This document shows positions 1 to 40,764 of a stretch of 40,764 bases of DNA, piece by piece. Source of the DNA: a virus (Duplodnaviria; Caudoviricetes); IMG/VR virus record IMGVR_UViG_3300024310_000017, positions 1-40,764 of that record; one strand, given 5' to 3'. The translations under genes were made by a program, and so were the position numbers. The notes beneath the pieces are model-generated. The model did no database searches, was not told where the DNA came from, and saw only the letters and a program-made list of their open reading frames with translations. The number at the start of each line of letters is the position of its first letter. Position 1 is the stretch's first letter.

Positions 1-130
1 CACGGGGTCTTTCCAAATCGTGATCCTTGAATGCAATTTCCATCCCATGGATCGGAATAGCGTCGCGATGGCCCCGGAGAAATCTTTGAACTCGATATCG
101 CCATCCTTCCATTTCGTGGCCAGCAAATCG
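1..130. repeat. Terminal direct repeat, left copy (circularisation overlap)
   Basis: Bases 1-130 match 40627-40756 with one mismatch (pos 7 G vs 40633 A, synonymous GAC/GAT Asp on minus strand). Confidence 0.95.
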
Positions 131-1713
131 CAGCAATGGACCGCGCATTCTCGGCCGGGCACTGTAACCCGAATCAACTGCTCGACCAGAAAGCGAAACT
201 GCTTCATGAAGTCATCTAGCCCGCGACAATTGCCCATGTCCTGGATATCATTGGAGTAGGTGAACAGGTCCGCAAATGGTGGGCTAAAGATCGAGAAGTC
301 CACGCTCTCATTGGCCATGCGTTCGGCCACGCGCACGCAGTCGCCGTTCCACAATTCCCATCCCTCCCCGGTTGCTCGCTCAAGTTCGGTATTCATCGGT
401 GTTTCCACTATTGCTTCCATGAGATTTTGCGCCGTGAATTTAACCAACGTGCGGATGGTGTCGTGCTGCGCTGACTTGCGGGCGATGGTCCGCATGATTC
501 CATCATCCAAATCAGTCTTGATGACCCAACGGTTCACCTGCCGCTTTTGGCCGAAGCGGTGGATGCGTTTACAGGCTTGGTAAAACCGCTCGTAGCTGTG
601 GGTGAGGCCAACGTAAATCTCGTTATGGCAATGCTGCCAATTTAGTCCGAATCCAGCGATCCGTGGCTTGGTGACGATGACGCGAGCTGCGCCCGACGAG
701 AACGCGACCAGCTTGTCTTCCTTGTCCTCCGGGGCATCAGATCCGACGACCTCTACACAATCAGGAATCGCTTTGCGCAGTTCGGCTGATTCGTCATTGG
801 TTTCGCACCAGACAATGAAGGCCTCGGCTGATGCATTTACGATGTCGGCGGCGGCTTTAACCCGATCGATCATCGAACGGCGGCGCTCGCCAAACATGGC
901 AGTTGCGCTCACGTTGGGATTGCGCAGTAGTTCTCCAGATGCGGCGTCGGCGCGGTGGTCGGCAGCAACCTCGATGATTTGCTGATTGACCGCCGGCAGA
1001 ATGAATCCGTCATCGGAATAGCCGAGATCGGATGGCGTCGAAACGCATGCAGCCCATGTCGAAACCCATTGCCAGAATGCTTCCTCGGCGTGGCCTTTGA
1101 GTCGCCATGTCCCCGTATCGCTGGCATCATTGATGAAATAACTGGCAAGCATTTCACCCGGCGAACAGATCCCCAGAAAATCCGCATGCTGCCCCAATTC
1201 GGTAAAATCGTTAGGAGCCGGAGTAGCAGTGCAACAGAGACGATACCGTGTGAGTCGAAACATCTCCGTCAGCATTTGGCGAGTGGTGCCCCTCAGTGCT
1301 TTGAGGATGCTGGACTCATCCAGGACCACGCCGGAGAATTCCGAAGCATCCAACCGTTCAAGCCGGTCGTAATTCACGATGTTGATGCCGCTTCGGACAT
1401 CGGCTTTCTCGCGCACGACGTTCACCTTGAATCCGAATTGCTTCCCTTCGGCCTGAGTCTGGTGAGCAACGGCCAATGGGCAAACAATCAGAACCGATGC
1501 ATCGGTATGGAAATGAACCTGCCTGGCCCATTCCAACTGTTGAATCGTCTTGCCAAGTCCGCATTCCTCGAACAGTGCCGCATGACCGCGGCGACATGCC
1601 CATGCCACGATTAGGCGTTGCCAATCCCAAAGATGCCGACACAGTTCATACGGCTCGAACCCCGATGGGGGAACCGCGGCCAGCTTGGTCTGGATGAAGG
1701 AATCGTAGGTCAT
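1..1713 (-). CDS. SNF2-like helicase / N4-N6 DNA methyltransferase fusion, 5' part (continues at 40626..40129; ~736 aa total); absent from ORF track
   Basis: Hand translation from ATG 1713 (MTYDSFIQTKL) with no stop to base 1. Helicase motifs FEECGLGKT, LDESSILK, CTATPAPND, AGFGLNWQHC, YQACKRIHRFGQ, then NGDCV and MTase motif IV SVDFSIFSPPF. In frame with 40129..40752. Confidence 0.93.
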   Translation of the reverse strand, partial: MTYDSFIQTKLAAVPPSGFEPYELCRHLWDWQRLIVAWACRRGHAALFEECGLGKTIQQLEWARQVHFHTDASVLIVCPLAVAHQTQAEGKQFGFKVNVVREKADVRSGINIVNYDRLERLDASEFSGVVLDESSILKALRGTTRQMLTEMFRLTRYRLCCTATPAPNDFTELGQHADFLGICSPGEMLASYFINDASDTGTWRLKGHAEEAFWQWVSTWAACVSTPSDLGYSDDGFILPAVNQQIIEVAADHRADAASGELLRNPNVSATAMFGERRRSMIDRVKAAADIVNASAEAFIVWCETNDESAELRKAIPDCVEVVGSDAPEDKEDKLVAFSSGAARVIVTKPRIAGFGLNWQHCHNEIYVGLTHSYERFYQACKRIHRFGQKRQVNRWVIKTDLDDGIMRTIARKSAQHDTIRTLVKFTAQNLMEAIVETPMNTELERATGEGWELWNGDCVRVAERMANESVDFSIFSPPFADLFTYSNDIQDMGNCRGLDDFMKQFRFLVEQLIRVTVPGRECAVHCCDLLATKWKDGDIEFKDFSGAIATLFRSMGWKLHSRITIWKDPV

Positions 1714-2423
1714 AAATACGCCTCCATCTTGCGCGCCAACGAAACGGCCAACTCGCGCGCGTATACTCCATTCGGAAAAGCGGCAACCATCGCTTGAAAA
1801 TGGTGCGGCTTCTGCGCGAGCTGGCGCGCTAACTCATCCGTGAGTAGAACGCGGATGGGGCTCCCGGCGATCTCGTTTACGCAACCCGTCAACGGAAGAC
1901 TGTCCGAGTTTTTCCTATCCGCGAAAGCGAATGGCCGCATCGGCACTTGCACTGGCGCCGGACTGCCCGAACCCAGACCAATGAATTCGGTGGCTACTGT
2001 GCAAGCGTGGTCCCGTGCGGCCTTCTCGTTTTTGTTGAAAACCGGGGGCACCGCCGACGTTGTCCGACAGTGGTCGGCTGCAAGATCGTGCGGCGCCCTG
2101 ATTATTTGCCCTTCAGGCGGGCAATTAAGAGTTTCGGAAATTGGGAAAGAAATGTCTGCATGGGTGGCTTGCCCGCTACCGCTACTTCGGGCTGACGAGC
2201 CGCAGAGGCATCGGCGTTGCCCGTCGCCACCATCCGACGCGCCGGAGTCCAAACCATGCAGACAAATTGGAACCTCCCCTGTCCCTTTGCAGGCCTCGCA
2301 CGTTCGCGCCACTTGACCGCTACTCCTGCAATCGGTGCATCCGTTGCCGTTGCAGAGCCAGCAGGTGACGTGCGTCCCGCCATGACCATCGCAGGCGGGA
2401 CAGGGTTGGGTTGGGGTAGTCAT
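1710..2423 (-). CDS. Hypothetical protein with DnaJ-type Cys-rich zinc finger
   Basis: CPACDGHG, CWLCNGNG, CTDCRSSG, CEACKGTG repeats; ATGA overlaps at both ends. Confidence 0.65.
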   Translation of the reverse strand: MTTPTQPCPACDGHGGTHVTCWLCNGNGCTDCRSSGQVARTCEACKGTGEVPICLHGLDSGASDGGDGQRRCLCGSSARSSGSGQATHADISFPISETLNCPPEGQIIRAPHDLAADHCRTTSAVPPVFNKNEKAARDHACTVATEFIGLGSGSPAPVQVPMRPFAFADRKNSDSLPLTGCVNEIAGSPIRVLLTDELARQLAQKPHHFQAMVAAFPNGVYARELAVSLARKMEAYL

Positions 2424-2713
2424 GTGTTGGCGGGTGTTTGGCGGATTGCGGACAGATACGGAACGGCGATACGTCGATCGGCTTCAAGCGGTCCGCCATG
2501 ATTGCGTCGAAGCCCTCCGCTGCCCATGTGTCGTCCAGATAGCAGATCCTCTACCAGCCCGCGGATTCCATCCATGGATGGAAAGGCGCGAGACTCCATA
2601 ATGCCCCACTTCCAACCAGCCGCCATATAAGCATCCCGCAGCTTGGCGTAATCAACCGGCAGCGGTAACTCGATCCATTTTGGAGGCTTCGACTCGCTCA
2701 CATTTCCCCCCAT
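2420..2713 (-). CDS. Hypothetical phage protein
   Basis: ORF packed into the early operon with ATGA coupling to the downstream gene. Confidence 0.6.
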   Translation of the reverse strand: MGGNVSESKPPKWIELPLPVDYAKLRDAYMAAGWKWGIMESRAFPSMDGIRGLVEDLLSGRHMGSGGLRRNHGGPLEADRRIAVPYLSAIRQTPANT

Positions 2714-2916
2714 GGCAAAAACGTCAGAACCCGAACCGGCGATCCCGGCCTCCCGCCAACGCGAGCCCGAAAGGAAACGCCGCCGCGCTTTGAAACATCG
2801 CGCCAGTTGTGGGGAACGCGAGGCAAGGGGGGAGTACGCGGCGGCGCAAGCTCCAGGAGAACGAGGATCGTTTGGCAGGACAGGAACACGATGGTCAGGA
2901 TAAGCGGGAAGATCAT
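2698..2916 (-). CDS. Small hypothetical membrane protein
   Basis: Hydrophobic N-terminus MIFPLILTIVFLSCQTILVLL; coupled to neighbours. Confidence 0.55.
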   Translation of the reverse strand: MIFPLILTIVFLSCQTILVLLELAPPRTPPLPRVPHNWRDVSKRGGVSFRARVGGRPGSPVRVLTFLPWGEM

Positions 2917-3170
2917 ACGGTGGCCTCCGTTTTGGTGTAGGAAAAAAGATCGAACGGAATAGCGATTAGGCTACCCGCCTCGCGCTCGATATATTGGATA
3001 TACTTCCAAATCTGCTCGCTTTCGTTCACGGAAAAGCCGATCTTGATGAGGCATTCGTGCCGCATCTCCGTCTTCGCGATTTCCTTCCAGATGCGCCTAT
3101 AGCAAGTGGCGGCTGGCAGGATGGCGAATAGGCCGCCGAAGAACGCGCGACGATTCATTGATTCGCTCAT
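2913..3170 (-). CDS. Hypothetical protein (Tat-like NRRAFF N-terminus)
   Basis: MNRRAFFGGLFAILPAA; 4-nt overlaps with neighbours. Confidence 0.6.
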   Translation of the reverse strand: MSESMNRRAFFGGLFAILPAATCYRRIWKEIAKTEMRHECLIKIGFSVNESEQIWKYIQYIEREAGSLIAIPFDLFSYTKTEATV

Positions 3171-3427
3171 GATCGTTTCCCTTCGCTTGTTGTCGCCGCA
3201 ATGACCTCTCGCCGCATTTCGTTTGGAAGATCGGCCATCGCAAAAGCGGTAAGAATGTCGGCGGCGCGAAGAAACGCCTCGGAGCGCCCAGTCATGTGCG
3301 CGAAGACCACGGGGTTTGAGATGCGGTGATACTCAGCCCGGGCTTTGGCTATGGTGCCGAGTTCGCGCAGTTGGGAGATGGCTTGGTTAAGGGTCACGCC
3401 GCAGTCTCCATCATTTTGTCTTCGCAT
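3167..3427 (-). CDS. Hypothetical phage protein (start may be GTG 3397)
   Basis: Operon packing; GTGA overlap at 3394-3397. Confidence 0.6.
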   Translation of the reverse strand: MRRQNDGDCGVTLNQAISQLRELGTIAKARAEYHRISNPVVFAHMTGRSEAFLRAADILTAFAMADLPNEMRREVIAATTSEGKRS

Positions 3428-3624
3428 TCCTGGGCCGAGATCAGGATCGCAATGTAATCTCCCAGGCTAATCGGCATCCGCGACTGCTTCTCCATTATTG
3501 CAGCACGGCGGCGCGCCACATTCAGAAGCCGCTTCGGAAGATGAATTGTTACTCGGACTTTCAACGAGGAAGGTTGTCGGTTATATTGCCGAGTTCGTCT
3601 AGTCCGTAGTGATACGGAAGGCAT
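3394..3624 (-). CDS. Putative ribbon-helix-helix DNA-binding protein, first gene of the leftward early operon
   Basis: Strand-helix-helix pattern KVRVTIHLPKRLLNVARRRA...SLGDYIAILI; lies next to the divergent control region. Confidence 0.5.
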   Translation of the reverse strand: MPSVSLRTRRTRQYNRQPSSLKVRVTIHLPKRLLNVARRRAAIMEKQSRMPISLGDYIAILISAQECEDKMMETAA

Positions 3625-3718
3625 AGCCTAAATGGGCTACAACGATCTGAGGCCCGATCCGATTCCCCCGCCTTTTTGTAATTGCCAACGCCCAGCCGCG
3701 GGCGTATTGGCTCGGACT
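3625..3718. promoter_or_regulatory. Probable divergent control region
   Basis: The only point where transcription diverges. Inverted repeat TAGCC-N6-GGCTA at the 3624 start and hairpin GCCAA-CGCCC...GGGCG-TA-TTGGC. Confidence 0.4.
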
Positions 3719-3928
3719 ATGGAAATTCTCTTTCTCGTTGTGCTCGCGTTGATGTTCCTTGCGTGCGTCGGTTTGACGTTCCTGATTTTCTTGAGCGTGC
3801 GTCGCCAGGAGATTCTGTTGGAGTCGATCGAGACGACGGTGGGTAAGGGTAAGATGGTGACTTTCACTGCGCCGATCTCGAAACCATCGCTTCTGACGGA
3901 GAAGGAACTTGAGGGCGCGCGGCGATGA
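3719..3928 (+). CDS. Small single-TM membrane protein (track start 3632; ATG 3719 preferred)
   Basis: MEILFLVVLALMFLACVGLTFLIFLSVRR; ATGA-coupled to next gene. Confidence 0.65.
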   Translation: MEILFLVVLALMFLACVGLTFLIFLSVRRQEILLESIETTVGKGKMVTFTAPISKPSLLTEKELEGARR

Positions 3929-4134
3929 GTGACAAAGCGAGATATTTCCTGGCTGCGTCAATCGCCGTCTTCACGATCATCTGGATCGTTGGAGAAATCA
4001 GGAGGGATTTGCGCGACCAACATCGCATCATGATTCAACTCGATAGCTCCGGTCGCATTATATCGGTTGAGAACAGAACGGGCGTAATCATTACGAATCT
4101 GCACTTTGAAGTGGTGAACGGACCCGGGCCATGA
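3925..4134 (+). CDS. Small single-TM membrane protein
   Basis: RYFLAASIAVFTIIWIVG; ATGA overlaps on both sides. Confidence 0.65.
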   Translation: MSDKARYFLAASIAVFTIIWIVGEIRRDLRDQHRIMIQLDSSGRIISVENRTGVIITNLHFEVVNGPGP

Positions 4135-4286
4135 ACAACGCAACTCGTCGGAGGCATAAGCTGTCGCAATCAGAATTCGCCGAGAAGCTCGGGATCCCAA
4201 CTAAAACGCTCGCAAACTGGGAGCAGGGGCGCAATGAGCCGCGCGGACTGGCGAGGATCGCGCTGAAGGAGGCAATCAAGAAATGA
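4131..4286 (+). CDS. XRE-family helix-turn-helix protein, 51 aa (absent from ORF track)
   Basis: Hand translation MNNATRRRHKLSQSEFAEKLGIPTKTLANWEQGRNEPRGLARIALKEAIKK; classic HTH_3 signature; ATGA overlaps on both sides. Confidence 0.88.
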   Translation: MNNATRRRHKLSQSEFAEKLGIPTKTLANWEQGRNEPRGLARIALKEAIKK

Positions 4287-4627
4287 AAGAACCATTCGCC
4301 CTAATATTCCGTGAGGAGCGCGACGGGCGGCGTTATATGACCAATATTACCGCGACCCTTGAAGTCCACGCTCAACTATCAGTTGCTGACGATGTTCCAG
4401 TAGGGCAAAAGGAATATGCAAAGGAACATCTCCGCGAAATGATCATGCGCGAACTTTATGAGGACAAGCGCAGAGATTTCATTGAGGCAATGAACGAGTT
4501 CGAGATGATCCTTAACAGGCCATTCGAGCCGGGGTTTTTCGAGGCCAAAGAAAGATTGATGGGCTTATTGAAGCGGATGGCGCCGGATTTCACTTCGACG
4601 CCTAATCCTACTTCGCCAGCATGTTGA
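4283..4627 (+). CDS. Hypothetical protein
   Basis: 114 aa, last gene of the coupled + strand cassette. Confidence 0.7.
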   Translation: MKEPFALIFREERDGRRYMTNITATLEVHAQLSVADDVPVGQKEYAKEHLREMIMRELYEDKRRDFIEAMNEFEMILNRPFEPGFFEAKERLMGLLKRMAPDFTSTPNPTSPAC

Positions 4628-4778
4628 TCCCGCTGGCCTTGCCATTGACGATCCGGTCCGCGCTCATCTCGCGCACTGTCCACGTTCCATCAGGATTGTT
4701 GGTCGTCTCCTTGATATAGGGGTGCTCGATGGTTGAACAGCCGGCGCAGAACAGCAGCAGGAACAGGTAACATTTCAT
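4608..4778 (-). CDS. Small lipoprotein, 56 aa (absent from ORF track)
   Basis: Hand translation MKCYLFLLLFCAGC-STIEHPYIKETTNNPDGTWTVREMSADRIVNGKASGINMLAK; lipobox CAG|C. Confidence 0.75.
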   Translation of the reverse strand: MKCYLFLLLFCAGCSTIEHPYIKETTNNPDGTWTVREMSADRIVNGKASGINMLAK

Positions 4779-4784
4779 GGCGTC

Positions 4785-4822
4785 AAAAGAGCGGATGCGG
4801 CCAGAGCGTGAACCGCATCCGC
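4785..4822 (-). terminator. Intrinsic terminator near the end of the late operon
   Basis: Perfect 10-bp stem GCGGATGCGG (4791-4800)/CCGCATCCGC (4813-4822) followed by TCTTTT on the minus strand. Confidence 0.6.
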
Positions 4823-4976
4823 CGGGGACCGGGCGCCAGCTGTTGTCGGACTGGCGCTTGGGGTGGACCTTTTCTTCCGGCTGGCCCGCCGCAGATAAGC
4901 CCTGATCGCGTCAACCGTTTGTCGGTTGGATTCGACGGCGTGCCGTGGTTCCCAAGTTTTCTTGGGGATTGACGTA

Positions 4977-5222
4977 TTAAGCCGGAGGCGGCGGGGGCGT
5001 CAATGCGTCGAGAGCCTCCAGTTTTGTCGCGGCTGCCTCGGCTCGGGCCTGGATTCCGTCAAGGATGGCTTGGTCCTCCGGCGTAATCGCCCCGGCTGTT
5101 CCTTGGAGCCGCTTGATCTCGGCCACCAGGAAGTCCACATCGCCGGAAACTCCGGTGATGGCGGCATCCTGCCGATCCAAAAATGCGGTGACCTTGTCGC
5201 CGTAATCTTTAATTGCACTCAT
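4977..5222 (-). CDS. Small coiled-coil protein (paralogue of 5302..5577)
   Basis: Helical heptads; C-terminal EDQAILD...KLEALD; A-rich leader with AGGA. Confidence 0.8.
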   Translation of the reverse strand: MSAIKDYGDKVTAFLDRQDAAITGVSGDVDFLVAEIKRLQGTAGAITPEDQAILDGIQARAEAAATKLEALDALTPPPPPA

Positions 5223-5301
5223 CTATTTTCCTTTTGTTTCTGTTTTTGTTTTTGGCGAAACGTCGCCGTTTTCTGCGCCTATTCAGCGCAAAGTCAAATT
5301 C

Positions 5302-5577
5302 TCATATCTTCCGGTCGAGGGCTTCTAGCTTCATGCTCTGGGCCTGGATCCGCAGCAGGAGGGCGTCAAGTATGGCTTTGTCTTCTTCTGAAGTCGTTTG
5401 AATCGCTTCGATGGCCGACAACAGCTCGGACTTGAGATCCTCAAGGTCCGCTTTTGTCGCGCAATCCACGCCCTGATTCCCGCCTGGAACCAACTTCAGG
5501 ACCGCATCGGCGACGTGGTTTACAGCATTAACCAACGCCTTGTCTTGTGGACTGCTCATAATGCCAAAAATACTCAT
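5302..5577 (-). CDS. Small coiled-coil protein (paralogue of 4977..5222)
   Basis: TGATG overlap with OMP stop; EDKAILD...KLEALD. Confidence 0.75.
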   Translation of the reverse strand: MSIFGIMSSPQDKALVNAVNHVADAVLKLVPGGNQGVDCATKADLEDLKSELLSAIEAIQTTSEEDKAILDALLLRIQAQSMKLEALDRKI

Positions 5578-6098
5578 CAGAATTTCACGCTCAAAAAACC
5601 GCGAGTCATCAAGTCTTTGTCTTGCTTCATCCATGCTCGGATCCTGCTATCCACTCCCAAGCTGAAGTTGCGCGACAGCCGCAGTTCAGCGCCGACGCCA
5701 GCGCCGAATGCCCAATCCTCCGTTTCCCAGTTGCGGCTACCAGATCCCAAGAGGAATGCCACGAAACGATCTTTTCCAGCCCCACCAGTCTTGATCAAGT
5801 CAGCGCGAAACAGCGCCTCGGTCTCGTCGATCGAGCTGTGCTCAAACCAGCCCGCATGGTCATAATCGAAGACCGTATTGGCCAAATGAACGGACACCAC
5901 CCGGTTGATGTTGTATCCGAGATCCAGGCCTGCGCCCCAAACCGGCTTGCCGAAATCGGGATGGCTAACCGCGCCGTAGGGCGAGACCGAAAAGTCGGTC
6001 CACCAATTTTTGGGCGCGTCGTCTTGCGCCTGCGCTTTTGCAACAGTGAATAACGCCACGGCCAGGGCCGCGGCCCAGAGTTTCGGTGACGATTTCAT
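5577..6098 (-). CDS. Outer-membrane beta-barrel protein (8-strand Ail/Lom/OmpA-like type) with signal peptide
   Basis: Signal peptide MKSSPKLWAAALAVALFTVAKAQA; amphipathic strands WGAGLDLGY, FGAGVGAELRL, FSLGVDSR; C-terminal Phe BAM signal GFLSVKF. Confidence 0.85.
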   Translation of the reverse strand: MKSSPKLWAAALAVALFTVAKAQAQDDAPKNWWTDFSVSPYGAVSHPDFGKPVWGAGLDLGYNINRVVSVHLANTVFDYDHAGWFEHSSIDETEALFRADLIKTGGAGKDRFVAFLLGSGSRNWETEDWAFGAGVGAELRLSRNFSLGVDSRIRAWMKQDKDLMTRGFLSVKF

Positions 6099-6108
6099 AG
6101 GTGGTTTT

Positions 6109-6618
6109 TCAGCGAGGGATGGGTGCCGCCGTGGGGGTAAATGGGGCCTTCACTCGGCCGAATAGCATCGGCTCCATCGGGATTTGAACGAGCTCAATAC
6201 TGGCCGAATTACCGGCAGCCGACGTAATGCGCAACCGCTCGCGCCAATCGGTCAGATCTCGACTTAGTTCGAGTACTCCGGGAACCGGGGTCACGAAAGA
6301 AAACCCAACCGGCTGCAGATTGGATGGCGTCACTGGCGCCGGTGGCGAGATATACGGAACAGCCTCCCCGGATTCGCCCCAGAAATTGGTGCTCGTCACG
6401 GTGAAAATGCGTGGCGCTCCCACGGTCCAATTCTGGACGGTGAATCGGTTGGTCGTCGAGCCGCCAAGCAACACGCGCGTCGTGCCGACGATCTCGTAAA
6501 ACTTGAATCCAATCCCCGGCCCCGTTTGCGCGTCCCAGGTGAAGACCACATTCGTCGTAATGGCACCGCCGCTGATGGCGCCGGCGAGGGTCAGTAAGAC
6601 TGCGAATAGCGTTTTCAT
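6109..6618 (-). CDS. Exported FN3/Ig-like protein with verrucomicrobial-type C-terminal domain
   Basis: Signal peptide MKTLFAVLLTLAGAISGGA; FN3-like FTWD...FKFY...FTVTSTNFWGES; C-terminal LELSRDLTDW...FGRV. Confidence 0.75.
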   Translation of the reverse strand: MKTLFAVLLTLAGAISGGAITTNVVFTWDAQTGPGIGFKFYEIVGTTRVLLGGSTTNRFTVQNWTVGAPRIFTVTSTNFWGESGEAVPYISPPAPVTPSNLQPVGFSFVTPVPGVLELSRDLTDWRERLRITSAAGNSASIELVQIPMEPMLFGRVKAPFTPTAAPIPR

Positions 6619-6643
6619 TACGTTCCTCGGAAAACTTTAATAG

Positions 6644-6844
6644 TTAGATTCCATTTTGCCGGGTTTTTGGGCACATGCCCTTATGCTGGTACCCCACCAT
6701 AAAACTTTTTGTATTCATCCGTGGATGGCTGGCCCGAAAACCTTCCAACCCAGCAGAACCAGCAAAATACTCGGCCTTATATTTTGCCGTGGCGGGCGTC
6801 AGGGGCCACGATGACCAGAGTCCGAATAATAGCGATGTAGTCAT
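6644..6844 (-). CDS. Hypothetical protein
   Basis: ATGA-coupled to 6841..7137. Confidence 0.5.
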   Translation of the reverse strand: MTTSLLFGLWSSWPLTPATAKYKAEYFAGSAGLEGFRASHPRMNTKSFMVGYQHKGMCPKTRQNGI

Positions 6845-7137
6845 ATTTTGCCTTTCTCAACGTGTTCGGTTTCGGCTCTTTCTCGACGACGCTTGCTGAA
6901 ATCGTCGGCAGCGCGGCCCAGCGATTTGTCGATCCAGGCTATGTAAACGCTTGCTGAAGCGATGAACATCTTAACGCCCAGCCGAATAATGGAGAAATCC
7001 GACTGCGCTTTCCAATCAGCTTGGCTCCACGTCTCGGTATAAGAATCGAACAAAGTCAACGCTGGAAGGACGATCAGCAGTGCGGCCTTGATCCAAACGA
7101 GCCGGTAAGACCGCGTTACATCCAGCATATAGTTCAT
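6841..7137 (-). CDS. Two-TM membrane protein, holin candidate
   Basis: Two hydrophobic segments plus a charged C-terminus (KRRRERAETE); downstream of the tail genes. Confidence 0.5.
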   Translation of the reverse strand: MNYMLDVTRSYRLVWIKAALLIVLPALTLFDSYTETWSQADWKAQSDFSIIRLGVKMFIASASVYIAWIDKSLGRAADDFSKRRRERAETEHVEKGKI

Positions 7138-7141
7138 CGTT

Positions 7142-7651
7142 TCATTTCTTGAACATGAGCAGAACCGTCACGAGGCACCCGACCACGGCCAGGCCAACGG
7201 TGATTATCGTGACAAGCATTGCCGTAGTGATCGCTCGTGGCCCGCCCTGTTGGGTGACCACATACTCACTGATAGGCTTTATCGTGGCTTCGATCTTTTC
7301 GATGGCAGATTTTAATTCAGTCCGAGTCGGGTAATCGCCGCGCTCCTTGCTGATCTGCTCTCTGAGTTCATTGGCCTTTTCATCCTTGTAGGTTTGAATT
7401 TCCCGAGCCAAACCCAAAGCCGCGAGATCCGCGGTCTCTTTAATCTTCAGCGCCTTTTCCCGTTCCGTCGCGACCTCGGCATAGCGTCGATCTCGCTCAG
7501 CCTGGAATTTCTCTTCAGCCGCGCGCAAAGCTTCCTGGAGCCGGTCCGATTCCCGCATCGCCTCCCGAAGCTTCTCTTCGGCGGCACGCATGGCTTCGTT
7601 GTGAAGCCGATAACTTTCTATGTTCCAGACCGAATCTTGCTTGGTGTCCAT
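7142..7651 (-). CDS. Coiled-coil protein with C-terminal TM anchor
   Basis: EKLREA/EKFQAE coiled coil; TM AMLVTIITVGLAVVGCLVTVLLMF. Confidence 0.75.
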   Translation of the reverse strand: MDTKQDSVWNIESYRLHNEAMRAAEEKLREAMRESDRLQEALRAAEEKFQAERDRRYAEVATEREKALKIKETADLAALGLAREIQTYKDEKANELREQISKERGDYPTRTELKSAIEKIEATIKPISEYVVTQQGGPRAITTAMLVTIITVGLAVVGCLVTVLLMFKK

Positions 7652-7670
7652 ATCCCTTCACCTTGCCGAC

Positions 7671-8402
7671 CTATGGCAAAACGCCCTCGCGAGACATAAC
7701 GCGGTAAACAGCCTCGCCGTCGAAAACGTCGTAAAAGGCGTTCACTCCTTCTTCCCCGTCGATTTCTGGTGGCCGCAGTTCCCAATTCACCAGATCACGG
7801 GACCGCTGAAAGCTGTAGATGTGATTTGTGTGCGCATAAAACGAAACTCTGAACAGCCGACAATCGCAATCCGGGTCCATGATTGAGGCAGCTGTCAAAA
7901 CCAATCCTGGAGTTACCTCGCGCGGAAGCGGCGGAATCCGCACCGTCTGTGCTATCCTTGGTGAAAGCTGTGCAGCCATGGCCACACTGAAGGGACGCAA
8001 CCATGGAAGCGGACCGACGTTGCGAATTCTTACCAACCACTGATCTATTGTGATCGGATAAGGAAAGGTCCAGTTTGTTCCGGTCTCCGTCCAATTCCAG
8101 TTCCCGAAATCTCCACCGAGACTCGCCCACTGATTTCCGCAACGGGTCCAAGTGGTCCCGCCGTCAATGGTATATTCGGGGATCCAGATGTTATTTGTGT
8201 CCGGCAGCTGCCAGTAAGCAGCCCAGCCCTGATGAGGAATGCCCAAAGGATTGTTGGCCCCGGCAATGGTCGTGAGTCCGATCGTGGACGCAGTGACATC
8301 AGTTGCGAGGCGCAGATTTTGGGGCGCAGCCGGAGGGGATTGAGCCAGAGCTGCGAAGCAGACGAGAAAGAGGAGGGCGGGTTTAATTATATGACGTTTC
8401 AT
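7671..8402 (-). CDS. Exported protein with verrucomicrobial-type C-terminal domain
   Basis: ATG 8402 gives signal peptide MKRHIIKPALLFLVCFAALA-Q; PAAPQNLR; C-terminal YSFQRSRDLVNW...VYRV. Confidence 0.75.
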   Translation of the reverse strand: MKRHIIKPALLFLVCFAALAQSPPAAPQNLRLATDVTASTIGLTTIAGANNPLGIPHQGWAAYWQLPDTNNIWIPEYTIDGGTTWTRCGNQWASLGGDFGNWNWTETGTNWTFPYPITIDQWLVRIRNVGPLPWLRPFSVAMAAQLSPRIAQTVRIPPLPREVTPGLVLTAASIMDPDCDCRLFRVSFYAHTNHIYSFQRSRDLVNWELRPPEIDGEEGVNAFYDVFDGEAVYRVMSREGVLP

Positions 8403-8444
8403 TTTGGGATTAAGATTCGCTGCAAAGTCAGATTGCATTTTGCG

Positions 8445-8729
8445 TCATTCCTTCCCGTGCAATCTGCTCCAACAATCCGCGCAGACTACGCGAAGCCCCG
8501 CGGCCAATCGCACGACATGAAAATCTCCAGGAGGCACGTCAAAGCCCAAGCCGCATGATTGGCAGATGCAGCGGGCAGGCGGCGGATTCTCGCGCCACTT
8601 GTCCCAATACGTCTTGGCGATCTGGAACGCATGCTGGCAAAGCACGATGAGCACAATGATAGGCCCCCAGATGGGCGCGGTAATGGCCACGAGCGCGACC
8701 AGGAAACAATCGAGGAAGCGAAGAGTCAT
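8445..8729 (-). CDS. Membrane protein with CxxC/CxxC zinc motif
   Basis: Hydrophobic N-terminus; CQSC and CADC. Confidence 0.6.
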   Translation of the reverse strand: MTLRFLDCFLVALVAITAPIWGPIIVLIVLCQHAFQIAKTYWDKWRENPPPARCICQSCGLGFDVPPGDFHVVRLAAGLRVVCADCWSRLHGKE

Positions 8730-10564
8730 CTTACTGCGTCAGAAATTTCAAAGCGATTGCTGCCGGTCAGGAATCCGATATAACCCTCATTATTGGTGAC
8801 GGTGGCCATTGTCGATCCGTAGAGCCGCATCTGGCATGCGGCCGATGCGTTGATCGAGGCCACCGTATTGCTGGAGATAAGCACGCAATCCCGCAAGGTC
8901 GAGTTCGTGCCGGCCGTGGCGAACGAGAACGGATTGGCATACATCGATCCGATCTCGCGGGTGATGAGCTTGCAGTTGTCCAGATTCACCTCCGCGTCGC
9001 CCCATGTCTCCACGGCAATGCCAGACTGGGCCTCGATGGTGGCGCGTTTCACGGTAAGGGTCGAAGTATCTACACGCAGGCAGGGGCCGGCCCGAGACTT
9101 CAGCTTGAGCGCCTCGATGTAGATGAACGATCCGGCGTTGCACATATCCAGCAGGATGTCGTCGGTTTCAAAAACGCCATCTCCGGTGATGTAATTGGTG
9201 GTTGCTCCAAGGGTGCATTCGTCGAAGAAGAACTTCCCGAACGTGCTGTTGGTGTAGCGGGCGCCGTTGAAGAAGTGCCAGTTAATCGCTTTCTTGTGGA
9301 GGCTGTGCTCGTTATAGATACCGGGCAGAACCATGATCGTATCTCCGGCCACGGCATTGGTTTTAGCCATGCCCAGACTGGCGAACGGTTTATCCAGGCG
9401 CCCCCGGACTCCGGTCGCGTCGCTCCCGTTAACCTTATCGACCCAGAGAAGATTTCCGGTCGGAAGACTCGACAAGCCGCTGCCTCCAGCCGAGACGACA
9501 TTGAACACGACAGATGTTCCGGTCATCGTGAAATGCATGTTCGTTCCGGCCTCGACCGCAAGCATCCTATTGGTTACCCCAACCTTGTCCAACGCGAGCG
9601 GTTTGACCGTAGCGTTGGACGCCGCTGGGCTTCCAAGCACATTGGCTTCGCCGCCCCCCGTCGCTGATTGAACGGTGAAAAAGTTGGTTCCGCCGCGCGA
9701 AATGACAAACATCGCGCCGTAGTTGTTCGTGATGATCTTGCCGCTTGGGGAACCGTCGATGAAATCTCCGCTCTGAACGGCTACGGTAATGTTGCTGAGC
9801 GCGGCATTTCCGCCCTCGTCTTTGATCACGAACAACTGATTGCTGCAAGCTGCGGCATTGGTCAGCGTGAGCGTGACGGCGCCGGTCTTGGAATTGGCCC
9901 CGACATAAAAATCGTTTGTCATGATGGACAGGCTCCCCGCGGCGCGCTGCTTGCCCGACCATCCACCCCCCTGCCTGAATAAACCCGGCCCGATGCTCAG
10001 GGTGTCAAAGCTCACATTCCCCAGGAACGTCGGCAGTAAGAACGACCAGTTGCTCATTGCGCGCGCCGTCGCGTATTTGTCCAGGCCATAGACGAGCTCG
10101 TTAGCATTGTTTGTCCGATTGGTCTCCGGCAGCGTATCGAATGGCAACGCCAGATCGTATTGATTGGTGCCAGAAAGCGCGCTCGTCGTGATGCTGCACC
10201 AATCCCCCAGCTGCGTAGCCACCATCGAAACGCCGCTCAGAACAATGCTGTTGCTGCTGGCCCAGCGGACCGTCGTCCCGAGCGTCGGGTAATTGGCGAT
10301 CGCAAAGAACAGATTGGTCGTGCTTTGATTTGTCCCAAGTAGATTGGTCTGGATCGTGGTCGAGCTAAATTGGTTCGTCCACCGCAGCAATCGCGCCCCG
10401 CTCGAGGACGAGAAATAGAACACATTGCTCGTTACGGGCGCATTGGTGACCGTGACCGTGACGCGGGAAAGGCTGGCCCCTTGGACTTGCCGCACGGAGA
10501 GCATGTGCATTGCGGCAAGGAGCGCCAGGAGTGGGGCCAGCCTGAAATTAAAGTTGTGGCTCAT
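8726..10564 (-). CDS. Tail fibre/spike-like protein with C-terminal pectin-lyase-like beta-helix and an N-terminal signal peptide (612 aa)
   Basis: ATG 10564 gives MSHNFNFRLAPLLALLAAMHMLSVRQVQG-A. LWVDKVNGSD...KPFASLGMA...AGDTIMVLPGIYNE is a typical beta-helix cap. VIKDEGGNAALSNITV is a fibre motif. Confidence 0.78.
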   Translation of the reverse strand: MSHNFNFRLAPLLALLAAMHMLSVRQVQGASLSRVTVTVTNAPVTSNVFYFSSSSGARLLRWTNQFSSTTIQTNLLGTNQSTTNLFFAIANYPTLGTTVRWASSNSIVLSGVSMVATQLGDWCSITTSALSGTNQYDLALPFDTLPETNRTNNANELVYGLDKYATARAMSNWSFLLPTFLGNVSFDTLSIGPGLFRQGGGWSGKQRAAGSLSIMTNDFYVGANSKTGAVTLTLTNAAACSNQLFVIKDEGGNAALSNITVAVQSGDFIDGSPSGKIITNNYGAMFVISRGGTNFFTVQSATGGGEANVLGSPAASNATVKPLALDKVGVTNRMLAVEAGTNMHFTMTGTSVVFNVVSAGGSGLSSLPTGNLLWVDKVNGSDATGVRGRLDKPFASLGMAKTNAVAGDTIMVLPGIYNEHSLHKKAINWHFFNGARYTNSTFGKFFFDECTLGATTNYITGDGVFETDDILLDMCNAGSFIYIEALKLKSRAGPCLRVDTSTLTVKRATIEAQSGIAVETWGDAEVNLDNCKLITREIGSMYANPFSFATAGTNSTLRDCVLISSNTVASINASAACQMRLYGSTMATVTNNEGYIGFLTGSNRFEISDAVR

Positions 10565-11180
10565 GATGAATTTGTCCGCTGTCGTCGAAATAAACGAGGA
10601 TCGGGATTCCGCTGGGCCGGCTGAGCATAATGAAGCCGTCGCAGGGATTGGCCGGGTCGCTGCCATCCTTGGGAATGGCGATGGACTTAACCCAGGCTTG
10701 CGTTGCCCCGATTTCAACCGGAGGAATCGTGAGCGTCGCCGAGGTGATGTAGGTCTTCCTGAGCGTGACCGGCCGCTGATATGCCTTGATGATGTTGCCG
10801 CCCGAATCGGTCACCTGACATTCAAAAGTGCAATCCACTTTGACGGAGCCACCCAGGGCATTGGTTACCGCGGCGCTGTCATAGACAAGCGTCCCGACCT
10901 TGCTGGACGTTGGCGAAACGTCCGTGAACGTGTCCTGGAAAGCCAACTCGACATCGTTTGAGGTGCGGAACAGTCCGACCTTGAGCGAATAGGCTCCCGG
11001 AGCGACGAGGATCCACGGGATCTTGCTGTCCCCGCTCTCATTGCGGGTCATCAGCGTGTACTCGACTGATGGAGATTCACCGCGGTAAAAGTCCGGCAGA
11101 AAGAATTCATCCCGGCTCGTCGCGTGGGAAACCAACTTTTTGGAATCCACCACGTTGTAAAGTCGGAGCTGTTGCGCCAT
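10548..11180 (-). CDS. Baseplate/fibre anchor protein (BppU N-terminal-like)
   Basis: Position after tail-tip genes; Ig-like pattern FYRGESPSVEYTL...FECQVTDSGG; no signal peptide. Confidence 0.5.
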   Translation of the reverse strand: MAQQLRLYNVVDSKKLVSHATSRDEFFLPDFYRGESPSVEYTLMTRNESGDSKIPWILVAPGAYSLKVGLFRTSNDVELAFQDTFTDVSPTSSKVGTLVYDSAAVTNALGGSVKVDCTFECQVTDSGGNIIKAYQRPVTLRKTYITSATLTIPPVEIGATQAWVKSIAIPKDGSDPANPCDGFIMLSRPSGIPILVYFDDSGQIHHEPQL

Positions 11181-11202
11181 GTGATTTTTAGGGGTTAGTC
11201 AA

Positions 11203-12177
11203 CTATTCCCCAGGAACCCCGAAATCCATCGTTTCGTTTGGGTTGGCCATGATGTATGCGCTCGGCGGATTTGTGTCCCCAAGGAAAGCGCCGCCGCCGA
11301 ATAGTCCGGGATCGAACAGCGCAAACATATTGATCGCGTTCCCAATCTTGCCAGCAACAATTTCTCCCGTTCCGTTCGGAAATGCCTCGCCGGGATCGGG
11401 AGGCGGTCCAGTGGCCCATGTCCAGGGTCTGTTAGCTACTAGATCGAAATCCTGGATTTCATCGCGGAGCGTTTTGAACGGGCTCGAAGTAAAAAAGGCA
11501 TCACAGTTCCAGTATGCCACCAGTTTGTCGGCTTGCGGCGTGCTCGACAATCCGACACCGGCCCCACCATTCACATCAATGGTCGATTGTGCTTCGGTGA
11601 GGTAACTGCGCCAGATTGCGATCTCATCGTAATAAGCCACGGCGGAACCATCGAATTGTGACTCTCCATTTTCCCCGGTTGAACGCATTGTGAACCCCCA
11701 ACCGTCAGCAGCGGGCATCGGACCCATCGGGGGAACTTCAAGAAAATTTCGGATTATTGTAAAAAACGGCCCCTCATCTATCTCCATGAATATATGTCCA
11801 GAGCCGGTTGCTGTCTGCCTCACATAACCGGCAACGACATGCATATAATTTCCGATCGACGTGAAAGTGACGAGCTGGCTTGCTCGCACGTAAACTGTGC
11901 CATGGCTGCGGCATACCATTTCCAACCCATTCCCTCCGGCGCGGATGCCCCACCAATCCGAAGTTTCATCCTTAAACCACCGGAAGAGATAAAGTGGAAT
12001 CACTCCGGCGTCATATCCGAAATTAACCCCTTGGACATTGAGCGTGGTTTGCTTATACCAAAAGCGGAGGGTGAAGGTGCCGTCAAACTCATCCCGGACC
12101 ATCGCGTTGCGAATCGGAGACTCTTTCCCTACGTTGAATGCTCCACTTTCTGCCGGAGAGTTGAAATCGAACGGCAT
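11203..12177 (-). CDS. Tail-associated LamG/concanavalin-like protein
   Basis: FTLRFWYK, YMHVVAGY, YYDEIAIWRSYLT, LVAYWNCD, GKIGNA motifs. Confidence 0.7.
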   Translation of the reverse strand: MPFDFNSPAESGAFNVGKESPIRNAMVRDEFDGTFTLRFWYKQTTLNVQGVNFGYDAGVIPLYLFRWFKDETSDWWGIRAGGNGLEMVCRSHGTVYVRASQLVTFTSIGNYMHVVAGYVRQTATGSGHIFMEIDEGPFFTIIRNFLEVPPMGPMPAADGWGFTMRSTGENGESQFDGSAVAYYDEIAIWRSYLTEAQSTIDVNGGAGVGLSSTPQADKLVAYWNCDAFFTSSPFKTLRDEIQDFDLVANRPWTWATGPPPDPGEAFPNGTGEIVAGKIGNAINMFALFDPGLFGGGAFLGDTNPPSAYIMANPNETMDFGVPGE

Positions 12178-12180
12178 GCC

Positions 12181-12786
12181 TCAACTCGATTTCATCCAGG
12201 CGCGGGCGTCGCAGTTAAGATCCACCCATTGCGTGGCGTGAAAGTCCGGCGAAATGTCCGTTCCCAAATTGAAGACGACCTGCAACTCGGTTGACGGTGC
12301 CGCCAGAATCACGTCATCTTCCAGGAACCGCGGAATGATGGTCTCTGTTTCCGAGGCGTCGCCATCGGTTACGGTCCGAAACGTCGAGGAATGATATTCG
12401 TACTCGAGCGTGTGAGTCTCGGTCACGAGCGTATCCGTTTCATCCAAACTCTCGACCTCGATATCGATCGAGGTTCCGTCAAATACGTCGGCCCTTAGGT
12501 AATAGCTCTTGGCCACATAAACGTCATTGCTGCCCTCAACCTTTCCGTTCCATGGCCGGCAAATCAGATAATCGGAGTCGCGCCAATCCTTGATCCGAAA
12601 TTGGGTGATGCCGACCGGCAGCTCCGGGATAGCCCGACGGAACGTCCCGACCATGGTCCGGCTCGTATGAACGCCCTGGGCAATCATTGGCGATTGCATC
12701 ACGGCGAAATCGCGCAATCGGTTCAGCCAATCCCCAAGTGCTTTCTGGTTTCGCAGCGGTGGCAGCGGTGGAGGGGCGGTAATCAT
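12181..12786 (-). CDS. Putative tail-tip protein
   Basis: Second gene after the tape measure; ATG 12786 overlaps the upstream stop. Confidence 0.55.
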   Translation of the reverse strand: MITAPPPLPPLRNQKALGDWLNRLRDFAVMQSPMIAQGVHTSRTMVGTFRRAIPELPVGITQFRIKDWRDSDYLICRPWNGKVEGSNDVYVAKSYYLRADVFDGTSIDIEVESLDETDTLVTETHTLEYEYHSSTFRTVTDGDASETETIIPRFLEDDVILAAPSTELQVVFNLGTDISPDFHATQWVDLNCDARAWMKSS

Positions 12787-13565
12787 ACGAGCGTATAAAG
12801 AAGCGTGCTCCAGGCCGCAAAAACCCAATCCTTGGATTCTTCGATTTTGTTCAATCCGGGCAGGAAAACCGAATTGTCCTGGCGCTGTTTCCAGGCCCAG
12901 GCCGTGTGAGCAGGAGCGATGAATGGATTGGCCGGCAGCGTTCCGGCGACCTCTGGCGGGATGGCGAATGTCGCGATCAGCGATGTGGTCGTGAAAATCC
13001 GCTCCAGCGCATTGGCAATCGAAGGGGTGGCAAAATTGACACTGATGGTTCGGCGAAGGCGAAGCACGAAACGCTTGATCTCGTGGGCCTCCGTGCCGCG
13101 GGCGTATAGCTCGTAAATCATCTGTTGCTCATCGGCGATCGTTGGAGTCGGATCGGCATCGGTAGCGTAGAATTGGGTCAGGGTCAGATTGCTCTTGAGC
13201 GCGGCCTTGATGTCCTGGACCCATTTGTTGAGCGTGGCCGCCGTGCCCGCCGCGAAGATGACGTTTGGGTTGTTGCGCAGATCCTCCTGGATGTATTCGG
13301 TGACGCGCTCCCAACGATCAATCGGCTGCTCCGTGGTTCCGCCGCTTTGCACCTCGCCATAGGAAACGGCCATCCGGTAGATCGGCCCTTCGCCCTGCTG
13401 GACTCGGCATTTTCCACCCGAGGGGAGGATCTCGTTTCTGGCAACGGTGATCAACGCTTCCTCGCTGCCTTCCCAATGTTGGATCTCTTGTTCTCCGAAA
13501 TTGGGGTCAAAGACCGTCTCAGTGCTGACGATTCGTGCGGTAGTGTTTCCAATTACGGCAGGCAT
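12783..13565 (-). CDS. Putative distal tail/hub protein
   Basis: Immediately downstream of the tape measure gene. Confidence 0.55.
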   Translation of the reverse strand: MPAVIGNTTARIVSTETVFDPNFGEQEIQHWEGSEEALITVARNEILPSGGKCRVQQGEGPIYRMAVSYGEVQSGGTTEQPIDRWERVTEYIQEDLRNNPNVIFAAGTAATLNKWVQDIKAALKSNLTLTQFYATDADPTPTIADEQQMIYELYARGTEAHEIKRFVLRLRRTISVNFATPSIANALERIFTTTSLIATFAIPPEVAGTLPANPFIAPAHTAWAWKQRQDNSVFLPGLNKIEESKDWVFAAWSTLLYTLV

Positions 13566-13568
13566 AGA

Positions 13569-14948
13569 TCAGAGAGCATATTCTTCGCCAGCAAGCTCGA
13601 CCTTGGTGTTCTTGGCGATTTCCTCAGTCGCTAGGGCCGTCCTCTCGGCCAGGCTCTCCATTTTGCTCTGCGCGCTGCTTGAATAGCCGCCCACGCGGGC
13701 CAGAGAGTCGGTGATGTATTTGTCCTGATCTGGTCTGCTCTTCATCTTTTTCAACTCAAGCTCCCTCTTGCTGATATCCTCCTGCATCTGGAGCAGTTCT
13801 AAATCCGTTGCGCCGCCGACATCGCGCTCGAATTCCATCCTCTTTTTCATCGACGCTATCTCTTCGGTAGCCTGCCGCTCTTTCTCCTGCTCACTCTTTC
13901 CCTCCATGGCCTCCTTGCGCTTGGATTCGGCGATTCTCTCCCGGATGGACAGCATCTTGGCGGCTTCGGCGACCTGGGCCTTGTCCAATTTCTCCTCGGT
14001 CTCCTTGCGGGCTCTGACCGCTTTCTCCTCCTCCTTGGATTCCGGCACGTCCTGAAGTCTGCCCTTTTTGGCGGCTTCCATGCGGGCATCCCGGGCCTCG
14101 TTGCTTCCCTTTTCCTCCGCGTCAACTTCGGCCCTGGCGGATTTGAGCATTTCTGCGATCTCCTCCGGCGTTTTGCCGCTCGCAAAACCCTCACGCCGGG
14201 TCTGTCCCCAGAGCACCATCTTTTCTAGCCAAAACGATGCCTTCTCCCAATTAGTGAGTATCGGCATGGCGACATCCTCTGCCATGATCGCCCGGATTTG
14301 TATCCATAGCGTTTTGATCCGGTCCGACGCCTCCGCCATCGCCAGGACGCTATCGGTCGGGATGACCGCTCCAACTTTCTCCGCCTCGGCCGCCATATCC
14401 GTTAGACCCTCCTTGAATGCCGGCACCAATTCCCTCGCATGCTTTCCCATGGTGGCCGTCAAATCTGCGAGCAACTGCCCGTCCACGGCCGCGTTCCTGA
14501 TGTGCTCCCCGACCTGATAAAAGTTATGGACGAAATCTTCCGTGTTGTTGATCTGCTCCTTGCTTAAGCCCATCCGTTTGAACGCTTCAAAATGTTCCCC
14601 TCCAGCGCCCTCGGCTCTGGCCTTGGCTTGGGCGATTCCGAACCGTTCGACGGCTTTTGTAACCTCGTCCAGGCTTGAATTGGTGAGCGTCGCTGCGTAA
14701 TCCAGTTTTTGGAGATCCTCAACATTGATCCCGGTCCGCACACTCAGGTTCTTAATTTTGTCGGCATACTCGATGACCTTTTCGACCTGGTTCTCGATGG
14801 CACCCACGGAGAAGATTCCGGCCAACGCGCCGCCGACGTGCGAGACTATATGGCTTCCGACCTCGGAGGCAGTGCCCTGAATGTGGCGCATGGTGGCGTC
14901 AAACCCGCTGGCATCGGCTAAAACTTTTGCTGAAATCTCAAAAGCCAT
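13569..14948 (-). CDS. Tail tape measure protein (short, 459 aa)
   Basis: ISAKVLADASGF N-terminus; LSVRTGINVEDLQKLDYAA; Ala/Glu/Lys-rich helices; synteny. Confidence 0.88.
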   Translation of the reverse strand: MAFEISAKVLADASGFDATMRHIQGTASEVGSHIVSHVGGALAGIFSVGAIENQVEKVIEYADKIKNLSVRTGINVEDLQKLDYAATLTNSSLDEVTKAVERFGIAQAKARAEGAGGEHFEAFKRMGLSKEQINNTEDFVHNFYQVGEHIRNAAVDGQLLADLTATMGKHARELVPAFKEGLTDMAAEAEKVGAVIPTDSVLAMAEASDRIKTLWIQIRAIMAEDVAMPILTNWEKASFWLEKMVLWGQTRREGFASGKTPEEIAEMLKSARAEVDAEEKGSNEARDARMEAAKKGRLQDVPESKEEEKAVRARKETEEKLDKAQVAEAAKMLSIRERIAESKRKEAMEGKSEQEKERQATEEIASMKKRMEFERDVGGATDLELLQMQEDISKRELELKKMKSRPDQDKYITDSLARVGGYSSSAQSKMESLAERTALATEEIAKNTKVELAGEEYAL

Positions 14949-14950
14949 TC

Positions 14951-15568
14951 TTATTTCCTTTTCTTAATCAACTGGAGTCCTAGAGACGCGGCTTTGGCCC
15001 TCGCGGCATCGTCGGTCGTCTTATCGTCTTTGCTGTAAATTCTCACCGCCCCTTCCTGTTCGCCGTGCGTTAAATACAGATTCCACGCATTTGCCAAAGG
15101 CATATCCATTGCCTCGCTTACCGAGAGTCCGAGTCGGCGCAGTTGGAACAACTGAAGCATCGCCAGTAACGGCGCTCCTGGCTTTGCGATCGGCCTGGAA
15201 TATTTCTGCTTTACCGGGTTCGACACGAACGTCAGGGGCCAGCCAGCATTGACATATTTAGCAAACTTGTTGGACTTCTCCGTCAGCGAGAAATCTCCGC
15301 ACCGCTTCTGCCATTTACGAATTTTCTTCGGAATAGAATCATCCTGCACCGCGGCCATGTTCTCAGCCCAGGTCTGGCAGCAGATAAAAACTCCCATGAA
15401 GAGATGAATTCGGAGTGTCAGATCGTCGGAGGCAATGCCGGTCCGGAAAACGTTCTCATGCCGCTGCAAGAGGATCTCGTGACCAACCGAATATGGCCGG
15501 AGCCATTGGCCAAGAAGCCGGATCGGTTCCTGGACAACTGAGTTTAGGAATTGCTGCTCTGGTGTCAC
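14951..15568 (-). CDS. Putative tail assembly chaperone
   Basis: Between tail tube and TMP; LGLSVSEAMDMPL motif. Confidence 0.6.
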   Translation of the reverse strand: MTPEQQFLNSVVQEPIRLLGQWLRPYSVGHEILLQRHENVFRTGIASDDLTLRIHLFMGVFICCQTWAENMAAVQDDSIPKKIRKWQKRCGDFSLTEKSNKFAKYVNAGWPLTFVSNPVKQKYSRPIAKPGAPLLAMLQLFQLRRLGLSVSEAMDMPLANAWNLYLTHGEQEGAVRIYSKDDKTTDDAARAKAASLGLQLIKKRK

Positions 15569-15593
15569 GGTGCCGGAATCCAGCCGGCTACCG

Positions 15594-16025
15594 TCAGGTG
15601 CTCGGCGTGCTGATGTCGGTCGAATACTGCATGCAGGGAAGTTTCATCTTCGCCTCTGCCTCGTTGGTAAACTCGATCGTGCCCCCGCCCACATAGATCC
15701 AGACATCGCTATTGAGATCGGCGCCGGCATGGTCGGCGAGCTCGATCTTGGATCCCGGGTCCGGTAGATGCATGTTCTCGGCCGCAAGCGCGATTGCCCC
15801 ATCGCCCGCCGGCGCAGTGGGGTAGAAATCGATCGATGCCTTCTTTGTCCGATTATAGAAGGTCATCCCGACGACTTCGCCCTTGCGATTCTTGTGCTCG
15901 TAGGTCTTGACCTGATCTTCAAAGGAAATTTTGGTGATCTCGGCGCCGCTGGCGGCAACGCCAGTGTATTGGATCGTCCCATCGATCCCGAACACCACCG
16001 CTTTTCCGATTTGGGATTCGGGCAT
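15594..16025 (-). CDS. Putative major tail tube protein
   Basis: 143 aa, beta-rich; synteny upstream of chaperone/TMP. Confidence 0.65.
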   Translation of the reverse strand: MPESQIGKAVVFGIDGTIQYTGVAASGAEITKISFEDQVKTYEHKNRKGEVVGMTFYNRTKKASIDFYPTAPAGDGAIALAAENMHLPDPGSKIELADHAGADLNSDVWIYVGGGTIEFTNEAEAKMKLPCMQYSTDISTPST

Positions 16026-16028
16026 AGG

Positions 16029-16406
16029 TTAAGTTTGGATAGCCAGGAAAACGATCTGTACGTCGGCCGTTGTTGCCTTCGCATAGAGCGTGGTCGTTCC
16101 GTTTGGAGAAGACACGGTTGAGCCAGTATTCGCGGCAATGGTCGCGATCGTATTTACCATCCCGTTATCAGTTGCGATATCGATCGGGTTTGCCGCGTCC
16201 AGATTTTTAACCAATAGATAGCCAAGCTGGCCTTCGGGGATGCTGTCGCCGATGTCCAGTTGCACGGGCGCGGATTCCGTGATTACCTGCGTTTGCTCCG
16301 TGTAATTCGTGCCGACCTGATCGACGTTCGTCGTGCTGGAAACAGAAGCAGTGGATGCAGAACCGGCAACTTTCAGCGTGATGGTTTGAGTGATCTTGTT
16401 AGCCAT
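16029..16406 (-). CDS. Virion protein, paralogue 3 of tandem triplet
   Basis: ATG 16406 MANKITQTITL; LGYLLVKNLD motif. Confidence 0.75.
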   Translation of the reverse strand: MANKITQTITLKVAGSASTASVSSTTNVDQVGTNYTEQTQVITESAPVQLDIGDSIPEGQLGYLLVKNLDAANPIDIATDNGMVNTIATIAANTGSTVSSPNGTTTLYAKATTADVQIVFLAIQT

Positions 16407-16414
16407 AAAAAGAG

Positions 16415-16789
16415 TTAGAGTTGCGCTGCCCAGACCGTCACATCGCAGGCCGCCGTGTTGGCCCTGATCCAATACGCAGCGGTTCCGCTGTGGGCACAAA
16501 TGAATGCGAACTTTAGCGGAGGAATCTTGGCGAAAATCTTCGTCCCGCCGCTGTCGATGGCGACTTCGATGTAATTGGTTGAGCTTCCGTTTTTAAAATA
16601 AACGTAGCCCAGATCGGACGTGATTGCCCCGAGGTAAACGGAGGTCCATGTAACGGTCGGGAAATTCTGGATGGCATAATAGCCAAATCCCCCGACCGCA
16701 ACTTGGAGGGTTGATAGTGACGCACTGGTCGCCAGTGGCGGCACACTGGAGAGGGACAACGAAATTGAACCTGTAACTGTTTTTGCCAT
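16415..16789 (-). CDS. Virion protein, paralogue 2 of tandem triplet
   Basis: MAKTVTGSISL; LGYVYFKNGS motif. Confidence 0.75.
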   Translation of the reverse strand: MAKTVTGSISLSLSSVPPLATSASLSTLQVAVGGFGYYAIQNFPTVTWTSVYLGAITSDLGYVYFKNGSSTNYIEVAIDSGGTKIFAKIPPLKFAFICAHSGTAAYWIRANTAACDVTVWAAQL

Positions 16790-16795
16790 AAAAAT

Positions 16796-17230
16796 TTATG
16801 CGGCCATTATTACAGCGTCATAGAGAACCGAATCGCTACCTGTAATCATGTAGTTGGCCACGCCGGTTGGAGCGCCGAGATTGCTCATGCCTCGCCCGAT
16901 CCTCACCAACATCGCCTCGCCTGGGTACAATCTCGCTATCTCTAAACCATACTGATATGAGATTTGATCCGGGTTGACGACAAAGATGTAAATAAACTCG
17001 CCTATTGGGTCGATATTTTTCACCCATAGCCATCCAGGAGTTCCACCCAGTATTGGATAGACATTAGTTGCCAATGGGATCGCCTGGCTGAAGTCTGGCG
17101 CTAACCCGATCATGCGAACAAATCTTTTCGTCGTGGGCGTCTCAATGACGGTTGAAGTTGCATTCAGGATCTGAACGCTTGGCGTCGGAGAAAATGAAAT
17201 CGTTGCTGTGGCGGAGATTTCGTTGGCCAT
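16796..17230 (-). CDS. Virion protein, paralogue 1 of tandem triplet
   Basis: MANEISATATISF; PGWLWVKNID motif. Confidence 0.75.
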   Translation of the reverse strand: MANEISATATISFSPTPSVQILNATSTVIETPTTKRFVRMIGLAPDFSQAIPLATNVYPILGGTPGWLWVKNIDPIGEFIYIFVVNPDQISYQYGLEIARLYPGEAMLVRIGRGMSNLGAPTGVANYMITGSDSVLYDAVIMAA

Positions 17231-17256
17231 ACGATAACGGCGAACGAGTCAACCCA

Positions 17257-17715
17257 TCAAACGAAGGTAACTTCACACACCGTCACCTCGTAGCTGAAGA
17301 AATCCACAAACGCGCGCCGATCTGGCTCATGTGGAACCTGTCCCTGCCGCACCACGCCAAAACAGTGGAAATCGCCGGCCCCCGTGGATAGCAATGCGGC
17401 CAGGTCGCGCTGCGGGATATTGAGCGCGCGCTGGCAGGCCCGGACGTTCTCTGCATGCAGCTCCTCCGGCAAAGGATCGTCCTCCAGAGCTTGGTCCGCG
17501 CTGCCCCAGACTCCCACCAGGACGCGGTATTTGAAGTTCCCGGTGTTCAGAGGCTCCTCGCGGCTTCCGGACGCATCTACCGTCACGCAGGGCAGCCCGC
17601 GGGGCGTGCGCTGATTCTCCTGGCCGGTATAAAACTTGACGACTGCGGTATCTAGCTCGCTGGTATTCCGGAGCGTGTCTACGAAAGCCGCCTCAATCTT
17701 TTGCTTCAGACTCAT
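17257..17715 (-). CDS. Putative tail terminator protein
   Basis: ATG 17715 (MSLKQKIE) overlaps the upstream stop; LPCVTV...YRVLVGVW pattern; synteny. Confidence 0.6.
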   Translation of the reverse strand: MSLKQKIEAAFVDTLRNTSELDTAVVKFYTGQENQRTPRGLPCVTVDASGSREEPLNTGNFKYRVLVGVWGSADQALEDDPLPEELHAENVRACQRALNIPQRDLAALLSTGAGDFHCFGVVRQGQVPHEPDRRAFVDFFSYEVTVCEVTFV

Positions 17716-18404
17716 GCGGCCTTGTTGGCCATCTCGACGGCTCGTTCGGTCATCTTGCGTTCCACGTATTCGACCATGGACGCCCGCTCCTCCTCGACGG
17801 CGCGGGAGAGGGCATCCCGCATCAAATCCTGGAGGCGCTGAGCATTGGCTACTTTTGGGGTGCGCGTCGGCCATGCCCGGTTGGCGATTTGAGCAGCTGC
17901 GGTGAATCCCGGGTGCGCGACGACGGAAGACCCTATCGCTTTGCTGCCAATTCGGATCCCGCGCTCCGAGGCATACTTGGCCGCCGATGGAACGTAAGGC
18001 GCTATGTCGCGCATTGCCCAGACCCAGCCGGCCTTTGCGAATCCGACAGCGGCTTTGCGCGCATTGATGATCTTGAGCGCGGCGGCCTCCATGACAGCCC
18101 CGGATAATCCCGGCTCGCCTTTATGTCTCTGGCGGGCATTCACGATGAGGTTGATTCGCGCCACGCCTTTCCTGCTCCTGCGGATCACGGTCTTGCCGGA
18201 TCTGCGGTCCACGATGATCTTCTGTCGAAGCTCGCGCTCGATCTGGGACGAGCGTGCCGCGGGAGTGTATTTGAGGGCCTTGAGACAGATGAAAAACGCC
18301 TTGGTGTTGACCACTTCGGCGATGTCCTTCTTGGTGTGCTCCATGTATTGCTGGAGCGTGGCAGAGAAGGCGCGGGTATCGATCTGGATTGAGACATCGG
18401 GCAT
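17712..18404 (-). CDS. Neck/tail completion protein (gp10/gpZ-like position)
   Basis: Basic protein, VSIQIDTRAFSATL N-terminus; synteny. Confidence 0.55.
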   Translation of the reverse strand: MPDVSIQIDTRAFSATLQQYMEHTKKDIAEVVNTKAFFICLKALKYTPAARSSQIERELRQKIIVDRRSGKTVIRRSRKGVARINLIVNARQRHKGEPGLSGAVMEAAALKIINARKAAVGFAKAGWVWAMRDIAPYVPSAAKYASERGIRIGSKAIGSSVVAHPGFTAAAQIANRAWPTRTPKVANAQRLQDLMRDALSRAVEEERASMVEYVERKMTERAVEMANKAA

Positions 18405-18411
18405 AAACTGT

Positions 18412-18735
18412 TCAGCGGTTAATGCTGATCAGGTCAAGCCAAAGGAAGACGTTATGAATGATGCGGACCCGCCGAATCTTATAGACAACTCCCTCAAACG
18501 TCGCGTGCTCGCCTGAAATCGGAAGAACGTTGTCGGCGAAAGATGAACGGTTCAGCCGTAGCTTAAGCGAAATCTCCTCCGGGTTTCCATCAGGGCCGAT
18601 AACGATCTCATTACTATATGTGTTGCTCATGCAGTCGTAATCGGAACCTTTCCAAGTTACGACCGACGGAAGATCGACCTGCGCCTCCGCGATGTCTGCC
18701 TCGATTTGTTTTTCGAGCGCAGTCTTGTCTGGCAT
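18412..18735 (-). CDS. Head closure / head-tail joining protein (FII-like)
   Basis: 107 aa; PISGEHATFEGVVYKIRRV pattern; synteny. Confidence 0.6.
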   Translation of the reverse strand: MPDKTALEKQIEADIAEAQVDLPSVVTWKGSDYDCMSNTYSNEIVIGPDGNPEEISLKLRLNRSSFADNVLPISGEHATFEGVVYKIRRVRIIHNVFLWLDLISINR

Positions 18736-18762
18736 TCTTCAGCAATGTTCCATGTGGAACTT

Positions 18763-19191
18763 TTAGCGCGTGGCTGGCTTAATCGAATAGCTCACGGTCA
18801 CATTCGTAAGCGCCACTGCATTGACGTTCTCGACCGTAGAGGGCCGAAGATAGCCCGTCGCACCAAAGGTCAGATTAGTAATGAAATTGGTCGTGGTGGC
18901 AGCCACGACTAAAGACGGCGTTGTTTCCCACGTGGTGCCATTGAGGCTTCGGGCAAAGCGGACGGTGCAATTACTGTTGCCGGCCACGGGCATCTTGAAA
19001 CTGACGAACACCCCGATCTGCTCATCCTGGAGCAGTCGCATTACCGGAACCGTGTAGGTGTTCGTTGCTGCCGCGGCGACATTGTTGGTTCCACCGCTAA
19101 TAAGCGTGACCACGCCATAGCTCTGGGCATTGGCCATGGTGGAGACGCACAGCAAGAGAAGGGTAAGTAACGCGGTTTGAATGGTCTTCAT
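18763..19191 (-). CDS. Signal-peptide-bearing beta-sandwich protein in the capsid-decoration position
   Basis: MKTIQTALLTLLLLCVSTMANA-Q; RFARSLNGTTW...GYLRP; 5 TN dipeptides. Confidence 0.75.
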   Translation of the reverse strand: MKTIQTALLTLLLLCVSTMANAQSYGVVTLISGGTNNVAAAATNTYTVPVMRLLQDEQIGVFVSFKMPVAGNSNCTVRFARSLNGTTWETTPSLVVAATTTNFITNLTFGATGYLRPSTVENVNAVALTNVTVSYSIKPATR

Positions 19192-19445
19192 TTCTTCGTT
19201 TTCTTTGTAATTGGAATCGATACCGGAACCGGCGGTTCCTGTACTCGCGATGACTTAGGCGTGATTGCCGGCCGGGCCCGTCGGGTAATTACCCCGTTTT
19301 CAATCATCGCCACATCGGATAGGTAAACGTTCCGGGAATTGTCACGGAACACGGCCAGTGCCCGGACCGGATCAAAGCTAGCGTGGAGGAGCTCCAGCTT
19401 CCCATCTACAGTCTCACCGATGACAATGCGCGCGCGTGAGATCAT
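19188..19445 (-). CDS. Hypothetical protein downstream of major capsid
   Basis: Abuts the capsid stop; ATGA-coupled downstream. Confidence 0.65.
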   Translation of the reverse strand: MISRARIVIGETVDGKLELLHASFDPVRALAVFRDNSRNVYLSDVAMIENGVITRRARPAITPKSSRVQEPPVPVSIPITKKTKK

Positions 19446-20366
19446 TTAACTGCTAATGACGAGCACGCCGGTCTTGCCGTTGTTTGTCTCATTGCCCTTG
19501 GCAACGCCGTACATCCAGACGATGCGGGTATTGACATTGAGGGTATCGGGCTCGATCCATTCGTTGACCATCACGGAGAGGCCGGTTCGTGGATCTGTAA
19601 CGATGCCGATATTGCCTGGGAAACCCGCATTCGGTAGAACCTCGCGCGGATCTTTGGGCACGCGGCAGGCCATGATGCAAGTGGCATAGTAGCCTGCGAA
19701 GCCGACCATATTGCCCGTGGTAGGCATCGCGGGATATTCGGCTAACTGCAATCCAGCGACATTGGGCAACAATCCCGACGTGATGGCGTTCTGATTGCCG
19801 GGATTGTTGAACGCGGCAACAATCTTTGGATCGGTCAGCAGCGATGCATAGACATCTGAGTTCGCAATGTAATAGCGCCTCATATCTGGGACGCCCATCG
19901 TGTTGAGCGTCTTGCGGACATCGACCAAATGATCGTAATCCCAGCCGGCGCCCATCGTGATAGGGGTGGTCGTGAAGTTCGCCGCCGTCCAGAGCGCGGC
20001 GACAGCATCAACCATATGATTGGCCATGGCGACCGCGAGCGGTTCGGCACTTTCCTCGATGAGATTGCGCGACGTTCCGCTGTATTGCTGCGGCGTAAAT
20101 GCGTGATAAACCTGCTTGAATTTGTCTAGCGTAATGCTGACATCGAGATCCGAGCGCGTACCGACAGCATCGCCGAAATCGCCAACCACGGCATTGGCAA
20201 AGGTGCGCGTGATGACATTCTGGCCGAAATACGCGACGGGCGAGCCGGTCTCGCGATCTACCACGTCTAGGGCGATGAGCCGCAGCGCGGGCCGCATGGT
20301 GTAAATGAGTTCCAGAGCGCGCTGGACGATCAGCGAGGTGGCCAGTGTGCCGAGTGTGTTGGGCAT
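19446..20366 (-). CDS. Major capsid protein (HK97 fold, P22-coat-like)
   Basis: MPNTLGTL; VSITLDK; AVAMANHMVD; RKTLNTMGVP..RR; MYGVAKG; follows protease and scaffold. Confidence 0.88.
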   Translation of the reverse strand: MPNTLGTLATSLIVQRALELIYTMRPALRLIALDVVDRETGSPVAYFGQNVITRTFANAVVGDFGDAVGTRSDLDVSITLDKFKQVYHAFTPQQYSGTSRNLIEESAEPLAVAMANHMVDAVAALWTAANFTTTPITMGAGWDYDHLVDVRKTLNTMGVPDMRRYYIANSDVYASLLTDPKIVAAFNNPGNQNAITSGLLPNVAGLQLAEYPAMPTTGNMVGFAGYYATCIMACRVPKDPREVLPNAGFPGNIGIVTDPRTGLSVMVNEWIEPDTLNVNTRIVWMYGVAKGNETNNGKTGVLVISS

Positions 20367-20389
20367 AGATCAGAGAGTTTTAGAAAGAA

Positions 20390-20851
20390 TCAGCCGAGGA
20401 GTGTCTCGCGGTGCTTCGCGTAAAACGTGGCCCGCGCTTTGGGATCTGTGATTTTGTTGAACTCGGCCATCAGCTCCTCGCGGCTGTTGCTGGTATTGGC
20501 CGAAAGGGAGGATGGCATCTCCTTGGAGGCGATGCCCTGGCCGGCGACTAAGGCAACGGCTCGTTCGCCCAAACTCTTGGCCTCGGAATTGAGCTTGGCG
20601 ATCTCGGCGTCCTTGGCCGCGACCGTTGCCTTCAGATTGTCGATCTCGATGTCTTTGGCGGCGATCGTGGTCGCGCCCGATTCGTCCTTTTGCTGCAATG
20701 CGGCCAAGCTATCGTTTGCCGCCTTCAGTTGCGTGGAGAGCGCCTCTTTCTCGGCGCGGGCCTGGGTCAGCTCAGCGTCAAGGGATACTTTGCTGGAGAG
20801 GAGCGCCTTTAGCTCGGCAAAGCCGGTCGTAACCGTCTCGATGAGATTCAT
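20390..20851 (-). CDS. Capsid scaffolding protein
   Basis: Coiled coil with C-terminal ITDPKARATFY; between protease and capsid; ATG 20851. Confidence 0.7.
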   Translation of the reverse strand: MNLIETVTTGFAELKALLSSKVSLDAELTQARAEKEALSTQLKAANDSLAALQQKDESGATTIAAKDIEIDNLKATVAAKDAEIAKLNSEAKSLGERAVALVAGQGIASKEMPSSLSANTSNSREELMAEFNKITDPKARATFYAKHRETLLG

Positions 20852-20888
20852 TCTGAGAATCCCAGCGGGAGTCAACCGTCAGTGGCTT

Positions 20889-21704
20889 TTAGATTAGGGA
20901 AAGCACTTCCGCCCGGCTGGAAACGATCTGGTCTAGTAGCCCAATATCCAGGGCTTGCTGTCCGGTGAAGACCTGCCCCTGCAAATGCTCATCCTGGAGC
21001 GGGCGATGCATCTGCATGTGATCCTTGAACTCGCCACCCATTTTCTTGACTAGGCTCTGGACGTATTCACGCTGATCATCGGTCATCGGCTTGACTGGGT
21101 TTCCAGTGCCCTTGTATTTTCCAGAGGCGAACACGTTCACCGTGACGCCCATCATGTCGAGCATTTTGCTGATATCGAGCGTTTGTAGAATTGTCCCAAT
21201 GGAACCGTTGATGGATGATCGGACGCCGAAGCGGGCGGAAACCCCGGCGCTGAAGTACTCGGCAGCCGATGCGGAGAGCTGACCATTGAAGCTGTAGATG
21301 TCCACGACGCCGCCGATCTTGTCCACTTTGGCGGCAAGCTCCGGGGTTCCCGCCACGGTTCCTCCGGGAGAATTGATGTCGAGCAGGATCGCGCGCGCGC
21401 CGCGCGCAAGAGATTCATCCAGGTCGTCCTCGATGTCGCTGTGGGATGTCACCCCGTATCGATATTTGTCGGAGCCAGTCGCGCCTTTGACCATCGCACC
21501 ATGCACCGGGACAATGGCAATCCCATCGTCAGTCATCTCCAATGCCGGAATCGAGTCGCCATAGCGATCATGGGCCGGGCGTTTGGCCATTGGGCCGGAC
21601 TCTTCTTCGGTGGAATCGCGGGCGACAGAGAGCAGGAAGGGTTCGATCGCGTCTGGGCAGATGTGCCAGCTCTGACCGAAAAATCTTTGAATCCGATTGT
21701 TCAC
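20889..21704 (-). CDS. Head maturation protease, peptidase S49 (lambda gpC-like)
   Basis: LDINSPGGTV, SASAAEY, GSIG, SGKYKG, GQVFTGQQALDIGLLD motifs. Confidence 0.92.
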   Translation of the reverse strand: MNNRIQRFFGQSWHICPDAIEPFLLSVARDSTEEESGPMAKRPAHDRYGDSIPALEMTDDGIAIVPVHGAMVKGATGSDKYRYGVTSHSDIEDDLDESLARGARAILLDINSPGGTVAGTPELAAKVDKIGGVVDIYSFNGQLSASAAEYFSAGVSARFGVRSSINGSIGTILQTLDISKMLDMMGVTVNVFASGKYKGTGNPVKPMTDDQREYVQSLVKKMGGEFKDHMQMHRPLQDEHLQGQVFTGQQALDIGLLDQIVSSRAEVLSLI

Positions 21705-21716
21705 AGAATGAGATGC

Positions 21717-22151
21717 CTAGTCATCAAGTAAGAGAAGGGCGACCGCCTCCTCTTCCCAGCGCGTGTCCAGCACACGACGGCCTCGGGCTAGAGATCGGGC
21801 TTGGGGCGCAATGACGCGACCGCTGGCCAGGACTGGAGCCAGGTTGCGCCCGTGTTGCGCCTTGGCTGGGAACGCCGAGCCTCGGATGGCTCTGCCGGAG
21901 CCCGAGACGAGCATGATCGTTCCGAGTCCCTGGCTTTGACCGGCAGCGCGGATCGCCGCGCCTTGGCCGGATATTTCCTGGACGTATTGGCGCCGATAGG
22001 ATGGGCGCCACTCGAAGATCCGCGGGATCCGCCGGCGCCGCTTTTCGGGCCGTCCATCGCCCTTTCCTGGGGCCGGGCTTGGCGGCGCTACAACCGGCTG
22101 ATCCGAAACCTCGCCAAAATACGGTTCCCCAAATTGGAACTCGCCAAACAT
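21717..22151 (-). CDS. Hypothetical virion protein
   Basis: MFGEFQFGEPYFGE N-terminus and EEEAVALLLLDD C-terminus; packed in the operon. Confidence 0.65.
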   Translation of the reverse strand: MFGEFQFGEPYFGEVSDQPVVAPPSPAPGKGDGRPEKRRRRIPRIFEWRPSYRRQYVQEISGQGAAIRAAGQSQGLGTIMLVSGSGRAIRGSAFPAKAQHGRNLAPVLASGRVIAPQARSLARGRRVLDTRWEEEAVALLLLDD

Positions 22152-22580
22152 TTATGGAGGCCCGCCCAGTCCGGCCGTGGTGCTGACCTCAACTTTGAGC
22201 GGTTTCTTAGCCGTGGCAGCGAGCAGCAGATGAAGCTCGATCTTGTTGGCGCTGACAGTTCCCATCCAACAGTTGAACGACGGGCAGGATGTAGACGCGC
22301 CCGTGGTGAGGTTCGTAGCGAGCAAGGTCAGTGGAGTTCCCGGAGGCAAATTGTGCTGCGTGCACGTCGGGCAAGCCCGAGGCTTTTGCACGTAGATTTG
22401 AAAATTCTGGATGCCAAACCAACAAGTGGTCAGATCCCATGAGATGACCTGCTCGATTCCAGGCTGAAGCGTGAGCGGCAATCCGCCATTCATCGCTTTC
22501 ATCAGTTCGATCTCGCATTGGGTTTGAGCCATAAGCGAGAACGGCAGAATCGAGAACAGGAATAGGAGTTTTGTTTTCAT
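22152..22580 (-). CDS. Exported Cys-rich small protein
   Basis: Signal peptide MKTKLLFLFSILPFSLMA-Q; six Cys. Confidence 0.75.
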   Translation of the reverse strand: MKTKLLFLFSILPFSLMAQTQCEIELMKAMNGGLPLTLQPGIEQVISWDLTTCWFGIQNFQIYVQKPRACPTCTQHNLPPGTPLTLLATNLTTGASTSCPSFNCWMGTVSANKIELHLLLAATAKKPLKVEVSTTAGLGGPP

Positions 22581-25500
22581 TATCTAGGCCCAGGGCTCCA
22601 ACGGATTCGCCTATAGTCGTTGGTGATTGCAGCGACAACCCGCGAAGTTCCCTGGAAAGCAAAAATGTTGGTCGTGCCATTCACCTGAGCCAATGGCATG
22701 TTGGTCCTGTAAGCTGTGAGCGCGGCATTTCCGAACGATCCCGCGGCCGGGCTCTGCGCGATGACTTCGGCCTCAACACGCTGAGCGGAACCCCCGGTGC
22801 CCGTGATGGTGATAATCGCTTTCCAGGGACAGTTGCTAATGGTCAGGAATCCGGTGTCAAACACCGTAGAGGTGCCATAAATGCATTTGAATCCGTTGGT
22901 GTTCGCCGTTCCGAATTTGAAATTGCCGGAAAGGTAGAATTCAAGCTCGTCTCCGACGTTGGTGAGCGTATTTCCCGGAACCGTGAACGTGAATAGATTC
23001 GTGTACACAGCGGTGGCCTGAAGATTTGTCGTTGCGGTGACCGCATCCAGGAACACTGTGCCCCCCATCCATGCGTTACTAGTTCCTGCTCCGGCCGAGA
23101 TCGGAATTGCCTTGTTTAGGATCGGTCGCTGCGAGGTCGTTGCCCATCTGGCTATGATGTTGGTCGCCGGGCCGGTGGCATTGGTCGTCACGTCGAACCA
23201 GAACGCATAGACCTGATTTGAATGGATCAGAACGTCGATGGCGTTGGCATTGGTCGGCGAATTCATCCACCGGATGTTGGCGGCTGCCGCAGTGAAAGTG
23301 TAATTGTAATCCGCCGCCGCGGCAGTATCCCCGACGACGTAAACGATCATGGAAGCGCCTCCTACCGCATTCGTGAGGTTATTTGTGCGGCTGCCAGTGA
23401 TTGCATTGGTCATCGTCTTGATCCTGGCTCCAGTGAAATCCAGGTTTGTGAACACGGTCTTGCCGTTGAACTCCTCCGTCGTGATGTAATTAGTCAAGAC
23501 CGACGACCCGCCCTGCCGGCTGTTCCATGTGTTGGTCGAAAAGTTGACCCAATTGTTCAGCTCGCCAATGGTATCGACGAAATTGGTTCCGCCTGATGTC
23601 CTCACCGAAGTATTGCTGCCGCCGAAAACCTGATTCGTATATCCGGTATAAGAGATGGCTGTGAGATTGGTCAGGCGCGTGTTTCCTGGCTGGAACGATC
23701 CAGACCAGCTGAGCCCGCCCGATCCGTCGTTGGCTAAAACCGTGCTCGCGCCGCCCTGCGCACTCGGCCAGGAATAGGCGACTCGTTTTAACAGCTTGAG
23801 ATCACCGATTCCGTCAACCTCAAAAACCGGAGTGTTCGAGTTTTGCAAACTCAAAAGCGTGTCGGTATTCGTCAGTTCATACCAAGTGTTGAACATGTAG
23901 TTGGTGGGGTAGGTTAGCCCAATGCCTGGAGACAAGAAAACGCCGCGTTCACCCGATCCAATTTTATCAGTCAGCTTTAATGTGGAGTTGGTGAAGTTAT
24001 CCGCGGTGACAGCAAATATGCATTGTTTATTAACTCCATCGAAAGTTCTCATGGTAAGTTCGGAGGAATTAGTATTCACCCCGAACAGGCAGGTTCCGAA
24101 GTAGCCAACTGTGCTTTGGGCGGCTTTGGTCTGGATGAACGCCGAATTGGGCTCACCGATGGTTGTGTCACGTATGGCATTAAAAGCGTAGAGATTTACC
24201 GGAGTGGCGTTGTTTCTACCGATGAAAACACCGCCAAATGGGCCAACCGTTAGCGCATTGCTCCCTCCATTGTATATGTTGAAAAGTTTGCTGGCGGCGT
24301 TTGCCCTATATGTTCTGGCATCCCAATAGAAGTTTGTCCCGACCCCATCATCGGGCACATCGACGCGCAACAGGATGTTGGTTGGAAAAGAGATCGGATT
24401 TAGCGAGACTGTGTTGTTAGTCCAGACCAGATCCGCGTAGTTCGTAATCGCTCCGGTGCCCGCGAGATTCGTCAGTATTGCTGAGCCACCCTGCCGATCA
24501 TTCCAGACGTTCGTCGGATAGAGGCTCCAGTTGAAATCTGCAGCAGAATTCGTGAGATCACCCTGGGCATTGATTACCGCATTCTGTGAAACGGCAAGAT
24601 GCGGGAGATTGAGCGCCTGATACACAAGCAAGTTGGTAAGGAACGCACCATTTTTGATCGCCAGTGGAACTCCTAGAAACTGATTTGCATTCGTGCTTAA
24701 CCCCGAAGCGCCCGCACTTGTCTTGTCCACATTCCACCCCAGATTTCCCGCTCCGTCATTGGTCAGAACAAACCCGTCTGAACCGTAAGCTGATGGGAAA
24801 GCATAAATCAAATTCCGGAAAACGTATTGCGTGACGTTGGTCCCGAACATTATCTGATTGTTTGCCGTGATCCTAGAATTGGCCCCGAGCGCGACCGAAT
24901 TGGTCAGAAATCCGCTGATCGCTGTGGCTCCATTACCAACGGCGACCATGTTCGTGATATCATCCACTCCGTCAAATGTTCCGCGGCCAATAGCTACGAC
25001 AGAATCGGGCCGATCGGCGTTGTGCATTGATTCAAAACCGACGGCTAGATTGTAGCTTCCTCCACCCTGCGCGTTCAGCATTGCGCTATGACCCAAAGCC
25101 GTGTTGCCAAGACCCTGCAACTTATCAAGCGCGCCCCAACCCAATGCCGTGCCGTAATACGAATCGGTTAAAGCATCCATTGTTGAGGATCCGATGGCGG
25201 TGTTTTCAAATCCAGTCACGAACCCCTGCAACGCTTGGTAACCGACTGCTGTGTTGTCGCTGCGATATTGGTTCTGCTCCAATGCTCCTTTTCCGACCGA
25301 CGTGTTAAACGACCCACTTGAATTGCTGTAGCTAGAATGGTGCCCGATTGCCGTGTTAGCTTCGGTTCCTCCTCCTAGGCTCAGCGCATCCTGCCCGATT
25401 GCTGTGTTATAAAATCCACCTAAATCTGGCAGAGCATTACTTCCGAAGGCGGTGTTTGTCCCGTCCGCCCTAATCAACCGGCCGAAAATTCGGTTTGTTG

Positions 25501-26521
25501 CGAAAGTGATCCTGGGCTGGTCCACGACTGGATAGAGATCGCCTGCTGCATTTGTCCAGACCAGATCGGCGTAGTTCGTGATCGCGCCTGTGCCCGCAAG
25601 ATTTGTCAGGATCGCACTGCCCCCCTGCCGAGAATTCCAAACGTTCGTTGAATAGATCGCCCAGTTATTGAGTTGTCCGGTCGTATCGACAAAGTTCGTG
25701 CCTCCCGCCGTCCGCACGGAGATATTGGTCCCGCCAAAAACTTGGTTTGTGTAACCCTTGTAAGAATTCCCGGCGAGGTTGGTCAGTGTCGCATCGGCAG
25801 GCTGAAAGTCTGTGGCGTTGGTCAACGCGCCAGTGCCCGAAAGATTAGTCAGAATCGTACTGGCAGGCTGCCGCTGGGTGATCCAATTAGTGACAGAAGC
25901 TGAGTTCGTGGCCGCTGTTACGTAGTTACTGACCGCGTTGGCCCAGTTGGTAAGGAACGTCGTGGATACCACGTTGGCCATTGTTCCTGTCGGAATGTTC
26001 GACCAATTAGTGAGATTGGCACTAGCTGGCTGGAAGTCCGCCGCATTCGTGAGCGCGCCAGTCCCAACGATATTGCTGAGGACCATGCTGGACGCCTGAA
26101 AGTCGGAGGCATTCGTCAGCGCCCCGGTGCCTTCAAGGTTGGTCAATATGAGAGAGCCACCCTGGCGACTGTTCCAAATGTTTGTGGTGTATTGGCTCCA
26201 GTTGGTCAACGCTTCGCTGGCGGGTTGGAAATCCGATGCGTTGGTCAAGGCTCCGGTCCCGGAGAGATTGGTCAGGATGGTGCTAGCTGGTTGGAATGGT
26301 CCTCCGGCTGCGCCCGCGGCCGAACCGTGGATGATATATCCGGTTCGGTTTGTCTTCTCCAGATAGATATTGCTTCCAGCCCAAAGATTCCCGAAGAAAA
26401 AGTTTGTCGGCGCGACCAGTCGTCCGGTTGAGTTGGTGGCCATAACGCTTCCGACAAACTGGGCCGCTCCCAGCCCGAGTCCGAGCATCGAGGCGACGAA
26501 GATCAGGAAAAGTTTTCTCAT
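22580..26521 (-). CDS. Giant repetitive fibre/adhesin-like protein with signal peptide and YadA-head-like repeats (1313 aa)
   Basis: ATG 26521 gives MRKLFLIFVASMLGLGLGAA-Q; ~14-aa NTAIG..AL repeats; internal duplications; PSA.G....L.NDG.G.L.W fibre motifs. Confidence 0.8.
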   Translation of the reverse strand: MRKLFLIFVASMLGLGLGAAQFVGSVMATNSTGRLVAPTNFFFGNLWAGSNIYLEKTNRTGYIIHGSAAGAAGGPFQPASTILTNLSGTGALTNASDFQPASEALTNWSQYTTNIWNSRQGGSLILTNLEGTGALTNASDFQASSMVLSNIVGTGALTNAADFQPASANLTNWSNIPTGTMANVVSTTFLTNWANAVSNYVTAATNSASVTNWITQRQPASTILTNLSGTGALTNATDFQPADATLTNLAGNSYKGYTNQVFGGTNISVRTAGGTNFVDTTGQLNNWAIYSTNVWNSRQGGSAILTNLAGTGAITNYADLVWTNAAGDLYPVVDQPRITFATNRIFGRLIRADGTNTAFGSNALPDLGGFYNTAIGQDALSLGGGTEANTAIGHHSSYSNSSGSFNTSVGKGALEQNQYRSDNTAVGYQALQGFVTGFENTAIGSSTMDALTDSYYGTALGWGALDKLQGLGNTALGHSAMLNAQGGGSYNLAVGFESMHNADRPDSVVAIGRGTFDGVDDITNMVAVGNGATAISGFLTNSVALGANSRITANNQIMFGTNVTQYVFRNLIYAFPSAYGSDGFVLTNDGAGNLGWNVDKTSAGASGLSTNANQFLGVPLAIKNGAFLTNLLVYQALNLPHLAVSQNAVINAQGDLTNSAADFNWSLYPTNVWNDRQGGSAILTNLAGTGAITNYADLVWTNNTVSLNPISFPTNILLRVDVPDDGVGTNFYWDARTYRANAASKLFNIYNGGSNALTVGPFGGVFIGRNNATPVNLYAFNAIRDTTIGEPNSAFIQTKAAQSTVGYFGTCLFGVNTNSSELTMRTFDGVNKQCIFAVTADNFTNSTLKLTDKIGSGERGVFLSPGIGLTYPTNYMFNTWYELTNTDTLLSLQNSNTPVFEVDGIGDLKLLKRVAYSWPSAQGGASTVLANDGSGGLSWSGSFQPGNTRLTNLTAISYTGYTNQVFGGSNTSVRTSGGTNFVDTIGELNNWVNFSTNTWNSRQGGSSVLTNYITTEEFNGKTVFTNLDFTGARIKTMTNAITGSRTNNLTNAVGGASMIVYVVGDTAAAADYNYTFTAAAANIRWMNSPTNANAIDVLIHSNQVYAFWFDVTTNATGPATNIIARWATTSQRPILNKAIPISAGAGTSNAWMGGTVFLDAVTATTNLQATAVYTNLFTFTVPGNTLTNVGDELEFYLSGNFKFGTANTNGFKCIYGTSTVFDTGFLTISNCPWKAIITITGTGGSAQRVEAEVIAQSPAAGSFGNAALTAYRTNMPLAQVNGTTNIFAFQGTSRVVAAITNDYRRIRWSPGPR

Positions 26522-26937
26522 ACAGCTTGCCATTCCCCCACGATAGTCACCCCATCGTCCGAAAGCCTGGGAACCCAGCGGTAATCGGTGGAATTATCCG
26601 GGCACGTGGCGATCCCGATTGCGTCCTCGATATCGGTGAGGCTCTTGGGCGTGATGGATTGGGCGATCTGATCCCCTGCGATTATGCTTCGCGCGCTGCT
26701 GCCTTCCTGGGTCCGGGCGATGGTGAATACGTCTCCAGTCTTGCCAGTAACGCGCACGATCTCGGCATTCGATATTCGTGGCGTGGTACCAGCGGGCCAA
26801 ACCGTGCAATTAAATGGCGGCGCCGGGAACAGTGCGCCATCGCCAGACGCCACTTCCAGAGATGTGCCGCTTGATGTCGGCGAAGGGGCGGAAGCGACCG
26901 TCGAATAAGCGAAGATTTTGTGCGTGTCGAAGGCCAT
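26518..26937 (-). CDS. Fibre N-terminal-type anchor domain protein (stand-alone)
   Basis: EIVRVTGKTGDVFTIARTQEGSSARSIIAGD resembles the motif I know from the N-termini of phage fibre proteins; no signal peptide. Confidence 0.65.
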   Translation of the reverse strand: MAFDTHKIFAYSTVASAPSPTSSGTSLEVASGDGALFPAPPFNCTVWPAGTTPRISNAEIVRVTGKTGDVFTIARTQEGSSARSIIAGDQIAQSITPKSLTDIEDAIGIATCPDNSTDYRWVPRLSDDGVTIVGEWQAV

Positions 26938-26940
26938 CGG

Positions 26941-27378
26941 TCATTGCGGGATGCTATAGCTGAAGTTAGTCACGCTGACCTTGGCATGCTGCTGAATGTC
27001 TACGGAGTTGAAGACCAAATCCGGATCCCTGGCGCCGGTTTCCTTGTCCTTGACGCTCGCCTTGAGCCCAACCGATCCATCCCAAAGGGCGGTGATCCCA
27101 TCACTCTGGAAAACCCGATACCACGTCGCCTTCCCGCCCGCGCGAGCGTCGAGGTCGTCCGTGATCGGGTTGGCGACAAGGATCGCCAACTGCGACGGCG
27201 CGAACGCGACCCGGTTCAGGCGCAGCATGCAAAGGCAAACCTGATCGAAGGGCGCAATTTCAGGGCTCGGAGGCTGATTGCCAGAATAAATCTTGAGCCA
27301 TCCATGGTTGGCAGCGACCGCCAGCGCGTTGAGCTGCACGTTGCGGGCGAAGAGGGATGTTTTGAGGCTAGACGGCAT
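26941..27378 (-). CDS. Conserved small virion protein
   Basis: ARNVQLNA...LKIYSGNQP...GKATWYR...DGSVG pattern of a phage structural family. Confidence 0.65.
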   Translation of the reverse strand: MPSSLKTSLFARNVQLNALAVAANHGWLKIYSGNQPPSPEIAPFDQVCLCMLRLNRVAFAPSQLAILVANPITDDLDARAGGKATWYRVFQSDGITALWDGSVGLKASVKDKETGARDPDLVFNSVDIQQHAKVSVTNFSYSIPQ

Positions 27379-29103
27379 TTAGTCTCCTTCCGCGAGTCGC
27401 GCTCCGATCAGATCCCCGGTGGCATTGCGATCAAAGATGACCCGCCGCCGATCGGTCGGCCGCTTCACCGTCAAATCCAGCTCATGGTTTACCCGGATCC
27501 GGTGCGGTTCCTCATTTTCGGCCGAGTTTCTGGCCGATTGCGTCTCCGTCGGATCCTGCTGGCTGGCCATGTTGGGTTTCGGCTGAGCCACGGCGTCTTG
27601 CTGCATCAACCCGAGCGCCTCATGGAACGTGATGATCTGACCCTTGGATCCGGCGTATTGAATCAGCGCAACGGCTGCATCGATCAGATTGAAATTCTCG
27701 CGGACGCGCTGAATCCTGATTTCTTCCCACCATTTGCCCTTTTTCTCGCAAATGGCGGCCATCGTGGTCGTGCCGATCCGCAGATTTTCCTGATCGGCCT
27801 GCTCGTCATAGCCGGCATCGACCGTCAGTTGTGCCGGTAGGTTAAAACCCCACTTGAGCGAATCCATCCCGTCGTAATTGCGCGAGATCAAGCCAAGCTC
27901 CATCGCGCGGGCGACGGCGAACTGCACCGCTCGCTTGGCGCGAGATTTCAGCGCACGCTGGCGGGAGGCAATCGAATGCCGGGCCTGGTCCTGGATGAGC
28001 CGGACGCTGGCCCCGCGCATATTGGACGGGTCAGCCAGCTCATGGAACCAACCCAGGGCATTCATGCAACGACGTTCAAGCCGCGTGATGAACGCCTCCA
28101 CGTTGGGATGAGGCACGTCCGAGCGGAACGGCTCCATCTTCTCATCGAGACCGGCTTGGAGGTAGAAGATTTCTCCACCCATGATTTTCTCGACTTTGAC
28201 CTCTGTGGGCGCGCTGTTATCGCCGGAAGTTCCGCCCCGAGTGGTGATTAGGTCGCCTCCAGCCGGCGCCTCGCCCGTCGAAGTCGTGTGGATGAGCCCG
28301 CGCGAGGAATGCAACTTGACCGTTCGCTTCAGAAATGTGTCGATGTCCTGCGTGTCGAAAGCGTCCAGGGTGCATTTGGCCATCCTCGGGACACCGCGGT
28401 AGAGCGATCTGAATTCCGGCTCATAAAGAAGGTGGCAGTTGTAGGCCGGGATGATCATGTCCTCGTCTGGAGCTGCCCCAAGGATCTGAATGCCCATGAA
28501 CCCGTCATTGCGATCCAATAGAATTCCGTTTTCGATCCTGGCCCCGTCGAGGGCACCGTCCTTCACTTCGGCCTTCAGGCGCGAACCGATCTCCATGGCT
28601 GTGACGTATCGCAGCCTGGGCAACCTGTTCTCGTCCTCCATCAAAATCATTGCATCATCGCCGTCCAGGTCGAGCGCAATGCCCGTCAAGAGAAGCGAGG
28701 TCGTAAAGTCGAAAACGCCGCCCCGGATGTCGCAGACCGGATACCATTGATGAGTTAGCCATTCCTGGGCTTCTTGCCCCCACGCTTCATTGGTGCCGTG
28801 GTAGTGCGGCTTCCAGGCATCGCCGATGGCATAGAGGTTTTTTTGGCAGATGGCGTATGCGAGATTGGCCATCTGCGCGAACAGCTGCCTGGAAAATGTG
28901 ACGAGTTCTTTCCATTCATAGTCGCTGATGCGTGAAGTGTTCTGTCCAGGGAATGGGCGCGGCCGGTAGTAGTCGTGCTGGCCGGTGGACCTGGGCGTGG
29001 CGAAGAGGCCGATACTCATCGATTTCGCCCCATTTACGGGAGGCGTGCCGGCCCTGCGGTCGATGAAACGGTAGCCGCTATGTTGTTGGTCCTCGTGGAT
29101 CAT
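27379..29103 (-). CDS. Portal protein, lambda family
   Basis: SRQLFAQMANLAYA, LDGD, IENGILLD, YRGVP motifs; follows terL-gpW. Confidence 0.85.
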   Translation of the reverse strand: MIHEDQQHSGYRFIDRRAGTPPVNGAKSMSIGLFATPRSTGQHDYYRPRPFPGQNTSRISDYEWKELVTFSRQLFAQMANLAYAICQKNLYAIGDAWKPHYHGTNEAWGQEAQEWLTHQWYPVCDIRGGVFDFTTSLLLTGIALDLDGDDAMILMEDENRLPRLRYVTAMEIGSRLKAEVKDGALDGARIENGILLDRNDGFMGIQILGAAPDEDMIIPAYNCHLLYEPEFRSLYRGVPRMAKCTLDAFDTQDIDTFLKRTVKLHSSRGLIHTTSTGEAPAGGDLITTRGGTSGDNSAPTEVKVEKIMGGEIFYLQAGLDEKMEPFRSDVPHPNVEAFITRLERRCMNALGWFHELADPSNMRGASVRLIQDQARHSIASRQRALKSRAKRAVQFAVARAMELGLISRNYDGMDSLKWGFNLPAQLTVDAGYDEQADQENLRIGTTTMAAICEKKGKWWEEIRIQRVRENFNLIDAAVALIQYAGSKGQIITFHEALGLMQQDAVAQPKPNMASQQDPTETQSARNSAENEEPHRIRVNHELDLTVKRPTDRRRVIFDRNATGDLIGARLAEGD

Positions 29104-29330
29104 GAACGATAGAGTCCTCCGTGAATTATCTCGGCAGCTTTATTCCCCTCCTCCTCTTTCACCAGGAGCGAATAAACCTCAACCGGATGTCTCGGCGTGC
29201 CGCTGAACAACGTTGAGACTCGAAGCGCAATAGCTTCCGGAACAGAATCGCCTGGCTCCTCGCTGCTGGCTTCGTATTCGACCTTGAGGCCGGTATTATC
29301 GGTGATGCGCTTGATGACGGTGATTTTCAT
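29100..29330 (-). CDS. Hypothetical protein
   Basis: ATGA-coupled between gpW and portal. Confidence 0.6.
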   Translation of the reverse strand: MKITVIKRITDNTGLKVEYEASSEEPGDSVPEAIALRVSTLFSGTPRHPVEVYSLLVKEEEGNKAAEIIHGGLYRS

Positions 29331-29590
29331 GATCCATAGATGTATCGGGGCGTTGTCCTCCGAACTCGGGCACCTTCACCGGGCGGGAAATCGACCGGAG
29401 CGATCAGCGACAGCGCGTAGTAAAGCTGCTCGTAACGCTGTTGTGGGGTGAGCTGAACCTTACGAATGCCCGAGGAATCGCCGGCGCCCCATTGGATCAG
29501 GGTTTTGCCAAGGGCCATATCTTCCTGGCAGGCCGCAATCTGATCGCGCAGCCACTCTTCGGTCTGGCCAACGAAGTAGTTGATAGGCAC
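29327..29590 (-). CDS. Head completion protein, gpW-like
   Basis: Helix-hairpin-helix pattern, 87 aa; lambda A-W-B synteny. Confidence 0.6.
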   Translation of the reverse strand: MPINYFVGQTEEWLRDQIAACQEDMALGKTLIQWGAGDSSGIRKVQLTPQQRYEQLYYALSLIAPVDFPPGEGARVRRTTPRYIYGS

Positions 29591-29622
29591 GGAAAACGTG
29601 CCTTAGTCAAGAATGGGAAAAA

Positions 29623-29750
29623 TTAGTTGGTCACCCCTAGGCCACAAGGCCGGGCGAATAGCGCATCACTGCCGCAAAGGCGTATTGCCTGAAACGGGTA
29701 ACCCGAACGGCGAAGAGCGAATTACTGCGTTCATTACTATTGCCAACTAA
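29623..29750 (+). ncRNA. Candidate structured RNA between terL and gpW (unclassified)
   Basis: Closing stem TTAGTTGG/CCAACTAA with internal hairpins GGCC-ACAA-GGCC, GCC-GCAAA-GGC and TTGCCT-GAAAC-GGGTAA; no credible ORF. Confidence 0.4.
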
Positions 29751-29756
29751 AAAGTT

Positions 29757-31637
29757 TCATGGCGGATGCGGATTATCCCCCAAAATCCTCAGTTGAAAAG
29801 CCCGAACCATGATCATGGCCGCCGCGTCAAACAGATGATCATCCCGGAACTTTTCCCACTTCCATTTGCCTTGCCCGAGCTTGTCCTGGATGAGCCGCTT
29901 GCGCTGGCTATGCATCTGCCGAGAAAATTCCGCATTCCAATCCCCCGAGGCTGTCAAGAACTTCAAGCCCGCTTTGCCGTCGCGTCGGTCTATCACCACA
30001 TCCTTGATCCATGGATTGCTCCAGCGATAGACCGGGCATCGGCGGCCGGCGAGTTCCTTTAGCAGCGGATCGCCTTCCCGGAGCCCGAGACACGGATCGG
30101 CCTTCTGCTCCTCCGAATAGGGCAGCAAAACGGTTCGGTCTGGCTTGCCGGTCACCTTGACCTTATGCGTGAATCCGCGCAGATCAGTTCCCTCAAGGGC
30201 CTTCCACGGAAACCATGCAAGGCGCCCATCTGGAAGCGGCTCCTTCTGCCCCCGACGCACGCATTCCCGGATCACTTCCTGGCGCCGGTGCTGAACGTCC
30301 ACCATCAGATTCTTGCTTTGAACGCTGAATTCGACCTGCTTCTGCGCAATCTCTTCCCACGAATAAAGCTGGCCAGCCCAGCAGTTGAGAATATCCCCGG
30401 CCGCGCTCCACATCTGAACCAGCATCCAGAAATGGGTATGCTGCACGTCCACCGCGGCGAGCCGGTGCTGGAATAGAACCCCCTGGACCTCGGCGCCCCT
30501 GTCCGTTTGGCTGACGATCTCGATGGTCGGCAGCAGATCCACGCTGGAATGGCGCTGAATGTCGAAGGGTTCAGCCATGCGCTTCTTCCAGAATTCCCGC
30601 AGTGGAACCCGGTTGCCCAGTTTCTCCTGGTCCTTGGCCCGAAGATATTCCTCGACCAGAATTTCCCAGCGCACCTCATCGCAGGCGATCGAATTCCAGT
30701 GAAAGGAACGTCGCTCGTGGCTGGCATGCGGGTTCTTCGCAACGAACTTGCCCGTATCATTGAGCGCGCGCCGTTCTGGCGGCGTATCATGGATCTCGTG
30801 GCCGCAGTAGGCGCAGCGATAACGGATCGTTGGTTTTAGCCGCTCAAAGTGCCACTTGCCACCTGGCCGGGTATGCTCGTTGCTGTCCCAGGTCATGCCG
30901 GCATATTTGGGCTGGCCATCCGGCCCGCGCTCCCGGAGCCTAATCGTCCACTCGAAAGGCTGGTAAACCCGGCATTCCGGGCAGGAGAAATGCCAGACTT
31001 CCTGTGTCCCGGCATCGTATTCCTGATCTAGATCATCGCCCAGCTCTCCGGCCTGGGAGATGTTGAGCACCTTCGAGCGCCACGAGTAGTAAGCCACGCG
31101 GCCCAGGGCCTGCTGATACATGCCCGCGTCCCATTCCCAGAGTTCCTCGTTGATGATGAAGGGCACGGAGTAGCTTTGAAGGTTCCGCAGATTGGCTCCT
31201 TGCAATGCAATGAACATCGGGCCGAAGAGGACTTCATTCTTGCGCTTTTTGTGCCGGTGGATCGCGGAGAACTTCTGAGCGATGGCTGGGCAATTCTCCA
31301 AGAGCGGCATCGCTCGACGGTTGCCGTAATTGTCGGCGGCCTCATCGGTCGGAAACGTCCACAGCACATGCATGGGCCGGTTGCAGATGAGATGGCAAGC
31401 TGTGATATCGCCAAGGAGCGAGCCTCCGGTCTGGATGCCCTTGCGGGTCGTCACCACGCGGACCGAATCGTCCGCGATGGCGTGAAACGGTTCGATCAGG
31501 TAACGGGATTTCTCGACATGGAACGGCCCCTGAACTGCATACGCGCTAGGGAGGTTGACGTTCTCACGTGCCCATTCATAGATTGGACGACGGTCGGCGG
31601 GGCGCCAGGCTAGGGCGTTGGCGGCGAGAGGGGTCAA
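29757..31637 (-). CDS. terL: Terminase large subunit, lambda GpA family
   Basis: PIYEWARENV; Walker A variant KGIQTGGS; INEE; CPEC/CAYC zinc motifs; AVDVQ nuclease; DDHLFDA. Confidence 0.93.
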   Translation of the reverse strand: MTPLAANALAWRPADRRPIYEWARENVNLPSAYAVQGPFHVEKSRYLIEPFHAIADDSVRVVTTRKGIQTGGSLLGDITACHLICNRPMHVLWTFPTDEAADNYGNRRAMPLLENCPAIAQKFSAIHRHKKRKNEVLFGPMFIALQGANLRNLQSYSVPFIINEELWEWDAGMYQQALGRVAYYSWRSKVLNISQAGELGDDLDQEYDAGTQEVWHFSCPECRVYQPFEWTIRLRERGPDGQPKYAGMTWDSNEHTRPGGKWHFERLKPTIRYRCAYCGHEIHDTPPERRALNDTGKFVAKNPHASHERRSFHWNSIACDEVRWEILVEEYLRAKDQEKLGNRVPLREFWKKRMAEPFDIQRHSSVDLLPTIEIVSQTDRGAEVQGVLFQHRLAAVDVQHTHFWMLVQMWSAAGDILNCWAGQLYSWEEIAQKQVEFSVQSKNLMVDVQHRRQEVIRECVRRGQKEPLPDGRLAWFPWKALEGTDLRGFTHKVKVTGKPDRTVLLPYSEEQKADPCLGLREGDPLLKELAGRRCPVYRWSNPWIKDVVIDRRDGKAGLKFLTASGDWNAEFSRQMHSQRKRLIQDKLGQGKWKWEKFRDDHLFDAAAMIMVRAFQLRILGDNPHPP

Positions 31638-31825
31638 ATTTTTACCTCGCCCCCGGTCTGCCTCCTAATTTCCGAATGGATCTCATCCTGCGTATCGTAA
31701 AATTTCTTCTTGGCTCGTCTCCATCGCTGCAATGTGACTGCTGGCACGTCGATAGCTCGATAATCCTTATTGGTCGTCTCCAATAGAATTGGATACAGTT
31801 CGTCCTTGTAGAAACGGACCTTCAT
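31634..31825 (-). CDS. Small hypothetical protein between terS and terL
   Basis: ATG 31825 (MKVRFYKDELYP) overlaps the terS stop. Confidence 0.6.
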   Translation of the reverse strand: MKVRFYKDELYPILLETTNKDYRAIDVPAVTLQRWRRAKKKFYDTQDEIHSEIRRQTGGEVKI

Positions 31826-32340
31826 CCCTGTGCCTCCAATTTCGCGCTCCCTTCCTGCATCATCCGGCAAATCTCGTCGTGAACTTTCTTCATCTCGATG
31901 CGAATGCCTGCCGCGGGCATGCCGGCCAGAATCGGTGGCAGTTCGTCTTCGAGCTTTGTGCGCAATGTCGAGTTCAGGAGCGTGGAAAGTTCGCTGAGCA
32001 TGCGAGTTATATGGTCCGTGAGCATGAACTTGCCCTTGCGGACTTGGTTGTCGAAGCGGATGCGATCAAGCTGCTCCCTGAGCGTCTCGATCTGAAGGGC
32101 GAGCTTCTGCGCGCTCGGTGGCTCATCACTTTGGATCTCGGGGTGCGCCGCGAACCATTTGCGCCAAGCCTCCACGCTGTGATCGCCATTGTCCCGAGGG
32201 CGCGGAGCGTCGTCGTGCTCCTTGCGCCAGCGTGAAAAACTCATGCGGTGATGGCCGAAAATCTTGGAAAGCCGCTGGTCGCTGGAGACCCACAACGCTG
32301 CGGCGAGCTTGGAGAGCGGGGATCGTTTGCGACGCGCCAT
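31822..32340 (-). CDS. terS: Terminase small subunit (Nu1-like)
   Basis: N-terminal wHTH (QRLSKIFGHHRMSFSRWRK...AWRKW) plus coiled coil; upstream of terL. Confidence 0.8.
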   Translation of the reverse strand: MARRKRSPLSKLAAALWVSSDQRLSKIFGHHRMSFSRWRKEHDDAPRPRDNGDHSVEAWRKWFAAHPEIQSDEPPSAQKLALQIETLREQLDRIRFDNQVRKGKFMLTDHITRMLSELSTLLNSTLRTKLEDELPPILAGMPAAGIRIEMKKVHDEICRMMQEGSAKLEAQG

Positions 32341-32509
32341 GGCCTGTGTAGCCTACTTTAACGTTAATCGCTCGCTGGAGGAGCCGGGACGAGGATGGTA
32401 ACCTGGCGCCCCTATTCCACCCAAGAGATTCCTTTTCACTTTATCGTCAAAGTTATCGGTACAGCGCGCGCTCATTCGCCCTCGTCTTTATCGTTACCGA
32501 ATCACTGCG
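32341..32509. other. Probable cos/packaging and late-promoter region
   Basis: Non-coding gap directly upstream of terS, as in lambda; exact site not identifiable. Confidence 0.35.
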
Positions 32510-33172
32510 TCACGGTGGCGCAACCAGCGACAGATCCGCGAAGTCGCACAACGCAACCAGGACTGGCCGAGCTGTCTCGGCGAACACGCGCCGTCGCTCT
32601 GCGGTCCACTCGCCTTCCTTCTGCCGCGCCAGCCAGCGCTGCGCATCCCAGAGCCAGGACGGAAAGTCGCAGCGTTCAGTTGCGGCTTCGCTTGGGCCGT
32701 CCTGGGCGTCGCGTCGGCCAATTTGGCGAAGCTCCTGGCGCAAGTCGGAAACGCTCAGCCGATGGGCTGCGGCTTCCTTCAGCCAATGCTTTTGATCGTC
32801 GGCTTCCAAAGGCGCAATGACGACGTGATGGGACCACGGCAATTTGTCACTACGCAATGACAATGCGCGGCAAACCGATGAGCAATTCCGCAGCGTGCCG
32901 TAGGCGTAATGAGTCTTGGCAATGGCGTCCGCATAGGCCGAGGCGGCGGTATCGCGCTGGTCCCCCGATAGTTTGGCGATGTCGTTTTCCCGCCAGCGCT
33001 GATACGCAAGCCGGCCGAAGTTGAGCCAATCCCCCAGGAAGAAATTGAGATTGTCCTGAAAAGTTGCGGCGAGCGGTCCGAGTTGTTTCCACGTTTTTTC
33101 GTCGAGCGAATTCGTGAAATGCGCGCTGCGTCCGTCAAATTTGACCTGCGATGGAAGTTGAAGGCCGCTCAT
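32510..33172 (-). CDS. LmbU-family transcriptional regulator
   Basis: FFLGDWLNFG, YGTLRNCSSVCR, LPWSHHVVIA, QKHWLKEA...LSVSDLR match the LmbU pattern. Confidence 0.8.
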   Translation of the reverse strand: MSGLQLPSQVKFDGRSAHFTNSLDEKTWKQLGPLAATFQDNLNFFLGDWLNFGRLAYQRWRENDIAKLSGDQRDTAASAYADAIAKTHYAYGTLRNCSSVCRALSLRSDKLPWSHHVVIAPLEADDQKHWLKEAAAHRLSVSDLRQELRQIGRRDAQDGPSEAATERCDFPSWLWDAQRWLARQKEGEWTAERRRVFAETARPVLVALCDFADLSLVAPP

Positions 33173-33438
33173 TTTGTCTCGGTCAGTTTATTGGGTTTGA
33201 CGCTGAGATTGTCGGATTGGTTGTCGAATCCGAGTGCAACTGATATGAGCGCAAATTTAGCCTGCTCGGAAGTGCAAAGGCTTGCCGCATGCCTGCAATC
33301 CTTCGCCGCATGGCGCAAAGCATCTGCCTGAATGGCGTGAATGAATTCTTTAAGTGAACTTTCTGGTGCAGATCCCCAAAGGCCAGCCACGCGAATCTCG
33401 CTCCATTCTTGCGCTGTTTTCATTTTCTTTTCACGCAT
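33169..33438 (-). CDS. Hypothetical protein
   Basis: MKTAQEW...IQADAL; operon packing. Confidence 0.6.
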   Translation of the reverse strand: MREKKMKTAQEWSEIRVAGLWGSAPESSLKEFIHAIQADALRHAAKDCRHAASLCTSEQAKFALISVALGFDNQSDNLSVKPNKLTETK

Positions 33439-33947
33439 GTTTGATGGCGATGGTTTCTCAGCCGCATCTGAGCGCGACCTTGCTCCGATCTTTGCGTCCG
33501 GGTTTTCCGCAGCTCAAGCGCCTGGCTGAATCGTTTCTCGCCTTGCTTGAACGCCTGTTTGCTGACGCCGCAAATCCTGGCCATGTCGGCCGCGCTTTTG
33601 CCGTCCAAGATCGCAAGATTTGCCGCAGAAGCCAGTTGTCGAAGCGCGAGATAGGGCCTTCGCGTCGGCCAGAGCAACGCGATGACTGCAGCCATTCCTT
33701 CAGCGCGCAATTCTCGCTCTCGCGTGTCGACGAGGAGTCGAATAAAGTCACCAAGCGAGCCGCCAAGGCGCACAAATTCCCTGGCGCAATCCTCGACCGA
33801 ATCAAAGCCCGAGAAATCGAAGTGCGCAACGGCAACGCGCGTTGGCGAATCGTCAACCCACTCGACGCCGAAGCCGGCTGGCGTTCCGTGGGTAAAATCT
33901 TCAAGGTTGAAGTCCTGCGATCCATGCGGGGCGCCGTTGTGGTTCAC
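33420..33947 (-). CDS. Putative HTH DNA-binding protein
   Basis: KSAADMARICGVSKQAFKQ helix-turn-helix; basic C-terminus. Confidence 0.65.
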   Translation of the reverse strand: MNHNGAPHGSQDFNLEDFTHGTPAGFGVEWVDDSPTRVAVAHFDFSGFDSVEDCAREFVRLGGSLGDFIRLLVDTRERELRAEGMAAVIALLWPTRRPYLALRQLASAANLAILDGKSAADMARICGVSKQAFKQGEKRFSQALELRKTRTQRSEQGRAQMRLRNHRHQTCVKRK

Positions 33948-33983
33948 TTTGGAATTGAATGAGGCATCAGATTGGGGCGCAGT

Positions 33984-34406
33984 TCAAGCGGATTGTGGGA
34001 TTTCGCGCTTTGCGAGTTTGGTCCGTCTCACGATGTCCTCGTATGCCTTGACGATGAACTCGGCTTTGTCTGGTCGTTCTATGAGCTGCGCAACGAAATC
34101 GTAATCCCAGACGTAATCCACGCGGTAGTAGCGGCAGACTTGAAGAGCAGTGGTCTGCGTGAGCGATGTCAAAGCCTTGGAGTATTCGTCTCGGGCCTCT
34201 TGGCGCGCCTCCGGTCGCTTTGTCGCCCATTGGATGCACAGATGGCGAATCTTTGCCGTCATACGCCGGTACCATTCCTGGAAGGCGCCACAACGGTTGC
34301 AGCAAAGCCACGAACGCCAGGCTTCGATGTTCTGAATTGGGCAGTCGTCGTCCGCGGTAGCCGTGCCCGGGACGCCGCAGAATTTGCAGGTGTAATTGAT
34401 GGTCAT
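33984..34406 (-). CDS. Zinc-finger protein downstream of replication initiator
   Basis: CKFC...CCNRC; helicase-loader position. Confidence 0.65.
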   Translation of the reverse strand: MTINYTCKFCGVPGTATADDDCPIQNIEAWRSWLCCNRCGAFQEWYRRMTAKIRHLCIQWATKRPEARQEARDEYSKALTSLTQTTALQVCRYYRVDYVWDYDFVAQLIERPDKAEFIVKAYEDIVRRTKLAKREIPQSA

Positions 34407-34409
34407 GGT

Positions 34410-35276
34410 TTAATCCAGATCCGGCAACGGTATCGCATGAGCCGAAGCGGCAATGCGCGTTAGGGTTTCGCCGACGCTCACCGGTGGCTTTCCGCCCCCA
34501 GCTTGCCGATCGTCGGCCATTCGACGCTCCATGGCCCATCGCCAATCACCCACAAGCCGCTTACCCCACCACCAAGAACCATCTTTTCCCTTGGCTGCCT
34601 CGAACGATTGCCACGTCGCCCTGACCTCGGCGGCGCGGTAGTCTGAGCCGGCGAATTTCGCCAGCGCCTGTTCGAGCGTCGGCTTGTTGGTGAGCGGCTC
34701 CGGCGGCTGGTCGGCGCCGGCCAAACGCGGCCCCACCGGTGGCGCGGACCGGGCCTTTTCGGCTTGGCTTGTCGCAGCGAACCCCGGGGGTGGGGGTGGC
34801 GCGATAGCGCCGTTGCGACAGGGCTCCTCGGCGCGAGCGGCCGTCGCGCGCGCGCTCCCCCCTCTTTCTTTTTCGTTAGTCCGTCCATCGGATCTGGCAT
34901 TGCTTGCAGCATTGCTGATAGCATCCCTTGCTTTCTTCCACCTGGCCTCGGCCATCATTTTGCCCCTCTCCTTGTAGGCTGAAATGTGGCCTTGGTACTC
35001 CCGCCAACCCGGTATCTCGAAGCCGCCTTCGGTTTGGCGCAAGAAGCCAACCTTCAGCAATGCTGCAAGCATCTCTCCGGGTTTTCCCCACCACTCGACT
35101 ATCGACTCAATCTCCTGCGGCGAGTAATCGGCCAACACGCCCGTGTCGCAATGGTGAGCACCGCAGTGACACCAAAGACGAATAGGCAGCATCTCCGATC
35201 CCCTTCCGAGCAGGCCGATCAGTCGGCGAGTCTTTGGGTGGGTGAAATAGTTCAAATCTAAGTTTAGATACGGCAT
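34410..35276 (-). CDS. Replication initiator protein (lambda O-like architecture)
   Basis: N-terminal LDLNYFTHPK...IRLW...WREYQ wHTH pattern, low-complexity linker, helical C-domain. Confidence 0.75.
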   Translation of the reverse strand: MPYLNLDLNYFTHPKTRRLIGLLGRGSEMLPIRLWCHCGAHHCDTGVLADYSPQEIESIVEWWGKPGEMLAALLKVGFLRQTEGGFEIPGWREYQGHISAYKERGKMMAEARWKKARDAISNAASNARSDGRTNEKERGGSARATAARAEEPCRNGAIAPPPPPGFAATSQAEKARSAPPVGPRLAGADQPPEPLTNKPTLEQALAKFAGSDYRAAEVRATWQSFEAAKGKDGSWWWGKRLVGDWRWAMERRMADDRQAGGGKPPVSVGETLTRIAASAHAIPLPDLD

Positions 35277-35288
35277 AGGCCAGACATC

Positions 35289-35441
35289 TCAGTCCGCCGT
35301 CCAGCGTTCGCAGTGGGCAATGAAGCGGCGCTGTGATGCGCTGAAGAACCCATCACCGGCCGGCGGACTGAAATGTCCGTGCTGCACTTCATTGTTCAAG
35401 ACGGCCGCGAAACCGTCATGCACTGTTCTGGAGTCAATCAT
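35289..35441 (-). CDS. Small hypothetical protein
   Basis: ATG 35441 overlaps the RusA stop. Confidence 0.45.
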   Translation of the reverse strand: MIDSRTVHDGFAAVLNNEVQHGHFSPPAGDGFFSASQRRFIAHCERWTAD

Positions 35442-35953
35442 GCCAACTGCAACCTCCTTTGCTGCGCCGGCTCGGCCTGTTTCTCCAGGGCCGTAATTGT
35501 GATGTGACAGCCCGGTTTGGTGAACATCCCAAATCCGACATAAACCTTGCTCCACTCCCCCTTACAAATCTGGCAGTCGTCGCGCCAGAAGCCGAGAGTG
35601 GTCAAACAATCCCAAACCGCCTTGCACAAATTGTCACCGTCCGGCTTTCCGGTGTGATACTGCGGCGCCCCCTCTTTCAATTTGTCGGCGTTTTTCCCCG
35701 AGCCATAATGGCTCTTTGGCCGCGGGAACACGAAGACCGCATCCATGCGAATCGGGCCGGATAACGGAATGAACGGCGCATGCGGTCGGGCGGCTTCGGC
35801 GATTTGGCTTTTCCAGCCTTCGGCCGTCCCTGGGTCGTACATTCGTATGAATGGCTTGCCCCCGTTTTTGCTGGGGAGAGCGAAAGCGCGGGCGCGAGGC
35901 TGGCCGCGAGGTTCGCCGATGGCGTAAAAGGTAATTGGGGCGGGTTCGGTCAT
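35438..35953 (-). CDS. rusA: Holliday junction resolvase, RusA family
   Basis: GEPRGQPRAR, FVFPRPKSH, KPDGDNLCKAVWDCL, WRDDCQI. Confidence 0.92.
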   Translation of the reverse strand: MTEPAPITFYAIGEPRGQPRARAFALPSKNGGKPFIRMYDPGTAEGWKSQIAEAARPHAPFIPLSGPIRMDAVFVFPRPKSHYGSGKNADKLKEGAPQYHTGKPDGDNLCKAVWDCLTTLGFWRDDCQICKGEWSKVYVGFGMFTKPGCHITITALEKQAEPAQQRRLQLA

Positions 35954-36363
35954 TTCTTCAGAAACCTTCCCGCCTCCAGGATTGGAATGTTCGCTTCGGT
36001 CGGAATGTAAACCACCGTCTTGTCGGTTCCGGCTCCGGCAACGTCGATGATCCAGAGGTAGCGCAAATATGCTTCGTTATCTTTCAGGCTTGCGCCGATG
36101 ATCTCATTGGCCTTGGCTACCCCTTTCGCTCTTTCGACCTCGGCTTCTGCCAGCAATTTTGAGGATTCCATCTTTGCCCTAGCTTCGGCGACTGCGACTT
36201 CCTTTGCTGATTGAGCGTGGGCGAGAAGCGCAGCCCCCGCAAGGCGTTGGCGATAGACCGTATAATGCGGGCAGCCGACCATTCCGCCAGTAGCCAAGAG
36301 ACAAATGGCCAAGATTCCGGAAATGCCCCAAGCTGCGTAGTTGGGTTCTCGTTGTTCGCTCAT
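35950..36363 (-). CDS. Membrane protein with SPFH/prohibitin-like C-terminal coiled coil
   Basis: TM plus AEVERAKGVAKANEIIGASL...YLRYLWI...VVYIPTE. Confidence 0.7.
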   Translation of the reverse strand: MSEQREPNYAAWGISGILAICLLATGGMVGCPHYTVYRQRLAGAALLAHAQSAKEVAVAEARAKMESSKLLAEAEVERAKGVAKANEIIGASLKDNEAYLRYLWIIDVAGAGTDKTVVYIPTEANIPILEAGRFLKK

Positions 36364-36585
36364 TTAATTGCGCCTCTCCTCTGTTTCGCGGCCGACGATT
36401 TCTCCAAGGGCTATCAACTTCGTGATCGTTTGATCGCCGACGCATTCCGGCTCGTCGAGCACCCACGCAGCCAGACCGATCACGAGCTGCAAGCGAGCGA
36501 GTAAATCATCCGAGCAGCGCCAGCCTTCCAATTCCATGCGCTTGAGAGCGTCGTAAACCTGTCGGATTTCAGCTTCGCTTTTCAC
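36364..36585 (-). CDS. Hypothetical protein
   Basis: Operon packing. Confidence 0.55.
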   Translation of the reverse strand: MKSEAEIRQVYDALKRMELEGWRCSDDLLARLQLVIGLAAWVLDEPECVGDQTITKLIALGEIVGRETEERRN

Positions 36586-36983
36586 ACTACCTCCCTCACA
36601 TGAACGATTTTAAGGGGATTTTGACAGCCTTCTGCCCACTTTTGGGCCTCGGCCGAGGAGTCGGCGCACTGATACAGCAAGCCCTCAGGTGCGCCGATGC
36701 CAACAACCATCCACCACTCGCGCGGCTCGGGCTTAATGGGTAGTTCATGTCCGATCGGCGCGCCCCATGGCGTAGTGATTCCATCAAATTTGCGCAATTC
36801 GGCCTCTAGTTCATCAACCTTCGTGCGCAATTCGCCGAGGGCTTCGTCAATTCGTTCGGCCGTCGCACGTAGGAATTCCCCAAAGATGAATGGTTTTTCA
36901 TGCGCATCGATCTTTGCCGCATCCAAAGTAATGCGCAGAGCTATTCCGCATGCTAGCTGGCTTGGTCCTTTAGTCCCGATCAT
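36582..36983 (-). CDS. Hypothetical protein
   Basis: Coupled overlaps; KPEPREWW...IVHVREV. Confidence 0.6.
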   Translation of the reverse strand: MIGTKGPSQLACGIALRITLDAAKIDAHEKPFIFGEFLRATAERIDEALGELRTKVDELEAELRKFDGITTPWGAPIGHELPIKPEPREWWMVVGIGAPEGLLYQCADSSAEAQKWAEGCQNPLKIVHVREVV

Positions 36984-37708
36984 CCTCCCCCTCCAATCTC
37001 AAGGACGCCCTGTTTCCGCCGGCCAACCGTTCCGCTGGCAATGACACGCTCAAATGTCACGCCCGGAATCGTTGTCCCTTCGGGCAGCGAATTGATCACG
37101 GCTTGCAGTTCGAGCATTTTGGGTTCCTTGCGCACACAATGCGGGTAAGCTGCATTCAAGGCGTCAATATTCGTGATCTCGATGTTGAGCTTGGGCCTGA
37201 TGCTCTGGCCCTGCGCCCGCGGCGGTGGCGGCGGCATCGGCATCGTGGCCTGCATCCCCTCATAGCGGGCCTGGATTGCCTCCCTGGCCTCATGATTCTC
37301 GCTCCTGGCCATTTCCTGCCGTTTCTGGCGTTCGAGCGCCTCAATGTCACGCAGACGCGCTACCTCGGCATCCCTGCGGATGGCCTCCTCGTGGGTCAAC
37401 CAGTCCCCTTGCATTTTGCGGACGCGCAACTGCTCGGCCTTCGCGTCACTCACGAATTCCGCAACCTTTCGGTCAATTAACCGGCATTCCTCAAGGGCCG
37501 GCTTTTTGGCTTCGACCCTGGCGGACTCCATTTTTGAAAGGAACTCGTCGTTCATGGCCATCGCGGCTTGGGCCTTCTCGTTCTCGTCGGCATTGCGGAC
37601 GGCACCGACGAGCGCGCAGGCTTCGAGGGCATCTTCGCGGGCGTCTTTGGCCGAATCCGGGAAGACTATCGAGCGGGCGGAAGGATCTTGGAGGATGAGG
37701 GCGTTCAT
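36980..37708 (-). CDS. Recombination-associated coiled-coil protein (Gp157/Gam-like)
   Basis: ATG 37708; long helix (ARVEAKKP...ID) and C-terminal IPGV motif; near Bet. Confidence 0.6.
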   Translation of the reverse strand: MNALILQDPSARSIVFPDSAKDAREDALEACALVGAVRNADENEKAQAAMAMNDEFLSKMESARVEAKKPALEECRLIDRKVAEFVSDAKAEQLRVRKMQGDWLTHEEAIRRDAEVARLRDIEALERQKRQEMARSENHEAREAIQARYEGMQATMPMPPPPPRAQGQSIRPKLNIEITNIDALNAAYPHCVRKEPKMLELQAVINSLPEGTTIPGVTFERVIASGTVGRRKQGVLEIGGGG

Positions 37709-38100
37709 GCGCTTGCCTTTATTTGTCTCGCCACCCAACGGCGCACAAACTGCCACCGTTCCTCCGGCGTCTCGCAATATGAATCATCATTAATGGATGC
37801 GATTTCGCGAGCAAGGGCCGTCGCTGTTCCAAATGCTTTCGCGACAGCTTCTGGATCCTCGGCATCGAGACCTGACATCTCCATCCCCCTTTTCCGCCCA
37901 ATGCACCCAAGTGCGCAAACTTCACCTTCGGATTCTAATGTTGCTCGGATGAGCCGCTTTTCCGGCATGGCGTCCAGGGCTTCCGCCATCTCCTGTAACA
38001 CGCGCTGACCACGCTCGCCCGTAATGGCTCTGCAAACAGCGCCTCTCCAGCGGATCAGATCCCACGTGTCGAGGTCTTCGACATAGCCGCTTCTGCTCAC
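37705..38100 (-). CDS. Conserved hypothetical phage protein
   Basis: GTG 38100 overlaps the Bet stop; SRSGY..D...WRGAV...RGQ...ALDAMPEKRLI...VCALG. Confidence 0.7.
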   Translation of the reverse strand: MSRSGYVEDLDTWDLIRWRGAVCRAITGERGQRVLQEMAEALDAMPEKRLIRATLESEGEVCALGCIGRKRGMEMSGLDAEDPEAVAKAFGTATALAREIASINDDSYCETPEERWQFVRRWVARQIKASA

Positions 38101-40076
38101 GCCTCCACCTTTCTCTTGCCCAGCGCTTGCAGCATCCCCGTCTTCGCCCGAATCAGCCGAACGCAAACGGCATCTGGCACCAGATCGAATCCTGGCAAGT
38201 CCGCATGCTTCTTCTCTAGATGCCCCTCCTCTAATGCCCAGGCGCGCCATTCCTCGAAGTTGGACCCGCCATTGACCACGATGGCCGCAAGCTGGTCCTG
38301 ACAGCTGTTCGTCGGTGGCTTCTCTTCGCCGGGCGGGATTCGTTCACCAGCGGCCGGAGCGAGACCGGCAGCGGCTTCGGCTTCTTCATCGCCATTTGGC
38401 TGCGGCGCAGGTCTGCGCGTGGTCTCATTTACCATTTGCACAAGGCTCACCGCGTCCGAGTCGTTGCGCTTTCCAGCACCGACGTCGAGGCTGATCTCAT
38501 CCTTCATGTAGAGACCGCCCAGCATCGTGGGGAATGAGGAACGGAGGGCATCGGCCTCGGCGCAATTATGGCAAACGGCACTGAAGCCGCGACGCCGCAC
38601 AATGATCTTCCCGGTTGGCACAGTGATGCACCAGACCGCCCCTTCATTATTGGACGTGCGGATTAGCTGGCGACTCAGGCCAAGATTTATATGGGTCCGA
38701 TCTGTTACCGTCAGATACCAGTTCCGGCCGCCGATGTCGGACTTCCGGGATCGGCGCTCCGAGACGGAATAGCCAGCGAGACACGCAGCCACTTCAAACG
38801 CCCGAACATGATCCGGCCGGCTGGTGTAAATGCGCCCAATCCTGCAATTCGATGGCTTTCCGCCGTCCATGCGCAGCCACGTATCAACGAATAGCTTCGC
38901 CTGCCGCTGGGAAAGCGCGAGCACGGCATCCCGTTGGATATTCTTTCCGCGCGTCACGATCCAATCGAGTTGATCGGTCCTGGAATAGTAGAAGCAACGC
39001 TTGTCTGCCCGCGTTGTAATAACCCGGCCGGAGCTTGCCTTGACCGAATCACCACCGTCGGCTTTCGCCCGCTCGCTGATGTAACCGCCGATTTCTCGGA
39101 GCATCTCAACTTTGTGCTCACGACTAACCGCGATCGCGAACCCGGAACTCCTGCTATTGTCAGATCCGTCGGCAATGTAAGCGGCGGCTATCCGAATCGT
39201 GTCGTCGTCGACTGGGTAGTCTAATCGCGCGAATTTTGCGGACAGCGGCATGAGAACGTCATCACGTTGGCGCATGTCCAGAATATGCCTAGCCTCAACT
39301 TTCGCTTCGGATTCCCCGTTAATCGCCAGCGGCAAATCATGGTTTGGCGTCACGCGGAAGTTGCCGTTCCTGCTCGCCCACTCGATCATCAGGCCGCCGT
39401 AGGGCTGGACAAACGGAACGCTTTCAGTCGGCTCAAGCCCGCCATCTGTCACCTGCAATATGCGACCCTCCGCATTGGCGAACCGCTCGAAGCCCATCGT
39501 CGTTAAAACCTCCGTCTCTTCGTCGAAGCATTTCACGATCATCCCAGCCGGGTCATCCCGCCACTGCGCATACCCCTTATTGAAACGCTCCAGGCGAATT
39601 CGCCGATTGATCGGGTGCGTTCGGTTCTTGAAGTAAACCGTTGCCCAACCTCCGACAACGGTCTGTGTGGGCAGATGGAAATCGCCTTCAATGTCGATCG
39701 TTTCCCCGGTCTCTTCGTTGCGCAGAACGATGATCCCGCTTTTCATGCCGTCGAATTCAGGATGAATCTCGGCCCGCTTCAGGAATGCCTGGTGCGCCGT
39801 GATGAGCGAGAATTCGGGGCCGTTCTTGCCGTCGTAGCCGACCAAGAAGGCATCCCCCTCGAAGGGATTGAGCTTTCGCGCCTGGCACATGGCGATGAAC
39901 TTCAGCGCATCTCGCCGCGAGCACGTTGCCCCGCTCTTGGTCGGCACTGCGATGATGTCCTGGACGATCTTGATCGAGAGCTTGATCTCGTCTGCGGAGC
40001 CGTAGGGGACGAAGCGGACTAGCGATGGGTCGGCACCAGACTTGACGACGCTTTCTATTTCGGTTCTATTATTCAT
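38097..40076 (-). CDS. bet: Bet/RecT-family single-strand annealing protein interrupted by an intein
   Basis: FIAMCQARKLNPF, FLKRAE.HPEFDG, GGWATVY, WRDDPAGMIVK|C...AEADALR..FP..LGGLY. Confidence 0.92.
   Translation of the reverse strand: MNNRTEIESVVKSGADPSLVRFVPYGSADEIKLSIKIVQDIIAVPTKSGATCSRRDALKFIAMCQARKLNPFEGDAFLVGYDGKNGPEFSLITAHQAFLKRAEIHPEFDGMKSGIIVLRNEETGETIDIEGDFHLPTQTVVGGWATVYFKNRTHPINRRIRLERFNKGYAQWRDDPAGMIVKCFDEETEVLTTMGFERFANAEGRILQVTDGGLEPTESVPFVQPYGGLMIEWASRNGNFRVTPNHDLPLAINGESEAKVEARHILDMRQRDDVLMPLSAKFARLDYPVDDDTIRIAAAYIADGSDNSRSSGFAIAVSREHKVEMLREIGGYISERAKADGGDSVKASSGRVITTRADKRCFYYSRTDQLDWIVTRGKNIQRDAVLALSQRQAKLFVDTWLRMDGGKPSNCRIGRIYTSRPDHVRAFEVAACLAGYSVSERRSRKSDIGGRNWYLTVTDRTHINLGLSRQLIRTSNNEGAVWCITVPTGKIIVRRRGFSAVCHNCAEADALRSSFPTMLGGLYMKDEISLDVGAGKRNDSDAVSLVQMVNETTRRPAPQPNGDEEAEAAAGLAPAAGERIPPGEEKPPTNSCQDQLAAIVVNGGSNFEEWRAWALEEGHLEKKHADLPGFDLVPDAVCVRLIRAKTGMLQALGKRKVEA
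38565..39530 (-). mobile_element. Intein (322 aa) with LAGLIDADG homing endonuclease
   Basis: Block A CFDEETEVLT; block B RVTPNHD; endonuclease blocks IAAAYIADG and FVDTWLRMDG; block F/G VWCITVPTG...CHN followed by +1 Cys. Confidence 0.92.
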
Positions 40077-40099
40077 AGTTACGGTTTCGGTTTCGATTC

Positions 40100-40125
40100 A
40101 GCCCGTCGTCGATGGCGGGCTTTTT
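40100..40125 (+). terminator. Intrinsic terminator facing antisense to the early operon
   Basis: AGCCCGTCG-TCGA-TGGCGGGCT stem followed by a T-run on the + strand. Confidence 0.55.
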
Positions 40126-40128
40126 GGT

Positions 40129-40626
40129 TTATACGGCTACTCCAGCCGCGCTAAATAGATCCTCTTTCTCGGCCACGGCACCGCGCAAATGATCTTGCGC
40201 CGATTCCCAATAGCTTCGCTTCAATTCCGCACCGATGAATCTGCGATGATGCCGAACGGCGCAATAGCCTTCAGAACCGATGCCGGCGAATGGCGAGAAA
40301 ACGAGATCATCTCGATTCGACCAGAGAGCCAGTGCTCGCTCGATAACGTCCAGTTGCAGCGGGCAGATATGTCGCTCATCTTGCTGTTCGGTCGCGCCGC
40401 GGCCATTGAGCACGTTCCCCTGATCGACGGTCATCCAGACCGGGGATGCGATTTCCTGCCAACGGTCGAGGCTGAATGCGCCGAAATCATGTCGGATCGG
40501 TTTTGGATTTAAACCCGGCTTGCGGAATACCATCAGATAATCGGCGGCGCCGACCCGCGATGATGACGAATCCTTGCAGAGTGTTTTGTAAAGCAAACCA
40601 TGGGCCTTTGTTCTCTGCATCTCGAC
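40129..40626 (-). CDS. Helicase-methyltransferase fusion, 3' part (MTase C-half)
   Basis: ITIWKDP, HICPLQLDVIER, motif I VFSPFAGIGSEG, GAELK; beta-group order (motif IV before motif I). Confidence 0.93.
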   Translation of the reverse strand, partial: VEMQRTKAHGLLYKTLCKDSSSSRVGAADYLMVFRKPGLNPKPIRHDFGAFSLDRWQEIASPVWMTVDQGNVLNGRGATEQQDERHICPLQLDVIERALALWSNRDDLVFSPFAGIGSEGYCAVRHHRRFIGAELKRSYWESAQDHLRGAVAEKEDLFSAAGVAV

Positions 40627-40756
40627 CACGGGATCTTTCCAAATCGTGATCCTTGAATGCAATTTCCATCCCATGGATCGGAATAGCGTCGCGATGGCCC
40701 CGGAGAAATCTTTGAACTCGATATCGCCATCCTTCCATTTCGTGGCCAGCAAATCG
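40627..40756. repeat. Terminal direct repeat, right copy
   Basis: Matches 1-130; the last 8 nt (AGTTCAAA) diverge. Confidence 0.95.
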
Positions 40757-40764
40757 AGTTCAAA

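Follow-up and report, generated by a model that had tools for sequence, protein, structure and literature searches.

Predicted Sec leaders on proteins at capsid-decoration and fibre positions of an uncultured lambda-like siphophage suggest export before docking on the virion

The DNA analysed here (the window, 40,764 bp) is the near-complete genome of an uncultured lambda-like siphophage. Almost every gene, including all those described below, lies on its minus strand. The initial annotation had pointed to eight genes for leader-bearing proteins co-oriented with the structural genes; this is true but carries little weight, as nearly all genes share that strand. The earlier guess of a Verrucomicrobiota phage fits the homologues of portal, capsid and tape measure found in Verrucomicrobia phage P8625, and the host lineage is probably Verrucomicrobiota. 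No tRNA was found in the window, and PHROG and Pfam family searches gave no endolysin, integrase or holin match in it. Single-protein scans of viral contigs with the capsid and terminase found nothing. The window capsid query matched 0 of 5 records, in which local BLAST and PHROG later revealed other capsid families.

Leaders were called with our own crude n/h/c rule rather than SignalP, and export and cleavage are thus predicted only. The rule flagged 9 of the 59 called ORFs, namely all eight proposed earlier and 2913..3170, whose leader is twin-Arg-like, and none of 149 internal-Met controls. At the coordinates given before, each of the eight minus-strand ORFs is open and starts with a basic n-region, a hydrophobic core and a small-x-small cleavage site, as expected heuristically for Sec and SPase I. 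The leader of 8726 is the least typical of the eight, and the lipobox of 4608..4778, with Cys at −3, is slightly off consensus. Together the ORFs cover 8,574 of 40,764 bp (21%), in agreement with the estimate of roughly a fifth of the genome. The coupling to structural genes noticed earlier was also found (ATGA overlaps at 26521 and 19191, TAATG at 22580 and a 17-bp overlap at 10564), and it supports the ORF starts. The eight genes form two groups, four in virion modules (18763, 22152, 22580 and 8726) and four in the lysis/moron region.

One fibre module lies near the lambda-family portal gene (27379..29103; PF05136, phrog_21), whose product has no leader. The adjacent gene (26941..27378; phrog_3758) encodes a leaderless virion protein, likely the subunit of a chain-like fibre dimer. 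It matches Milano gp127, a 7-7-1 virion protein and, in a 7-sequence test, KPP25 ORF006 (E 2e-12), which agrees with A1002 gp40 in length and in its place in the gene order; no match to the GP4 140-aa protein was obtained. The following leaderless protein (26518..26937; phrog_8469/30299/38058) is a stand-alone fibre N-terminal domain, predicted to dock on the virion, and matches residues 19–129 of the 439 of the GP4 tail fibre (8jov_1, E 3e-12). Its gene is ATGA-coupled to that of a giant fibre/spike-like protein (22580..26521; 1,313 aa) with a predicted Sec leader and 62 Thr-Asn (TN) dipeptides. Residues 355–467 of the giant fibre match the phrog_4636 tail spike (E 1e-21), and the protein is similar to 18 phage records, many of them annotated as tail fibre/spike or virion structural. 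Coupled to it is the gene of a 142-aa protein (22152..22580) that begins with a predicted Sec leader and has a mature part containing 5 Cys; this protein is not TN-rich and gave no match in PHROG, Pfam and further family searches. The leaderless protein closing the module (21717..22151), which has a look-alike at the equivalent place in G008, is by its position possibly an adaptor or rope. The first 33 residues missing from A1002 gp41 were considered as a removed leader; this was rejected because the matching KPP25 ORF007 has none.

A similar pair occurs at the tail tip. A leaderless protein (10548..11180), the predicted fibre anchor, overlaps the gene of a 612-aa fibre/spike-like protein (8726..10564) with a predicted Sec leader and 19 TN. 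The profile of gp10548 matched the P8625 tail fibre N-terminal region modestly (12.1 bits versus 6.9 for the best of 500 shuffles), its predicted model is poor (pLDDT 42), and its homologues precede leader-bearing fibres in G003, G004 and G008. The fibre match of gp8726 is weak (phrog_20556, E 2.5e-4). By inspection, a leader stands at the start of 8 of its 9 non-self relatives, the ninth matching only the C-terminal 22%. Unrelated leader proteins occupy equivalent slots in G008, G004 and L035. Neither leader-bearing fibre has the predicted virion-docking domain at its own N-terminus; the domain that matches is encoded upstream, by a gene of its own. No PDB sequence matches were found for either fibre or for the gp10548 profile, and no leaderless full-length fibre that might serve as an alternative receptor-binding protein was found in the window.

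The major capsid protein (19446..20366; phrog_283/267), homologous to the P8625 capsid, has no leader. Between its gene and the jelly-roll gene lies that of a small leaderless protein (19188..19445), a candidate cytoplasmic partner, ATGA-coupled to 18763..19191. The latter encodes a jelly-roll protein at the capsid cement/decoration position, with a predicted Sec leader and four conserved TN sites. Small genes like 19188 stand at the equivalent place in 8 other loci, with identities of only 11–29%, and the gp19188 family did not match P8625_12. The gp18763 family comprises 1,678 clusters. The survey of relatives proposed in the initial annotation did reveal conserved leaders at syntenic positions. 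The n/h/c rule flagged leaders in 139 of the best 150 relatives, a ranking biased by the presence of the leader itself in the family profile. At 20 of 30 genome loci, the gene stands after one for a major capsid protein. These capsid genes belong to four PHROG families (247, 10, 283/267 and 1005); 7 of the remaining loci have no head-gene match upstream, one has a protease only and two were untestable. The leader evolves faster than the mature part (21% versus 38% identity), and all 135 rows of the alignment have A/G/S at −1, while 122 have Gln at +1. In four of the best 150 relatives, the jelly-roll domain heads a fibre-like chain of 354–1,043 aa. The 135-row family profile detected members in 36 of 401 genomes of the order of G007; a smaller 9-row profile found 3 of 401 in the order of G006, a figure not comparable with the former. 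Because the G006 host sample is without TN bias, the phage contig assigned to it may be mis-binned.

The predicted structure of gp18763 (pLDDT 75) has a jelly-roll/beta-sandwich fold. Its best fold match is XepA (Z 10.3, rmsd 4.9, 119 aligned), and YomS scored Z 8.2; both are lytic-cassette proteins. No cement chains were among the top 50 matches of either fold search, and the sequence profile match to the cement protein 3j4u_H is weak (E 0.2). Both the XepA match and the weak cement link speak against a decoration role reached by export and docking. XepA of PBSX and YomS of SPbeta (PMC6834076) are prophage-encoded proteins with a beta-sandwich like that of gp18763, but they are products of Bacillus lysis-cassette genes with 12% and 9% identity, and the shared fold shows no function. 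Cement proteins (BPP-1 3j4u_H, Milano gp10, Xacm4-11 gp26 and phi24B gp67) resemble gp18763 in size (~120–150 aa), beta-sandwich fold and proximity to the capsid gene. Cement genes commonly adjoin the capsid gene, as in Xacm4-11 (gp25/gp26), and in Milano the jelly-roll minor capsid protein gp10 is encoded beside gp9. What sets gp18763 apart is its predicted leader, which is conserved, together with its TN sites; its binding to the capsid is putative.

The four remaining leader genes are found past the tail genes, in a region that also encodes membrane proteins. The product of 7671..8402 has a host-type C-terminal domain, the last 60 aa weakly matching three host proteins (E 8e-4 to 4e-3), and is likely an envelope protein rather than a virion component. 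That of 6109..6618, with an FN3-like part and a host-type C-terminal motif (weak NF041611, E 0.003), is likewise likely an envelope protein. A small outer-membrane beta-barrel resembling Lom is encoded by 5577..6098; it ends in Phe and matches PF13505 over aa 10–71 only (E 2e-7, 31.8 bits over a cut-off of 28.7). The 56-aa predicted lipoprotein of 4608..4778, without a family match, is predicted to be a Bor-like moron or o-spanin. Lambda Lom and Bor are morons, a small outer-membrane barrel and a lipoprotein encoded in the late region. The products of 5577 and 4608 resemble them in kind, and such morons account for the downstream four genes only. All four are probably unremarkable morons of the envelope or of lysis, and the notion of a single secretome of eight proteins is not supported.

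The leader proteins of the window are rich in the dipeptide Thr-Asn (93 versus 27.7 expected, 3.4x), whereas 21 leaderless structural proteins are not (12 versus 13.5, 0.9x). The same was found in nine related phages (257 versus 91 in leader proteins and 102 versus 104 in leaderless structural ones). The glycosylation suggested earlier is not supported in its canonical N-type form, N-x-S/T being as frequent as expected (46 versus 44.3). STT3 was found in 0 of 5 host genomes, all incomplete; a control was detected in 4 of 14. In six host genomes the TN bias is only partly tied to leaders (2.1x versus 1.6x), and it also marks some exported host proteins; the G006 and G193 host samples showed none. 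One TN-rich leaderless ORF occurs in L035. Together with gp22152, which is not TN-rich, these exceptions count against the export reading.

The decoration and fibre products are likely exported and docked late, since predicted leaders occur alongside leaderless predicted anchor genes. We hold with moderate confidence that decorations and fibres pass through Sec, mature in the periplasm and dock at lysis on particles built in the cytoplasm. The products of genes at capsid-decoration and fibre positions would be exported by their predicted leaders, cleaved at Ala|Gln, folded in the periplasm and possibly modified there at Thr-Asn. The core particle and leaderless anchors would be made in the cytoplasm, and the exported parts may bind the anchors once lysis has opened the inner membrane. 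The support in hand consists of the heuristic leaders, gene coupling, conserved positions, the jelly-roll model, the fibre-N-terminus homology of the leaderless neighbours and the Thr-Asn bias; incorporation of the leader proteins into virions is predicted on this basis. For fibres and decorations, the proposed periplasmic routing and docking at egress finds good support in synteny, in the split anchors and in a precedent from a cultured phage; one eight-protein secretome does not. A broader picture is rather doubtful: in a large group of Verrucomicrobiota phages, virions would have a cytoplasmic core with anchors and periplasmic decoration and fibres throughout, marked at Thr-Asn by a host system, so that particles would leave the cell bearing modifications of host type. 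Capsids might then be held at the inner membrane, facing their exported decoration, by natural fusions that join a small cytoplasmic domain, a cleavable membrane segment and the jelly roll.

That cultured precedent is Cellulophaga phage phi18:3, in which gp085–087, structural by MS/MS according to the record annotation, all have predicted leaders, versus 0 of 9 other MS-annotated proteins examined. They resemble the window proteins as leader-bearing, annotated structural proteins of a cultured tailed phage; the host, however, is a member of Bacteroidota. The claim that no such system is described holds in that no export route of this kind for tailed phages was found in the literature searched, but the phi18:3 record already contains leader-bearing virion proteins, unremarked in its annotation. 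Envelope morons, too, turn up when phage preparations are analysed by mass spectrometry, a point against the export-and-dock route: in the phi24B report, Bor and Lom are regarded as contaminants. Components homologous to gp26518 and gp26941 occur in Ralstonia phage GP4 (tail fibre, 8jov) and in the chain-like fibre modules of A1002/KPP25 and Milano (gp125/127). In GP4, a leaderless fibre begins with the anchor domain, whereas in the window this domain has its own gene, with that of a leader-bearing fibre next to it. P8625 also shares the tail-tip anchor region and gene order with the window, but its fibre is fused and leaderless, its capsid gene is not followed by a jelly-roll gene and TN bias is absent. 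Filamentous phage pVIII and pIII are virion proteins with Sec leaders, membrane-embedded coats of extruded particles; the proteins considered here would instead be soluble appendages on a tailed particle with an HK97 fold.

It is unlikely that all the leader proteins are envelope morons (adhesins, receptor masks or superinfection-exclusion factors) that stay on the infected or lysogenic cell and never enter the virion. Such a role fits 5577, 4608, 7671 and 6109, the relatives found as prophages with host flanks (G005 and G193) and the TN bias of some host exported proteins. It leaves unexplained the fixed adjacency to four capsid families, the coupling to stand-alone fibre N-terminal domains and the absence of another fibre. 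Moreover, the coupled genes have no room for promoters of their own, promoters number 7 versus 10.3 expected (by a sigma-70 consensus that may not suit the host) and the window has no integrase match.

Late export as free escape or spread factors (XepA-like lysis helpers, soluble depolymerases or decoys) is very unlikely. The lytic-cassette nature of the top folds, the lack of an endolysin family match among 107 ORFs scanned with Pfam and an L037 leader protein with a pectate-lyase-like domain agree with it, but unrelated jelly rolls reach Z 8–10 as well (for GOLD domains, Z 9), the jelly-roll gene tracks the capsid gene and not the lysis region, and the split anchors would be left without a partner. 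It is highly improbable that the hydrophobic segments are uncleaved anchors by which assembly in the cytoplasm is tethered to the inner membrane while the domains stay inside. Some relatives do fuse a small cytoplasmic-type domain before the hydrophobic segment, and two capsid proteins of relatives have hydrophobic N-terminal extensions; the conserved residues at −1 and +1 argue against this, as do the basic residues before the core, which by the positive-inside rule place the mature domain outside.

In the textbook view, assembly of tailed phages takes place entirely in the cytoplasm. If the export-and-dock route is true, virion maturation would gain a periplasmic step accessible to host folding and modification systems, the labels ‘membrane protein’ and ‘moron’ would be wrong for many phage genes, and recombinant production of such fibres would require periplasmic expression. 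The post-capsid family of 1,678 clusters offers a compact marker, and the Thr-Asn bias points towards a modification motif, possibly an unknown one, in a lineage of bacteria that is abundant but little studied.

All eight open reading frames (ORFs) of the window to which the initial annotation assigned a Sec signal peptide or, for gp4608, a lipobox (here, leaders) do carry a predicted one: gp22580, gp22152, gp18763 and gp8726 in the virion modules and gp7671, gp6109, gp5577 and gp4608 downstream (all on the minus strand and named by lower coordinate). Leaders were called by our own n/h/c rule, not by SignalP. The rule flagged 9 of the 59 window ORFs, i.e. these eight and 2913..3170, and none of the 149 internal Met positions used as a control; in relatives it made some false calls (e.g. 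holin-like ORFs and P8625_08). The start codons of the leader ORFs are supported by gene overlaps. The eight ORFs occupy 21% of the genome; 6,639 bp of this belong to the structural modules, and 1,935 bp lie further downstream. The ninth ORF (2913..3170, −; 85 aa), with a twin-arginine-like leader, lies beyond the late region.

The record (40,764 bases) is rated complete and nearly every gene is on the minus strand. Its ends overlap, splitting one SNF2-helicase and DNA-methylase gene (40129..40764 and 1..1713, −), which indicates a complete, circularly permuted genome. PHROG and Pfam matches to small and large terminase, a lambda-type portal, S49 protease, major capsid protein and a 459-aa tape measure characterize the phage, by sequence, as a lambda-like siphophage. 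Across the 60 main window ORFs and a further 47, neither PHROG nor Pfam gave a match to an integrase, holin or endolysin family; gp6841 and gp7142 (region 4608..8729) have membrane segments and are candidates for holin or spanin roles, with no endolysin match anywhere. The host is probably a member of the Verrucomicrobiota, since Verrucomicrobia MAGs account for both named genome matches of the gp18763 profile and the Verrucomicrobia phage P8625 is the sole cultured phage matched by the capsid protein. Four Thr-rich beta-type genes of similar size stand in tandem at the tail-tube position (15594..17230, −), which suggests several tube or tube-accessory paralogues. The conserved sequence of the RecT-like annealing protein (38097..40076, −) is broken between aa ~184 and 503 by an insert with Cys...His-Asn-Cys at its borders, which resembles an intein with an endonuclease domain. 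A membrane-anchored early-region protein (35950..36363, −) matches phrog_11227 and phrog_200.

The gp18763 model (pLDDT 75) consists of a leader helix followed by an all-beta jelly roll. Its top fold matches were XepA (Z 10.3, rmsd 4.9, 119 aligned), GOLD domains (Z ~9) and YomS (Z 8.2; for XepA/YomS, see PMC6834076), a mixture which marks the fold as generic; the best PDB sequence match of the family was the BPP-1 cementing protein, at E 0.2 only. With a 9-row profile, the family numbered 1,678 clusters at an E cut-off of 0.001, falling to 697 at 1e-10; it was present in 36 of 401 genomes of the order of genome G007. Leaders were found in 139 of the best 150 relatives, a count favoured by the profile, which itself contained the leader. 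The 11 leaderless calls were six N-terminal extensions with an internal hydrophobic segment, four apparent truncations and one leader missed by the rule. The major capsid gene, from four PHROG families, was the long frame directly upstream in 20 of 30 listed loci; the other ten had prohead protease (one), no head match (seven) or were untestable (two). Viral and metagenome loci with HK97-like, lambda-like and Mu-like layouts concur on this position, often with a small leaderless gene in between. In four of the best 150 relatives the jelly roll heads a fibre-like chain of 354–1,043 aa. The Mu-like prophage L008 has two members: one is post-capsid (6796-7359), and the other (9980-13132) heads a repeat fibre of 1,050 aa that includes an esterase-like segment. 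The tandem jelly-roll pair of L117 (G618:C126), without a capsid match upstream, is possibly a host-captured or non-head copy.

At both fibre positions, a short leaderless gene precedes the leader gene. The product of gp26518 is a stand-alone copy of residues 19–129 of the leaderless 439-aa GP4 tail fibre (8jov; E 3e-12), in which this domain is part of the fibre, whereas in the window it is a separate gene, coupled through ATGA to gp22580, a leader protein of 1,313 aa, the middle of which matches tail spikes and fibres. The preceding gp26941 is related to Milano and 7-7-1 virion proteins and to KPP25 ORF006, which probably corresponds to the chain-like fibre subunit of A1002. The tail-tip gene 10548 overlaps the leader fibre gene 8726, and its family aligns, in two colinear pieces, to the N-terminal part of the P8625 tail fibre, which has no leader (12.1 bits, with 6.9 the highest score among 500 shuffles; hhalign E 4e-4). 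Both modules recur in genome G008, where the leader proteins are unrelated: two follow the 26518 homologue and four the 10548 homologue. In G004 each slot holds one unrelated leader protein, and locus L035 has one, in the head slot. P8625, used as a control, shares the window's layout but has a fused, leaderless fibre, no jelly-roll gene and no bias in the dipeptide Thr-Asn (TN).

In fusions encoded directly after the capsid gene, an internal segment that looks cleavable connects a small domain of cytoplasmic type to the jelly roll (L110:1198-1956, L133:1459-2109, L135:988-1896 and L108:889-1914; family members P0057, P0073, P0126, P0142 and P0153). No ATG lies near the hydrophobic segment in L110, L133, L135, P0057, P0126 and P0142, and these six suggest, as predicted proteins, a physical link between both compartments. 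The major capsid proteins of two relatives (L035:8316-9413 and L002:7920-9419) have long leader-like hydrophobic N-terminal extensions, unlike that of the window.

The window leader proteins contain 93 TN versus 27.7 expected from their own composition (reversed dipeptide, 0.7x), and 21 leaderless structural proteins 12 versus 13.5. In nine related phages, with Arg-rich ORFs left out as shadow frames, the counts were 257 versus 91 for the 31 ORFs that were flagged, and 102 versus 104 for the 136 that were not. Four TN pairs are among the best-conserved columns of the 135-row gp18763 alignment. In 400 kb of six genomes of G007's order, which we take to be Limisphaerales, TN reached 2.1x among 28 flagged proteins, compared with 1.6x among 169 soluble proteins without a flag; G007 showed 1.4x versus 1.0x, and G006 and G193 no bias. 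In these six genomes (host contigs L145-L164), TN was over-represented proteome-wide at 1.6–2.1x, and Asn-Thr and Ser-Asn were not. TN may be a periplasmic modification motif. Of the glycosylation initially envisaged, the canonical N-linked form was not borne out (N-x-S/T, 46 versus 44.3 expected), and STT3 was found in none of five genomes searched, all incomplete.

The initial annotation treated the eight as one secretome, with fibres and decorations either routed through the periplasm and docking at egress, or else the phage remodelling the host surface. The first reading fits the four genes in the virion modules; the downstream four, located beyond the tail genes amid small membrane-protein genes, probably have ordinary envelope or lysis roles. 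Among them, gp5577 is an OMP barrel (PF13505) and gp4608 a small predicted lipoprotein, and the C-terminal motif of gp7671 and gp6109 also ends several host proteins (weak matches, 3 of 61 genomes). Lambda Lom and Bor are a precedent for such genes, for which the host-surface moron reading is right; as an account of the leader proteins in general it is unlikely. Bor and Lom were found in phi24B preparations and classed by the authors of that report as contaminants. In Cellulophaga phage phi18:3, gp085-087, annotated as structural from MS/MS, have leaders in 3 of 3 cases, compared with 0 of 9 other MS-annotated proteins within the 46 kb examined. That the leader proteins act as free lysis or spread factors appears improbable. 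Slightly more doubtful still is that the segments are uncleaved tethers: the predicted family cleavage site has A/G/S at −1 in all 135 rows and Gln at +1 in 122 of them. In that alignment, identity to the query is 21% in the leader and 38% in the mature part.

We lean towards Sec export of the decoration and fibre proteins, followed by putative docking, as read from gene anatomy, on cytoplasm-built particles. Late transcripts would give rise to heads, tails and short anchors in the cytoplasm; the precursors of the decorations and fibres would pass through Sec, be cut between Ala and Gln, fold, perhaps be modified, and bind the particles upon inner-membrane failure. The full-text literature searched, mostly outside subscription journals, yielded no description of tailed phages whose appendages are routed through Sec (sources consulted include 10.64898/2026.04.10.717836, 10.64898/2026.02.16.706137, PMC13730344 and PMC10491603). 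The folds of the parts are already known; what would be novel in a tailed phage is the Sec route.
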